From NCBI GenBank assembly GCA_034780895.1, contig JAUZTB010000087.1, positions 6,091,264 through 6,155,263 of the forward strand: a stretch of DNA of 64,000 nucleotides, read 5' to 3'. The position numbers and the translations under genes were made by a program. The notes beneath the pieces are model-generated. The model had not been told where the DNA came from. It saw nothing but the letters and a program-made list of their open reading frames with translations, and did not search any database. How positions within the stretch are numbered: position 1 is the first letter of the stretch; the number at the start of each line of letters is the position of its first letter. Source of the stretch: Rhynchobatus australiae (Eukaryota). Positions 1 through 64,000 of this stretch are shown here, piece after piece.

Positions 1-1259
1 CCAGGATAACAATGCGGTGCCAATATTCAAAGTCCATGTATTGATAGTAACGCATCAATCCACTAGAATATTTATTACAGGTGAATATAAATTGATTGTT
101 TTAAATATCAGCAGGTATCCCATATTCTGAGATGGTATTTTCAAGAAAAGCCTGAAACCTACAAATAGAGTGATGTTTTGTGAGATATAACGAAATTAGA
201 ATGGATAAAGTTAACAGATTTTCCAGTGCATGTTTGACAACAATCCACGTTGAAAGTGTGGTGGTGTTAAAGGTTGTCTTGATTAAATAAGAGTTGTCTT
301 AGTGCCAGAAGGTACTGGTTGCTTCTATCTCTTGGGATAATTTTCAAGAATCCGTTATTCAACCTTTAGCAATGATTCTGCATCTTATAGCTGTGTTATT
401 ACTTTTCGCTGTCATAAAACCTTGTGAGAGTTCACGAGTAGTTTCCACTTGTAACGTGCTGAGTAAGAGTTGCATGGACATATTGAAAAACATATCTTAA
501 TGTGCATAAATTAAGCTTACGGATACATGACTACATATCACCAAGCGGGCATACAAGAAGGAAATCTCCACTGGCATGGGTTCAAAAAGCTTATAGGAAA
601 TGAATGATCGTGCAATCACAGCATCATGCTAGTATGAAAGGATTAGTATTGCAAATTGAGAATGAAGGTGTATCTGTACCTTCTAAGATCTGACAGTTTA
701 CACTGACATTATGAAACATTACTTTCTGGAACTTGAAGACTCAACTATTAGTACAAGTTAACTTTAAACTGTTGAAATAATTGGATCTCAGAGTGGGACA
801 AGGGTAGCAGCATTTAAAATCAAGCAAGGTTGCCAATTTTAGAGGTCAGTGGTTGTCGCACAGGGAATGGATTTTATTGTTGACTCCTTAGCTCCTTAAT
901 TTAACGGCCATTGACATATTGAAGGGAAGGAACACAGAAAAGGCAATAGTACCGATTAGTTTATTTTTACAGAATGAGGGGTCATAATTTATCCTGACCA
1001 AGACAATTAGTTGCAGCAAATGGATTAGGAAACCATGGTGGAATTAATTATGGTGTACCTGGATGTTAAATGGAATTATATGAATGCACCCATTAGGTCA
1101 AGCCAGTTCATTCCGTTCATAAGTATTATAAGTTTATTTTGAGCACCTTTCTGCAGAGGGCCTTGAGAATGTTTATTGTGAATCAGTTGGAGATTTTTTT
1201 TTTCACAACAGGCCCAGACGTGCAGAACACTAAAAGGAAAATTAAATATAAATTTAAAC

Positions 1260-1470
1260 TGTGCAATGGTAAATACAACAATTCTGTGCTGATTTAGGAC
1301 AACGCGCTTCAAGAAATGATGTGCATCATGATTCGCTGAATATCAATGCGCCCGTGTTCACCAATCAGAAGCTATGATGTGTTTGGCGATCCGGACTGCC
1401 CCTGACATTACCCACCCACCCCGTATGTGAGATCAGAGGCAGTGAAAAATTGGATAGCCAGCAGCTCGTA
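1260..1470 (+). promoter_or_regulatory. Promoter cassette of variable exon V1 (degenerate copy)
   Basis: Same ordered motifs as the other six promoters: TGTGCAA-TGG-TAAAT (1260), GCTTCAAGAAA, TGATTCGCTGAA (first CCAAT box mutated), CACCAATCAG (CCAAT at 1361), GTGTTTGGCGATCCGGACTGCCCC. Lies ~200-400 bp upstream of the ATG. Confidence 0.75.
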
Positions 1471-1658
1471 GGATTTTTTTTGCGAGCATCCACTGGTAAC
1501 TTTGAAAAAAATCAGAAGATGAGCATGAAATGAACCGTGAGATTTATGATTCGGCAGGAGTGTGGAACATCGTGGTTTAAATACTTGAAACATCTAAATA
1601 AAGGGACGATTAATGGTGTCGTCACGTCCTAAAAACGTTGGAATGCTTTACACTGGAA

Positions 1659-4103
1659 ATGAGGTATAAAATATATTGGCTGCTAAAATGTCGATTGCTG
1701 TACTGCGTGTTCTCTTTGTGGAGTATAGTTTCGGGGACGATTCATTATTCAATTCCTGAAGAGCTGCAACTGGGCGCCTTTGTTGGGAATCTAGCAGACG
1801 ATTTGGGTTTAGATATAAAGCAGCTTTCGACTCGAGGTTCTCGGATCGTGTCCGGCCCCAAGAAAGTATATATGGACATCAATTTGGACAATGGAATNNN
1901 NNNNNNNNNNNNNNNNNNNNNNNNNNNNNNNNNNNNNNNNNNNNNNNNNNNNNNNNNNNNNNCATTAGATGTCTTGCTCGAAAACCCCCTCAGACTGTAC
2001 CAGGATTCAGTGGAGATTCTCGATGTAAATGACAATGCTCCCGGTTTCCCGGAGAGCCAAATCCGCCTTGAAATCTCAGAGCTGGCAGCACCGGGAGCGC
2101 GATTCCTTCTCGAGTCTGCGCACGATGCGGATGTTGGAACCAACTCTTTGCAAACGTACAAGCTCCAGCCGAACGAATATTTTTCTCTGGATGTGCAAGT
2201 GCGCAAAGGGAATGAGATGTCACCAGTATTGGTGCTGAAGAGTCCTTTGGACAGAGAAAAAGAATCCGTCCACAAATTAGTTTTGGTAGCAGAAGATGGC
2301 GGGGTACCTTTAAGGTCTGGTAGTGTTCAGCTTACCATCATAGTGAAGGATGCAAACGATAACGTGCCTAATTTCCCTCAGTCGGTTTACAAGGTCAGTC
2401 TATTGGAGTCTGCGCCCAAAGGAACGCTTATTATCAAATTAAACGCGACTGACCTGGACGATGGTCCCAATGGAGACATTATCTACTCGTTCAGCAGCCA
2501 TAATTCTGCTAGAGTACGGAAACTTTTTGATGTTCATTCCAAAACCGGTGAAATCGTATTGAAAGGGAATTTGGATTACGAAGATAGTAGCACCATTGAG
2601 ATTAACATACAAGCAACGGACATGGGCTTGAACTCAATGGCTGTGTATTGTGACGTGTTGTTGGACATTGTGGATGCCAATGATAACGCACCTGAGGTGA
2701 CGCTCACATCCCTATCGAGTACAGTTTTGGAAGATGCACCCAATGGGACGATAGTTGTTCTATTCAGTGTAGAAGACAAGGATTCGGGGCAAAACGGGCA
2801 AGTACAATGTCAAATTTCAAAGGAACTTCCCTTTAGACTCGATTCATCTTTGAAGCATTATTATGGGCTGCTTATTGACCAACAGTTGGATCGCGAAAAT
2901 ACCTCCAGGTATGATGTTGCTGTAACATGCACGGATGCAGGAATCCCTCCTCTCACATCCATGAAAACAGTTCGCGTTGAGGTTTCAGATGTAAATGACA
3001 ATGCACCACGATTTATGCAGCCTATGTACACGGCAAACATCATGGAGAATAATGTTATTGGTGCGGCTATATTACGTTTAAATGCATTTGATCCTGATGT
3101 AGGACAGAATGCCAGATTGAAGTTTTCTATTCTGGAGTCTCAACTTCAGAACAACCAGGCAAATTCCTATGTCTCTATTAACTCAGAGAGTGGCGTCATG
3201 TTTGCTCAGAGATCTTTTGACTACGAACAATTGAAAATCTTCCATATCCAAGTTCAGGTTCAGGATTACGGAGTCCCATCCCTCAGCAGCAACGTTTCAG
3301 TGGAGGTTGTTATCCTTGANNNNNNNNNNNNNNNNNNNNNNNNNNNNNNNNNNNNNNNNNNNNNNNNNNNNNNNNNNNNNNNNNNNNNNNNNCGGTTTGC
3401 AGAACCAGGATACCTAGTCGTCAAGTTATCAGCCACTGATGGTGACAGTGGTCAAAATGCCTTGCTTTCTTTCCAAATTTTTCAGGCTACCCATCATGAC
3501 CTTTTTATTATTTCACCGGAGACTGGCGAAATTTGGACTATCCGTCGAATTATGAGCAAGGATGCCTCGGAGCAAAGGCTGGTGATTGTGGTAAAAGACA
3601 ATGGAACCCCTTCACTTTCGGCGTCTGTGACGATAGTATTGACTGTAGTTGGCACTGACAGTGAAACATTGTCCAGTGTCAACAGTTTCCCTAAAAATTC
3701 CGGGTTCACTCACGATCTTAGCTTCTCCTTGGTCATAACATTTGGGGTAGCATCTATCATTTTCTTTGTTATTTTGCTAATCCTTGTTCTTAAGGTTCAT
3801 AAAAACAGACAAGGATTCGGAGAGCAGCACAGCTCCTGTTGCTGTTTTGGACCAAGAAATTCTCTGAATGGAATTCAAAAAGCCAGTAGAAGCCTGCAGA
3901 TACCTCCGAACTATGTCGAGGTATTCGGGGGCGATCCACTTTCTCAACGATTTCGTTACGAGTCATGTTCAACTTTGCAGTCGACGAACGTCAAAGCATG
4001 TGGGCAATCTGGAGACCATCATTATATGCAGAATGAGTCTTTCAGGAAAAATAAACCTGAAAGGGTGAACTTGGACAATTCAAGCAGCACTGTAAATAAT
4101 GAG
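1659..4103 (+). CDS. PCDH: Clustered protocadherin variable exon V1 (signal peptide, EC1-EC6, TM, variable cytoplasmic domain)
   Basis: ORF 1638-4163 with first ATG at 1659. Shows YSIPEE, repeated DxNDN/LDRE/AxDxG calcium-binding motifs, a hydrophobic TM, a Cys cluster and [16 protein letters not shown]. Ends at a phase-0 donor GAG|GTGAGG (4103/4104); unspliced stop at 4163. Two internal N gaps. Symbol is family-level only. Confidence 0.95.
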
Positions 4104-5426
4104 GTGAGGTCCTCCTTAAAATCAATTAGATATACTCAATTGGTTTGGTTTAGGTATGTTTGAGGATCGCTGAATGGGAATCAATTTTCAGGCTCCTCTT
4201 TTTCATTTTTTGGTTCGATTTCTTCTGAGTACCTCTGTTTCTTCGTTTTAAATCAGGATACGAGTCTGACCAAAAAAAACAGACAATGATGCTTTTCCCC
4301 CTCTGTTTGAATTATCTTCACCAGTGATCTACGTATGTTGAGTCATTGAGCACATTCAAGACAGGGATGGATAGATTTTATATGTACGGCAGAATTAAAA
4401 GTTATGGGGACATAGAGTTAAGGTCCAAAGGTGAGATATGCTATGATCATGATGAATTGTGCAGGGACTGGATGATGTAGTTCAGCTGTTATTTCTGATG
4501 CTCTTTGTGCCCGTATCTCTCTACAGTTGTTCATATTTATTTTTACAAAGATATTATCAAATCTTTTACAGTGCTTTCTGCAGATCCACGTGACTTCATG
4601 GATAGTCTTAAAACACGCCTGAGCATATTTGAATTTCTGCATGTTGAGGTCATCCCAAATGGTCTGTGTGCATTCACGTTTTACCAATGTGATGAAGAAT
4701 TCTCAGCATGACATGCGCAGAACAATTTCCTTGTGAGCAACATTAGATTTCCATTCAGGACTTGCAAACAGGTTATTTAATATCTAAACCTGATGTAAAT
4801 CCAATGACTGGGATTATTTCAATATGGCCACAAATGTTCTTTCCTCTCGTTATGGTTTGAGTAAGTCAAATAACGATACTAATGGCCATGGCATTCTGTT
4901 CGGGAAATAGCTTATATTTTTTTCCTCATATTGTATCAGCCACTGCATCAAGAAAATTAAGTAGGTTATTGCTTTGAGAGATTTTTTGAAGGCGGGGGCT
5001 TCAGATTGAAGTGTCGAATGTTTTGCTTAATAAACGCTTCATTATTCATTTGCTCCAGNNNNNNNNNNNACAGTTGCACCTCGTGTTTGCAAGTGATGAA
5101 CTGAACCTATTTTAACTCATCTTTTCCCTGTCAGCCAAAGTCTATTCTGCTTTCAATCTGTTACCGGTATCATAATTCCCAACGTTTTCCGTTTGCAAAG
5201 TAATTCCAAAATTAGATCATGAAATAGCTATTATGTTGCCATTTGTAAGTGGGTTTAGTGGCAAAATAACCAGAAAAAGTGAGGGTTCATATGAACGTTG
5301 AATATAGGTATATTTTACAGCGAGAGGGAAATATTATTAAATGTATTCGTTATAAGACATTTTCCCACGATTAATTTAGCAAATACGATCATAATTATAA
5401 GGGGAAACGAAGATGGGATTTTCAAC

Positions 5427-5640
5427 TGCACAATTGTAAATGTTAATTTTAACCAAATAATTTGAGAAGACATTGCAGCTTTAAGAAACGCTCAGTGCAA
5501 GGATTGGTTGAACGTGAGGGACTCCGTTGGCCAATCAAGAGCAGCGGTGCGACTGGAGATCTTGACTGCCCCCTTTCCTCCCCATCCACCGTCACAGCCG
5601 ATCAGACACTGTGTAAACCTACATGGCGGACGGCGAAATG
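5427..5640 (+). promoter_or_regulatory. Promoter cassette of V2
   Basis: TGCACAA-TTG-TAAAT, CAGCTTTAAGAAA, GATTGGTTGAA (ATTGG at 5503), CCAATCAA (5531), GCGACTGGAGATCTTGACTGCCCCC, GATCAGA. Confidence 0.8.
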
Positions 5641-5831
5641 TTTGCTTGGTTTATTCGGCTGCTCAAGAGCTTCAGAGAAACAAGAAAAAAATCTCAACGG
5701 CTCGCAACTTCGGTTTCTTGTGCCTTATAACGCTTGTTCACTAAGGAAATGATATATCAAGAAATTAATTTTCAAGACGGAACCAACGGCGCCGTATAGC
5801 GCTGAAGCAATTGGAATGATTTGTGCCGGCG

Positions 5832-8279
5832 ATGGGATATTATCAAATAATTTGGAGGCTAAACTGGCAACTGTTGTATTGTTTTATCTTCGACTGGGCC
5901 GTGGCTTCTGGACAGATTCGTTATTCGATTCCTGAAGAGCTGCAACTGGGCGCCTTTGTTGGAAATATCGCCGACGATCTGGGGCTACGTGCAAATGAGC
6001 TCTCCGCTCGCAATTTTCAGATTGTGCCTGGTTCCCGGATACAGTACTTGGAGGTAAATTTAGACAATGGAATTATGTTTGTTACAGAGAAAATCGACAG
6101 GGAGCAGTTGTGTGGAACGAGCCTCACGTGCATTTTGTCTTTGGAGGCTGTAGTTGAAAATCCTTTGACTGTATATCACATTGAAGTGGAGATTTTGGAT
6201 GTAAACGACAATGCTCCCAGATTCCCAACTAGCCAGTTTCGCCTTAAAATCTCGGAGCTAGCTGCACCGGGAGCGCGCTTTCCCCTGGAGTGTGCACACG
6301 ATCCGGACGTTGGATCCAATTCCCTGCAAACCTACCAGCTGACTGCTAACGAATATTTCGTATTAAATATTGACTCGCGCGGTGGGGACGGTAAGTTGCC
6401 AGTATTAGTGCTCGAACGGCCTATGGATAGAGAAAAGCAAGCGACACATAAGTTGGGACTGCTCGCCAAAGACGGGGGATTTCCTGCCAAGACTGGCACT
6501 GCTGAAATAATAATTGTAGTGCAGGACGAAAACGACAACGCACCCATCTTCCCAAACTCCATTTACAGAATTAGTCTCCGAGAAAATGTGCCCAAAGGAA
6601 CACTGGTTATCAAATTAAATGCCACTGATTTAGATGATGGCTCGAATGGAGACATATTGTACTCATTCAGTAGTCACACGCCTGCTGTAGTCCGTGAAAT
6701 ATTTTCTGTGGATTCTAAAACAGGGGACATCAGAGTGAAAGGAAATTTGGACTATGAGAAAGAGAGTATATTTGAGATTAACGTACAGGCTCTGGACCAG
6801 GGTATTAATCCAAGTGCCGGATACTGTCACGTTGTGGTTAATATTATCGATGTCAATGATAACGCCCCTGAAGTGAAGTTAACCTCTTTATTCAGCCCTG
6901 TCCGTGAAGATTCACCACCCGGGACTGTGGTTGCTCTGATTGGTGTATCGGACCAGGACTCTGGTGAAAATGGGCAGGTCGAGTGTGAAATCACAGCCAG
7001 ACTACCCTTTGTGCTGGATTCATCTTTAAGGAATTATTACAGATTACTTACTCATCAGTTGCTGGATAGAGAAAATACCTCGAGCTATGACATTCCTATC
7101 GTGTGCAGTGATTTGGGGTCTCCTCCTCTCACATCCAGGAAAATCATTACAATGGAAGTTTCGGATATAAATGACAATGCGCCGCACTTTACGCAGCCTT
7201 CCTATACGGCTTACGTGATGGAGAACAACGTCATTGGGGCGTCAATCATCACAGTGACGGCTTTTGATCCAGATTTGAGCAAGAACTCCCAAATATTTTA
7301 CTCAGTTCTGGAAAAACAACTGCTGAACGAGCCCGTGTCCAGTTATATCAGTGTCAATTCCAAAAACGGTGTTGTATTTGCTCAGAGAACTTTCGATTAC
7401 GAGCAACTCAAAAACTTTCAGATCCAAGTCCAGGCCAGGGACTCTGGAGACCCGCCACGCACTGCCACCACTTCGGTGGATATAATTATCCTTGACCAGA
7501 ATGACAACGCCCCAGTGATCGTGCACCCTGCCGCAGAGTATGGCTCAACAGCATTGGAGACAATATCCCGCCTCGCAGAGCCAGGCTACCTGGTCACCAA
7601 GATCACTGCCACGGATGCTGACTCGGGACAGAATGCACGGCTCTCTTACCAGATTCTCCAATCAACTGACGCCGGACTATTCACCATCTCACCTGATACA
7701 GGAGAAATTTGGACAATCCGCGGCTTCGCGAGGAAAGATGCAAACAAGCAAAGGCTGGTTGCTGCGGTAAATGATAATGGGACGCCGTCACTTTCTGCTG
7801 CAATTACTCTCATCTTGTCGGTGGTAGAAGATGATACAGAAATTCTTTCTCGTGTGAACAACTTGTCTGAAGATGCTGGGTTGACCGGTGATATAACCTT
7901 CTACTTTGTTATCGCTTTAGGGATAATCACGTTCACTTTCTTTGTCATTTTAATCGGTCTTGCCATCACCGTCTACAAAAACAGAAATGGTTTTGGCGGC
8001 TATACCTGTTCCCTGGATACATGCTGTTGCTTTCCAGCAAGAACCTCGCTGAATGGCTTCCAAAAGGGCGGGAGAACTCTCCATATACCCCCGAATTATG
8101 TTGAAGTATTTGGGGGCGATCCTCTTTCTCAAAAGTTCCGCTACGGGACCTGCTCCACTTCCCATTCGACAAAGGGAGATTTCTTGTACTCCAACGGGTG
8201 CAGTAATGATGCCGGGGATGAAATTGCGTGCAATAATGAACAGTTACAATCAGCACATTCTAACAATTGTCGCGTGTAA
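5832..8279 (+). CDS. PCDH: Clustered protocadherin variable exon V2 (intact ORF, no canonical 3' donor, ends at in-frame TAA)
   Basis: ORF 5823-8279 with first ATG at 5832. Six EC repeats, EC1 C-X5-C, TM and the [16 protein letters not shown] motif. Ends AAT TGT CGC GTG TAA instead of GAG|GTGAG. Confidence 0.93.
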   Translation: MGYYQIIWRLNWQLLYCFIFDWAVASGQIRYSIPEELQLGAFVGNIADDLGLRANELSARNFQIVPGSRIQYLEVNLDNGIMFVTEKIDREQLCGTSLTCILSLEAVVENPLTVYHIEVEILDVNDNAPRFPTSQFRLKISELAAPGARFPLECAHDPDVGSNSLQTYQLTANEYFVLNIDSRGGDGKLPVLVLERPMDREKQATHKLGLLAKDGGFPAKTGTAEIIIVVQDENDNAPIFPNSIYRISLRENVPKGTLVIKLNATDLDDGSNGDILYSFSSHTPAVVREIFSVDSKTGDIRVKGNLDYEKESIFEINVQALDQGINPSAGYCHVVVNIIDVNDNAPEVKLTSLFSPVREDSPPGTVVALIGVSDQDSGENGQVECEITARLPFVLDSSLRNYYRLLTHQLLDRENTSSYDIPIVCSDLGSPPLTSRKIITMEVSDINDNAPHFTQPSYTAYVMENNVIGASIITVTAFDPDLSKNSQIFYSVLEKQLLNEPVSSYISVNSKNGVVFAQRTFDYEQLKNFQIQVQARDSGDPPRTATTSVDIIILDQNDNAPVIVHPAAEYGSTALETISRLAEPGYLVTKITATDADSGQNARLSYQILQSTDAGLFTISPDTGEIWTIRGFARKDANKQRLVAAVNDNGTPSLSAAITLILSVVEDDTEILSRVNNLSEDAGLTGDITFYFVIALGIITFTFFVILIGLAITVYKNRNGFGGYTCSLDTCCCFPARTSLNGFQKGGRTLHIPPNYVEVFGGDPLSQKFRYGTCSTSHSTKGDFLYSNGCSNDAGDEIACNNEQLQSAHSNNCRV

Positions 8280-8379
8280 CTTTGCTGGTCCATAAATGCA
8301 CATTGTAAACTTTATATGGCCGCGCTGAATTGCTGCAGATAAATGGTCCTTAAAATACGCTTTTCGCTTTTTCTAAACA

Positions 8380-8620
8380 ACACACAAAAAGCTGGAGGAA
8401 CTCGGCGGGTCAGGCAGCATCTATAGAGGGAAATGACCAGTCAACGTTTCAGGATGAGACGCCTCATTAGGACTGGCTGTAGGTTCTCAGCCTATGAAGG
8501 TTCTCGACCCAAAAAATCAGCTGTCCGTTTTCCTCCACAGATGCTGCCTGACCTGATGTTCTTCCAGATTTGTGCCTGTTGCCTCAGATTCCCAGAATCT
8601 GCAGTCTCTTATGTCTCCAT
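8380..8620. mobile_element. Penelope-type terminal-repeat-derived element with internal inverted repeat
   Basis: GCTGGAGGAACTCGGCGGGTCAGGCAGCATCT followed by its inverse CAGATGCTGCCTGACCTG. The same unit recurs many times in the window and flanks Penelope-like coding fragments at ~50.8-51.1 kb. Confidence 0.6.
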
Positions 8621-9080
8621 TGACCTTTCCCTAATTGTTCTTCGCAGAATAAACTTCACACTTTTCGTGAAACCCTTCAGATTGATTCAGCATTAACAAT
8701 TTATGAAATCATTCTGGTTGTTTTGCAGTTTCTCCTATTTATGCAATTAATTGGTCATATAATTGTGTGTTGTAGGTGACATCAGTTCGTTGCACCTGTA
8801 AGATAAACTTCATTGCTATCAGATAGAGAGTAGATGTTCAACCATCGGTCAGACTTGAACATGATGTCAGGTACATTGTTCATCTGGATAGATGTATAAC
8901 AAATCATAACGAACACTTGATATCAGCTAATATACTAGGAAAAGCTGTTCAGCTTTGATTAGTTTTAGTTGCCGCTGATGAAGATGTGGTGTCATCAAAG
9001 TGCTGGAACAGATATATGCGCTTTATAATTCTCAAGGTCACGTGATCTAAATGGAAATGGGTGAAGTAAGAACCAGCATT

Positions 9081-9157
9081 GTGTGTGTGNNNNNNNGTGT
9101 GTCTGTGTGTCTGTGTGTGTCTGTGTCTGTGTGTGTGTGTGTGTATGTCTGTGTCTG
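9081..9157. repeat. (GT)n/(GTGTCT)n microsatellite
   Basis: Directly visible; contains a small N gap. Confidence 0.95.
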
Positions 9158-9304
9158 CGTATACATACGGGGTGTATGTCCAAGTAAAGGTGAACAATCA
9201 ATTAATCATGTAATACGCATGGATTGGATTGGAGTAGACTCGATCAGGTGAATGTCATCGTTATTGGCCATAAACATGTATAATTATATGGATGTTAACA
9301 TAAC

Positions 9305-9830
9305 AGCATAAGAACACGCAGCTTGGTAACAGGAATAGGGCCATTCGTGAGTGCAGCTAGATAGTCCCTCTTTATCTGGTTCCGCCACCACCTCTCTTAT
9401 CAGATAATCTGCAGTCAGTTGTTGTCTCCACTTACTACCGCCCAGCTGCTGACACTCTTTCCACCCCCCTCCCACCCTCCCACCTGACGCCATCTGCCCA
9501 TCAACCCTTCCTCACCTGGATCCACCTGTCGGTCATTAGCTCCCGCGCCACCCCTTCCCCTCATCGTTGTACTGGCTCTCTCCCCTTTACACACTTAGTC
9601 CTGACGCAGTCTCGTTCTGAAACATGGACTATTCCTCTGCATCCAGATATGTTGCTTGACCCGCTGAGTACCTCCAGCAGCTTGTTGTTTGCTTTGGGCC
9701 GTTGAGTGCTTGCCTGCCCCACCATTCAACAAGATCATGGCCGATTATTTATCTCAGTGCCACTTACATGCACCAGCCTCACATGTCNNNNNNNNNNGAT
9801 TGCCTTAACATCTAAAACATCTGAGGAAGA
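9305..9830. mobile_element. Degraded CR1-type 3' tail interrupted by a Penelope-type fragment (~9400-9695)
   Basis: CATAAGAAC..GGCCATTCG and CCACCATTCAACAAGATCATGGC tail pieces flank a C-rich segment ending in CTTGACCCGCTGAGTACCTCCAGCAG. Confidence 0.45.
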
Positions 9831-11210
9831 AAATAATCTGTGCGCTGTAATATAAGGTATCTAGATTCCATCTGGGATAGCAAATCTAAATGCCGGGCCT
9901 TTAGTGACAAAGCAAGATTATAAAGGTTATCGGGAATTGAAGGTGAAAGCCAAGATTAACGTACTTAAGAACATTGCTAATGGAAATGAAGTTTCACAGT
10001 TTTCAAGGTTCCGGAGGAACATGGTCACAGAATAACCACAATCTGAGTAAATACTTAGCTATTGACCATAGTTTCAAATGCCAGGTAATATGGGATTAGT
10101 GTCAGAATTAGTGAAGAAACCAGTCAAATACTGGGGAGTCGCTTGTGAACAGCCAGGTTTGACAAATAAAATACATGTATGAATATATTCAACATCCACT
10201 TCTTCTTCTATGAAGGTCACGAGAGAAACTTCTCATCATAAAAAAAATCACTGTTCTCTCTCCTTTGTTCCTTTTTCCAGAATGAACGGTTGGTTTTACC
10301 TGATGAGATTTGATGCTAACACTGGATTGTTACATTTGAATGCTGATCTGAGTTCAGCGCAGAAAGGAAAGGAATTGGAAAATGGGTAGGAAAGGTGATT
10401 TTGATTATTTTGATATGAAGATGACCGAGTGCATTGGTATTACCAGCATTTCTGTCTTCTTCTTTAGCCCTGGATATCAAATTCAACAATCCAGTGCTTG
10501 TATCAGACATAACCAACCCTCCCTACAATACAGCTGTAGGTAGAGGAGCGTTCCCATGCATTGAATTGCTATGATCTGAGCAGCCTGCCCCAACGAAGGC
10601 TGAATGAAGTTTCGCCAATGACTTTTGAAGAACTTTATAAAGCTTGGAATTAGCAATAAGACTATGGAGAAAACAATGGAGAGGAACTAATTAGATCTTG
10701 TTCTAATCAGTGGTCAAGTGCAATTAGCAGTATTTGTTTGTGCTTTCATGGGATTTCTGCCTTCTGTAAGCTCTTGCGGCATTAGTGCATCTGTGTAGAA
10801 TATATCAGTGCGTTTGGATAATTCCGCTTACATTTTACACAAACCATTGCTAGACACAAAGGACTTCGTCCCTTGAGCCCAAAGAGGACTCAGACCCGGA
10901 TCCTAAACGTTAATGCAAGCTGGTGGTTAATCCTGTAGAGTGTTCCTTCCTTCCAGATATAGTCTTAATTGTTTGTTTTTAGGGAGATCATACATGACTA
11001 AAGGCATTTAAAAGCAGTTAAAACTGTTTCATGAATTACATCAAAATGTATCTGCTTAGCTGAATGCCTGCCGTTAGAAAATGTGCTACTTATGAACATG
11101 GTCTTCTTGACGCATGTTCTGAACAGGGCAAGTTTCAATATATTACAAATATTTCACAGAAAAGAAAAAGTCGAAAATATTGAACGTTAAAGTGTATTAA
11201 TATATATTGA

Positions 11211-11400
11211 TTGTGCAACAATAAATGCAGGCAATGTCGCTTTAACAGGACAGCCTAGCTTTAAGAAGCGAACATAGTTATGATTGGTTGACTATGGCCC
11301 ACCAATCAGCAGCTGCTATGTGACTGGAGATCCTGACTGCCCCTTCCCTTCCACCATTACATACGAACACAAAACAATGCGAATTGGACGGCGAGCTGCG
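11211..11400 (+). promoter_or_regulatory. Promoter cassette of V3
   Basis: TTGTGCAA-CAA-TAAAT, TAGCTTTAAGAAG, TGATTGGTTGA (11283), CACCAATCAG (11302), GTGACTGGAGATCCTGACTGCCCC, GCGAGCTGC. Confidence 0.8.
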
Positions 11401-11611
11401 TTGGGTTGCAGCAGTTTTCTTGGATCCATCGAATGCGGATTTTAGCAACAAACTGGAGAGGTTCATGAAGCAAATGCGACCATTTATTGAAAGGAAACAT
11501 ATTCTTCTGCAAGGAAGCCTTTCTTATGAAGGTATACATATTTTTTAATCACAGGACTAAACCGAAAGACACCGTATCGGACCGAAGCCATTGGAATGTT
11601 TAACACCGGCG

Positions 11612-14077
11612 ATGAGATGTTATAATATATTTTGTTTCTTAAAATGGGAACTGTTGTATTACATGCTTATTGCCTGGGAGCGAGCTTTGGCGGAGATTCA
11701 TTATTCTATTCATGAGGAATTGCAGCGAGGCGCCTTTATTGGGAATATTGCAGATGATTTAGGTTTAGATGTTAAACAGCTCGCCGCTCGTAATTTTCGT
11801 CTTGTCTCAGGTGAAACAAAGCAGTATTTGGAAGTGGATTTAAACAATGGGATCTTATTTGTAAAGGAAAAAATTGACAGGGAGGAACTCTGTGGTCCAA
11901 GCCTCACTTGCGTTCTGTCTTTGGAGGCCGTGCTTGAAAATCCTCTCAATCTGTACCAAATCGAGGTGGATATTCTGGACATTAACGACAACTCTCCCAG
12001 TTTTCCAAAAAACCAGATCCGCCTTAAAATCTCTGAGCTTACCGCGCCAGGGGCGCGCTTTCCTCTCGAGTGTGCTCACGATCCGGATATTGGAACCAAC
12101 TCCGTTCAAACCTACCAGTTGGTTGCAAATGAATACTTTGCATTGAATGTTGAAGCTGGAATTGCAGATTGGAAGTTGCCAGTTTTAGTGCTAGAACAAC
12201 CCCTGGACAGGGAGAAGCATTCAACCCACAGACTACTGCTCTTAGCAAAAGATGGCGGGGTCCCCGAAAGGTCAGGCACCGCCCAAATTAACATCGCAGT
12301 GGAAGATGCCAACGATAATGCACCGGTATTCTCTCGGTCGGTTTACAAGAGCAGTTTATTAGAAAATGTGACTAAAGGGACATTAGTGCTGCAAGTAAAT
12401 GCCACTGATTTGGACGATGGTTCAAACGGAGAGGTTCTGTACTCCTTCAGTAGTCATACCTCTGCCAGAGTCCGTGAGATTTTTGGTTTGGATCCTCATA
12501 CTGGCGAAGTAAAACTTAATGCGAATTTAGATTATGAAGAATATAGTACATTTGATATTATTATACAAGCAAAGGACAAGGGCTCTAACCCTGTCCCCGT
12601 GTACAGTCACCTTTTATTGACTATTTTAGATGTAAATGATAACGCACCTGAGATAACCCTAACATCTTTATCAAGCCCATTTCCGGAGGATTCGCCACCT
12701 GGAACTGTAGTAGCTCTAATAAGTGCGTCTGATAGAGATTCTGGCAAGAATGGACAACTCCAGTGCCAAGTAGGAAATAAAGTGCCTTTCACGCTGGATT
12801 CTTCCTCCAAGAAACACTTAAGATTACTCACCCGAGACCTCCTCGACCGTGAATCCACCTCCATGCACAATGTAACGATTACCTGCAGAGATGGAGGAAC
12901 TCCGCCTCTCACCACGAACAAAACCATCCAGATTGAGGTTTCAGACAGAAACGACAACTCCCCACAATTTTCTCAAACTTTGCTCACAGCCTACGTGATG
13001 GAAAACAATAATATTGGTGCCTCTATTTTCTCAGTGACGGCTTTTGATCCCGACCTGGATGAAAATGCTCGGATATCATATGATATTCTTGAAAGTTGGG
13101 TAGGGGGCCAGTCAGTGAGCAATTATATCTATATTATTTCGGAGACTGGTATTATATATTCCTACAGATCTTTTGACTATGAACATTTAAAAACCTTTCA
13201 AATCCGGGTTCAGGCACGTGACCATGGAGTCCCATCACTTTCCAGCAATGTTTCCGTAGATGTCATCATCCTTGACCAGAATGATAACGCCCCAGTGATC
13301 GTTCATCCATTAACCGAGCATGGGCCAACGACCACAGAGGTTGTATCGCGATTCGCTGAAGCAGGCTATCCAGTGACCAAAGTTACGGCTACAGATGCCG
13401 ACTCGGGGCAAAATGCTCGCCTCTACTATCGGATCCTCCAAGCTACTGACTTAGGACTATTTACTATTGCAGAGGACACCGGAGAAATCTGGACAACTCG
13501 TGCTATTGCAAAGACCGATACAACCAAACAGACGTTGGTTGTCCAAGTGAGTGACAATGGGACACCAGCACTTTCTGCTTCAATAACTATTATTTTGTCA
13601 TTGATCGATGGCGAGGAATCGTTATTGTCTGACAGGAACAGCATGTTGCAAGGGCCCAACTTTGCTTCTGTAACCAGCCTGTACTTGGTGATTTCATTAG
13701 GAATAATTTCGTCCATTTTTCTGGTGATTTTAATTATACTAGCTGTTAAAGTTCACAAAAGCAGAAATGTGTTTGAGGACCACGGTTGTGTACTGGGCTC
13801 CTGTGGTTGCTTCGGTACAAGACAATCACTCAATGGAATTCAGAAAGCCAGCCGCAGTCTTCACATTCCTCCCAACTATGTTGAAGTATTTGGGGGTGAT
13901 CCGCTTTCACAAAGTTACCGCTATGAGACTTGTTCCATGGCACGTTCAACAAAGGGAGACTTCCCGTTCCCAAACACCAACGGTTCATCGAAGGGAAAGA
14001 ACACAGCCTCCGATGGGACTATTGCAAATGGAGGAAGTGTATTATTCACGAATTGTGGGAAGTCTGCTCATTCCGAG
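11612..14077 (+). CDS. PCDH: Clustered protocadherin variable exon V3
   Basis: ORF 11591-14113 with first in-frame ATG at 11612. Six EC repeats, TM and the cytoplasmic motif. Phase-0 donor GAG|GTGAGA at 14077/14078. Confidence 0.95.
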
Positions 14078-14869
14078 GTGAGAAGCCTGTGTGGTAGGAA
14101 AAGTCGATGTTAACTGAATATCTGGAAGTCGGTTACATCAGGAAGATAAGATCTTGCTTTGCTTGTGCCAGCCATCCGACGCAGACAGGATCAGAAGTGT
14201 TGTATCCATTAGGTGTTTCCGTCCGTTTACGGTTAAGTAGTTGCTGTTGCCACCATTTTTCTGTGTAAATGCGAAAACATGAAGTGGATGTTTCAGGGAG
14301 GTTGCAAAGATTGTTTTCGCCAAAGAAGTAGTTTTTGAATTCCATTTTGTTGTCATGGATTGACAGAAAATGTCCGAAACAGAAGAAGGTCCTTAGCCCG
14401 TCGTTCTGTGCCGGTTGAAAAAGATCTATCCAATCCATTTCTGTCTTCCAGCGGTTAATGCATTTTCCTGCAGGTTATGCTCAAGTACGCATTCCTGCGT
14501 GTTTCAAATGTAAAGAGGGTTCTGCATCTAACAGCCTTTCAGACAGTTCAGAACCTCTGCCAATCGCCTCATTAAAAAAAAATATTTTCTTATATTACCT
14601 GTAATCCACATCCCAATCCCTTCAATTAATTCCCTTGAATTTGACTCCCCTCATCAAATTGTCTTCCCTCTTTTTTCGGTCTCGTAGTAGGAATGAATCT
14701 CTAACAGTCAAATCTCAGATGAAATCTTGTCATATCTCCCACAAACCCACGTGTACAGTTGAACTCACAGATGAAACTTTTCAGTTCATAAGGAGGAAAA
14801 TGGCAGCCAATATGAGGACAGCTACCATAAACCTCAATGTGGAATAAAGAGAGATAATATGGTTAAAGT

Positions 14870-15060
14870 ATCCTGGCGGAGGATTAATAGGTGTTGGTCA
14901 TGACATCGAGGCCAACTCCCTCTGCTCTCCAAAGTAATGCTAGGGAACTTTGGCATTCTGTTGAGAGCAGACAGAGTCTCATCTGGAACATGGTGTCTGT
15001 GACAGTGCAGCATTCTCAACACTGCAATGCACTGTCGCAGTTAAAAATCTGCACAAGTGT
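14870..15060 (-). mobile_element. Ancient Deu-domain (AmnSINE1/SacSINE1-like) SINE remnant
   Basis: AACTCCCTCTGCTCT..GCAGACAG..GTCTCATCTGGAA..GACAGTGCAGCATTCTC..CACTGCA resembles the reverse complement of the Deu-SINE body. Recognised by eye only. Confidence 0.5.
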
Positions 15061-15534
15061 TTGTAGGGAAAATGACATCTCTGGGTCACTGTGTTCATAA
15101 GCACACCCAATTCCCCTTGACATTTGTCCCTAATGAGTGCAAAGGCTGTAGTGTGGGGCACCATCGCAGTTACAAACATTTGTTTCAACTTGATAGGCTG
15201 CGTTTTGAAAATTAGTCATCTCCCTCCCGCCCTAAGAAAGTATTGAAATTGTAAATTATTTTTTGTCTTTTCACTTCTGTCATCCGATATTCACACACTG
15301 CTGTATTCCAGAAAGTAATATGAGATAATGTTCAAGTTATTTAAACATGTTAAATGTTGCACACGGAAAATGACAAGTCTGATTTTGGTGAATTAACCTG
15401 AATAAGCCTTCAGTAAAGTATAATTTTTAGACAAGATTGAATTACATATCAACTAGGTGCAAAATCCACTTTAGAATTTAATATGTTGTATCAGAATCTA
15501 AAATAATGAAAGAGAATGTTGGTTAGATTTTATA

Positions 15535-15740
15535 TTGTACAACCTTAAATGTAGTTAATTGAGCCAAGTTTTAAAAATGCAGTCCAGCTTTAAGAAATGC
15601 TTAGTGTGGTGATTGGCTGAACTTAAGTCAGCCTTTTTCACCAATGAGCGGCTGTGATGTGACTGGAGATCCTTGCTGCCCTACCCTCCCCTTCCGCCAT
15701 TGTATACGACCAGACACCGTGTATCAGGGTAGAGCTGCTT
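15535..15740 (+). promoter_or_regulatory. Promoter cassette of V4
   Basis: TTGTACAA-CCT-TAAAT, CAGCTTTAAGAAA, TGATTGGCTGAA (15612), CACCAATGAG (15641), GTGACTGGAGATCCTTGCTGCCC, CCGCCAT. Confidence 0.8.
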
Positions 15741-15955
15741 GTTCTAACATTCAGTTCTTTACGTTCATCTTTTGGCGAAATTTGAAGAAATAAGAAGGTT
15801 TGTCAGAATCGTTACGTAGAATTTTTAAGCAGAACGTTTGGTTTTTATGCAATTCAGCTGTATTACTCAAATGGAATCATAATTTACTCTTTTTAGCAGG
15901 AATTATTCAACGACGCCGCGTTGTTCTCAATCATTTGAAATGCTTTGTGCTGGAA

Positions 15956-18400
15956 ATGGAATTTTATAAATTATATTGGCTAATGAAATGGCAACTTTTA
16001 TATTGTATTATCCCTTCCTGGCAACTAATTTCTGGACAGATACGTTATTCGATTCCTGAAGAATTGAATGCCGGCGCCTTTGTTGGGAACATCGCAGAGG
16101 ACCTGAATTTGGATATTAAAGAACTCTCAGCTCGCGGTTTTCAAATTGTGCCTGGTCCCAGCAAGCAGTATATAGACGTAAATTTAGACAATGGGGTTTT
16201 GTTTGTGAGGGAAAAAATGGACAGAGAACAGTTGTGTGGGCTGAGCCTCGCTTGCACGTTATCTTTGGAAGCGGTGATTGAAAATCCTCTAAATGTGTAT
16301 CATTTTCAAGTGGACATTTTGGATGTAAATGACAATGCCCCGAGTTTTCCAGAGAGTCGGTTCAATTTGGAAATATCAGAGGTGGCTGCTCCAGGAACGC
16401 GCTTCGCTCTGGAGTGCGCACAGGACCCGGACGTTGGAACCAACTCTGTACAGAGCTACCAGCTAGTAGACAATCTCTATTTCTCCCTCGATGTTGAGAC
16501 GCGGGGTGGCGACGGAAAGTTACCGGTTTTAGTCTTGGAAAGACCGCTGGACAGAGAAAAGGAAAGTACACACCGGTTGGTGTTAATAGCTAAGGACGGA
16601 GGGATTCCTGAGAGATCTGGCACTGCTGAAATAATGATCGCTGTAGAGGATGCCAATGACAACGCGCCGGTTTTCCCCCAGCCGGTCTACAGGGTCAGTT
16701 TGCAGGAGAATTCACCCAAAGGAACGTTAGTGATCAAACTGGATGCCAAAGATTTGGATGCTGGACTCAATGGGCAGATCGTGTATTCGTTTAGTAGTCA
16801 CACTTCCAATAGAGTTCGTGAAATATTTGGGCTGGATTCTAAATCTGGGGAAATCAGAGTTAAGAACAATCTGGACTACGAGGAAAACAGTGTTTTTGAA
16901 ATTAACATCCAAGCAAAAGATAAAGGTCCTAACGCAACTCCTGTGTACTGTCACGTGGTGGTTAACATTGTTGATGTGNNNNNNNNNNNNNNNNNNNNNN
17001 NNNNNNNNNNNNNNNNNNNNNNNNNNNNNNNNNNNNNNNNNNNNNGGACTGTGGTGGCTCTGATCAGTTCAATAGACAAGGATTCGGCTGACAACGGGCA
17101 CGTGGATTGCGAAATCCCAAGAGACCTTCCATTTAAACTGGATTCATCCTTAATTAACTACTATAGGCTGGTTACCCGGGAGACATTGGATCGTGAACGT
17201 GTATCAACCTACAATGTAACCATCGTGTGCAGCGACGCCGGGATTCCTCCACTGACATCCAACAAAACGATCCTGGTGGAGGTCTCGGATACAAATGATC
17301 ACCCACCTCAGTTTACACAGCCTATATATACAGCATATGTGATGGAGAATAACGCCATTGGTGCATCCATATTCTCTGTGACTGCTTTAGATCAAGATTT
17401 AAACAGGAACGCCCATCTGTCCTATTTTATTTTGGAGACTCAGATTCAGGGCATGTCAGTATCCACGTATGTTTCGATTAACTCGCACAGTGGTGTCATA
17501 TTTGCGCAGAGAAGTTTCGACTACGAGCATCTCAAAAACTTTCAGATCCAGGTTCAGGCACGGGACTCTGGATCCCCACCACTTTCTGGAAATGCTACAG
17601 TGGATGTGGTTATCTTGGATCAGAACGACAATGCTCCCGTGATAGTGCATCCATTACCCGAATTCGGTTCTACTGTGTTAGAAACCATATCCCGGCTCGC
17701 AGAACCGGGTTACCTGGTTGCCAAGGTTTCTGCTACGGACAGTGACACTGGCCAGAATGCTCGCCTTGCCTACCAGATTCTCCAAGCCACTGACGTCGGT
17801 CTCTTTACCATTTCACCGGACACGGGAGAAATCTGGACAATACGCAGTATTCGGAAGAATGACGCCGCGAAGCAAAGGTTGGTCATCTGCGTAAAGGACG
17901 ATGGATCACCGCCACTTACAGCCACAGTGACAATCATCTTGTCTTTAGTTGGAAATGATAGACAAATGCTGTCAGAAGTGAATAGCTTGTCTGAGGATGC
18001 CGGGTCTGCCTCTGAGACCAGCTTTTACCTCGTAATAGCTTTAGGGGTTACCTCGTCTGTTTTCCTAGTGATTTTGATTATCCTCGCCATTAAAGTCCAT
18101 AGAACCTCTTCTCTTGGCGCATGTGGTTGCTTTACAGCTGGAAACTCACTACATGGAATCCACAGAGGCAAAAGAAGCCTTCAGATACCACCAAACTATG
18201 TTGAGGTGTTTGGGGGTGATCCACTTTCTCAGAGCTTCCGCTATGATTCATGTTCAAGTTCACATTCTGTAAAGAGGGATGTCAGGTTGTCCAACAGTGG
18301 ATCTACGCGTAAGAATTATGCTCCTAGTGGCTTTTTGGGAAATGGCGATACCTTACAAACCCCCAATTCTGCGCAGTACAGGAACACTGTAAATAATGAG
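15956..18400 (+). CDS. PCDH: Clustered protocadherin variable exon V4
   Basis: ORF 15800-18469; the ATG at 15956 aligns with paralog starts (MEFYKLYWLMKWQLL). Six ECs and TM. Phase-0 donor GAG|GTGAGG at 18400/18401. One internal N gap. Confidence 0.95.
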
Positions 18401-19147
18401 GTGAGGTTGTTATTCGATGGCGAAAAGAACACCTCATGGGTTTCAGTTGGAAGTACAAATGATTACTGAAAACATTTAGATCATGAAGATCGGATTTAGT
18501 CAATGCCTGTGAATCAGTCATATCAGATCACTCTGTGATCTGAATTTCCAGTCGCTGTTTCTGGATCAGCTCCTCTGCTAATCAGTCGTTTGCCTTTTGG
18601 TGCGTTTATATTGTTTTAACATTTCGTTGCATGTGGGAGTTAGAAAATATTACCATTAAGAATGTGCGGATAAAGCACAATTGCAGAAAAATAGCCTTGG
18701 ATATATTATCAGCTGCATTTTCGCGGTAGAAAAACAGGAAATACTGCTTACACTGGTTATTTGCTGGGGCATGGGAGATTAAAAGAAATGAGTGTCATTG
18801 CCCTCCTCAGGATACTGATGTCATGAGGCTTGGTACTGGATTGATATTTCTGTGGAGACTTTGTGAAATTGCATGTTTTACTCGAATAACTCAAATCAAC
18901 AGTCGACATTATGTAATGTCATGGACTGAATTGGGGATTAATCATTAGAATAACTAAATTAAGTGTTGGTTATCTGTTCTGAAAGAGGCATGAAACCATG
19001 CATATCAAGGATTAGATGGTTCAAAAATTACATAAAATAGGTTTTTTAATGGGTTGAAAAGTAGTAGCTCTTAGAAAATCCACCACAAGTTAGCATAAAA
19101 AAAGAATATTGCCAAACCATTACAGAAGACGGTGCAAGTAATTTATA

Positions 19148-19350
19148 TTGTACAATAAAAAATGTAACTAGGACGCGGAGGTTAACAGAGACATTCCAGC
19201 TTTAAGAAATATTCTGTGTGGTGATTGGTTGAACGTCAGTTCACCAATGAGAAGCTGAAATGTGTCTGGAGATCTTGACTGCCCCCTTCCCTCCCAGCGT
19301 CCATTACGTATGATCAGATACAGTGTCAAACTCCGCATAGCGAGCTGCAT
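19148..19350 (+). promoter_or_regulatory. Promoter cassette of V5
   Basis: TTGTACAA-TAA-AAAAT, CAGCTTTAAGAAA, TGATTGGTTGAA (19224), CACCAATGAG (19244), GTGTCTGGAGATCTTGACTGCCCCC, GATCAGA, GCGAGCTGC. Confidence 0.8.
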
Positions 19351-19560
19351 AACGCCGGAACGGGTTTTGTATTCGAAAACACTGGATATTTTAATTACAA
19401 TGAAAAGGTTCGAACAAAATATCAATAATCTTTGAAAAATACAGGTACTTTATGCAACATTGCCTCTTTTATCTTTAAAACTGGCATTTGTAGAATCTTA
19501 TTCAAGAAAATCGGTGAATGGCGTGTCGCGCTGAAGTAATTGCAATGCTTTGTGCAGGAG

Positions 19561-22005
19561 ATGGGATATTCTAAAATATATTGGCGGTTAAAATGGTCAC
19601 TTTTTTACGTTGTGTTATCATCCTGGGTTCTGGTTTCGGGACAGATTCGCTATTCAATTCCTGAAGAGCTGCAACTGGGCGCCTTTGTTGCGAATATCGC
19701 AGACGATTTGGATTTAGACGTGAAAGAGCTGGCTGCCCGCAGTTTTCGGATTGTGTCTAAACCCAGGAAGCAGTATCTTGATGTAAATTTGGACAATGGA
19801 ATTCTTTATGTAAAGGGGAAAATTGACAGGGAGCAGCTCTGCGGGTCGAACCCCGCGTGCACATTGTTCTTAGAGGCCGTGATCGAAGATCCGCTAACCG
19901 TGTATCATTTTCAAGTCGAAATTCTGGATGTAAATGACAACGCCCCCAGTTTCCCCCAAACCCAATTCCGCTTGGAAATCTCAGAGATTGTGGCACAAGG
20001 AGCGCGCTTTGCCCTCGAGTCTGCGCATGACCCAGATGCTGGAGTCAACTCCGTACAGACGTACCAGTTGAACGATAACGAGTATTTCACGATAGACGTG
20101 CAGTCACGCCGTGGAGATGGCAAGTTACCGGTGTTAGTGTTGCAAAGGCTACTAGACAGGGAAAAGCAAAGGATCCATAAGTTAGTCCTGATTGCCAAAG
20201 ACGGAGGCATCCCTGAAAAATCTGGGACGGCGCAAATAATCGTCATAGTGCAGGACGCGAATGACAACGCGCCGGTGTTCCAGCAATCGGAATATAGGAC
20301 GAGGCTGCTGGAAAATACACCCAAAGGAACACTGGTAATCAAACTAAATGCTACTGATTTAGATGATGGCCCCAATGGGGAGATTGTGTACTCCTTCAGT
20401 AGCCATGCTTCCAACAGAGCCCGTGAGATGTTCAGTGTGGATTCCAGAACCGGCGAAATCAGGGTCAAAGGGAATTTGGACTACGAGGAAAACGATGTTT
20501 TTGAGGTCAACGTACAAGCGACGGACAAGGGGCCTTATGCAACTCCTGTACATTGTGAAGTGTTGGTGGACGTTATTGACATCAATGACAACACACCTGA
20601 GGTGACATTGACTTCTATATTCAGTCCTGTCAGTGAGGACGCCTTGCCCGGGACAGTGGTCGCCCTGTTTAACGTGAATGACCAAGACTCGGGAGATAAT
20701 GGGCAGGTACATTGCCAAATTTTAAGTGGATCTGCTTTCAAATTGGATTCCTCTTTGACCAACTATTACAGATTACTAACGGAGCAAAGGCTGGATCGCG
20801 AAAACATCTCAAATTACGATGTTACAATCGTATGCAGTGATAGCGGAACTCCCCCTCTCACATCCAAAAAATCCATCCGGGTGGAGATTTCCGATATAAA
20901 TGATAACGCGCCACGTTTTACGCAATCTTCATACACAGCCTACGTAACGGAGAACAATGCTATTGGGTCTTCTATCTTCTCAGTGACTGCCATTGATCCG
21001 GATGCAAACCAGAACTCTCAGCTGTCTTACTCTATCATGGAAACATGGGATCAGGTCTTGCCAGTATCCACTTACGTGAATATTCATTCGGAAACTGGTG
21101 TCATCTATGCTCAGAAGTCATTTGACTACGAACAGCTGAAAAACTTTCAGATCTGTGTCCGAGCACAGGACTCTGGGTCTGTTTCACTGGGCAGCAACGT
21201 TTCAGTAGATGTCATTATCCTCGATCAAAATGACAATGCCCCAGTTATCATTCATCCACTGCCAGAATATGGCTCTACAGTGACGGAGACTGTGTCGAGG
21301 TTCACTGAGCCCGGTTACCTTGTCGCCAAAGTATCTGCAACCGACGCAGACTCTGGCCAGAATGCTCGCCTCACTTACCAGATTTTCAAAGCTACAGACT
21401 CTGGACTTTTTACGATTTCCTCAGACTCGGGGGACATATGGACAATCCGTGGCGTCCTGGACAAAGATCTTAGGAAGCAACGTTTGGTCGTTGTTGTAAA
21501 AGACAACGGGGAGCCGGCACTTTCAGCTACAATAACCATTATTATCTCCTTGGAACAGAGTAAATCAGAGTTGCTGTCTGAGGTGGACAGTTTATCTGAA
21601 GAATCAGTTCTGGCTCCGGACACGAGCTTTTATTTGGTCATAGCCTTGGGATTAATTTCTTTCGTCTTTCTCGCAATTTTGGTTGTGCTCGCCATTAAAG
21701 TTCACAGAAACAGACGGGGTTTTGATGATCGTAACTCCTGCTGTTTTGTGGCAAGAAGTCAAAAGACGAGTCGGAGCCTTCAGATACCCCCAAACTATGT
21801 TGAAGTGTTTGGAGGCGACCCACTTTCTCAGAGTTTCCGCTATGATACGTGCTCCACTACACACACTATCAAGGGAGACTACGTGTTCCGCCACACGTGC
21901 AGCTCACCTGCGGGCAAAAATAACGTCAGTGTCTACCCTGTTGGGAAAGACGAGATTCTACCAGTATTAAACTCTACAAGCTGCAGAAACACTGACTATA
22001 GTGAG
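19561..22005 (+). CDS. PCDH: Clustered protocadherin variable exon V5
   Basis: ORF 19540-22221 with first ATG at 19561. Six ECs, TM and the cytoplasmic motif. Phase-0 donor GAG|GTGAGA at 22005/22006; the ORF-track extension beyond this is intron and N gap. Confidence 0.95.
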
Positions 22006-22424
22006 GTGAGAAGCGTTTCCAAAGGTGGGGGGCACAGCNNNNNNNNNNNNNNNNNNNNNNNNNNNNNNNNNNNNNNNNNNNNNNNNNNNNNNNNNNNNNN
22101 NNNNNNNNNNNNNNNNNNNNNNNNNNNNNNNNNNNNNNCACGTTTGATTTGGATACATGTCAAGATCTCAACTGGTGGAAATGAAAAGATGGGATTCCCA
22201 TCTATTCTGGACTTTTCCTGATCATCGTCTCTGCACCAGGCTCAATGACTTCATCGTTTTATTTTAATTTATGTGCCAGCCAGTAAATTTATAGTTGTTG
22301 CTATTTCGCATAAAATTATTGTGAATTGTATATATTTTGCAGATTATAATGAAATTGCAGTAGGAATACCAATATTTTATGACAGTATAATGATAGGTTG
22401 CTGTTCGGCTTTCTAACAAAGAAG

Positions 22425-22630
22425 ATCTCCAGAAATTCAAACGGAAACTGCTGAAAACAGTCAGCAGGTCAGGCGGCATCTGCGGAAACAAAATAAATCA
22501 GATCTGACCAAGGGTCTTCGACCTTAAGCGTCAAATCTGCTTCTTTTTGCACAGATGCTTCCTGGGCTATTGCTGTTTCCAACAATTTCTGCTTTTATTT
22601 CAGATTTTCAGCATCTGCAGTTTTGGTGTT
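22425..22630. mobile_element. Penelope-type inverted-repeat element
   Basis: CAGCAGGTCAGGCGGCATCTG ... CAGATGCTTCCTGG ... CAGCATCTGCAG; same family as 8380-8620. Confidence 0.55.
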
Positions 22631-22840
22631 TTTCAAAACAAAGCAGGAATACGTTTTATATTGGATACCATGAGTGTTATTGAAGGATCAGACGTTGCTC
22701 TGCCATCTAAAGATAAATGACAATAAACACCACCAGAAATGTCGACATCTTGACAGCAAGTTTTGATTTATCCTCCTAGAATGTTTTGCAGAAGGAATAA
22801 GTTTAATATGTTGAAAGAAAGGGAGGGTAAATATTTTTAA

Positions 22841-23040
22841 GTGTACAACTATAAATACCGCAGCGGTTTTCAAGGCCGCTCTAGCTTTAAGCAGTGCTAA
22901 AGCAGTGATTGGTTGAATGCGGAAATGCACACGTTCACCAATCAGAAGCCAGAAGTTGGCTGGAGATCTCTCCCTATCCACCATCACGTAAGATCAGCTA
23001 CAGTGTAAAAATGGACAGCAAGCCGCGTAATGCTGCATTA
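22841..23040 (+). promoter_or_regulatory. Promoter cassette of V6 (TGACTGCCCC sub-box deleted)
   Basis: GTGTACAA-CTA-TAAAT, TAGCTTTAAGCAG, TGATTGGTTGAA (22908), CACCAATCAG (22938), GGCTGGAGATCT followed directly by CTCCCTATCCACCAT. Confidence 0.78.
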
Positions 23041-23234
23041 GGATCCGAGTATGCATCTTTGGATGATTTTAGAAATAAGAACATTTGCCTTAGTTAATGT
23101 CTGGATTTTCAAATTGTGCAGGTATTTTTTTACAACTGAAAGCTCTGTAAAATTATATAGAAAGACGTTTATTAAGACGGTTTCGCGAACGGAGCAGGGC
23201 TGCGCTGAAGCATTTGAAATGATTTTCGCTGGAA

Positions 23235-25709
23235 ATGGGATATTGTAGAATATATTGCTTGAGAAAATGGCATCTGCTATACTGTCTATTCTCCTTCTGC
23301 GGTCTAGTTTCGGGACAAATTCGTTATTCCATTCCCGAAGAACTGCAACTTGGCGCCTTTGTTGGTAATATCGCAGACGATATGGGTTTGGATGTGAAAG
23401 AACTCTCAGCTCGAAATTTTCGCGTCGTTCCGGGTCTCGGGAAAAAATATTTGGACGTAAATTTAGACAATGGGATTTTGTTTGTGAAGGAAAATATTGA
23501 CAGAGAACTGCTTTGTGGGTCGAGTCTTACTTGCCTTTTATCAATGGAAGCTGTGATTGAAAATCCTTTAAATGTCTATCGGATTGAAGTGGAGGTTTTG
23601 GATATAAATGACAACGCTCCCAATTTTCCAAAGAGTCAGTTCCGTTTAGAAATCTTTGAAGTGGCGGCCCCGGGTGCACGTTTCCCCCTTGAGTGCGCTT
23701 ACGATTCGGACGTGGGAACCAACTCCCTACAAAACTATCGCCTGGTTGGAAATCAATACTTCGCGCTCGACATTGAGACCCGCAGTGGGGATGAGAAGCT
23801 GCCAGTGCTAACGCTGGAGAGGGCACTGGATAGAGAGAAAGAAGCAACTCACAAGTTGCAACTAATTGCCGAGGACGGCGGGATCCCTCCGAGGTCCAGC
23901 ACTGCTGAAATACTAATCGCAGTGCAGGATGCCAACGACAACTCTCCCGTGTTCTCCCAGTCAGTGTATAGGGTCAGCCTGAATGAAAATGTGCCCAAAG
24001 GAACACTTGTTATCAAGCTTAATGCGACTGACTTGGATGATGGTTCTAATGGGGATATTGAGTATTCCTTTACAAGCCATACATCGGCAACAGTACGTGA
24101 ACTGTTTGATCTGCATTCCAAAACAGGGGAAATCAAAGTGAAGGGGAATTTGGACTATGAGGTAAATAGTGCCTTTGAGATCAATGTTCAGGCAATGGAC
24201 AAAGGCTCAGCTCCAGTACCTGCGTACTGCCGTGTTCATGTGGATATTATTGACGTGAATGATAACGCTCCTGAGGTGATGGTGACCTCTCTGTTCAGTC
24301 CAATTGGCGAAGGCTCTCCCCCGGGGACTGTGATAGCGCTGGTTAGTACTACAGACAAAGACTCCGGAAAAAACGGTGAGGTTGATTGTCAAATCCCAAA
24401 TAACCTTCCATTTAAGCTGAATTCGCCCTTAATAAATTATTACAAGTTGTTAACCGTGGACCAATTGGATCGGGAAAACATCCCCAAGTATGACGTCACT
24501 CTACTATGTCGTGACTCAGGCTCGACTCCTCTTACTTCCAAGAAAACCATGCAGATCGAGATCTCAGATGTAAATGACAACTCACCTCGTTTTAGCCAAT
24601 CCTCGTACACAGCCTATGTGATGGAGAACAACGTCATCGGAGCCTCTGTCGTATCAGTGACAGCCACAGACGCTGATTTGAACCAGAATGCTAAACTATC
24701 ATTTTCCATTCTGGAAAGTCAGGTCCAGAGTGAGTCTGCAGCCAACTACGTTTACATTAATTCAGAGAATGGAATCGTTTTTTCTCAAAGAAGTTTCGAC
24801 TACGAGGAACTCAAAAGCTTCAATTTCCAGGTTCAAGCACAGGACAGCGGAATCCCACCACTCACCAGCAACGTTTCGGTGGACGTTGTTATCCTTGACC
24901 AGAACGACAATGCCCCAGTGATTCTGCACCCACTACCTGAACGTGGGTCAACCGTCCTAGAAACAATGTCCCGCTCTGCGGAGCCGGGTTATCTGGTTAC
25001 TAAAGTCTCTGCCATGGATGCTGACTCGGGCCAGAATGCTCGCCTCTCTTATCAGATTGTCCAGGCTACTGACCCAGGACTTTTCACCATTTCACCTGAC
25101 ACGGGCGAAGTGTGGACCATCCGTCGCCTGGTGGAGAAGGATGCGACGAGGCAAAAGTTAACGATTGTGGTAAAAGACAATGGAACGCCGCCGCTTTCAG
25201 CTTCCATGACCATCAGCTTGTCCGTGGTCGATGGGGATGCCCAGCTGTTTTCTGGTGTCACAGAGTTGGACGATGAGGCGGCTTTCAAGTCTGCGTTGAG
25301 TTTTTACTTGGTGATATCTTTGGGGGCAATTTCTTCCATCTTTCTGCTGATCTTAATCATCCTCGCTGTGAAGGTCCATAAAAGCAGGAGTGGATTTGGT
25401 GTTTACAGTTGTTACGGGGACATCTGCTGCTGTTATAAATCAAGACGCTCTCTCAGCGGCATTCAGAAAGCTAGCAGAAACATTCAGATACCTCCGAATT
25501 ATGTGGAGGTATTCGGAGGCGATCCGCTTTCTCAAAGCTTTCGCTATGGAACCAATTCAACGATAGCTTCTACCAAGAGAGATTACCCGATTCCCAATAC
25601 GTGTAGTTCGTCTGCAGTGACAAATAAAGGCGGGGGTGGGCCTAATGAGAAATGCAAATACCTGCACTCCCAGGCTCCTGAAAATTGTAGAAACTCTGTA
25701 AACACTGAG
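23235..25709 (+). CDS. PCDH: Clustered protocadherin variable exon V6
   Basis: ORF 23235-25754. Six ECs, TM, Cys cluster and [20 protein letters not shown]. Phase-0 donor GAG|GTGAGG at 25709/25710. Confidence 0.95.
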
Positions 25710-26431
25710 GTGAGGTGTTCCTTAAGAAGGGAAATAGATACCTCACAAGTTTGATATGGTTGCATCTATTTGCAGTAGAACATATTGCTGACATTTTCTG
25801 TTTGGTGATATGAAGTTCCGTGTGATATCTACAACTCATAACCACAAAGCATTTTACTTTTAGTCAAACTATCTGAGTATTCTATGGCGATTCTTTTTGA
25901 AGGAGCCAGGCGTTATTTATGATTCAGGCATTGTCGTCGCCGAAGGATGGTTCAGCTAATTTAAAACATGACAAATTTAGGGAAATAGTTTTAGAGAATC
26001 TTAATGAATCTATGGCATATGTGAAATAATACCCAACCATCAACGCACTAATCTTTTCATAGTATTGTTTGAAGAATGTGGTACATATACAACTGCACTA
26101 AATGTAAATATAATCCTGGTAATATCGTGGCATCCGTGTTTTGTAACTGATTTCTTGCTGGTCAGTTCTTGCATTTCTTGCACGGTTCAGAGGTCAGTGC
26201 GAGTATCAAAACTACCTGAAATAGTCAGACAGGCGAATGTAACATATTTAGAAGAATACTGAAGCAGTTCAATTGGGAGAACTGACTGGTCAAGGGAACA
26301 TGTAATTATTTTACAAGCAAAGCATAAATAGATGGTCTTTAATTTCTCCTCTTTGAAAGCTTCTTGAAAACTATTTGAGCGGGATATTTAAATATCTGAA
26401 CGAGTGATAATGGAGGCAGGTTCAAATTTAG

Positions 26432-26642
26432 ATTGCGCAACTATAAATATTGCTTTCCAAAGCCCGATAAAGTGTGTCAGCTTTAAGAAATTAGGTCTCT
26501 TGTGATTGGCTGAAGGCGAATGCCGCTCCACTCACCAATCAGAAGCTGAATGGTGACTGGAGATCCTGACGGCCCTTGTCCCTGCCTCTCCGCCATCATA
26601 TCTGATCCGATGCAACATGAAACTGGATAGCGAGCTGCCTGA
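26432..26642 (+). promoter_or_regulatory. Promoter cassette of V7
   Basis: ATTGCGCAA-CTA-TAAAT, CAGCTTTAAGAAA, TGATTGGCTGAA (26505), CACCAATCAG (26535), GTGACTGGAGATCCTGACGGCCC, CCGCCAT, GCGAGCTGC. Confidence 0.8.
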
Positions 26643-26845
26643 GAATGTATCAGAATCGTGATTTTACAAGATTTGGGAAGATTTGACTGCAAATACAAAA
26701 TCTCGAAGATTTGTCACAACTGCAGGTATTTTCTTATAATGGAGCGCCTTATTTGGGATTTTAAAACATGATAACCACTTTATTCCAGTGAATAAATGAG
26801 CAGCGCCGTGACGTGCTGATACATTCGGAATGCGTTGTGCCTGAA

Positions 26846-29158
26846 ATGGGATTGTATAAAATATATTGGTTGTTAAAATGGCAACTGTTGTGTTTAGTGC
26901 TCTCCTGGAATCTGGTTTCTGGACAGATACGTTATTCGATTCCCGAAGAATTGCAGCTGGGCGCCTTTGTTGGGAATATCGCAGCTGATTTGGGTTTAGA
27001 TGCGGAGCAGCTCTCGGCTCGGAATTTTCGGATTATGCCCAGTCCCAGGAAACAGTATCTCTATGTGAAACTAGACAAAGGGATTTTAATTGTGAACCAG
27101 AAAATTGACAGAGAACAGATCTGTGGTTCAGCCCCCGGTTGCGCCCTGACTTTGGAGACCGTCATTGACGACCCTCTGAATGTGTATCACATCGAGGTGG
27201 AGATTCTAGACATAAATGACAACGCTCCCCAGTTCCCAAAGAATGAGTTCCGTTTGGAAATATCCGAGTTGGCAGCGCCTGGATCCCGCTTCCCATTGGA
27301 GTCTGCGTATGATCCGGACGTCGGCACCAACTCGCTGCAGACCTACCGATTGGCCACAAATCAATATTTCGTGCTGGATGTACAGTCTCGCAGTGGGGAT
27401 AGTAAGCTCCCGGTTCTGGTAATGGAAAGAACCCCTGATAGGGAGCATCAGTCCACTCTACAGTTGCTGCTGACGGCTCTTGACGGAGGCATTCCTGAAC
27501 GGTCTGGCACCGCACAGATCATAATCCGCGTCCTGGACGCCAATGATAACGTGCCTACGTTTAGCCAGGCGCTTTATAGAGTCCGTCTGTTGGAAAATGT
27601 GCCCTTAGGAACGCTGGTGATCAAAGTCAACGCCACTGATCTTGACGAAGGTTCCAATGGAGAGATAGCTTATTCCTTTGGAAGCCACGCTTCTGCCAAA
27701 GCGCGGGAACTGTTCAGCGTCGACCCGAACTCCGGAGAGATCAGGGTGAAAGGACCTCTGGACTTCGAAACGGGAACAGAGTTGGAGATTAGTGTACAAG
27801 CTGAGGACAGGGGTTTCCCTTCTGTGCCCGTGCATTGCGATGTGCTTGTTCAAATCGTGGATGTGAACGATAACGCGCCAGAGGTGGCAGTAACCTCTTT
27901 GTCCAGCTCAGTCGCCGAAGATGTCCCGCCTGGGACTGTGGTGGCCTTAATCAGTGTGACCGATTCAGACACGGGAGAGAATGGAGAAACCCGCTGCCAG
28001 ATTCCAAACAGCCTTCCTTTCAAATTAGATTCGACGTTTGCGAACTACTATCGATTACTCACCAAAGATTTGCTCGATCGGGAATTGGTTTCCCAATATG
28101 GGATCACCATTTCGTGCAGCGATGCAGGATTGCCCGCGCTTACCACGAACAAAACCATTCAGCTAAAGATCTCAGATGTAAATGACAACCCTCCACATTT
28201 CTCGCAGACGTTGTACACCGCCTATGTGACGGAGAACAATGTCGTTGGCAGTTCCGTCTACTCAGTGCTAGCTTCTGATGCAGATGTAAATCAAAATTCC
28301 AAACTGTCTTATTCTATTCTTCAGACTCAGGTCGGTAGTTCTCCAGTATCTGGTTACGTTTCTATAAATTCAGATAACGGTATAATATCTGCTGAGCGTT
28401 CTTTTGACTACGAAGAATTGAAGAACTTTCAGATTGAGGTCCAAGCAACGGACGCCGGAGAGCTACCGCTCAGCACCAATGTCTCAATCAATGTGGTCAT
28501 CCTGGATCAGAATGACAACGCGCCGGTGATTGTATCCCCAAGGCCCGAGTACGGTTCGACAGCAGCGGAGACATTGTCCAGATCAGCAGAACCAGGTTAT
28601 CTGGTGACCAAAGTGTCTGCTGTCGATGCAGATTCGGGGCAGAATGCAAGACTTACTTATCAATTGGCCCAAGTCACGAACCCTGGTCTTTTCACCATTG
28701 CGCCTGACACAGGAGAGATATGGACAATCCGCCGAGTTGTGAATGAAGATGCAACTAAACAACGCTTAGTAGGTGTGGTAAAGGATAATGGGATCCCGCC
28801 ACTTAAGGCCACAATTAATATCATCTTAACACTGGAGGGCAGTGACGCAGAACTTCTCTCAGAACTGAGTGGCCTCAGTGAAGAACACGGATTCCCTTCG
28901 GACATAAGCCTTTACTTGGTCATAGCTCTGGGAACAATCTCCTCTGTTTTCCTCGTGATTTTAGTTATCCTAGCTGTTCAGGTCTACAGAAGCAGAAACG
29001 TTTTTAACCGCCGCAGCTGCGCTTTGGGCACATGTTGTTGCATGAGTTCAACACATTCTCTTAATGGAATACAAAAAGCCAGTGTAAACCTTCAGATCCC
29101 CCCGAATTATGTTGAAGTGTTTGGCCGTGATCCGCTGTCCCAGAATTGTTGTTACGAG
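26846..29158 (+). CDS. PCDH: Clustered protocadherin variable exon V7 (last variable exon seen, shortened cytoplasmic segment)
   Basis: ORF 26813-29173 with first ATG at 26846. Six ECs and TM. In-frame candidate donor GAG|GTACGT at 29158/29159 and unspliced stop at 29171-29173. The paralog-type donor GAG|GTGAGG at 29262/29263 is out of frame. The 3' boundary is inferred. Confidence 0.88.
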
Positions 29159-30124
29159 GTACGTTCCTCATAAAGGTGGCAACATATATCACAAGATCCA
29201 AAATCCAACCGCAAAAAATAACTCCAAATGATGTAAATGATAGGACCACTGTATCTGCTGAGGTGAGGCATACTGTGTAGAAACATCCTCCAGAACTATT
29301 ATTTGACCTGTTCTTATTTTTGACTCTCTCAATGGCAGCAATTATGAAGCAGAACTTCTGCGCGTAGCATGATTAAAATAATTAGCCCTAAGAAAAGTCT
29401 CCCTCCCTTCTCTGTGGGCAAGTCCACGAGTGCAAGTTATTGTTGTAATGTTTAGGAATGCAAAACGAGAAAAACATAATTGTTCTTCCTTTGCATAGAT
29501 TGTGTTGTATGGACTGCACAGCGTGCATACTTTTTTTTTGAAGAAGCTTTACTCACGTGGTGCAATGATGCACAGTTGCCAAGAGAGCGACTGAAACTGA
29601 AGTACATAAAATGAACAATTTCACTGTTTATTTGAGAAAACTTCTGAGTGCATCAAGTTTGGCAACAATAAGTGTTTGGAAAGATAGTTTGTGAATCCCA
29701 CCTGATGCCAAGTAATCATTCCACCTTGAATTAAAATAAAGGTTTTTTTGAGTTTAATTTAAATAGTAAGGAATAATAAAATAATCATAATAGTAACACA
29801 ACAAGTCAAAGATTTTGGTTTATCTCCATGAAGCGTAGATTGGACAACCAAGGCACAGTAAAACGAAGTTCAAAGAAATTGCTGATTCACTTGATTCAAA
29901 TACAAAATATTTTCATGAAAGAAAACGTATATAAGCAAGTTGAGATGAGCATAGTTATGATGCTGCAGCATTTATTGGATTCAAAACCTACATTATTTCT
30001 AGCCATCTTGCCGTGGATTATTATATTTATGGTTATTTTGTTGGCTCTGAATTATACTAAAATAAAGTTAGAAGAATTTGGGTTTACCTTGGAACAAATA
30101 CATACTATGTTTCAGAAGTAGTAA

Positions 30125-30690
30125 GCAGGATATTGTGGTTTGCTTTATTATAAGAAGTAACTTGAAGTATTGTGTGCAGTTCTGGTCGCCACATGATAGG
30201 AAGGATGTGGTTGTGCTGGAGAGAGTCCAGAGAGATTCATGAGGATGTTGCCTGGATTGGAGGACTTTAGTTTTGGGTATAATTTGGAAAGGTTGGACTT
30301 AATTTCCCTGGAGTGACTGTGACTGAGGGGTGACATTATGGTGTTGTATGAAAATATAAAAGGCATAGATGGGGCAGATGGCTGGAATTCTTTACCATAG
30401 AAAGCTTATTGAAAACAAAAGGATATAAAGTGACTTTCGATGAGGATCTGAGGNNNNNNNNNNNNNNNNNNNNNNNNNNNNNNNNNNNNNNNNNNNNCCA
30501 GAGGTGGTGAATGGATCAGAAATAATCAGTATGTTCAGGAGACATTCAGACATTAAGATACTTGCAATAGGCAAGGCAAAGAAAGATGCAGACCTAATGT
30601 GGATAAATGTGATTAGTATAGATGGCCAAAGAAGCCTGCATGGATGTGATGGGCCGAAGGGCCTGTTTCTGTGCTGTATGATTCTTTGTC
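30125..30690 (+). mobile_element. CR1 LINE 3' fragment
   Basis: TGTGTGCAGTTCTGGTCGCCACAT..AGGAAGGATGTG..CTGGAGAGAGTCCAGAG..GGATGTTGCCTGGA encodes a decayed CVQFWSP..KDV..LERVQ..RMLPGL; tail GGGCCGAAGGGCCTGTTTCTGTGCTGTA. Confidence 0.8.
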
Positions 30691-33600
30691 TCTGTGGCTT
30701 TAAGATTATTAGAATATTTGGCAGCTTAAGAGTTGCCTGGTCACCTCTGACACCGAGGAATTCACCTAGTCAACCAATTTGGATGACAAAGTCATGCTTC
30801 TGAATAAAGGGGGTAGGAAGCCCAGCAGCAGCATGAAATCTCTACTTGTTCCAGAAATCAACCTTGAAATCCCAGGGGAAGTACAACCAACAGAAGAAGG
30901 TGTCTTGGATGTAAGTGATAATGTACCAGAGCCTTTCTGGAGATGAAGTACCTTTTGAAATGGCTGAATGTGCTGGTCTGTCCCATCAGGAGCACAATTC
31001 TCTGAATAATGATCCAAGTGGATAATTGAGCACCATCCTAACAGCAAATGCAATGAACTGAAATTTTACTCCCTCCTGTAATTGAACTGGTCTTATACAA
31101 ATCAGCCACTAAATGGATTTTGGGCTGCAAAATCATTTATATCAGAGTGTCGAATGAAAAATGGATTATTCACCCCAACAGTGTTACCAGCCTTCTGAAA
31201 AATACAGGTGTGAATGGCAACTTACAAAATTTAAGTAATGCTTTTATCACATCAGCATGCTTTGGCATAATGCCTGCATTCATATGCTCTGAGACCTTAC
31301 AGCAGAATGCATACTGATCCACTCCTTTTGAACCATAGAGTGGAAGTAATCTTAGACATCCCAGCAATTATTGTGTTAGAAACCTTCACCCATTCTTGAT
31401 TTGGATTTATCAGTACCTAACAAATGTGTGTTATAGGCATTGATATGTTTAAAGGGTGATTGTAGTTTGTATGTGCAGGGGAACATCTCATTTCCAGAAT
31501 GTTTCATTCTGGTCCTCTTGCCTTATTGAATGTAGTGCATTCACATTGTTAGCTTGACCCTCAGACAATTTTGTTTCCTGGAACATGAACAGTTTAAATA
31601 ATCCAATTAAGTGCAACAAGGNNNNNNNNNNNNNNNNNNNNNNNNNNNNNNNNNNNNNNNNNNNNNNNNNNNNNNNNNNNNNNNNNNNNNNNNNNNNNNN
31701 NNNNNNNNNNNNNNNNNNNNNNNNNNNNNNNNNNNNNNNNNNNNNNNNNNNNNNNNNNNNNNNNNNNNNNNNNNNNNNNNNNNNNNNNNNNNNNNNNNNN
31801 NNNNNNNNNNNNNNNNNNNNNNNNNNNNNNNNNNNNNNNNNNNNNNNNNNNNNNNNNNNNNNNNNNNNNNNNNNNNNNNNNNNNNNNNNNNNNNNNNNNN
31901 NNNNNNNNNNNNNNNNNNNNNNNNNNNNNNNNNNNNNNNNNNNNNNNNNNNNNNNNNNNNNNNNNNNNNNNNNNNNNNNNNNNNNNNNNNNNNNNNNNNN
32001 NNNNNNNNNNNNNNNNNNNNNNNNNNNNNNNNNNNNNNNNNNNNNNNNNNNNNNNNNNNNNNNNNNNNNNNNNNNNNNNNNNNNNNNNNNNNNNNNNNNN
32101 NNNNNNNNNNNNNNNNNNNNNNNNNNNNNNNNNNNNNNNNNNNNNNNNNNNNNNNNNNNNNNNNNNNNNNNNNNNNNNNNNNNNNNNNNNNNNNNNNNNN
32201 NNNNNNNNNNNNNNNNNNNNNNNNNNNNNNNNNNNNNNNNNNNNNNNNNNNNNNNNNNNNNNNNNNNNNNNNNNNNNNNNNNNNNNNNNNNNNNNNNNNN
32301 NNNNNNNNNNNNNNNNNNNNNNNNNNNNNNNNNNNNNNNNNNNNNNNNNNNNNNNNNNNNNNNNNNNNNNNNNNNNNNNNNNNNNNNNNNNNNNNNNNNN
32401 NNNNNNNNNNNNNNNNNNNNNNNNNNNNNNNNNNNNNNNNNNNNNNNNNNNNNNNNNNNNNNNNNNNNNNNNNNNNNNNTAAGTGCATTGAATGAAAGGA
32501 GGCTCTCCGGTACAAATTATAAGTGTGCACGAGGCAGATTTTATCATCAGTCAAGTCAGAAGCAAATTTTTAAAGATTCCAGTCAATCTTTTGTTCAACT
32601 TAGTATTGTGTCATTTTTTAAATAATATAAGAAAAAGGCATTGTTGATAATACCCTGCCATTAAACAATAGCATCAAAAAGATGGCATTTTATTTCATGT
32701 TCTCAGGATGTATAGATTGAGTTTCTTTGTTTGGACTGCAGGTTTTAACTATGTGTTGGGTTATTACAGAGTTCAATAACTATATACTGTAGTTTGTATC
32801 ATTCCAAAAACCATACTAAATCAATTAAATGCTGATTTTGTCACAAGGTCAATGGGAAATAGAAAAATGCATGTTTAGAGTTGTGAATTTCTAAGCATGA
32901 ATCATTCTCAGCATATCTGAGTATTAAATATAGCATTCAGTTTCATAAAATTCGATTTAATGCCATGTGATTGTTTCACAATATCTTTATAATGGATTGC
33001 ATCTTTTATTTTCTATTAACACCAATACCCCTCTGCAGAGTGATGTAGTATTAATACTCTTTTGTCTATAAGAGAATGCATAAGGGCATGGGTACTCAGT
33101 GCTGAGTAAGTAATTATATTGAATAATGAAATGATTTTGCAGCTGAGTCCTTGGGTCTGGGCTTGATGATTTAAAACATGTTGAGATTAAATTCTGCGAA
33201 AAGCTGTTAATAAGGATGAACTGGACTGTGGAGACCAAAATTCATGAAGAAATAATAAATCTCACTTTTTTTGTGATTACAGATGCTTGAATATTGTACC
33301 ATGCAATATAAGAACAGATTTAGCATATTAGAATGGACTTTGTATACCAATTTGGTCTTTTATAATATTTTGAGTACAATCTCAGGACAGTGTCAGCTTT
33401 GTATTTTATAGATCAACTCTACTATTCAGGATGGTGTATATCTAGAATCTTTGTCTTGTCTGTCATTCAATGAGATCATACCTGATCTGTAATCTAACTT
33501 AAAATACCCATCTTTAACCCAAAGCCTCAATACTTATGTTAAGCAAAGGTATAGCCATCTCCCATTTTAAACTAATAACTATCCTAGCATCAATTGCCAA

Positions 33601-36114
33601 TTTGCAGAAGAGCATTCCAAAATTCTATTAGCTTTAATACATAAAATTGTTTTTTAACCACCCCTGAACTCCTTCTACTGATTTTTATATTATGTCCTCT
33701 CTATCAATCTTTTTAGTTCCTTTCATTACCTTTAATCAAATCACCCATAAACTTTTAAGTCCCACCCAGTGAATGGAGTCCCACTTAGACATTCTTTTCT
33801 TTATAATTTAACCCTCAGGTCCAAATATCATTAAAATAAAGTTTTATTGTTTGCCTCAAACAGGACACCTTGGTTTTATTCACCTTTTATTATCTTGTGT
33901 AATTCTGCATATTTTAATATTTATGTACATGGATCCCTTACTGTCTTTGAACCCTAACTCTTTCTTGCTTCATGCATTGACTGGGCAGGCAGGGATACAT
34001 TGCTGTAACACCAAAGCTGGATGTAGTAGATTGGATCATAATGTAACAGCTAAAGCTGGATGTTTACAACTGATTTGCAAATCGCAGAATATGTTGTGAG
34101 AATCACCTTCTCTTGCTTTCAATGCATTAAGCTGAGAGAGAGTATGTCTTGTACCTTCTGGTGTGAAAGCATCAACTAGCTGTTGATTTCATCCCCCCTC
34201 ATGCTGGAAGCAATTCATTTTTAACCAGACACCTGTAATTTCCTTGATCTGGCATTTTTTTTTTTGGCTTCTGTCCAGTTCCCTAGCAATGTACAGAGTC
34301 TTTGCTTTTAAGTGCTTCTAATGAAATGTAGTCTAAATTTAAAAAATACATCCTCTGCCTCAATGGCAGTGTCCTATAAATATTGCCTATATAATTCCCA
34401 CCCTCTGTCAATGTTCTTAGTCACTCCTTTTACATTTGTGCTTTTATGATAGTTTTAGAAAAAAATAACTAATGATCGTTTGGAAAATTGCCTGCTATGC
34501 AATAATTCAACTATTTTATTTATTAGCACTGTCAGTATGATCCACTCAGCTATGGAAGCAGCTTTTGGTCAATGTGTATCACATATTGCGACACTGGGAT
34601 ATGTGAACCTAACAGCATATTTTTTTTCTCCTTAAAATACAAAGGGCTTTTCAAAAAGCATCTGGTTATAATTGGCAACATAAAACATGGGAAACACTGT
34701 TCTGACTCTATATTCTATTGTTGTGAAAGACAAAGTATGCAAGTCAACTTGTCACATGTATCATTTATGATAGATTTTTGTTCTATTCATAATCATCACC
34801 TCCATCCAAACCTATCAAATAGAACACATCCAATATCAAAACTTAGCATTTCAAGAATTATTAAATATGTGAAATACAAAGATGAAGGGAAAATAATAAG
34901 TTAAAGAACTATTGCAGTATTTGACTCCAAATTGAATGACAGAATCATATAATTTTACAGCATGGAAGCTGGCCATTTGGCCTACTCAATCCATGCTAGC
35001 TTCCTGCAAAAGCGATCCAGATAATCTCATTCCCTAATCCTTTCTCAATAACCTTGCAAATTTCCTTTCAAGTACTTATTCATCTTTCTTCTGAATGCTG
35101 TGATTGAGTCTGCCGTACTGCTCCCCAGAAGTGCATTCCAGATGTTGCTGCTTAAATATTTTTCTTTCTTGTCACTTTGGGTTCTTTTATCAATCATATT
35201 CATGCATTGTCATCTGGTTCTTGCCAATGAAAGCAATTTTTGTCTCTCCACTTTGTCTGGGCCCTTCTTGATGTTAAATACTTCTGTCACATCCCCTCTT
35301 ATCTCTGTTCCAAGGAGAACAACCTCAGTTTGCTCTCCACATGCTAAAGTCTGTTGACTTTGGAATCATTCGAGGAGGCAGAATGACTCAGATTCTGCCT
35401 GGTAAGAGGAAATATAAGACAACTTTGGAACATGGGAACCACATAACTGTAAGAGGAGTATGATAGAAGTCTTTGAAATCTTCAAAGAGTGGGACAGAGT
35501 GGATAAAATGTCTATTTATGGTAGTTGAGTAGGCACAAACAAGGAACAATAGATATAAAATTTAATGTANNNNNNNNNNNNNNNNNNNNNNNNNNNNNNN
35601 NNNNNNNNNNNNNNNNNNNNNNNNNNNNNNNNNNNNNNNNNNNNNNNNNNNNNNNNNNNNNNNNNNNNNNNNNNNNNNNNNNNNNNNNNNNNNNNNNNNN
35701 NNNNNNNNNNNNNNNNNNNNNNNNNNNNNNNNNNNNNNNNNNNNNNNNNNNNNNNNNNNNNNNNNNNNNNNNNNNNNNNNNNNNNNNNNNNNNNNNNNNN
35801 NNNNNNNNNNNNNNNNNNNNNNNNNNNNNNNNNNNNNNNNNNNNNNNNNNNNNNNNNNNNNNNNNNNNNNNNNNNNNNNNNNNNNNNNNNNNNNNNNNNN
35901 NNNNNNNNNNNNNNNNNNNNNNNNNNNNNNNNNNNNNNNNNNNNNNNNNNNNNNNNNNNNNNNNNNNNNNNNNNNNNNNNNNNNNNNNNNNNNNNNNNNN
36001 NNNNNNNNNNNNNNNNNNNNNNNNNNNNNNNNNNNNNNNNNNNNNNNNNNNNNNNNNNNNNNNNNNNNNNNNNNNNGGCTTTTTGTGTTCATTTCCAAAC
36101 TTCATATTTCTGGG

Positions 36115-36285
36115 GATACAAGCGACTGCAGATGCTGGAATCTCGAGCAAAGAACAAACTGCTGGAGAACCTCAGTGAGTCAATCAGCATCTCTGGAGGG
36201 AGAGCCCTGGTCGACAGGTCAACCATGCCTTTGCCACCACAGATGCTGCTTGACCTGTTGAGTTGCTCCAGCAGTTTGTTCCATG
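36115..36285. mobile_element. Penelope-type inverted-repeat element
   Basis: ACTGCAGATGCTGGAATC..AAACTGCTGGAG..CAGCATCT followed by CAGATGCTGCTTGACCTGTTGAGTTGCTCCAGCAGTTT. Confidence 0.6.
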
Positions 36286-36459
36286 CTTCATGTTTGTGAG
36301 TATTGCCTGAGATTCATAATGACAATGGCCCATATTAAATGTTGCGTAAAGTCTTGTTTGGAGTAATTTGGTAAACTCAGTTGATCTCTTCAAATATTTG
36401 GCGGCTGCTTTAAACCGTTTAGAGCTTAACCTCACTCCAACAACAGACAGCAATGTTTT

Positions 36460-36830
36460 TTTCATTCATTTGCAGGATGTGGTCATTGCAAGCAAAAGCA
36501 ACATTAATTACACATCCCTAATTATTCTTGAACGAAGTGGCTTGCCTGGCCACTTCACAGGGCATTTTGAAGTCAACCACGTTGCTGTGGGTCTGCAATC
36601 ATTTATAGGCCAGACTAGTTAAGGATGGCAGATTTCCTTCTGTGGAAGTTACTAATGAACTAGCTGCAGTTTTAGGAAAATCCCGATGTTTTAAGGATAT
36701 CATTACCCATGCTAATTTTTGTTCCAGTGATTGCTGAATGAACTGAACTTAAATAACCTGAGTATTATGATAGGTTTGAATTGATTCCATTTGATCACCA
36801 GTGGCCTGTTGAGTTATTGTCCAGTAATTA
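36460..36830. mobile_element. Old interspersed repeat (SINE-like, unclassified)
   Basis: ATTCATTTGCAGGATGTGG..CATCCCTAATT..GAAGTCAACCACGTTGCTGTGGGTCTG..GGCAGATTTCCTTC pattern recognised as a common elasmobranch repeat; family not established. Confidence 0.45.
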
Positions 36831-37319
36831 GTCCAGCCTGCAAAATGGTGTCAGTCAGTTAAGCTGAGAAATAATGGGTTCAGTTTCCCCATTTGTGCTT
36901 AGGTGAATTGATTTCAATTAAGGTAGTAACAGAATTAATAAAAGATGTCTGAGAATTCCATGTCCGTGGCGTCAGGAGGGAAATACAATTAGGTTGCTTC
37001 CCAATACCTCTTGCTGGAAAATATGTGGATATCAGTGAAAATAACATTAGGTGAGGTGTTAACGCTACCCCAAACTAAATTAAATGGCATGTGCTCCCTT
37101 GGTATACTCATAGATTCATCATTCAAGGAGGTTATTGGGCCCAACAAGTTCCTGCCAGCTCTTTATTGGCCAATGCAGTCAGTCTCATTCCCCTGCTCGA
37201 TTGCTGTACCCTGCATATTTATTTCTCTCAAAAGACTATCTAATTTCCTTCTAAAATCATTGATCACCTCCACTACCACTACCGTTTTTGGGAACCAATT
37301 CCAGGTCATTACCACTTTA

Positions 37320-37783
37320 ATATTGGTATTGGTTTATTATTGTCACTTCTACTGAGGTAGTGAAAAACTTGTCTTGCGTACCGATTGTACAAGTCAATGC
37401 ATTACACAATGCAGTTACATTGGGTTAGTACAGAGTCCATTGATGTAGTACAGGTACAGAGTAAAGCGTCACAGCTACAGAGAAAGTGCAGTGCAATAAG
37501 GTGCAGGGTCACAACAAGGTAGATTGTGAGGTCATAGTCCATCTCATAGTATAAGGGAACCGTTCAATAGTCTTATCACAGTGGGGTAGAAGCTGTCCTT
37601 AAGTCTGGTGGTACGTGCCTTGAGGCTCCTATATCTTCTACCTGAGGGAAAAGGAGAGAAGAGAAAATGTCCCGGGTGGGTGGGGTCGTTGATTATGCTG
37701 GCTACTTCACCAAGACAGCGAGAGGTAAAGAGTCCAAGGAGGGGAGGCTGGTGTCTGTGATGCACTGGGCTGTGTCCACACTT
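37320..37783 (-). mobile_element. Rex1/Babar-like LINE 3' fragment, inserted in an older CR1-like element (~37110-38330)
   Basis: Minus ORF 37544-37765: SIINDPTHPGHFLFSPFPSGRRYRSLKARTTRLKDSFYPTVIRLLN; 3' tail is the inverse of the 38330-38990 copy. Confidence 0.75.
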
Positions 37784-38329
37784 GTAAGAAAAGTTTGTCC
37801 TTTCATCCCCCTATATCTCCTGCCAAAAGCCTTGAATCTGTGTCCCAAATCATTTTACCATCAGCAAATAGGAAAAGCTTTGATTTTGTCAACCTTATCT
37901 AAACTTCTCATAATTTTGTTCATTTGTATTGAATCTCTCCTAGGCTTCAGGGCAAGCAATCCCAAATTATCCAACCTAGCCTTACAGCTAAACTCCCTCA
38001 CCCTGTGTACCATGTTGGTAGATCTCCTTTGCATCCTTTCAAGAACCTTCTCATTCTGTCTAAAGTCTGATGACCAGAACTGTTTGCAATGTTGTAGTTG
38101 TGGCTTAAGCAGAGCTTCAGAAAGGTTCAGCTTTACTCAATACTTCTTTTTGTAAAGTCCAAGAAACATATATTTTGCTAACTTCACTCTCAATATATCC
38201 CACCTCCTTCTAACACCAGAAACCCTCTGGTTCCTCTGTTTTTGCACATCTTTAGATTTGTGCCAATAACATTGTATTGCCTCTCCCCATCCTTTCTGTC
38301 AAGATGCATCACCTCTTACCCCAAGGTAC

Positions 38330-38990
38330 ATCACCAATAGCATGCCCTGGTCTAACCACATAGATACCATGGTCAGGAAAGCTCAGCAGTGCCTTCATTT
38401 CCTCAGGAGGCTAAAAGAATTTGGCAGTACCAATGCACCACCGAAAACATCCTATCTGGATGCATCACGGCTTGGTATGGCAACTGCTCTGCCGGGGGCT
38501 GCAAGAATGCAGAAAGTTGTGGACACAGCTCAGCACATTATTGAAACCAGTCTCCCTTCCATGGACACTGTCTATTCTTCTCGCTGCCTTGGTAAAGCAG
38601 CTAGCATAATTAAAAACCCCACCCACCCCAGACACTCTCTGTTCTCCCCTCTCCCATCAGGTAGAAGGTACAAAAGCCTGAAACCATGTACCATCCGGTT
38701 CAAGGACCGTTTCTATCCCACTATTATAAGACTATTGAACTAGTTCCCTAGTACAATAAGATGGACTCTTGACCTCACAATCTACCTCATTACGACCTTG
38801 CACCTTATTGTCTAGCTGCACTGCACTTTCTCTGTAGCTGTGATACTTTATTCTGCATTCTGTATTGTTTTACCTTGTACTACCTCAATGCACCATGTAA
38901 TGAATTGATCTGTATGAACAGTAAGCAAGACATGCTTTTCACTGCACCTCAGTACATGTGACAATAATAAACCAATTCCAATTCCAACCT
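38330..38990 (+). mobile_element. Rex1/Babar-like LINE 3' fragment
   Basis: ORF 38342-38743: WSNHIDTMVRKAQQCLHFLRRLKEFG...LPSGRRYKSLK...FYPTIIRLLN; ends in AATAATAAACC(AATTCC)n. Confidence 0.8.
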
Positions 38991-40699
38991 CACAAATCTC
39001 AATATCAAATTCCATCTATTACTTTTCTGTTCATCCTGCTAGCCTTTTATAATCAACTGGTATCATCCTCCTATTTTGCAACTCTTGCAGATTAGGTATC
39101 AAAGGAAAATTGTGATTATTTTTTCCCCTTGTGATCCATTACCTAAGTCAATGGTCCCGATACTGATCCATGCAGGACACCATTGTCTACCATCCTGTCT
39201 GATAAACAACCATCTACCCACCTCACTGTTTGCAATCCTCAGGCCAATTTTTATCGCTGTGAACACCGCCCCTCCTATTCTCAGAGAATCAGTTTTACTA
39301 TCAGCCTCTTATCTGAAATTTTGTCAACTATTAAGTAATGATGTGATGTACAAGGGAAGAGTTTTTTTAGAAAGATAGTAGTAATAAAGAGCTCAGGAGT
39401 GCACATCACATCTGAAGGAATTAATGTTTTATGGTGAGATATAAAAATAATTAGGAAAGGAAAGATCTCCCTACTCACAAAGAACTTGTTAAGTGATTGC
39501 AATCTCAAAGAGAATGTGTAGAAAACACTACATTCGAAATGTGAGACTACGACAGAGGAAAATGTGACATCGCAACTCAATGCTGTAAATGAGATCCAAG
39601 GCACAACAATAGAAACTAAACCTTCAGCTCATAAAGTCATGGGATGTTTACAGAATATAGAAGGCCATTTGGCTCATCAAATCTATGCTGGTTCCAAACA
39701 GAGCAAAAGCTAACTTTGACAACACAGCACTTCACTGGAGTACAACTTAAACCAATAACCTTGTAGATTTAGAGGTAGAAATGACAAACTGCTGTGACCA
39801 CCTTATAAACAATAGCATACAGATAGAATCCTAACAAGGAGTCCCCACTACCATGTGTTGTCACAAGTCTGAGAAACAGCAAAAGGTGGGGCTTAATTAT
39901 CTTGCATGTAGAAATCAGAAGGGGAATAGAACGACTCATTCATACAAAACAGAAGGAGGACAGGGGAATATTATGTCTGTGCCNNNNNNNNNNCTCTTTA
40001 AGAGGTTGGGAGTCACCCTGTCTTCTGTCATGGTCCTACCTTTTTTAACTTCTCAAGAATTTGCAGTTCTCTTTTCGAAGTTGTTATAGAATTTGTTTCC
40101 ATCATCCTCAAAGGCACAACATTCCAGGACATAATCTGCTCTTGCATCAAAAGGGTCTCATCTGCCTTCTGGTTCTTTAGCCTGTTATGATACAAATGTT
40201 TATTAGTTATTGACCCTCATGCCGATGGAAGCAGCTTCTTCCCCTCTACCATCAGATTTCTGAATGGTCCATGAACCCATGAACACTACCTCGTTATCCA
40301 TTCCTTTTGCACTATCTGTTTATTTTAGTAATTTATTACAATTTTATGTCTTTGCACTGCGCTGCTGCTGCTGCAAAACACCAAATTTCATGTTGTTCAT
40401 ATATAAATCTGATTCTGATTCTTATTTATACTGTAAAACCTTCCTTAATTTTTAACATTTTGATTAAGTTTTTCCTTGAATTTTCTTTGGTTCCAGTGAG
40501 AATTTCCCAGATTCTCTAGTCTCATTTAACTGAAAGATTTCACGCTCAAATCATTCTAAAATAAAATAATCAAGTGAATGAATGGAAGACATCCTAAATA
40601 CCATTTTGAATTTAATTGCAACAAAGTCTCTGGTTGGTATGCAATAAAATGATGGTTATATTACTGGTTTGGTACTCTTACTCTGTCAAAGTAGAGATT

Positions 40700-41012
40700 A
40701 CCATGTAGACAGAGGAAAACAACATCCCTATTAATGTCTGGAACACTGGGTCCATGACCAAAATGGAGAAAAGCATTCAGGATGGTATTAAGAACCTTGA
40801 GTCCAGGCATTGGGACCACATAGAAGTCCTGAAGAGTGCACCACCTCTCAAACTAGTCACTGACTAGGCTCATCCTGGACCTCCTGATCCAGAAGCAGAG
40901 GAGTACTCTGTTCCAACTTTAGTCTCATTAGCCACCTCAGAACCCACAAAACTGGACTGGAAGCAAGTCATCCTCAATGCCAAAGTGATTATCTAAGAAG
41001 AAGAAGAAGACT
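40700..41012 (+). mobile_element. RTE-like LINE 3' end remnant
   Basis: CTCATTAGCCACCTCAGAACCCACAAA encodes LISHLRTHK, a C-terminal zinc-finger tail, followed by a (GAA)n tail. Confidence 0.5.
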
Positions 41013-41291
41013 GGAGAAGCAAACTGAATTCATGATATAAAGGCATGAGTTCAAATCCCACTACTGTAGCTGGAGAACACAAGTTCAGTCTGTCCAGAAT
41101 TATAAACTAACATATTGTAATAAAAACCCATCTGATTCACGAATGTCCTTTAGAAAAGAAAATCTGATCTCCATATTTGACCTATATGTAACTCAGGACC
41201 CACGTCAAAATGGTTGACACTTAACTACTGGCTGAAATGGCCCAGCAGGATAGGCAACATATGCCATCAATGGCAATACTTTGTGGAATAG

Positions 41292-41340
41292 AAATATAAT
41301 TGGGAGTAAATATAATTGGGAGAAATATAATTGGGAGTAA
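41292..41340. repeat. Three tandem copies of a 15-16 bp unit AAATATAATTGGGAG(T)
   Basis: Directly visible. Confidence 0.9.
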
Positions 41341-42469
41341 ATTCTTTGTGTGAGGACTAATCAATGCTTGGAGTGAACTGTCAGATTAGATAGTGGAGGG
41401 GAAAACATGGCATCATTTCAAAATCACTTAAATGCAACACTGAGGAGTTAAAATAATTCAAACTGATTTCTTCATCCATAATAATCCTCAATTTTTTTAA
41501 AGAAAACTGCAAAGAAAATCATGCCTAAGAGTATCAAACTGAGAATTACAATTCCTTTCAATGCATTGCCAAATGAAATTTTCTATGATCTCATTTGCTA
41601 TCTCAAGAAGGTTGAATTAATTTCTGTATGCATGCAATGCATTTTTGTCACAGATTGTTTAGCATAATCATATCCCTACAGATCCTATGGGGTAGGGTTA
41701 ATCTATATATATTCATATTGAACTCAATTTGAATAGCTAAGCCTGTGTGCATTACACTCTTTTCTAGTTCACCCAATTAAACTCCTTCCCCTCATTCTGT
41801 TGATACCTAAAACAATCTGTAAAGTGGTCATTAATCTAAGGATGCTTTTGATTTGCTAGGCATTGAAAAGGGGAGCCGAAGTAAGGCATTGATACAGGCT
41901 TGCTGGAGTAAACTTCAAATGTTTCTTTTAGCTTAACGTTTTTAATGATTAACAAGTTCCCCACTAATGTAAAGAAAGTTCCCTGATAGAAAGCAGATGT
42001 TCCCAATTACTTTATTCTTTGGTAAAAGTTGACTGAGAATTGGTAGGGGTCAGGACCGGAAAGCTACGTTTCCTGGTCCTAAAGGCGCAGTGATAAAATG
42101 ATAATAGTTCAAATGGAGACCACACACATACAACTTAAACCGTCTCATTGGCAGGCAAATGACATTGGTACAACGAGTTACTATAGAGTAATACAAACAT
42201 ATGCTTTAATTTTCATTGCATAAACATTTACTCTTTTATTGCTTATCCTGAGTGTAATCCTCAAACTAGCTAGTGAAAAAATATACTGCACATCAGTCAG
42301 CCCCTATACAGAACGTTTTAGAAATACGATAATCAACTGAATTGTTATGTTAATTATGGCTTTCAATATTTTCAATTTTCATGGCTTTGTCACTCAAATA
42401 AGTTACTTCAGCTTGTTTCTCTGGATGATTCACTTATTCCGAGAAAGAACATTGCTCCTAGAATCATGG

Positions 42470-43145
42470 GGAAAACAGAAACAGGTCCTTTCTGCCCACA
42501 TCATCCATGCCAACCATGATATCTATCTGCGCTAATCCCATTTACACGCATTAGGCTCATATTCCCCTGTGCTGTTCCAGTCCAAGTATTTACCCAAACA
42601 CTTATAAACATTGTAATTGTAACTGCCTCCACATCTCCTCTGGTGGCTTGTTCCAGATAAGCACCATCCTCTGTATGAAAAACTTGCCCCTCAGATCTCC
42701 TTTACATTTCTCCCCTCTCACCTTAAACCTGTGCCTTCTAGNNNNNNNNNNNNNNNNNNNNNNNNNNNNNNNNNNNNNNNNNNNNNNNNNNNNNNNNNNN
42801 NNNNNNNNNNNNNNNNNNNNNNNNNNNNNNNNNNNNNNNNNNNNNNNNNNGTCTATCCAATCTCTCCTTGTAACAGCAGCCTTCCATTCCAAGCAACATC
42901 CTGGTGAATCTCTCTTGCACTCTATTGCTACCAGCAGCCAACATAATCAAAGATCCCACCAACCTTAATATTCTCTCTTCTTCCCACTCCCATCAGGCAG
43001 AAGATGCAAAAGCCTGAAAGCATTTACCACCAAGCTCGAGAACAGCTTCTATCACACTGTGATGTGACAACCAGAACTGCACACAGTTCTCTATGTGCAA
43101 TCTAGTCAATGTCTTGTACATCTACAACATGACATCCCAACTCTT
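42470..43145 (-). mobile_element. CR1 LINE 3' fragment with a nested Rex/Babar piece (~42930-43065, +)
   Basis: Minus ORFs RVQERFTRMLLGMEGCCYKERLDR and HRFKVRGEKCKGDLRGKFFIQRMV are the CR1 ORF2 C-terminus. Confidence 0.75.
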
Positions 43146-43379
43146 ATACTTTCTACCTGCTTTATGCTGTGGTTTTTAAGCTTTATGGACTGCAGCATAA
43201 TAACAACCATTTCTGGTAGTTTCCTGTCACTCCTAAAACTTGGCACTTCCTGGCATGATCTCTACATTACTCCATAGCATCCCTTTCTTTGGACTATTCC
43301 AAGATATTTGGGCTAAACTCTCCTGGAGGCACCTGTTGTTCAGCACTCCCAGGATAACAGGATCACCAATAGCTTGCCC

Positions 43380-44030
43380 GGGTCCAAGCATGCAAATGCC
43401 ATGGCTAAGAAAGCTCACCAGTGCCTGTACTTCCTCAGGATGCTGAAGAAATTTGGCATGTTCCCTTTGACACTCACCAACTTTTATTGATACACCATAG
43501 AAAGCATCCTATCTGGATGCATCACGGCTTGCTATGGCAATTGCTCTGCCTGGAAGCACAAGCAACCGCAGAGATTTGTGGACACAGCTCTGCACAGCAC
43601 AGAAACCAGCCTCCCTTCCATGGACTTTATCTATACTTCTCGCTGCCTCAGTAAAGCAGCCTGCATAATCAAAGACCCCACCCATCCTGGACATTCTCTC
43701 TTCTCCCCACTCCCATCAGGCAGAAGATACAAAAGCCTGAAAGCATGTACCACCAAGCTCAAGAACAGCTTCTATCCCAACAGTTCCCTAGGCTGATAGG
43801 ATGGACTCTATACTTCACAATCTACTTCATTATGACCTTGCACCTTATTGCCCACCTGCACTGTACTTTCTATGTGACTCTTTACTCTGAATTCTGTATC
43901 ATTTTACTTTGTACTACATCAATGCACTGTGTAATGAATTGATCTGTATGAATGGTATGCAAGATAAGTTTTTCACTGTACCTCAATACAAGTAACAATA
44001 ATAACCAATTCGAATTCCAATTCCAATTCA
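43380..44030 (+). mobile_element. Rex1/Babar-like LINE 3' fragment
   Basis: ORF 43578-43796: IIKDPTHPGHSLFSPLPSGRRYKSLKACTTKLKNSFYP; highly similar to 38330-38990; (AATTCC)n tail. Confidence 0.8.
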
Positions 44031-45569
44031 TAGTGACATACACCAAACTGTGATAGCTGCCAGATAAGTAATTTAGCTATCCCCAATCTTGAGCCAGTCC
44101 CCCATTAAGTGGCAACACCCTCAATGCTCCCTTATCCCCACTGCTAATCTCCAACCAGTCTCCCCAGTCCCATGGGAAATCCTGGTACTGACTTCCTGGA
44201 TCCACATGATTGTTCTGGTCCCAAATCCCCTTTTCAACAATGCCACTTCCAATCCATAATCCTGAAAAAAAAACCACTGATCCTAATCTACAATCCCTAC
44301 TCCAACACAATATCTGTCTGTACACCAATTTCATCCACACAATGCACATCCAATTTCTCCCTCCACCATCTCCCATCCCCTCAACAACCACCATCCCTCT
44401 CTCCCCACCCAAGTCACAGAACTGGCACAAATGGACATGTAGCCATCAGTCTTGGAGGCCCAGTCTCCAGGAGTGCCATGTGGCACATTATTGGCTCCAC
44501 TTAGACTCAAGCCCAAGGCAGTCACAGGCAAAATGTGGTGGATCTCTGAAACTCTCTCCCACAGAGGTTTGTGGATGCTAGATCATTGAGGGATTTTAAA
44601 GACGAAGTAGCCATTTATTGAAAGATCAGTGAATTGAAAGCTATGGAGAACTGGCACAGAAGAGGAGATAAGGCCAGGGGTAGAACAGCCATGATCATAA
44701 TGAATGGTGGGGTAGGACTGAGGGACTGGGTGGTCTACTCCTTGTGTACTTCTTGTGTTAAATGTCCCAGCTACAGAGGCTACATTTTTTTTAAATTACA
44801 GATTTGAATTTAAATTCCCAACTGCCATAACTGGGATTTGGAATCATGACTTCAGATTAAATGGTATATAATACTAGTTGCTAAAACCAGTAACTTAACC
44901 ATTTTATTACCATTTGAAAATAGCTTTTCCCATAGAACCATAGCACCATAGATTTCTTCATTTTATTCAAGGAAAGTTTTATTCTGCCAACATTCCACTG
45001 ACACGGCACACAGCTGCAGTTCACCCACCTACAGCAAGGTGCCTTCCCTGCGGAAAGCCATATTCTGGCCGCACTCAACTCTGTCAGTGCAGGAGATGGG
45101 AAGCAAAAGGGGAGAAGAAGGGAGAACAATGCTCTTCCTCCCTCCCACTTTCCCTGTTCCATTCCCTAATGCTGAATTGCAGGCACAGCAGATATCCTGA
45201 GATCACACCCAACTGCTCATTTCCTCTCAGCTGATATTTCACTGCACAGTATACCTTGTTTCATCAAAACAGAGAGTTATCCAGTGAAACCACCCATATC
45301 TATGCCAGTTCATTGAAAGATTAGTGCCACTCCCAACTCTTTAAAATAGCCCTGTAAATTTTTACTTTTAAATATATATCACATTCCCCTTTAAGAGCTG
45401 CTATTAATTCTGCTTCTTCTATTTTTTCAGACAATCCACACTAGAACATTGTAACTCACTGATGTCACAACCAAAGAAATTCACCTCACCACCCCCTCCA
45501 TCCCATCCCATCTGCTCTTTTTGGCAGTCAGAGCCAGTTCCTGGATAATGAAAGGGTTCCATTCCTAAG

Positions 45570-45765
45570 AAGGTTTAGCTTCTCCCAAGTGCTCATCTGA
45601 GTTTAATTCCATCTGCCATTCCCTTGCCTGCTTTTCCAGTTGATCTGGATTCTGCTGTAGTCTCAGATAACCTTTTTCACTATCCACTGTATCACCAGTT
45701 TTGGTGTCATCTGCAAATTTATTAATCACACCACCCACATTCTCTTCCATGTCATTGATATATAT
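45570..45765 (-). mobile_element. CR1 LINE reverse-transcriptase core fragment
   Basis: Minus ORF 45565-45750: VGGVINKFADDTK..VDSEKGYLRLQQ..WQMELN, containing the RT catalytic FADD motif. Confidence 0.8.
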
Positions 45766-46818
45766 GTGAGAGTATGCTCCTTACACAGAGAGTGATTGTG
45801 ACCTGCAAAGTTGGCACAGACTCAATGAATCTAACCCTCCTCCTAATCTGCATCAGATCCATGACTTGTCCTGTTATTCTATGATGTAACAGGGAATTAT
45901 TTCTAGTCGGAATACTGTGCTACTTACAGTTTCTGATGTTTTCATGTGCCTTCTGCCCTTACCATTCAGGGTGGTAGAGGTTGTGGGTTTGTGAGGTGCT
46001 GTCAAATTAGCATTTGTGAGTTGTGGCATTTCAATTTAATGATATACACTGCAGCCACATTTTGCCAATAATGTGGGAAGGAAACATTGGGGAGTGGATT
46101 GATAACCAATAAAGTGAGTTGCTTTGTCTGGGTTGGTGCTGATTTTCTTAAGTAAGTGTTGTAGCTGCAGTCATCCAGTTCAAGTGGAGAGTATTTCTGT
46201 GCTCCTGACTTGAGTCTTACAAATGGTGCAAAGGTTTTAGTGGTGTCAGAAGATGAATCAATCACCACAGGATACACTATCTCTGATCTACTTTTGTAGC
46301 TACCAGATTTACTGGGCTGGTCTTATAATTCTGGCCAATGGTTATGTCTAGAATGTTAACAGTGAAGGATTCAGTAACTGAGTCTAGAAAATATGATTAG
46401 ACTCTCATTTGCTGGAGAAAGTCATTGCTTGGAACTTGCTTAGTGCAGATTTTAGTGCTGGGGTATGGATGTCAGTGCTGCCATGATATAAAACCATCAA
46501 TTTCAGGAGCATAGCCAGTAAATCTTGGGGAAGAAAAGAAATTTCTGAAAAGATTACAAGACATAAGCAGAGATTGTAAGGTGAAATCATCTTAAAAGAT
46601 GATACTCATGGTCTAGGAGAGTCCAGACACAATGCGTTGTGACTGCTGGAAGCGCATCTGCAGTCTCTTGTGTCTCCACTGGGTTGTGATTGTCCACTTC
46701 CCTCCACAGATGGTGCCTGACCCGCTGAGTTCCTCCAGCTGTTTGTGTATTGCACCAGTTTGTGCTCCTCTCATTTTCATGCATTGCTCAGTGACCATGC
46801 TTCTTGTTGTTTCTGCAG

Positions 46819-47048
46819 TTCCCAGTACCTGGAGGAGGAAGGCATACAACGTGAAATACAATGTGAAGTTCAGCGCGAAGTCCAGCGGGACGTGCAGCGT
46901 GAAGTACAGCGTGATGTGCAGTGTGATGTGCCACGAAATATTCAACGCGACCTTCAGCGCGATGTACACTGTGACGTGCAGCACGTTGCTGAAAATGATC
47001 CTGGCGGACCAAGGAAACCCATGTGTGCAAGACCTCCAGCTATCCCAG
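46819..47048 (+). CDS. PCDH: Clustered protocadherin constant exon 2 (shared cytoplasmic domain, alpha-like) with a tetrapeptide repeat insertion
   Basis: Polypyrimidine acceptor TTCTTGTTGTTTCTGCAG| and donor CCAG|GTTAGT; 230 bp, phase 2 to phase 1 like the 89-bp mammalian constant exon 2. Translation SQYLEEEGIQR...ENDPGGPRKPMCARPPAIP resembles human PCDHA constant exon 2 (SVHLEEAGILRAGPGGP...ATP). Confidence 0.85.
46844..46987 (+). repeat. 12 x 12-bp coding minisatellite, consensus (V/I/L)-Q-(R/C)-(D/E)
   Basis: IQRE IQCE VQRE VQRD VQRE VQRD VQCD VPRN IQRD LQRD VHCD VQHV; units differ mostly at third codon positions. Confidence 0.9.
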
Positions 47049-49714
47049 GTTAGTGCTGGACAAATGGCAACATATGTGTCGGAGACTAACTCTCAGTTGA
47101 GTCAAAGCAATAATCTTCCTCAGACCTTCTCTTTACAGTCATGACAGAAAAACAGGATCATTGAAAAACTAAGTTGAGTGCAAAGAGATATGAGAAAATA
47201 GTTTGTTTAATAACTAAAGAATAATGTTGAGTGAATATTAGTTTAANNNNNNNNNNNNNNNNNNNCCCCGTCTTAGTTGAAATATGAAATCATCTAAAAT
47301 AAATCATCGGCAAAAGAACTTTATACATCCAGTTAAACAGCATGAGCTCATGCCTATTATTGAAAGATAAATGTTGTTTCACGTGGTTTATAAGGAAACT
47401 CAAAAAATGTTATGTGGGGTAAAGGATAGCAAATGAGAACCATCTGAAATGTGTTCTGCCATGTGAAAGAAAGTTTGTGTCGGAAACCATTTTCAGATAT
47501 AAGGGTTCACAGCTTAGAAGCAATAAAGCATTTGCCATCTCTGTCATTTGGGTTCCCACCAATCTGAAGTATACCTTACTGATTACCTTGAGATTCCTTT
47601 GAGATGCTATAATCATTGTCCCGGAAATGTTACAGTCAAGAGACAGCCTTAGGTCAATGAGACTGATGGCAATATTGCCAAGTAATTTCAAAGTGTTGTA
47701 TGAAATTCCTGTATTTCACTGCATTTATTAACAGATTAAAAACTGACAAATTAAAAAATGCATTGCAAATTTCCCTGACATTTATTTTATCACCAAAAGA
47801 TTGGAACTAGATAGTGTGAAGAAGCTCAGAAAAAGAACTGATCTTGCCCCAAATGGTGAAGGGATAAGGTTCTTTGCAATTCTCCATTGATAGGCTTGTC
47901 AGGAATTCAGCATCTGGATTTGTAAATTCTGTAAAAAAGGCATGAAACAAAGGTTGTTCAACCAATGGGATTAAGAGTGAGAAATAAAAAAAACACATTG
48001 GAAACATTTAATAAAAAAGAAAATTGGTCATATTTTACAGTAATAAAATAATGCAGTTGCTGGAAATCACAAAGACAGAAAATGCTGGGAATCCTTCAAA
48101 GGACAGAATGTATCTTATGAGAGAAATAGAGTTAATTGTTTACTTTGAACATTTTATACATCATTGGCTTGAAATGATATTAACTTCTTTATTTTCTCCT
48201 CACTTACTGTCCAGTCTGTTGAGTATTCCTGGCATTTTCTGCTTCTTTCTATATTTTTTAATATAGGTCAGATTAATATCCTTCTGAATTAATTGAATTC
48301 ATTTTCAGGGCCAGTAAGGTTATTCAGCAACAAACGTACACTATTGAAGTCACTAACCTCTGAATACAATGGCCAAATTTTTTCAGCTGCTTTTAGTGTA
48401 GATGGTGGGAAACACCTGAGTATAAGGCATCACAATTATTTCAGTTCTAAATCCATCTGTATAACTGCAACGATGTACTCTGAGGAGGAGTAAGATATCT
48501 CAAGAGACCAACTTTGAGAGCTATATGCTAAACTGCTCAGATATGGGTGCAAGAGGTTGCTGTCTGTTTTGCCCTGTGATAACAGCAAGTATTAATATTA
48601 TTACAGTAAAATATAAAACAACTTGCGTTTTGGCCCCTGGAACTAGTGAGTCACTAAACTATAAATACTTAATGCTTTCATTTCAGTTGCTCTCGTGTTA
48701 TTAGTGTAGACAGTCAGGGATCAGACATGAAGCAGCTAATTGTCTTTGTTAAAGTAGTNNNNNNNNNNNNNNNNNNNNNNNNNNNNNNNNNNNNNNNNNN
48801 NNNNNNNNNNNNNNNNNNNNNNNNNNNNNNNNNNNNNNNNNNNNNNNNNNNNNNNNNNTTGTTAAAGTAGTATTAAACATGTTGAACATTTGTACATGAA
48901 TCTCTCACTGTGGGGGCCTTTCCAAGGGAAACTGGTTGTTCCTACAAAGAACAAACAGGATGTAAGATAAGCTTGGATTCATTCCAAATGTTCTTCCTTT
49001 CTGATAAATAAGAGAACATGGATCCGCTGACATCTTGTTAATAACTTGGGAAATAGCAGATGAAAGCAACAGCAAGGCAGAAGGATTTTGTCTTCAGTTC
49101 CCTGAAGGTAAACTCACCAAATAAATTCTAAATTTGGAAGTAATTATCATCCAAAGTTTTGTGTGATATTTTTGGAAAGAGCTCACTGTATAGTGAAGTC
49201 CAGGATAAGTTAGGATGACAGCATTCTGCAAGACAAAATAGAAACATATGTTGCATTTCCTCTTCTTGGGTTTTATCTGTATGTCAGCTGGAACAACTTA
49301 GGGGCCAGACTAGGGATATTCACTCCATATAGTAAATAGTATAAACTATAGCTTTTTCCAGGCGAACTTCCCATTATGCCATCTTCTCTTCCTCAATGGG
49401 GAAAATGTATAATGTTAGAAATGTAGGTTTCTGTGGCAAATGCCACATTGCAAAGCTAACCAAGAAGAAATCTCACAATTTCAGCTCGAACTTTGGCAAT
49501 GGTTTTTCGTTTCTTTTTTTTTACAATTAGTCCAATCCAACATATCTATTTAATCTCCTAGATGAGTATTACAGAAGTATTCCTGTTCCCATTTGTTAAG
49601 AAATGAAATTACATTGTCTTAGAAGCGGGAAGTGTACAAACCATCATATTCAACTACTAGCCAATGGCATTGCAAAAATAGGAAACAAACTGTGACAAAC
49701 AGTTGCTCTCAGGT

Positions 49715-50040
49715 AACAGAGTGGTGCAGCTACTAGAGCTGTAACCTTATGGAAGCAGAGACCTGGTTTCAATCCTGACCTCAGCTGCTGTGTGGACCTT
49801 GGACATTCTCCCTGTGATGTGTGGGTTTCCTCCCAGTGCTCCAGTTTCCTCCCACATCCTAAAGATGTGCGGCTTGGTAGGTTGAATGGCCACTGTAAAT
49901 TGTCCCTAGTGTAGGTGAGTGGTAGAATAGGTAGAGAATAAAACATGGAATCAGTGTCGGATTAGTGTAAAATGGGTGCTTGATGGCTGGCATAGACTCG
50001 ATGGGCTGAAGGGCCTGACTCCTTGCTGTACCCCTCTATC
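49715..50040 (+). mobile_element. tRNA-derived V-SINE (HE1-like)
   Basis: Pol III A/B-box-like head (GTGGTGCAGC..GGTTTCAATCC), V-domain GTGGGTTTCCTCCCAGTGCTCCAGTTTCCTCCCACATCC and a CR1-type tail ATGGGCTGAAGGGCCTG. Confidence 0.75.
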
Positions 50041-50159
50041 TAAACTGCACTCTGGAAGGAGCTTGACTATTTCCCTACACATGGAAACAATAATTATAAT
50101 GGTATAGTGAATTACAGCACTGTTCTTTGTTGGGTCAGGATCAAGCCAAATTAATGAGA

Positions 50160-51620
50160 AATATTGAAAAGTAAAATGTAAATTTAGATGCTGGAAATCT
50201 GATCTAAAAACATAAAATACTGGAAATAATGTATCAGGTTGCATCTGTGGAGGGAAAAACAGTTAATGTTACATCTCACTGACCTTTCTTCAGACATCTG
50301 TTTTTGTTTTTGCTTTGGTGGGATACATGTCTCTTTGTTGAAAAGCAAAGAAAAACTGCAAATTATAAAAATCTGAAATAAAAACAGAAAATATTGGAAT
50401 ACTCAGCAGGTCAGGCAGCATCTGAGGAGAGATAAACAGAGTTAATATTTCAGGATGATGACATTGCTTCAGATTGTAGAAGTGAGAAAATAAGCAAACG
50501 GGGGAGAGATGGAGAGTACAAAGTGAATGCCTGTAATAGGGTGGAGACATTACGTTGTCCAGGAGGCATATTTGCTTTCCGTGCTCTCTAAGAAAGGGAG
50601 ATGAATGCTTGTCAATGATCATCGATGTCTCTGAAGTGTTATCAGAGGAAAATGACTGAAGCCAATAGTGAGAGAAAGGGATAAGAAAACTTGCTTCAGC
50701 TGTGAGTAGTACACAGCAGTTTCTGCAGCTCTAAAATACAAAAGAATTATAGAAGTCTTCAGCAGATTAGGTAGCATCTGTGGAGAGAGAGCATGTTAGC
50801 TAATGGTGAAAGATCTTTTATCAGAACTGACCACATCTGACACATATCTGAAGGTTATCTGAAGGTATTGAATTCAATATTAAGTCTCAAGAGCTGCAAC
50901 TCTCCTGAATGGATGAGGGGCTGTTTCCAAAGCTTACAATGGGGTTTACATGAAGAGTGCAAGAGGCCAATGACAGAGAAGCCAGTATGGGATTGGGAAA
51001 CTCCCACTCTGACCTCCAGCCTACTGCACTGTTTCAACAAAGACCAATGTAAGCTCGAGAAACAACGTTATCTTCCATCAAGGCACATTGCAAACCTCCA
51101 ATTTCAATACTGGACTCAATGATTTCAGACCGCCAGCCTTTTCATTATGTCAGAAGTAGTCAGATCTGATATAACTTCTTCCACCAGTATCATTAGCTCT
51201 GGTTTTCCTCTCTCTATTGATTCCCTTTTATTTCAGTTTTCTAGCAACTGTCCTATTTGCATCTCACAGTTCAAGCAAGTTTATTTTTACCTCTCTTTCT
51301 CTATTCCACACCCCCCCCCCATTCATCTTCCTTTGTTCAGACACCTCCAGCTATCACTAACAAACATTCAATTTTTTTCTCTCACTCAACATCATAAGCA
51401 CGGCAGCATTTGGATAACTGGTCTCCACCCTAACACCGGAGGTTCTCCCTGTTCCTTCCACCTCTCCTGAACTCTGCAACATATAACAGGCATGTTTCTC
51501 ACTTTACCAACTCTAATAAAGGATCATCACCTTAAAATATTAACTCTCCCTCTCCCTCCAGAGATGCTACCTGACCTGTTGTGTATCCACAGTACTCCCT
51601 AGTTTTATTTCAAGACTTTT
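50160..51620. mobile_element. Penelope-like element remnants in inverted arrangement
   Basis: Two opposed copies of the Penelope ORF C-terminus (minus: CKLWKQPLIHSGELQLLRLNIEFNTFR; plus, frameshifted: LLHCFNKDQCKLEKQ...), flanked by CAGCAGGTCAGGCAGCATCTG-type terminal repeats. Confidence 0.65.
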
Positions 51621-52579
51621 CGTTGCTTTTTATTTAACTTGGATCTTTGTTCTAAAATAGTGCTTGTATGGAACTCGTTGATGCATAAAGCCACGTTTGG
51701 TTCAGTGGTGAGAGATTAGATGGTANNNNNNNNNNNNNNNNNNNNNNNNNNNATGAAACTAACCTAGCTTCTGCTATTAACCTCCATAATGTTCCCTTCT
51801 GTGAGTCGATAGACTATATTAGAGATCAATCTAAGACATCTGGAGAAAAATTCTCCAACACATAATGTTTTAACTTTAAATTTCTCAACAATAGCTTATA
51901 TGAACATATTGCAGCATTGATATCTTCTTGCATTGATTACCTGTGTGACATGAAATTCTCCCTGTAATCTTCTATTGAAGATGACATCAGTGTCATTCAT
52001 GCCATTTAGCAAAGAGATGTCTGAATGATTAACATTGTATGAAGAGGGAAACAGCCAGGGAATATTAAAAACAATTGGAATAGAGTAAAATACAGAGTTT
52101 TCTAAACATCATCTAACCAGCATTCCAAGATAGCAATTCTCGAATCTAGGACTAGGTTGCGTGTTGCTTTGGTCACATGTCATAACCTAGCCATGCAAAC
52201 TTCAAAGGCCTTTTATGCAAAAATGAGAGTATAATTCAGGAGTCAATTGTTGCATGGAAGGTGATGTACATGTTCCTCACAGGTTGGGGCAGACCTTCGG
52301 CTGGTCTGAGATTACTGATCCTGTTTCTCACACTGTCTCCTTCCATATGGTCCAAGCAGTTATCTTCTGGATGTCCAACCTGCAGCTGATCAGCAAGGCT
52401 TAGTGAAGCACAGGGCTCGCTCAGCATAACTGGGTGGCTGCACCAACAGAGCAACTCTGACTAGAAGTTAGAGCACCACATACTGTCTCAGTGGCTGTTG
52501 AAACTCTCACTGTTACTGGAGGCTTATAAATGTCTTTCATATTCACAAACAATTCAAATTCTCTTGACTCTTGGAAATA

Positions 52580-52837
52580 ATAGTGGTACAGCATTAGTGC
52601 TGTTGCTGCACAACTCCAGCAACCCAGTTCAATCCTGATCTAGAAGAGACACAGATGACAGCAGATGCTGGAATCCAGTGCAACACACACAATGTTGGAG
52701 GAACTCAGCAGGACAGGCCGGAAGTGGCAGTCAGCATTACGAGTCGGGACCCTTCATCTGGACTGAAAGATAAATGACTGCTGGCTATCTCTCCTCTGTG
52801 TTTCAGTCCAGTTGATGGGTCTCAACCCGAAACATCG
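52580..52837 (+). mobile_element. SINE head interrupted by a Penelope-type inverted-repeat element running into an N gap
   Basis: GTGGTACAGC..CCCAGTTCAATCCTGA followed by CAGCAGATGCTGGAATC..GGAGGAACTCAGCAGG..CCTTCATCTGGACTGAA / TTCAGTCCAGTTGATGGGTCTC. Confidence 0.5.
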
Positions 52838-53549
52838 NNNNNNNNNNNNNNNNNNNNNNNNNNNNNNNNNNNNNNNNNNNNNNNNNNNNNNNNNNNNNNN
52901 NNNNNNNNNNNNNNNNNNNNNNNNNNNNNNNNNNNNNNNNNNNNNNNNNNNNNNNNNNNNNNNNNNNNNNNNNNNNNNNNNNNNNNNNNNNNNNNNNNNN
53001 NNNNNNNNNNNNNNNNNNNNNNNNNNNNNNNNNNNNNNNNCCCTAAGAGCTGGCACAGACCCGATGGATTAAATGGTCTCCTTTTTCACAAGGAAATATA
53101 GAAATATATATACTATTTCTTAAATCAAAAGACTAATAAGCTTTCATACTTAACCTAAATAAATAAAATGAAAGGTTCTACCCATATCTGATCTTTTCCT
53201 CGTCGTTGCTGATGGCACTGCTTTACTTGTAGCAGATCTAACCCGGTGAAGACAAGGTGGACCGATCCTCAGCATCACAAGCTGGGAAATCTGTTGGTTG
53301 GTGCTGCCCCATTAAATTCCATAGGGTATCCAGCAGTGCACCACAGTTGTCCCAGGTGCTCTCAGCAGAAGGCTGAATCATAGGCTCCATTTGGGAACAG
53401 CCAGTAACAAGCTTTTGTGCTGGCTGATCCGGGCAGACTTCAATGAAAGATTTGCCCCATCAGTGTCTCTCACTTGTAATCTAACTCACATAAGCAAGCA
53501 GATTTTTAAAGTTTGGAAATGTTTCACTGGATTTCCCAGGAATAATCAG

Positions 53550-53965
53550 AACTTGATCTTTCTCTGGAGCAGCAGAGGCTGAGGGGAGACCTGATAGAAG
53601 TTAAAAAGATTGTGATAGGCATCGAGAGAGTAGATAGCCAGTGTCTTTCTCCCAGGGTCGAATTGTCCAATACTAGAGGGCATGCATTTAGGTGAGAGGG
53701 AGTGAGTTCAAAGGAGGCGTGTGGGCCAATTTTTTACATAGAGAGTGTTGGGTGCCTGGAATGCACTGCCAGGGGTGGTGGTGGACAGAGGCATTTAAGA
53801 AACTCTTAGATAGACACATTAATAATCAAAAAATAGAAGGATATGGACTGTGCATATTGCAGAAGGGATAAGTTTAGTTCGCTGTTTAATTACTAATTTA
53901 ATTAGTTCGGTACAACATCCTGGGCCAAAAGGCCTGTTCCTGTGCTGTACTGTTCTATTCTATTA
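53550..53965 (+). mobile_element. CR1 LINE 3' end
   Basis: AGAGGCTGAGGGGAGACCTGATAGAAG (RLRGDLIE) ... GGGCCAAAAGGCCTGTTCCTGTGCTGTACTGTTCTA tail. Confidence 0.8.
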
Positions 53966-54734
53966 ATTTTGTAACCTGGAGACAGAAGAGACTGCAGAAT
54001 TTTGTAACCATTTAACAGTGATACATGTTTNNNNNNNNNNNNTTCAGCTATGATAACTGGTATTTGGACATTCATGAGAGAAATATTTGCACATATGTGC
54101 TCACAGGAAGATGCAAAGCTCCAGAGCCACTGGGCTGTCACAGTTAATTCAGGTCGTGCAGTGCAACTCTGCGTGAGGGATATTGTGCTGAAGATTGTTA
54201 CCTGTAACATAACTACATTCTCAGCATGCATTCACACCACAAAGCAAAGTGCTTTCACTTAGCAATAACACTGAGATTGCAGTACATTTGCAGTCTCACC
54301 TCCAAGTCAGGGACTAATCTGACAGCAGAGCAAGATGTGATGAAACTTCATTATGGCTGCTGTTTGGACTTTACCTGACTATTTGCATTCCACGCTGATA
54401 CAATTAACTGTGGCCAGTGAGTGGGAAGATGTTGAGCATAGGATCATTTACATGCTACCAGCATCTTCTTCCAGCTCAATGACTACAGGAGAATAGGAGG
54501 CTGACCAGTAACCAGCCCTTGCCTGCCAGAAACTAGACCTTGGTTAGAGGAGAGATGGTTGCAGTTACTTAGTATTAAATGGATGGGAAAGTGAGATAAG
54601 GCAGGCCAGCAACATTTCTGCTATGCCAGGCCACACTCAAGAGAATCTTACCCTTTCATGACCAATTTTATTAGTTATCTCCAGTGATCCCTTTAATATC
54701 CATTCCCCATCAAGTATAAATGGGTGAATGTCAG

Positions 54735-55030
54735 CTATATCCGCTGAGTCTGTGCCAGCCATAAGAACCCATGTTCATTCCCCTCAAACCCCTCCCAGAT
54801 TCTACTTCCCATCCATCCACTAGGGGCAATTTACAGTGGCCAATTCACCTACCGACCTGCAAATCTTTTGGGTGTTGTGGAAGGGGGTGGGATGGGAGGG
54901 TGGGAAATGAAGCAAATGGTAACAGGAAGAACATGCAAACTCCATACAGAGAACATTGGACGGCAGGTTTGAACCCAGGTCACTGGAATTGTGAGACAGC
55001 AGTTCTAATAGGTGCACCACTCTACTGTCC
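54735..55030 (-). mobile_element. tRNA-derived V-SINE (HE1-like), reverse copy
   Basis: GGGCAATTTACAGTGGCCAATT..ACATGCAAACTCC..TTGAACCCAGGTC..GTGCACCAC is the reverse complement of the 49715-50040 family. Confidence 0.7.
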
Positions 55031-56864
55031 CAAATTCTGATAATGTAACCTACTTTCAAATCACTATCATACCAGTTGTAAAGAAAATCAGGTTACCTCA
55101 ATTTAATTTAGGTTTGTAGGATTAATGCACTGCTGCATCCAAAGGAAAGGTGAGAATGTTCAAGAAAAACAGATAATATTGACCTCCACAGAGAATAACA
55201 TATAACAGGAGGTAAAACCACTTGTAATTTTCAGATATCATTTCCCTTCCCATCCCTATTTTTCAACATTCATCTTTCTAGAACCTATTATCTGTCTGTA
55301 TCCTTTCCAATTTAGTCCCAGTTGTTCCAACCAATTACCTGCCCGTCAATTGCTATGGCACACATTTTGCTTAATTTTATGTTTGATATTGTTACTGACA
55401 CAGACCCAAAATAAAATTACATTAATATTCACAGAAGGTGGAAGGCTAGCAGAGAATGAAGTCTGAAGAATTGTTGCAGAATCTCATAAAGATTACAATT
55501 TTATAAGAAAATCAAGTTGCCTTCATGTGTTATAGCATGAGGCTAAACTCTCTTCTGTCTCACATTTTAAGGAGCCTGTACCTTAATCTGTTATTTCAGC
55601 TTAAGTCTTTAGAAATGAGAACTTGGGATCTGACGGAATGATTGAAACCATCTGCAGCTGCTTTAGAGAGCTGTGCACTGGTTTCCTCGCATTGGGTGGG
55701 GGATGGGCAAGGCTGCAACATATGACATTTCAAGGTTCAGACATGCTGTTAAATACTAAGCTCCTCTATTACTATTCCAGAACCGTTTTGAAAGCAATGT
55801 CTGAATATGCTAAATTTTGATCTCTTAATATTGCACTTGGCAATGTTTAATATTTTAAACTCACAAATGATCTCCAATAAAATCTTGAGCCTAATACATT
55901 CACAGCAGGATATGTTCAATATAATATTAAGATGTGTCAAAGACTCATGGAGTAATACAGCACAGAAAAAGGCTTTTTGGTACACCATGTATGCTCCAAC
56001 CATTGATCAACCATTTACACTAATCTGACATTAATCCAATATTTTTATATGCCCTTCTTCCTCATAATGAATCTCAATCAATATTGAGCCATGTGTATTT
56101 GATTCAAAATGGTGTATTATCTGCCCTAGTTTTTGATATTCTGCAAGTGCTGATTTTGATTTGCTGGTGTTATCAGCGATAATCTCTTTATCGCAATCCT
56201 TGGGATTGCTTGACAGCACTTAACCTTTGAGACAGAAGATTGNNNNNNNNNNNNNNNNNNNNNNNNNNNNNNNNNNNNNNNNNNNNNNNNNNNGTAGATT
56301 CAAAATTTCACTCCAATGATTTTAGTCTGCAGTCTGGATGAAAACTATGTAAGTATTCTGAGAGAAAGAGAGGGAGAGAGATATACTGCACATTAAATCA
56401 GCATCCTGTCTCCACTGTCACTCAGATTGATCTAAAAGATCCGACAGCACGATTCAGAAAACTGTAGGGAAGTTCTTCCTGATGCCAAAGGAAAATGTTG
56501 CAGTTGCTGGAAAACTGAAATAAATCAAAACAGATGCTGAAAATATATAATATAAGGAATCACCGATGAAGATAGAATCTGAGTTAAACATTCCACCTCA
56601 ATGATTTATCATCAGAATAGTTCTGAATGGCAATCATCTACTTGACTGTGTTCACTGATCTGCCTGATGGAAGGTCAAACATTTTCTGTCCCAGAGTCCA
56701 GAACATGACTTATCATTGAACATACATTACTGAAATATAAGTTAATTGATCTTGGTCACATTCACATTAATTAAACCTTGGGGTTTTCAATTAGCTGCAA
56801 AATTTCCTCATATCACAACAGTAACTACATTCTCTGTAGCATGCATTGGAACATGTTGAAGCTG

Positions 56865-57495
56865 CAAATAAGAACATAACAACACAAGCAGTAGTAGGTT
56901 GACTGGCCCATCGAGCCTACTCCACTATTCAATAAGATCATGGCTGATCTGGTCCTGGGCTCAGCTCCACCTACTTACCTTTTCCCTACAACCCTTAATT
57001 CCCCTACCATGCAAAAATCTACCTAACTGTGTCTTAAATATATTTAATGAGGTAGCCTTTACTGCTTCCCTGGGCAGAGAATTCCACAGATTCACTACTC
57101 TGGGAAAAGCAGTTTCTCCTCATCTCCATCCTAAATCNNNNNNNNNNNNNNNNNNNNNNNNNNNNNNNNNNNNNNNNNNNNNNNNNNNNNNNNNNNNNNN
57201 NNNNNNNNNNNNNNNNNNNNNNNNNNNNNNNNNNNNNAGAGAATTCCACAGATTCACTACTCTCTGGGAAAAGCAGTTTCTTCTCATCTCCGTCCTAAAT
57301 CTATTTCCCCAAATCTATGTCCCCTGGTTTTAGTCTCACCTACCAGTGGGAACAACTTTCCTGCCTCTGTCTTATCTATCCCTTTCATTATCTTCTATGT
57401 TTCTATAAGATCCCCTCTCTTTCTTCTGAATTCCAGCAAGTATAGTCCCAGGTGACTCAATCTCTCCTCATAGGCTAACCCTCTCATCTCCTGGT
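56865..57495 (-). mobile_element. CR1 LINE 3' end
   Basis: AGAACATA..GGCCCATCGAGCCT..AAGATCATGGCTGATC..AGAATTCCACAGATTCAC..AGATCCCCTCTC..TCTCCTCATA is the reverse complement of the CR1 3' region. Confidence 0.75.
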
Positions 57496-57994
57496 AAATG
57501 ATGCAATATAAAGACTCCATAAATTGCCTGCCTTGCTGAGGCTATGAGCTTTGGATATTAATTGGTATAAGTTCTTATGCAGTTTAAGGTCAAGAAGGAT
57601 GGTCATTGTGGTCACTTGAGTATTGCTTCACACTGTATGTAACTCAGAGCTAAAGATAGGAAAGCAACAGGTCTCTTCCACGTTGACATTGTTCAGAGTA
57701 GCTGCCATTTTAGTCTTGAGACATGTTCTTGGCAGAAGGACAAACAACCATTGTTAATATTTTTTTCCATGGTGCCTTGGAAGTGTGTGCTGTTGAATGA
57801 CAATGGCTTCAGAATTCACAGTGATACTCCTAGAGTTGAATAATTCATGGATCAGGCATCAAATTAAGTTCATACTTGTGAATTACAATTGCATCATGTA
57901 TCACAGGAATATTACGCTCATAAAATTGACCACAACATGAATCACTGCCTTGAGAAGAGATTACTAAATGGAAATTCTGATACATTCCCACAAT

Positions 57995-58330
57995 CTTAAC
58001 ACAGTGGATGTGGAGAGGATGTTTCCTCTTGTGTGAGAATATAATTCTGGGGTCATTGTTTGAAAATAAAGGGTCATCAATTTAAAACAATAAATGAAAC
58101 ATTTTTTTTCTCATGAGTATTTGGAACTCTTTTCCTTAAAGGGGAGTGGAAGCAGAGTCTGAATATTTTTTAAGACAGAGCTAGATAGATACTTAATAGC
58201 AAGGGGGTAAAAGGTTGTTGAAGTTACATAGGAATTCAGAGTTGGCATTACACCACATTAGCTGTATCTATGAAATGAAAAAGAAGGTTCAGTTCACCAA
58301 GTGACCTACTCCTGCTCTTAATGTGTATGT
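57995..58330 (+). mobile_element. CR1 LINE 3' end (degraded)
   Basis: GGATGTGGAGAGGATGTTTCCTCTTGTG..GTGGAAGCAGAGTC..CCAAGTGACCTACTCCTGCTC. Confidence 0.65.
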
Positions 58331-59414
58331 TTCCCAGATCATAAGTATTAGTTCTCCAAAAACTTAATTGCAGCTCTCCACAGCCACAACATCCTGTATT
58401 TGTATATTCCCACAATTTAATTTACATTACTTTAGTAGAATTTTATAATCAAATGAAAAACATGTGTGTTGAGAAACAACTTCAATTTGATTTTCTGTTT
58501 CTTCCAATGTTTTTTTTTAATACCACCCCAAATTCTCAATGTAACATATATCCACAGTAAAGTTTCCACCTCCACACTGTCAGTTCTTGGTCCAAAGTCT
58601 CACACCCACCGTGCACCTATGAATTTACTGATAATCCATTCTTCATGTTGGATAGCATTGTCAGGTGGATGTTCCCCGACTATGTCTAAACCGAACTCAA
58701 ATACAAAGGTACACATGATTTCTACCAAGGGCACTGCGCTGAGGTAGGGATTGAGGGCCATGAGGACATTCTAAACTGTGTTATGTTTCTCACTCATCTC
58801 AGCCCAGGAAATATTGATCTTTCCAGCTCTTGTGTCAAGACGCATGATTACTTACAGAATCATCGGCAGAACCAGATGTGATAGAAATCACTGTTACATT
58901 TTAAAAAGCTCTGAGCATGGAAGTTAACTTAACATCTTGAGCATGGTAGATACCATGGATAAAGTACAATTTTCACAAGGTACTTTTTGTTGAGAATGCA
59001 GTANNNNNNNNNNNNNNNNNNNNNNNNNNNNNNNNNNNNNNNNNNNNNNNNNNNNNNNNNNNNNNNNNNNNNNNNNNNNNNNNNNNNNNNNNNNCACAAA
59101 CAGATTTCATGTGATGTTCAGCTTTCTTTAATATTTTAACAAAGGACTGAAATGGCTGCATTCATGTTAAAATCCAACATTGGCTGGCACATGTGGTTCA
59201 GCAGGGACATGAGCATATCACTCTAATCATCACCAATTTGAACATGGCATGGAGCTCGCAGTATGTCTGGCTTCTGCTATTTCTTCTGAAACAAATCCAG
59301 GACAAAGAGTCATGATCCTAAGATTATGGACTGATGATCTGGGAATGACATTAGGAAGTAGTTTTTCATTAAAGATTAGCAGATATCTGCAACTTCCTCA
59401 ACTCGAGAATGAAA

Positions 59415-59680
59415 GAGTGCACCACTGTTAGAGGTGCAGTCTTTTGAAATACCATGTAAATCCTTTCAGTCAAATATAACAGGCCCCAGCGCAGTGTCCT
59501 AATTAATATTTATCTCTCCCTTGCTAATCCTTATCAAAAGGTTATCTGATCATGATCACAATGTTGTTTGTGGGAACTTGTAGTATGTAAATTATCCAAA
59601 TGTCTCCAACATCAAACAGGATCTATGCTTCCAAAAGTACACCAATAGGGGTAAAGCAATTTGGGACTAAGAAGTGTTTG
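59415..59680 (+). mobile_element. Ancient Deu-type SINE remnant
   Basis: CACTGTTAGAGGTGCAGTCTTTTG..TTATCTGATCATGATCACAATGTTGTTTGTGGGAACTTG..CTTCCAAAAGTAC..GTAAAGCAATTTGGGA; similar to 62555-62900. Confidence 0.5.
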
Positions 59681-61464
59681 TGACATTAGTGCTTGTCCTT
59701 CTAAGTCTTAGGAAAAAAAATCACTGTTTTGTTTTCATTTTCTTTTAACACTTTCTTTTATCATTGATATCAGTCATAAAATATTGGACAGACGTTAGAA
59801 GTATTTTTTATTCATTCTGTGTTTGGGGGATTCATTGGTCAGACAATANNNNNNNNNNGACAATATCTATTGCCAATCATCACTGTTGAGAAGTCGAGAT
59901 GAACCACTGCAGCCACTCTGGTGTGGATACCCCCACAATACTGATAGTGTTTGATTGACAATCAAGAATCATCCAATCAGGTGATGCAGGATTTATTGGC
60001 ACTCTATTTATTGTGGAAAGACAGAACGCTGCAGAGATAGCTGTGTCAGGTGATGAGTGAGGATTTTATGTGATGATGCATTTTGCAAATCAGTCTAATG
60101 TCTGGACTAACCTTTTATCATAGTCCAGACTAAACTACAAGTGTTGCTGGAGAGAGAAACGTAGAGCAGGAAGCTGTAGCCCAAACCTGTTATAAATCTT
60201 GCAGCTGAATGTGGGCTAGAATGAGAGGGAAAAAGGAGTCTATTTCCTTCCTGTTTTCTTGCCCTTCACAGATCAATTGGCTGGTCTGACCACACTACGT
60301 GAATCAGCCTGGAGCACATCAGTCTTCTTACAGAAGCTGGCAGCTTCAATATGAATGTTCTCATTCAAAGCCTGCACACATTAAATCAGTATGGAACTGA
60401 CAGGCAGGGTCTGGGACTTGCTTGTGCCACAACATTCTAAATAAATTAGCTGCACTTTGCTTATTGCAATCCATGTGTTGTTTAAAAAAAACTCCCCTCT
60501 GAGTGAGTCAACTAAAACACAAATATCACCTTCTGATTGCTTCCTAAATGTTAATCCTTAAAGCAGTATGTGCAACATATCTTGTGTTACTGCATTTGTA
60601 TAGAATCAGAGGAATCTATGTTACCAAAGGAGGCTATTCAGCCCATTGGTCGATGGTGCTTCATGCAGACCAAACCTCAGTTCTTAAGCTTCTGGTTACA
60701 GCACATTAAGTGCTGCTCAGGTACTTTGACACTGAGGCATTCTGGCTCTACCACGCATTCTGGCTATGAATTCCAATGTCTGGATCATTTTTGTTTTCTT
60801 AATTCCCTTCCAATTCTCCTACCATTTACGATAAATTGATTGCTCCTTAGCGCCTGACCCCTACATTAAGGGAAACAAGTGCCTCTGAGCCATCCTTTCT
60901 AGGCCTCTTAATTTTAAACGACTTGGTTAATCTCCTGACCTCCTTTGTTCCAAAGGAAACAGCCACAGCCCAGCCTGATCTTTCATCAGTGCTAAATTTC
61001 TTCAGTCCTTCCACCATGCTCATAAATCTTTTTATCCTTTCCAGTGCAGCATGTGAGGTTGTGATCTATTGATCTGTTACTTCTCTCTATCCTCTTTGAA
61101 ATCTAATTTTGCCATCTTTTATACATACAAATCCAGAATACAAAATGACTTAAATCAGAGTGCAGTTTTCTCTGAGTACAAACTACCTTGAACAATGCGA
61201 CAAAACTATTGACCATAACTTATTGCGGTTGGACTGACCTCTTAAAAGCTTTTTTTTATTACTGTTGTCATGGGTTTGCCTATGGTAATGGGACAAAGCG
61301 AATCACTTTGATGTAAAGCATGACTCAATTATGAAAAGATGCAAAGCTTAATCAACTTGGAAAAGGATGAAAGCAATTTGAAGAACAGCCATTGGGACTG
61401 ACGAAAGCCTTGCATTAAACTAGTCAGAAGCTGCGATTGTAAAATCAAATGTTTTTCTCTTTCA

Positions 61465-61621
61465 ATTGCAAAGCTATTTCAGTCTTACAATCATGAATGG
61501 TTCTTCTGCATCAATGAGGACACTTGTAGTGTTTATTTAGACTTAATGAAATTGACATGAGACGCTAAGTTGATTAAATATTTTGGCCAGCCATTCAGAG
61601 AAGTCACGTTTGGAAAGGAGT
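61465..61621 (+). repeat. Copy 1 of a ~155-bp dispersed direct duplication
   Basis: ATTGCAAAGCTATTTCAGTCTTACAAT..TGTTTATTTAGACTTAATGAAATTGACATG..AAGTTGATTAAATATT; near-identical to 63142-63297. Confidence 0.9.
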
Positions 61622-62554
61622 GAAAGCATGGCATTNNNNNNNNNNGTTGTTGAAAAATGCCCATTAAAAAGGCAAGGTTGGTCTTGGTTTTACCCCTCTT
61701 CTAAGAGGTAGAACCCCTTTTTTTCTCTTAATGTGTCCTGCACCCTGATCTTTGGAGTACGGTATCTCACTCCCATGCATGCTGAATGTGTATATGGAAG
61801 TGACAATAAATTGATTCTGATTCTGCTAGTACAGCACTACCTTAGTTTTGCACCTTAGTGTCAGCATAAATTTTGTGCCAAGACTCAAATAAGTTATGAC
61901 TTCAGACTTGAAGTCTCTTCCCACTGTGCCACAGTCGACACATGCATTGGCAAATCACACTTCATCACAGCCATAAGCTGCTGAGCACACAAGCAGTTCT
62001 GTACACTTAGGTCAACATATTGGAAGCATCCTTCCTTTCTGCTTGCACATTCTGACCCAGATGGATGTAAATGTCCAGTCACATCATTTCTCAGAAGGAT
62101 GAGCACAGTAGAGTCAAATGCACTCCCTTGCACACTCTCCTAATCTGCACACTGTCTGCCAAGTCGCCAGGTCTTTCGGTGCAGGTGCAGGGCTAAAAAT
62201 AAGCGAGCATTTCAAATCATTACAATCACATGGGACTTAATGCTGCTCAGCATTTGTTCTCTGTAAAAATCCACCAACTTGACTTCAACAAAAGCTATCC
62301 ATTTTTAATTTACTGCACTCCCACAATTACTCCCTGAACTGTCTATTTGTAAATTAAAAGAATATGTTTAAAGCAAATGTTGCATGTTGAAGGTATTAAG
62401 TTCCAAGAAAGCCAGACATTTCCCTTGTTTGGGGGAGAAAGCAAGAGTAGGTTAATCAGTCGTAAACCCTTCAATGGTTGGATGCTTCAGAAGGTTGCAT
62501 CAAAGCAGCTACTGATCAAACCTCTGAGGATACCAGCCTCTTTAATGTCTTTCA

Positions 62555-62900
62555 GTGCACTCGAGACTTGGGCACAAAAATATAGCCTGAAGCTCCAGTG
62601 TAGAGAGTGATGTGCCATCTTTTGCACTATGCCTGATAATGAGGCCCCAACACATTATCTGGTAGATGTGAAAAGTTCAGTGGCATCATTTCAAAACAGA
62701 GTGTCCTGGACAATACATAACACTCAGCAAAACACCAATTAAAACTGATTATCATTTGTTATGATCACATTGTGGGCTGTGGGAGTTTGCCATTGACAGC
62801 TGTATTTTCCATATTACAACAATGGCCACACTCCTGAGAATTTCATGGCTTTGGGTTATTCAGAAAAGGACATCAAGATAATATAAAAATATATATTTTC
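62555..62900 (+). mobile_element. Ancient Deu-type SINE remnant
   Basis: GACTTGGGCACAAAAAT..CTCCAGTG..GTGCCATCTTT..GAGGCCCC..GTAGATGTGAAA..GTGTCCTGG..ATCACATTG..GTGGGAG. Confidence 0.5.
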
Positions 62901-63141
62901 TACTTTCTTTTACTCCTTTCAAACATGACAAATTAGGCAAAAGTGACAATTCAGTACTAGCACATTATCTTTAATCATGTGTTAATTGGCCCCTGTAGTT
63001 GTTTGCTAATTATCTTTGCAAAATGTTCTACCAAACTCAAGAGAACAGGAATATCTTGGACTTACTGCTGATCTCTGAGTCTTCCCTTTTGATGTCATAA
63101 TGAATCATATGATTGACCTTGTTTTCTTTGGAATAGGATCC

Positions 63142-63297
63142 ATTGCAAAGCTATTTCAGTCTTACAATGAATGGTTCTTTTCTGCATCAATGAAGACATT
63201 TGTTGTGTTTATTTAGACTTAATGAAATTGACATGCGACGCCAAGTTGATTAAATATTCTGCCCAGCCATTTAGACAAGTGACATTTGGGAGGGAGT
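63142..63297 (+). repeat. Copy 2 of the ~155-bp dispersed direct duplication
   Basis: Near-identical to 61465-61621 with scattered substitutions and small indels. Confidence 0.9.
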
Positions 63298-63919
63298 AGA
63301 TTCTTTGGATTGCAAATCTTTCAGACTGGNNNNNNNNNNNNNNNNNNNNNNNNNNNNNNNNNNNNNNNNNNNNNNNNNNNNNNNNNNNNNNNNNNNNNNN
63401 NNNNNNNNNNNNNNNNNNNNNNNNNNNNNNNNNNNNNNNNNNNNNNNNNNNNNNNNNNNNNNNNNNNNNNNNNNNNNNNNNNNNNNNNNNNNNNNNNNNN
63501 NNNNNNNNNNNNNNNNNNNNNNNNNNNNNNNNNNNNNNNNNNNNNNNNNNNNNNNNNNNNNNNNNNNNNNNNNNNNNNNNNNNNNNNTTGGATTCAGTGG
63601 TGATGCAGATTTCGTATAGAATGTCTCTGAAATATTATTACCATTGTTTGCTCTTGAAGAATAGCATTTCGAAATTTGGTCAAGTTGTATAAGATCCTTG
63701 CAATACTCAACCCCAGGAAGAAGATATTTTTTGATCAAACGTTAAATTTTATTTTTTAAAGTTGGAATCTTTCTGCATCTTCCTTGTCCCATCCTAAAGA
63801 AAAGTTCCAGCATGAAAACTTTAAGCACTGCCTTCAAGAATGGAAAATGAATCACCAGGCAAACACTGTGCCCATTTATAGAGTATCTAATTAACTCTGT
63901 ACTGCAGAATGATTCATTC

Positions 63920-64000
63920 ACTTGGTACTGGTTTGTTCTTGTCACTTGTACCGAGGTACAGTGAAAAACTTGTCTTGCATATCATTCGTACAGGTCAATT
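63920..64000 (-). mobile_element. 3' tail of another Rex1/Babar-like copy (runs off the window)
   Basis: TTGTCACTTGTACCGAGGTACAGTGAAAAACTTGTCTTGCAT matches 37340-37380. Confidence 0.7.

Follow-up and report, generated by a model that had tools for sequence, protein, structure and literature searches.

An old, rigidly spaced CCAAT module without a motif-grade CTCF site precedes each of seven protocadherin nu variable exons in a batoid

Present models explain promoter choice in clustered protocadherin (Pcdh) loci by CTCF sites in a given orientation together with looping by cohesin. The locus studied here, from the batoid Rhynchobatus australiae, raises the question of which promoter code serves an array of variable exons that no obvious element of this kind precedes. 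We addressed it in a window of 64,000 nucleotides, the whole stretch of DNA that was analysed, for which a sequence-only reading had described a seven-fold repeated cassette and suggested a different or ancestral promoter code.

The window covers the 3' end of a nu subcluster of clustered protocadherins in a batoid and contains seven variable exons together with a constant exon that they share. Seven long frames on the + strand encode cadherin-repeat, single-pass protocadherin variable exons of the nu type: V1 (1659..4103), V2 (open frame, 5832..8279), V3 (11612..14077), V4 (15956..18400), V5 (19561..22005), V6 (23235..25709) and V7 (26846..29158), the last of them, which has a short cytoplasmic part. 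The V6 protein shares 95% identity with a protein of Pristis pectinata and 63-65% with Callorhinchus milii nu8, 9, 13, 15 and 17. Donors at the 3' end were located in six of the seven exons, with GAG/GTGAG in V1 and GAG/GTACGT in V7, the latter as in the spliced Pristis ortholog; the usual donor place of V2 is without GAG/GTGAG. Downstream, a constant exon on the + strand at about 46818..47050 (ends approximate) corresponds to the part of the nu constant region with the QRE/VQRD repeat, matches P0001 at 95% by tblastn and has an AG acceptor and a GT donor. With large variable exons in tandem, 3' donors in six of them and one shared constant exon, the locus has the layout of a chondrichthyan nu subcluster. 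Searches for the first constant exon in the readable sequence of the window, for the last constant exon within its 64 kb and for relic exons between the seven variable exons returned none.

Upstream of each ATG (1659, 5832, 11612, 15956, 19561, 23235 and 26846) lies a module of ~210 bp, about 195-420 bp away and starting at -393 to -420. Its seven copies, all on the + strand, occupy 1260..1465 (V1), 5427..5634 (V2), 11212..11399 (V3), 15536..15738 (V4), 19149..19348 (V5), 22842..23026 (V6) and 26434..26638 (V7). The ordered array of motifs described earlier was present in all seven. The motif strings proposed for it stood as regards order and presence but not exactness: they are consensus forms, because exact matches were found in six cassettes for TGYRCAA-N3-TAAAT, five for AGCTTTAAGAA, four for TGATTGGYTGAA, six for CACCAATSAG, one for the 24-mer (V3 only), four for CCRCCAT, three for GATCAGA and three for GCGAGCTGC. 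In relaxed form, the cores of boxes A, B, C and D and of YTGGMGATC occurred in 7/7 cassettes, including a box C without ATTGG in V1, and C(T/G)GCCC occurred in 6/7, being missing from V6 through a ~15-bp deletion. When each cassette was omitted in turn, an nhmmer profile of the other six recovered it in seven of seven trials (E 1.3e-29 to 1.6e-42), and no eighth copy was detected in the 64-kb window (best off-target E 0.23). A repeat search yielded 7-copy and 6-copy repeat families that fall in the module. Pairwise identity between cassettes was 62%, compared with 48-51% in the flanks and 47% in shuffles, and 56 of 224 module columns were invariant, as against 7/296, 3/297 and 7/171 in the flanks. 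From the cassette to ATG+500, the CpG observed/expected ratio was 0.82-1.05, compared with 0.17 at 30-64 kb, at a G+C content of only 41-46%.

The boxes follow one order: A (common core TGYRCAA-N3-WAAAT), B (GCTTYAAGMA), C (reverse CCAAT), D (forward CCAAT), E1 (YTGGMGATC), E2 (C-T/G-GCCC), a C-rich tract, G (GATCAG-like) and H. What had been described as a single ~24-bp box is conserved sequence, as claimed, but consists of two parts, E1 and E2, of which only E1 is found in every cassette. From V1 to V7, B and C are 24, 24, 24, 24, 24, 23 and 24 bp apart; D and E1 are separated by 22 bp in 7/7 and E1 and E2 by 13 in 6/6, with A-B spacing at 42-51 bp and box G lying 54-70 bp beyond box D. The C-D spacing is 31, 29, 20, 30, 21, 31 and 31 bp, about two or three helical turns, the paired GATTGG and CCAAT lying at 5502 and 5531 (V2), 11282 and 11302 (V3, a short 20-bp spacing), 15611 and 15641 (V4), 19223 and 19244 (V5, 21 bp), 22907 and 22938 (V6) and 26504 and 26535 (V7); V1 has its forward CCAAT at 1361, and its reverse box is broken (GATTCG at 1330). 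Because B-C and D-E1 are rigid and C-D varies, the module resolves into two rigid blocks and, between them, a stretch whose length differs by roughly one turn of the helix. As judged from these distances, such a change suggests proteins seated on one face of the DNA, a post hoc reading that draws on two short spacers. The novelty of the module is this spacing, with a reverse and a forward CCAAT about two or three turns apart and two motifs locked 24 and 22 bp away.

The earlier proposal of NF-Y-type CCAAT boxes was borne out by their flanks, which fit in 7/7 forward (R-CCAAT-S-A-R) and 6/7 reverse boxes (RR-CCAAT-C in 6/6 intact boxes), against a background for CCAATSR of 0.14 per 210 bp. These flanks match what we take to be the NF-Y consensus. 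At -2, six of the seven forward boxes have C and not a purine. NF-Y binds CCAAT in either orientation and works on precisely spaced arrays (PMC1802594).

Contigs from other sequencing data cover part of the array: four sequencing runs were aligned to 22640-26950, and contigs of three related organisms span the V6 and V7 modules. Among the 40 of 361 substitutions listed (chosen by support), one falls inside the modules (26470), and among the 12 of 17 indels listed (likewise chosen by support), two insertions do (22861 and 22862); all three are in the A-B spacer, and we give them no weight as evidence, given how few of the differences are listed. A 5'-UTR intron hinted at by CAG/GTA near -112 in V5-V7 gained no support among the 15 of 26 joints listed. 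One run, X13, labelled 'RNA? (probably DNA)', gave a single gapless contig from 23003 to 25713, which begins 65 bp past the V6 CCAAT and breaks 4 bases past the V6 donor. It comes from one study, and since contigs cannot mark a transcription start, we treat it as a lead only.

The age of the array was read from a quick, unrooted tree of EC1-4 with 58 rows, from which 28 off-register or low-identity rows had been dropped and which excludes C. milii delta, epsilon and mu. V1-V7 grouped with C. milii nu8, 9, 13, 15 and 17 at a support of 100, and each of them paired with a shark ortholog (SH-aLRT 99-100), which makes the paralogs older than the divergence of sharks and rays. At fourfold-degenerate sites they are only 34-48% identical to one another (mean 40%).

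Our preferred reading, in which we have moderate confidence and which we draw from the motifs and their arrangement, is a proximal promoter centred on NF-Y, with two partners at fixed distances, a start near box G and no CTCF anchoring. Each nu variable exon would be served by a separate copy of a single ancient promoter of this kind, presumably copied along with the exon before the shark-ray split and then maintained by selection. The core would be the outward-facing CCAAT pair, probably NF-Y-bound on the same helix face, with a candidate partner site at a set distance from each box: GCTTYAAGMA precedes the reverse box by 24 bp, and YTGGMGATC follows the forward one by 22 bp. A putative Sp/KLF-like C-rich tract would come next, and transcription would probably start close to the GATCAG box, which is 54-70 bp downstream of the forward CCAAT. 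If the module does not anchor CTCF, it follows that exons would be selected without a promoter CTCF site, be it by promoter competition, by methylation of the CpG-rich region or by co-expression as for C-type genes.

The last of these routes leads to a separate and possible, if somewhat doubtful, explanation: the nu genes may be C-type-like, a cartilaginous-fish expansion with a CSE-free promoter that is expressed jointly or by cell type and not by stochastic choice. It is compatible with the NF-Y-centred promoter and would make it less surprising. In mammals, C-type genes show constitutive or cell-type expression (PMC7811963), and Xenopus genes of the gC4/C5 clade are without a CSE and share a motif of their own (PMC4978886). 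Scored with a nu profile, the C-types gC3 (391 bits) and aC2 (386) led the EC1-3 constructs, ahead of b1 (313) and of four chains with generic names (318-354), and among EC1-4 constructs gC4 (417.5) exceeded gA, gB and b (314-373). However, a4 (416.6) tied with gC4 and the non-clustered PCDH10 (450.8) surpassed both, so the C-type ranking may reflect slow evolution; EC1 alone gave the C-types no advantage. Moreover, nu formed its own clade (100) outside the gC5-like clade, with deeper forks at 82-84 in this unrooted tree.

It is unlikely, in our estimation, that the module is a diverged CSE at which weak, neighbour-assisted CTCF binding to the reverse AGGGGCAGTC or another degenerate site would support mammal-like choice. 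The idea has precedents: zebrafish and Xenopus alpha CSEs without a CGCT box are still named CSEs (PMC4978886), a CGCT element is reported for the cluster of the elephant shark (PMC2926608), and CTCF-oriented loop extrusion operates in skates (PMC10115646). Yet the earlier statement that no CGCT box is common to all seven cassettes proved correct: no position is shared by 7/7, V4 is without any + strand CGCT within 520 bp, and a CGCT at -32 in three of the seven lies outside the cassette. The CTCF scan that had been suggested as a check agreed with it; the motif sought is nearly unchanged between lamprey and human (PMC5504073). With a matrix modelled on JASPAR MA0139.1 and uncalibrated on real CSEs, applied to both strands of 450 bp per promoter, none of the seven promoters reached p<1e-4 and no co-oriented match per promoter was found; the highest-scoring sites were in V6 on the + strand, at 6.6 bits, and in V5 on the - strand, at 5.7. 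The best-per-cassette mean of 1.6 bits was no better than that of shuffles (1.9 bits; 123 of 200 as high), and matches at p<1e-4 across the window numbered 16 versus 12 expected.

The reverse-strand AGGGGGCAG half-match to CTCF that had been noted in V2 and V5 does exist; it is the top-ranked position-matched CTCF alignment, and in V2, V3 and V5 it agrees with the CTCF core over its 3' half. Across V1-V7, however, it scores -6.2, 2.1 (V2, at 5564), 1.5, -5.5, 5.7 (V5, at 19277; p 2.2e-4), -25.6 and -15.7 bits, so that it is positive in 3/7 with a mean of -6.2 bits, and the V6 deletion of E2, the GACTGCCCC half of the former 24-bp box, removes the half-site. Sites sampled from the CTCF matrix had a median of 19.3 bits, and just 1.6% scored 5.7 or less. 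As a candidate counterpart of the second, exonic CTCF site (eCBS) of the alpha alternates, a forward CTCF-like site within the exons, at +627/+630, reached p<1e-4 in two of seven (V1, 10.9 bits; V3, 9.3 bits); it scored under 1 bit in the other five and sits on protein-constrained DGG codons. The module contains no motif-grade CTCF site, a statement to be set beside the report that motif-only scans poorly predicted human Hox CTCF sites (PMC5504073).

Further candidate factors fared less well than NF-Y. The C/EBP palindrome TTGCGCAA, which had been proposed from box A, is indeed perfect in V7, but the other cassettes are imperfect (one mismatch in V3, two or three in the other five, the first T present in 4/7), and the match is weak overall. 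The case for YY1 at box F is weak as well, its GCCAT core being there in 2/7 only (V4 and V7); V2 has a GCCAT on the reverse strand, further 3' than box F. For the 3' part of the module, the GATCAG box and GGAYRG, we consider it improbable that they form a non-canonical REST/NRSF site restricting expression to neurons. In V1 (1433) and V6 (22994), the published REST consensus is matched at the same position with two mismatches and an 11-bp spacer, and NRSEs with 5-11-nt spacers are known in fish and elephant shark Pcdh clusters (PMC2926608). However, because the window contains 40 REST matches at two mismatches or fewer, ~0.9 would be expected in seven cassettes against the two seen; the pair is missing at that position in 5/7, and a ChIP-nexus study gives REST spacers of 2 or 7-9 bp (PMC8096226).

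Finally, the reading of the similarity as a residue of tandem duplication or gene conversion, or as a repeat element, with no special function, is largely refuted and very improbable: although tandem paralogs inherit common upstream DNA, these are older than the shark-ray split with fourfold sites averaging 40% identity, the blocks and spacings persist between stretches of flanking DNA that are close to random on either side, no copy of the module lies away from an ATG, and no tandem repeat or Rfam family was found overlapping the modules.

The module is real, old and well defined, and is best filed among the CSE-less clustered-protocadherin promoters. The literature searched, which omits most subscription papers, yielded no description of it in cartilaginous fish. 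Yu et al. 2008 reportedly covers the elephant shark Pcdh cluster including nu and may already describe nu promoter motifs. An old array of variable exons with shared constant exons and no promoter CTCF site offers a test of the need for CTCF in stochastic choice versus plain co-expression, the fixed spacings define exact reporter mutations, and the two short motifs suit pull-downs. Its significance is limited, as CSE-less Pcdh promoters are already known and the nu expression mode is something we infer; it would rise sharply if nu isoforms proved stochastic without promoter CTCF. More speculatively, and with little probability in our view, stochastic choice of one nu promoter per allele could operate without promoter CTCF through competing, near-identical NF-Y modules, in which case the module would be an older jawed-vertebrate Pcdh promoter to which bony vertebrates later added the CTCF-bound CSE.

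Among known systems, the mammalian Pcdh CSE/pCBS resembles the nu module in that every variable exon of a tandem array that shares its constant exons is preceded by a single conserved element, about equally far upstream of the ATG; the CSE is also spacing-sensitive (PMC3333863). Yet the mammalian CSE is a CTCF site of ~22 bp that includes a CGCT box, whereas the nu module extends over ~210 bp in several blocks: it has two CCAAT boxes, lacks a CGCT common to all copies and yields no match of CTCF grade. A different code already has precedent: the mammalian ac2, b1, gc4 and gc5 are without a CSE (PMC7811963), and so are Xenopus tropicalis pcdh-gamma2 15-36, which have a 13-bp motif of their own (PMC4978886). 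The Xenopus genes are likewise a contiguous run of variable exons with a shared motif ~200 bp upstream of the ATG; unlike nu, in a comparison by description only, they have a single 13-bp motif and belong to a gC4/gC5-related clade. In the elephant shark, Pcdh nu is the same subcluster, its nu8, 9, 13, 15 and 17 falling in one clade with V1-V7, whereas the CGCT element reported for that cluster is known second-hand and with the subcluster unspecified (Tan 2010, PMC2926608). The NF-Y promoters of cyclin B2, cdc25C and Mrps12-Sarsm also carry precisely spaced CCAAT arrays in either orientation (PMC1802594); in contrast to them, the nu module has its array repeated before each neural variable exon, with boxes in opposite orientation and partners at fixed distance.

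Each of the seven variable exons (V1-V7) carries an out-of-frame ATG at exactly -16 from its main ATG, the seven lying, in exon order, at positions 1643, 5816, 11596, 15940, 19545, 23219 and 26830. All seven have a G at -3, and the frames that they open run to 8, 39, 9, 9, 9, 9 and 4 codons for V1 to V7, respectively, overlapping the main start in six of the seven exons. Other ATGs are also present in the leaders, at two to six within 260 bp. The -16 ATG could possibly act as a conserved translational brake. Directly 5' of it, at -32 to -45 from the main ATGs of V1-V7, lies a second conserved patch resembling GCGCTGAAG, which includes a CGCT in V2, V5 and V6. Scoring of this patch with a CTCF matrix of the JASPAR MA0139.1 type returned no CTCF-grade match.

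Between the exons, a lone string similar to the V2 copy of box A (the TGYRCAA-N3-WAAAT element of the conserved promoter module) was observed at 26094-26110, about 340 bp 5' of the V7 module; it was absent from the matches of the nhmmer cassette profile search in the window. The interval 22420-22620, between V5 and V6, resembles a shark-type interspersed repeat.

The constant exon encodes a QREV/QRDV-like stretch through a 12-bp repeat of 6.8 copies (46845-46926), beyond which constant-region orthologs end in two alternative C-terminal tails (P0001, the protein matched at 95% by tblastn, versus P0006). At the end of V2, no GAG|GTGAG donor was found within 8265-8285; the exon instead reads CGC GTG TAA at the position that its skate and shark orthologs use for splicing onto the constant region, and a Hypanus ortholog is likewise annotated as unspliced. 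V2 may have lost the constant tail. V7 has an early donor at 29158, giving a short variable cytoplasmic part, and a second GAG|GTGAG at 29262, about 100 bp further 3' and past the stop. The same short variable cytoplasmic part is found in the Pristis and shark orthologs of V7.

Follow-up and report, generated by a model that had tools for sequence, protein, structure and literature searches.

An ATG that lies out of frame 16 nt ahead of the main start codon is conserved among the nu4-17-like protocadherin genes of Rhynchobatus australiae, where it is probably (at a rough probability of 0.6, judged from sequence) an inhibitory upstream AUG (uAUG) passed by leaky scanning. The window, i.e., the whole stretch of 64,000 nucleotides analyzed, contains the last seven variable exons (V1-V7) of a chondrichthyan protocadherin nu subcluster, which form one clade with Callorhinchus nu4-nu17. 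They are tandem single large exons upstream of shared constant exons, as in clustered protocadherins nu, and the nu variable exons comprise a signal peptide, cadherin repeats, and a TM segment. A nu constant exon was located, and no first constant exon was found within the window. For the elephant shark subcluster (nu4-nu17; Yu et al. 2008), the accessible portions of the literature describe the organization and the CGCT/CSE and NRSE elements, but not leader AUGs (PMC2764143, PMC2926608, PMC7811963).

All seven pairs of upstream and main ATG listed in an earlier note on this DNA were recovered at their coordinates, with a spacing of 16 nt, out of frame, and with G at -3, and the uORF peptides it gave for V1-V6 were correct. 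The overlap with the main start that it described was found in six of the seven (V1-V6). The V7 uORF is non-overlapping, because its stop precedes the main ATG. The features were as follows:

1643..1669, + strand: V1 uORF MLYTGNEV*, with the uATG at -16, overlapping the main start at 1659 (exon 1659-4103)
5816..5935, + strand: V2 uORF of 39 codons, overlapping the main start at 5832
11596..11625, + strand: V3 uORF MFNTGDEML*; main start 11612, exon end 14077
15940..15969, + strand: V4 uORF MLCAGNGIL*; main start 15956, exon end 18400
19545..19574, + strand: V5 uORF MLCAGDGIF*; main start 19561, exon end 22005
23219..23248, + strand: V6 uORF MIFAGNGIL*; main start 23235, exon end 25709
26830..26844, + strand: V7 uORF MRCA*, non-overlapping, ending 1 nt short of the main start at 26846
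1361..1430, + strand: V1 promoter block, with CCAAT at 1361, GxGATCy about 24 nt on, and a pyrimidine-rich/CCACC stretch
5531, 11302, 15641, 19244, 22938, and 26535, + strand: CCAAT starts of the equivalent promoter blocks of V2-V7
46817..47050, + strand: nu constant exon, matching the tail of Pristis protein P0004 at 95% identity

The earlier note proposed comparing the conservation of the uATG position and frame with that of flanking bases, and among the paralogs of this genome the uATG proved the more conserved. On a tree of 20 paralogs, its three bases required one parsimony change, whereas the 45 four-fold sites averaged 5.27 changes each (uncorrected P=4.5e-5, for a statistic picked after the pattern had been seen). 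The counts on the tree exclude paralogs 5967006, 5988764, and 6081931, which contain N runs or have lost an intact start; all three carry the uATG. Among 185 triplets in -230..-1, the uATG was the only one with at most one change (P about 0.02, with the search over the leader allowed for), and among 286 triplets in -340..-1 it shared this property only with the CCAAT box and the GAT of the promoter element. The changes at -3, -2, -1, A, T, G, and +4 numbered 0, 3, 2, 0, 1, 0, and 6 at the uATG and 0, 4, 2, 0, 0, 0, and 2 at the main ATG, so that the uATG resembles a true start in having a fixed -3 and variable -2/-1 and +4. The block -35..-1 contained no alignment gaps, compared with 42 gap patterns in -230..-36, and the position of the CCAAT box relative to the main ATG ranged from -282 to -317 in the clade; the uATG is therefore tied to the main ATG and not to the promoter. 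The description of the upstream leader as poorly alignable was accurate for -230..-36, which has diverged, but not for -330..-230, which is the conserved promoter block. These comparisons show purifying selection among the paralogs on the ATG, the G at -3, and the spacing of 16 nt.

The uAUG alone is insufficient to explain the moderate conservation of the whole -35..-1 block, in which the other columns averaged about 3.4 changes and -33 G and -27 A were invariant. A DNA element (a downstream promoter or transcription-factor site) or a site for an RNA-binding protein, with an incidental ATG, is a possible but rather unlikely source of the pattern. Such an element would fit the lack of indels and the further conserved columns (-33, -27, -11, and -6), and conserved "leader" sequences elsewhere turned out to be promoter elements, according to the available part of PMC9456764. 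Two other groups also have a similar GAATG about 240 nt past the CCAAT box (at -10 in 8/10 and at -25 in 3/3 exons), and all eight frame-broken paralogs retain the uATG, although some of the breaks may be assembly errors. Against such an element, the -2 and -1 bases changed 3 and 2 times and +4 changed 6 times around a -3 and an ATG that are fixed save for the single change, and the spacing from the CCAAT box differs by up to 35 nt within the clade at a constant distance to the main ATG. There is likewise no consensus RNA structure, as no conserved base pair was predicted in the leader among 11 aligned sequences. The TEAD (M-CAT) consensus is GGAATG followed by T or C. The TEAD-like motif that the earlier note offered as an alternative does occur as GGAATG in four of the seven window exons (V1, V2, V3, and V7) and in 15/22 paralogs, but fits poorly, since the full GGAATGY is found in only 3/22.

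The presence of the uATG in every variable exon, as first described, held for 22 of 23 nu4-17-like paralogs, a count that includes the pseudogene 5967006 realigned to its mutated start ATA. It did not extend to the remainder of the cluster, where 32 exons could be assigned a start and none has an ATG at -16 (33 rows, one without a readable start). All 22 uATGs have G at -3 and the same spacing, 21 of them open an overlapping out-of-frame uORF (V7 being the exception), and +4 is never G among the 14 intact genes with a uATG. The remaining paralog, C87:5955365, has AGG at -16, yet its CDS is open and its private nonsynonymous/synonymous ratio is low (13/15). A decayed promoter was rejected for this gene, as the promoter is intact and has been displaced upstream by about 120-130 nt through a leader duplication. 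An intact paralog without the uATG counts against necessity, and the uATG is thus not indispensable.

It is improbable that the ATG has no function and was simply inherited with the nu leader, persisting through common descent, gene conversion, or hitch-hiking with the context of the start codon. The post hoc choice of statistic and the intact gene without a uATG favor this explanation, as does the recent paralog expansion at 5.97-6.08 Mb of the contig, which inflates the raw 22/23. However, the tree-based counts account for relatedness, bases -13, -12, -9, -8, and -7 nearby changed 5-6 times each, the corrected P is about 0.02, and TG is kept in chimaera, sharks, and rays. Gene conversion is also limited in elephant shark clusters, as far as the available part of PMC2764143 reports.

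The conservation across species was seen in database proteins that read through the leader, where each of the 17 informative cases fits the -16 ATG; they represent 10 species, among them chimaera, and six of the 17 came from a motif-biased search. The main-frame codon at -15..-13 is TGA, TGC, or TGT in this genome and encodes Cys (15) or Trp (2) in these proteins, and the codon before it encodes Glu (9), Lys (5), Gly (2), or Gln (1), all of which can end in A. At the protein level, at which the A of the ATG is only implied and TGA-type copies are invisible, the pattern reads as a fixed TG followed by a free base, apparently retained in chimaera, sharks, and rays. Eight rows taken as predicted splice-ins were left out of the 17; two of these eight (P0138 at 3304 and 4182), if they were true read-throughs, would count as counter-examples. 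A search with the leader-extended N-terminus of V4 and scans of metagenomes returned no match.

The main-frame reading of the leader is similar from rays to chimaera, and -33, which is the -3 position of the codon at -30, is an invariant G. A cryptic in-frame N-terminal extension (L-K-x-L-E-C-F-x-L-E-M) from a near-cognate CTG/TTG start at -30 is nevertheless most unlikely, given that its Cys codon is TGA in 16/23 paralogs, the -30 codon varies (3, 2, and 3 changes), and the conservation lacks codon periodicity.

The claim of a conserved short overlapping uORF stood for its uATG but not for its peptide: the uORFs range from 4 to 52 codons, codons 2-4 are variable, and codon periodicity is absent. 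The uORF ends at +11 or +14 in 18/22 paralogs through varied codon pairs (Tyr-Lys, Tyr-Asn, Ser-Lys, Cys-Arg), and at -1 in V7. These positions would suit a coupling device, in which ribosomes would read 8-9 codons, terminate 11-14 nt beyond the main AUG, and then move back and reinitiate, so that the uORF delivers ribosomes to the main start. This is very doubtful, as selection on the stop was not significant (one change at the wobble base, equaled by 16% of 49 two-fold sites), the uORFs of two intact genes, V2 and 6065817, extend for 39 and 52 codons, and backward reinitiation is inefficient on cellular mRNAs.

Other ATGs are present in every leader, with 2-5 per leader in -230..-17 and 79 in 23 leaders. 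They vary in position, 36/79 have a purine at -3, and they are mildly depleted (79 versus 99.8 +/- 7.8 in shuffled sequences), as is typically expected of 5' leaders, whereas the ATG at -16 has been retained. Many ribosomes would thus be diverted before reaching -16.

RNA-like contigs of a related species, all from one study, cross -16 unspliced into the CDS for V2-V7 and use the V7 donor at 29159. Although they cannot map starts, 9 of the 10 contig 5' ends listed lie at -207 to -290, which indirectly supports a location of the -16 ATG inside transcripts that start about 200-290 nt upstream. None of the runs listed is registered as RNA; their label is "RNA?" at most ("probably DNA" in the case of X1), and unspliced intergenic RNA occurs among the contigs. 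A candidate leader intron (CAGGTA near -113 in V5-V7) found no support in the contig pieces listed.

Because of the constraint, the start-like profile, the fit to the read-through proteins of 10 species, and the RNA-like contigs, a selected uATG that dampens translation appears to be the best-supported reading. The earlier note had proposed a cluster-wide dampener or gate; the dampening is retained here as probable, without the cluster-wide extent, and "gate" is too strong a word. The -16 uATG likely draws some of the scanning ribosomes into the wrong frame, and protein would then come mainly from ribosomes that leak past it. Its moderate context (a purine at -3, no G at +4) would make it a fixed dimmer and not an on/off gate, nonsense-mediated decay could contribute as well, since termination would occur 2.4 kb ahead of the first exon junction, and the purpose may be to keep each isoform at a low, similar level.

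Similar arrangements are known in other systems. The inhibitory uORFs of Hox paralogs, as described in the accessible part of Ivanov et al. (2022; PMC8892498), likewise occur in a tandem developmental family, with conserved uAUGs of sub-optimal context lowering main-ORF translation. That study demonstrated function, CAGE starts, and eIF1/eIF5 sensitivity. The nu uAUG, by contrast, has an inhibitory role predicted from sequence, keeps the same 16-nt spacing in 22 paralogs, and has a moderate instead of a poor context. In yeast reporters, as described in the available part of Li et al. (2022; PMC9743702), out-of-frame uATGs at -30..-3, thus less than 30 nt away, lowered both protein output and mRNA, the latter via UPF1, and competition between AUGs faded past about 17 nt. 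Theirs was a synthetic library, whereas the nu pair is natural and selected, and its spacing of 16 nt falls at the limit of that range. The nu leaders also resemble that of ATF4, in which short uORFs precede an out-of-frame uORF2 that overlaps the main start. Unlike in ATF4, the upstream uORFs of nu have no conserved positions, and delayed reinitiation could not tell apart two AUGs that are only 16 nt from each other, which makes a stress switch unlikely. No protocadherin uORF was found in a literature search that covered listings and the accessible portions of PMC10908861, PMC12458181, and PMC7811963.

A broader and quite speculative proposal is that a near-start out-of-frame AUG was ancestral in several protocadherin subclusters of cartilaginous fishes (-16 in nu4-17, -10 and -25 in the other groups, all in the same frame), where it would set translation levels that differ between subgroups and can be tuned through start-codon stringency and NMD; bony vertebrates might have a counterpart. 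In the 5.15-5.31 Mb group, the case for the uATG at -10 is weak: it shows 2 changes over three bases versus 2.07 per four-fold site, a pyrimidine at -3, and equally conserved flanks.

The reach of the finding is limited, because mechanisms of this class are familiar and bony vertebrates lack the subcluster. Natural controls are available in 5955365 (no uATG), V7 (a non-overlapping uORF), and V2 and 6065817 (long uORFs). Clustered protocadherin diversity has so far been explained almost wholly by promoter choice. The shark/ray and chimaera lineages split roughly 400 million years ago, and a uATG that has kept its distance from the main start in sharks, rays, and chimaera, and through about 20 duplications, points to selection on the amount of protein made per isoform. 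If the near-start AUGs at -10, -16, and -25 are indeed read in this way, they would add a translational layer to neuronal identity codes beyond promoter choice.

The seven protocadherin nu variable exons of the window (V1 to V7) were each found to carry an upstream ATG (uATG) 16 nt before the main ATG, out of frame and with G at -3 (7/7), exactly where the earlier note had placed them. The pairs, as uATG/main ATG, and a constant exon are as follows.

1643/1659, forward: V1
5816/5832, forward: V2
11596/11612, forward: V3
15940/15956, forward: V4
19545/19561, forward: V5
23219/23235, forward: V6
26830/26846, forward: V7
46817-47050: nu constant exon

The peptides claimed for the short frames (uORFs) of V1 to V6 were reproduced from the sequence. 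An overlap with the true start had been claimed for every uORF and held for V1 to V6; the V7 uORF, MRCA*, a peptide absent from that note, is non-overlapping because its stop precedes the main ATG by one base.

The window (G000:C87:6091264-6155263) lies within a 2.2-Gb genome. V6 was 97% identical to a Pristis protein across 200 residues, and relatives included named Callorhinchus nu proteins. In a protein tree, the window exons and those upstream paralogs that could be included formed a single clade with Callorhinchus nu4-nu17, and exons at 5.84-5.89 Mb clustered with nu2. Bony vertebrates have no ortholog of the nu subcluster, according to PMC2764143. The region G000:C87:5948668-6081931 is a recent expansion with two alternating nu types; 16 starts precede the window, and in eight of them the main frame is broken, representing pseudogenes or assembly errors. 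Additionally, V7 has two candidate donors (29159 and 29263), and its frame runs for 775 codons before a stop; its RNA-like contigs stop at the first donor, which shortens the variable cytoplasmic part.

The window and the preceding 200 kb contained 23 nu4-17-like starts. An ATG at -16, in every instance preceded by G at its -3 position, was found in 22 of these: 14/15 with an open main frame and 8/8 broken copies. The 22 uORFs ended at +11 or +14 in 18 cases, were long in three, and ended at -1 in one (V7). None of the 32 other cluster exons with an assigned start, a set from a search giving a lower bound, had an ATG at -16. The feature attributed to every variable exon is thus a property of the nu4-17-like clade and does not extend to the rest of the cluster. 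In the same frame as the -16 ATG, an ATG occurred at -10 in 8/10 members of the 5.15-5.31 Mb group (G000:C87:5153641-5308274) and at -25 in 3/3 of the 5.58-5.63 Mb group (G000:C87:5580791-5631191), and these are possibly homologous. In both groups the CCAAT box is some 240 nt away; the -10 uATGs have weak context and long overlapping ORFs. A tight pattern for the element gave seven matches, all inside the cluster, and none in the control.

Changes were counted on a tree of 20 paralogs, with 45 four-fold sites as reference. The A, T, and G of the uATG changed 0, 1, and 0 times against a four-fold mean of 5.27 (P=4.5e-5). Neutral persistence of the ATG is quite improbable. Among 185 triplets in -230..-1, the uATG alone had at most one change (P about 0.02 allowing for the search), and across -340..-1 only the CCAAT box and a GAT within a promoter element equaled it. 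No gap patterns occurred in -35..-1 versus 42 in -230..-36, and the CCAAT box drifts between -282 and -317 whereas -35..-1 is free of gaps; by eye, the pseudogene 5948668 has one additional base upstream of its uATG.

Initiation efficiency is set by positions -3 and +4, as described in PMC8892498. At -3, -2, -1, A, T, G, and +4, changes numbered 0, 3, 2, 0, 1, 0, and 6 for the uATG and 0, 4, 2, 0, 0, 0, and 2 for the main ATG. A DNA- or RNA-binding motif as the cause of the conservation is doubtful: a GGAATG-type site would require invariant -2 and -1, and GGAATG was found in 15/22 and GGAATGY in 3/22 uATG sites. However, the remainder of -35..-1 is also moderately conserved, which counts against a pure uAUG reading, and PMC9456764, in which apparent leader conservation turned out to reflect promoter elements, adds a caution in favor of the motif. 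No consensus RNA structure folded. Conservation showed no codon periodicity in either frame, and the main-frame codon at -15 was TGA in 16/23 paralogs; an in-frame N-terminal extension encoded by the leader is extremely unlikely.

Other cartilaginous fishes were compared at the protein level, using some database proteins whose main-frame prediction extends across the leader. Seventeen distinct informative cases came from 10 species: Pristis (2), Hypanus, Narcine, Heptranchias, Pristiophorus (3), Rhincodon, Cetorhinus, two Scyliorhinus species, and Callorhinchus (5). Six of the 17 were found with a profile containing the motif; eight rows resembling predicted splice-ins and four with extensions under four residues were left out. 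Residue -5 was Cys in 15 and Trp in two, and residue -6 was Glu, Lys, Gly, or Gln, so that -15/-14 must be TG and A is permitted at -16, a wobble base in this comparison, where TGA-type copies cannot appear.

Sequencing runs X1 and X2 come from one study of a relative about 4-5% diverged, and their RNA label is a guess, X1 being marked 'probably DNA'. They appeared RNA-like because their uncovered bins (10/30 and 11/30) all fell outside exons and repeats, X4 and X5 covering 30/30, and because pieces ended at 4107, 25713, and 29160, which are splice donors plus bases shareable with a constant exon starting Val-Lys. Pieces traversed the leader, including -16, for V2 to V7; the V1 leader was in none of the pieces listed. 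Among these, nine of ten 5' ends fell at -207 to -290, directly downstream of the CCAAT box, and one at -336. One X1 contig covered the entire interval between V6 and V7, which means that unspliced RNA is included. These contigs, which are no start map, hint that the uATG is transcribed. No spliced leader occurred among the pieces listed; a donor-like CAGGTA lies at about -113 in the V5 to V7 leaders (e.g., 23120). Between variable exons, the intervals 22450-22625, 8380-8620, and 9490-9750 hold high-copy short repeats with very high contig depth.

Window promoters (e.g., 1330-1365) were compared with those in the 5.15-5.31 and 5.58-5.63 Mb groups (L023, L022, L049, L029-L032, L036, L039-L041, L044, L046). 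A CGCT-type element (GTGTCGCTG/GTGTCGCTA) lay immediately 5' of the CCAAT box in 13/13 of the latter; in most nu4-17-like promoters, by eye, it has degenerated or a second, reversed CCAAT box takes its place. Judged by these motifs, the choice of nu4-17-like genes may involve little CTCF at the promoter.

Most likely, the uAUG, of moderate context, captures some of the 40S subunits that are scanning or reinitiating. Ribosomes terminating at +11 or +14 would already be beyond the main AUG and mostly lost, and this termination may trigger NMD; uORF-coupled reinitiation is very unlikely. In yeast, PMC9743702 reports that out-of-frame uATGs within 30 nt reduce protein, and mRNA via UPF1, that the effect weakens closer to the main AUG, and that AUG-AUG competition fades at about 17 nt. 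The proposed translational gate fared poorly. Each leader contains 2-5 additional ATGs in -230..-17 (79 in 23 leaders versus 99.8 +/- 7.8 when shuffled, the paralogs not being independent), selection on the early uORF stop was not supported in the paralog test, and paralog 5955365 has lost the uATG (AGG instead) with its main frame open.

No conserved inhibitory uORF in clustered protocadherins was found in the literature searched, whose coverage excludes most subscription journals and the elephant shark cluster paper. Such uORFs are known in another tandem gene family, the Hox genes (PMC8892498), and on sequence grounds the protocadherin case would be a further one. Paralog 5955365 (L007, G000:C87:5955072-5955365) retains a complete promoter, which a tandem duplication of about 119 nt in the leader has moved, and its private nonsynonymous/synonymous ratio is low. 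This paralog represents a natural control. The predicted outcome of the uAUG mechanism is that each isoform would be under a constant dimmer.

Follow-up and report, generated by a model that had tools for sequence, protein, structure and literature searches.

In the window (the whole stretch of 64,000 nucleotides that was analysed), seven variable-exon open reading frames of 793–893 amino acids, arranged in tandem and 2.4 kb long, lie upstream of a 230-bp exon that is almost certainly constant exon 2 of a protocadherin-nu subcluster. The variable exons are as follows (a slash marks the splice junction).

1659–4103, forward strand: nu-like variable exon, phase-0 donor GAG/GTGAGG
5832–8279, forward strand: nu-like variable exon with an in-frame stop at its end, no consensus donor found
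11612–14077, forward strand: nu-like variable exon, phase-0 donor
15956–18400, forward strand: nu-like variable exon, phase-0 donor
19561–22005, forward strand: nu-like variable exon, 95% identical to sawfish P0007, which is spliced to the same constant region
23235–25709, forward strand: nu-like variable exon, 95% identical to sawfish P0011
26846–29158, forward strand: last variable exon, with a short tail, donor GAG/GTACGT, 94% identical to sawfish P0015 with the same end residue

Orthologues of these exons carry Pfam Cadherin and Cadherin_C_2 domains. Six of the seven exons have an in-frame GAG/GT donor, and phase-0 splicing to shared constant exons is seen in the orthologues, which use the same constant region; the three with close sawfish counterparts (94–95% identity) match isoforms that use this region, which places the source of the window among rays near sawfish. 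In a comparison with gamma-C and Callorhinchus milii nu only, all seven are nearer to nu (58–69% identity) than to gamma-C (44–49%). The last variable exon is spliced right after ..QNCCYE, an ending kept in rays and sharks. The exon at 5832–8279 ends in ..SNNCRV and a stop codon, and its skate orthologue runs on to ..NIGE and is spliced to the constant region; the exon may have come to encode a beta-like isoform by itself, lacking the tail that the others share, or an assembly error may be responsible.

No constant exon 1 (59 bp expected) was found in the readable part of 29159–46818, where the best score was 27 of 104. This interval of 17,660 bases contains 1,528 N, and three N runs could hide 59 bases, so that constant exon 1 may lie inside one of them. 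Constant exons 3 and beyond were not found in the readable window and could lie beyond it. Within the intron, a 16-bp tandem repeat (3.2 copies, 94% matches) is located at 41292–41342, and a very-high-copy interspersed element, probably a SINE, occupies approximately 46640–46755, stopping about 65 bases short of the acceptor of exon 2. The summed contig depth of the latter reaches 854,000 in X1, the single public run containing the stretch, and six partial copies are found elsewhere in the window. An Rfam scan of the window gave no matches. The features of the constant exon are listed below.

46799–46818, forward strand: polypyrimidine tract and AG acceptor, ending TGCAG, read from the sequence
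46819–47048, forward strand: constant exon, assigned as exon 2 of the protocadherin-nu subcluster, 230 bp with 76 full codons
46820–46843, forward strand: N-terminal flank SQYLEEEG, ray–shark identity 90%; a predicted helix begins here
46844–46903, forward strand: repeat units 1–5, the helix-prone half by prediction, with 10 of 20 sites invariant
46865–46876, forward strand: 12-bp unit with an exact in-frame tandem duplicate in one X1 contig
46904–46987, forward strand: repeat units 6–12, the degenerate half, for which Pro/Gly and Cys were counted over the compared exons
46988–47047, forward strand: proline-rich C-terminal flank with the partly conserved PXXP stretches PGGP, PRKP and PAIP
47049–47054, forward strand: splice donor GTTAGT, read from the sequence

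The mammalian counterpart of this exon is 89 bp long. As originally predicted, the 230-bp exon is cleanly bounded, with an AG acceptor after a pyrimidine tract, a GTTAGT donor and an open frame; its phase is 1 + 76 × 3 + 1, and open codons start at 46820. Reading frame 1 is excluded by stops, and reading frame 3 is open but does not match the phase of the orthologues. The prediction of a 12-unit VQR(D/E) repeat is correct in the number of units (12 units of 12 bp at 46844–46987: IQRE, IQCE, VQRE, VQRD, VQRE, VQRD, VQCD, VPRN, IQRD, LQRD, VHCD and VQHV), three of which contain Cys as stated, but only 4 of the 12 are exactly VQR(D/E), and units 8–12 are degenerate. The lag-12 identity of the repeat is 0.67, compared with 0.32 ± 0.04 (maximum 0.47) in 10,000 codon shuffles, and Tandem Repeats Finder (TRF) reports a period of 12 with 6.8 copies and a score of 73.

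Identity of the shared exon

A search with the exon peptide matched 96 proteins among 131 candidates, comprising 94 cartilaginous-fish protocadherins and two weak chance matches. The closest are sawfish isoforms at 96% identity (3 of 76 residues differ between the sawfish exon and the window), and the remotest matches of the family are elephant-shark protocadherins nu8, 9, 13, 15 and 17 at 53%. Among the named subcluster entries in this search, exon 2 matches only nu. In all 94 chondrichthyan protocadherins, which are mostly automatic annotations, constant exon 1 is joined directly to exon 2 behind many different variable exons, and a search with the whole constant region revealed no isoform that lacks exon 2 among 90 matches of 466 candidates, all of them already known exon-2 carriers. 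The exon is thus shared, as had been proposed. The orthologous isoforms also have constant exon 1 and the last exon in common with C. milii nu. Based on the exon-1 junction (94/94), the nu matches and the sawfish-like variable exons, we conclude that the exon is almost certainly constant exon 2 of chondrichthyan protocadherin-nu, present whenever a nu isoform extends into the constant region. A 218-residue protein, P0020, joins exons 1–4 on a contig of 2,134 bases, from which a spliced transcript can be inferred in a skate-like animal.

The five C. milii nu entries (UniProt B0YN92, B0YN93, B0YN97, B0YN99 and B0YNA1) have the same exon, with the same flanks, VQR(D/E) repeat and exon 1, and a last exon that is 84–88% identical to that of elasmobranch long isoforms. 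They differ from the window in having 11 units and one Cys rather than 12 units and three Cys, and they represent only the isoform made of exons 1, 2 and last, whereas sharks and rays add an optional exon 3 and an alternative exon 4. RefSeq isoforms from Pristis, Amblyraja, Leucoraja, Scyliorhinus, Carcharodon, Rhincodon and others, automatically named ‘protocadherin beta/gamma/10-like’, have the orthologous exon at 70–96% identity; these misleading names conceal one nu subcluster. In the accessible parts of PMC2764143 and PMC4978886, the nu subcluster is attributed to Yu et al. (2008) and is described as specific to cartilaginous fishes, with no bony-vertebrate orthologue.

UniProt has contained the gene, together with an orthologue that bears the repeat, since the work on the elephant-shark cluster, which limits the surprise. 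In the literature searched we came across no account of the repeat, although Yu et al. 2008 (PNAS) or its supplement may mention it, and the nu constant sequence was not found in the searchable supplementary text of PMC4978886. The repeat is therefore a real and apparently uncharacterised feature of a known gene. It merits attention because a constant domain is the one signalling output common to all isoforms of a protocadherin subcluster.

Exon 2 is followed by four annotated tail forms in elasmobranch nu proteins, found in 82, 8, 3 and 1 of 94 sequences (exemplified by P0011, P0010, P0025 and P0040, respectively). The optional exon 3, of 37 amino acids, is the most conserved part of the tail, with 94% ray–shark identity, and a C-terminal end with a WIRS motif is present in only 11 of the 94 fetched nu proteins. 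In the database isoforms P0003 and P0035, constant exon 1 is spliced to a site within cadherin repeat 6, so that the transmembrane segment is skipped.

Other searches of sequence space gave few leads. A Pfam scan of the exon alone found no family, and the best ESM Atlas score was 0.80, to unnamed clusters. A PDB sequence search with the skate-like constant region returned four matches, to unrelated repeat or designed proteins and over a stretch outside the repeat. When the exon was compared with 1.84 billion representatives using phmmer, one of the 50 matches belonged to the nu family (P0009). Pfam scans of five of the 49 others found domains in three (Ig, MAP1B and Roquin); these three are unrelated proteins, and we treated the non-nu matches as compositional and not as relatives.

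Age, unit number and selection

We compared unit number across sharks, rays and a chimaera, as had been suggested, using one exon per species (15 named species, P0020 and the window, 17 rows in all). Fifteen of the 17 rows, and 13 of the 14 named sharks and rays, have 12 units; the extremes are Callorhinchus with 11 and Rhinoraja with 14, and none of the 15 named cartilaginous fishes has lost the repeat. Because Callorhinchus carries it, the repeat is older than the split between chimaeras and elasmobranchs, approximately 400 million years ago, and it is not a new expansion of this lineage. The idea of a ‘length-tunable’ segment is likewise weakened by the narrow range.

X1 covers the introns continuously, at about 3% divergence, and therefore behaves as DNA of a close relative; it contains no splice joint. 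One X1 contig (depth ~7) has an exact extra copy of window positions 46865–46876, which brings the repeat to 13 units and indicates that slippage is ongoing, in whole units and in frame. With this relative, and a skate that has two extra units, the original dismissal of recent slippage was too strong. Unit 6 (46904–46915) is VQRD in the window, but contains Pro in all 14 other twelve-unit exons (VPRD, PLRD, APRD and others), which suggests that unit 6 reverted in this lineage or was converted by one of its neighbours.

Several comparisons point to selection at the protein level, in agreement with the original prediction. Differences between units amount to 0.28, 0.13 and 0.69 at the first, second and third codon positions, and pS between units is 0.80 (saturated) versus a pN of 0.25. 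That the units had diversified mainly synonymously holds at the level of bases, with 26 of 37 mismatches to the DNA consensus of the unit at third positions. At the level of codons it is qualified by the 136 of 211 differing codon pairs that are non-synonymous (mostly D/E and I/V), since a change at the third position often exchanges D and E or I and V. The CpG observed/expected ratio is 1.5 in the repeat versus 0.14 in the intron, and mutable Arg codons are therefore being kept. Between the window and the single exon-bearing X1 contig (depth ~7; 2 of its 9 differences have no listed position), the exon has one substitution in 230 bases, which is synonymous, compared with 28 in 899 intron bases (Fisher p = 0.018), counted with 105 upstream intron bases that overlap the high-copy element excluded. 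No amino-acid substitutions were observed where 5.5 were expected (p = 0.004).

At a ray–shark identity of 0.65 (0.72 in units 1–6 and 0.58 in units 7–12), the repeat ranks below every other part of the constant region. Exon 1 stands at 0.88, the two flanks in exon 2 at 0.90 and 0.79, exon 3 at 0.94 and exon 4 at 0.69. For the ectodomains ray–shark identity is 0.76–0.78 (6 pairs) and for the distal variable tails 0.41–0.54 (4 pairs). The low identity of the repeat counts against a precise binding surface.

Within the unit, position 3 holds only Arg, Cys or His (111, 49 and 20 of 180), position 4 is Asp or Glu in 146 of 180 and position 1 is Val or Ile in 146 of 180; Lys is absent from the repeats of all 17 sequences. 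Judged from the codons, Cys and His at position 3 are what would be expected from CpG decay of CGN (CGY) Arg codons. All 15 exons with twelve units have Cys in units 7 and 11. Elasmobranch repeats have 2–4 Cys and the chimaera repeat has one, the extra Cys lying in unit 2 in rays and in unit 4 in most sharks. Pro and Gly account for 1 of 340 residues in units 1–5 versus 49 of 480 in units 6–12 (17 sequences); counted by site, the difference (1 of 20 versus 8 of 28) is borderline (p = 0.06), and the species are not independent.

The nu tail beside alpha and gamma constant domains

The gamma constant domain (P0148–P0151) is related to that of nu at both ends. It shares the exon-1 motif PNTDWRxSQ (52% identity over 25 residues), the last-exon stretch DYxxNVYIPG...KKK(S/T)GK aligns with nu at 39–43% over 60 residues, and the constant regions of both match Pfam Cadherin_tail (PF15974). 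In contrast to nu, the gamma domain has no repeat and no similarity to the C-terminal flank of nu exon 2, to which the gamma-type exon 2 stretch ..FDTEMLQAMILASAS does not align. The three gamma tails examined have no FITFGK motif, and the gamma constant region comprises 124 residues compared with 163–167 in the comparable nu isoform.

The alpha constant domain is not known to have such a repeat. It was compared with nu by two motifs: FITFGK (WIRS), which also ends the long nu isoform, recruits WAVE in Pcdh-alpha, and PXXP motifs, present in the nu exon-2 flank, are reported to be specific to alpha and not gamma, according to the accessible part of PMC6047886. Searches with exon 2 and with the constant-region sequence returned no alpha protein, and Pcdh-alpha is stated to be absent from the elephant shark in the part of PMC4978886 available to us.

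The original prediction noted alpha-like flanks next to beta/gamma-like tails. This puzzle dissolves when the exon is placed in a separate nu subcluster, and membership of this subcluster replaces an alpha/gamma chimera as the explanation. From the distribution of these motifs we infer that the mix of features probably marks a separate, old paralogue and not a chimera. Because the nu tail mixes alpha-type (WIRS, PXXP) and gamma-type motifs, it bears on the nature of the ancestral constant domain.

Structure and possible role of the repeat

The hydrophobic moment of the 48-residue repeat peaks at 90 degrees (0.70, period 4.0) and is only 0.16 at 100–103 degrees. At the helical angle of 100 degrees it falls from 0.75 over 12 residues to 0.29 over 24 and 0.16 over 48, and a straight helix would therefore be amphipathic only locally. 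The description of the segment as amphipathic is consequently valid over about three units and fails over the full length. Structure prediction with AlphaFold of the exon alone gave a helix at residues 2–34 (pLDDT 72–88 over residues 1–30; mean 66.8, pTM 0.34), a break at a proline and then a weak second helix. For the whole constant region of the skate-like P0020, disorder was predicted (mean pLDDT 45), with one low-confidence helix at 8–42. The repeat has 8 positive and 10 negative charges in 48 residues, and is slightly negative overall. A two-copy complex prediction of the exon peptide, in which the alignment was unused, scored 0.00 and says nothing either way on binding.

We hypothesize that the repeat is a spacer under compositional constraint, disordered over most of its length but with a first half prone to helix formation, and that it would place the distal motifs farther from the membrane; we put the probability of this reading, which draws on sequence comparison and structure prediction, at roughly 0.55. 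A 12-bp unit may have expanded by slippage within an ordinary, short second constant exon before chimaeras separated from sharks and rays. Afterwards, purifying selection would have preserved the reading frame, the make-up of V-Q-R-D/E and a size of about 12 units, while rare whole-unit slippage would give 11–14 units and CpG decay would convert some Arg codons to Cys or His. The product would be a spacer in the cytoplasmic tail that the isoforms share, mostly disordered and highly charged but close to neutral overall. Together with the conserved end of exon 1, the first half of this spacer could become helical for short periods, and this helix may fold against a partner or make the linker stiffer. 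Such a spacer would determine how far the membrane-proximal motifs lie from the distal signalling motifs, namely the Pro-rich flank, the strongly conserved but optional exon 3 and, in the long isoform, the WAVE-binding FITFGK.

The best placed of the alternatives, although unlikely, is that the repeat has no role of its own and is an old, tolerated insertion, from which selection purges frameshifts and aggregation-prone changes while length drifts slowly. Its conservation, the lowest within the constant region, would fit this, as would substitutions that track mutation bias (R to C/H, Q to P) and the occurrence of similar period-4 repeats in unrelated proteins (Ig-domain, MAP1B-like and Roquin-like). 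The lack of amino-acid substitutions relative to X1, where 5.5 were expected, argues against it, together with a ray–shark identity that exceeds that of the distal variable tails (65% versus 41–54% in 4 pairs) and the retention of the repeat in all 15 named species. By analogy with arginine-enriched mixed-charge domains, the repeat could also be a self-association module that clusters or condenses nu tails beneath the membrane. Its first half would be prone to form a helix, lipidation of Cys would be optional, and its strength would be tuned by unit number through slippage, so that the proteins would be clustered from inside the cell. We regard this, too, as unlikely; if true, it would be a mechanism undescribed for alpha or gamma constant domains in the literature searched. 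The likeness to such domains lies in the fixed spacing of RD/RE pairs, one every four residues under the restrictions on positions 3 and 4 described above, in the use of Arg without Lys, with Arg codons that retain CpG, and in the predicted disorder. Arg/Asp dipeptide repeats condense in a length-dependent manner, according to the accessible part of bioRxiv 10.1101/771592. The nu repeat differs in being diluted with Val and Gln, slightly acidic and part of the cytoplasmic tail of a membrane protein; only 18 of its 48 residues are charged, and it is short compared with pure dipeptide polymers. Moreover, the absence of Lys is also expected by mutation, because CGN codons are two steps from Lys, and unit number is nearly invariant.

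Two further readings invoke defined structures, and both are very improbable. A folded amphipathic helix bundle, or a coiled coil that oligomerises the tails, could draw on the helix predicted across units 1–6 and on the hydrophobic residue at every fourth position, with its high local moment. A periodicity of 4.0 is, however, beyond the range accessible to coiled coils (about 3.33–3.9 residues per turn, with an observed extreme of 3.8, according to the available part of PMC4786415), so that the coiled-coil check of the period-4 segment was negative. The loss of moment over 48 residues, the frequent Pro in units 6–12 and the helix pLDDT below 50 in the full tail of the skate-like sequence also speak against a bundle. 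The least probable reading is a scaffold of spaced Cys residues, palmitoylated or metal-binding, that would anchor the tail at the membrane. The invariant Cys in units 7 and 11 and the further lineage-specific Cys of rays and sharks may hint at such a scaffold, but Cys occurs only where CGY can decay to TGY, alongside His (CAY), the chimaera has a single Cys, and the surroundings contain no basic or hydrophobic membrane patch.

Returning to the spacer that we favour, the near-fixed number of 12 units, the invariance of half of the sites in units 1–5 and the constancy of Cys in units 7 and 11 exceed what a plain spacer would seem to need, as judged from the aligned exons. The 48-residue insert has been kept in 15 of 15 named cartilaginous fishes and is under measurable selection, and the natural variants with 11, 12, 13 and 14 units form a ready series with which to address the question of spacing versus self-association.
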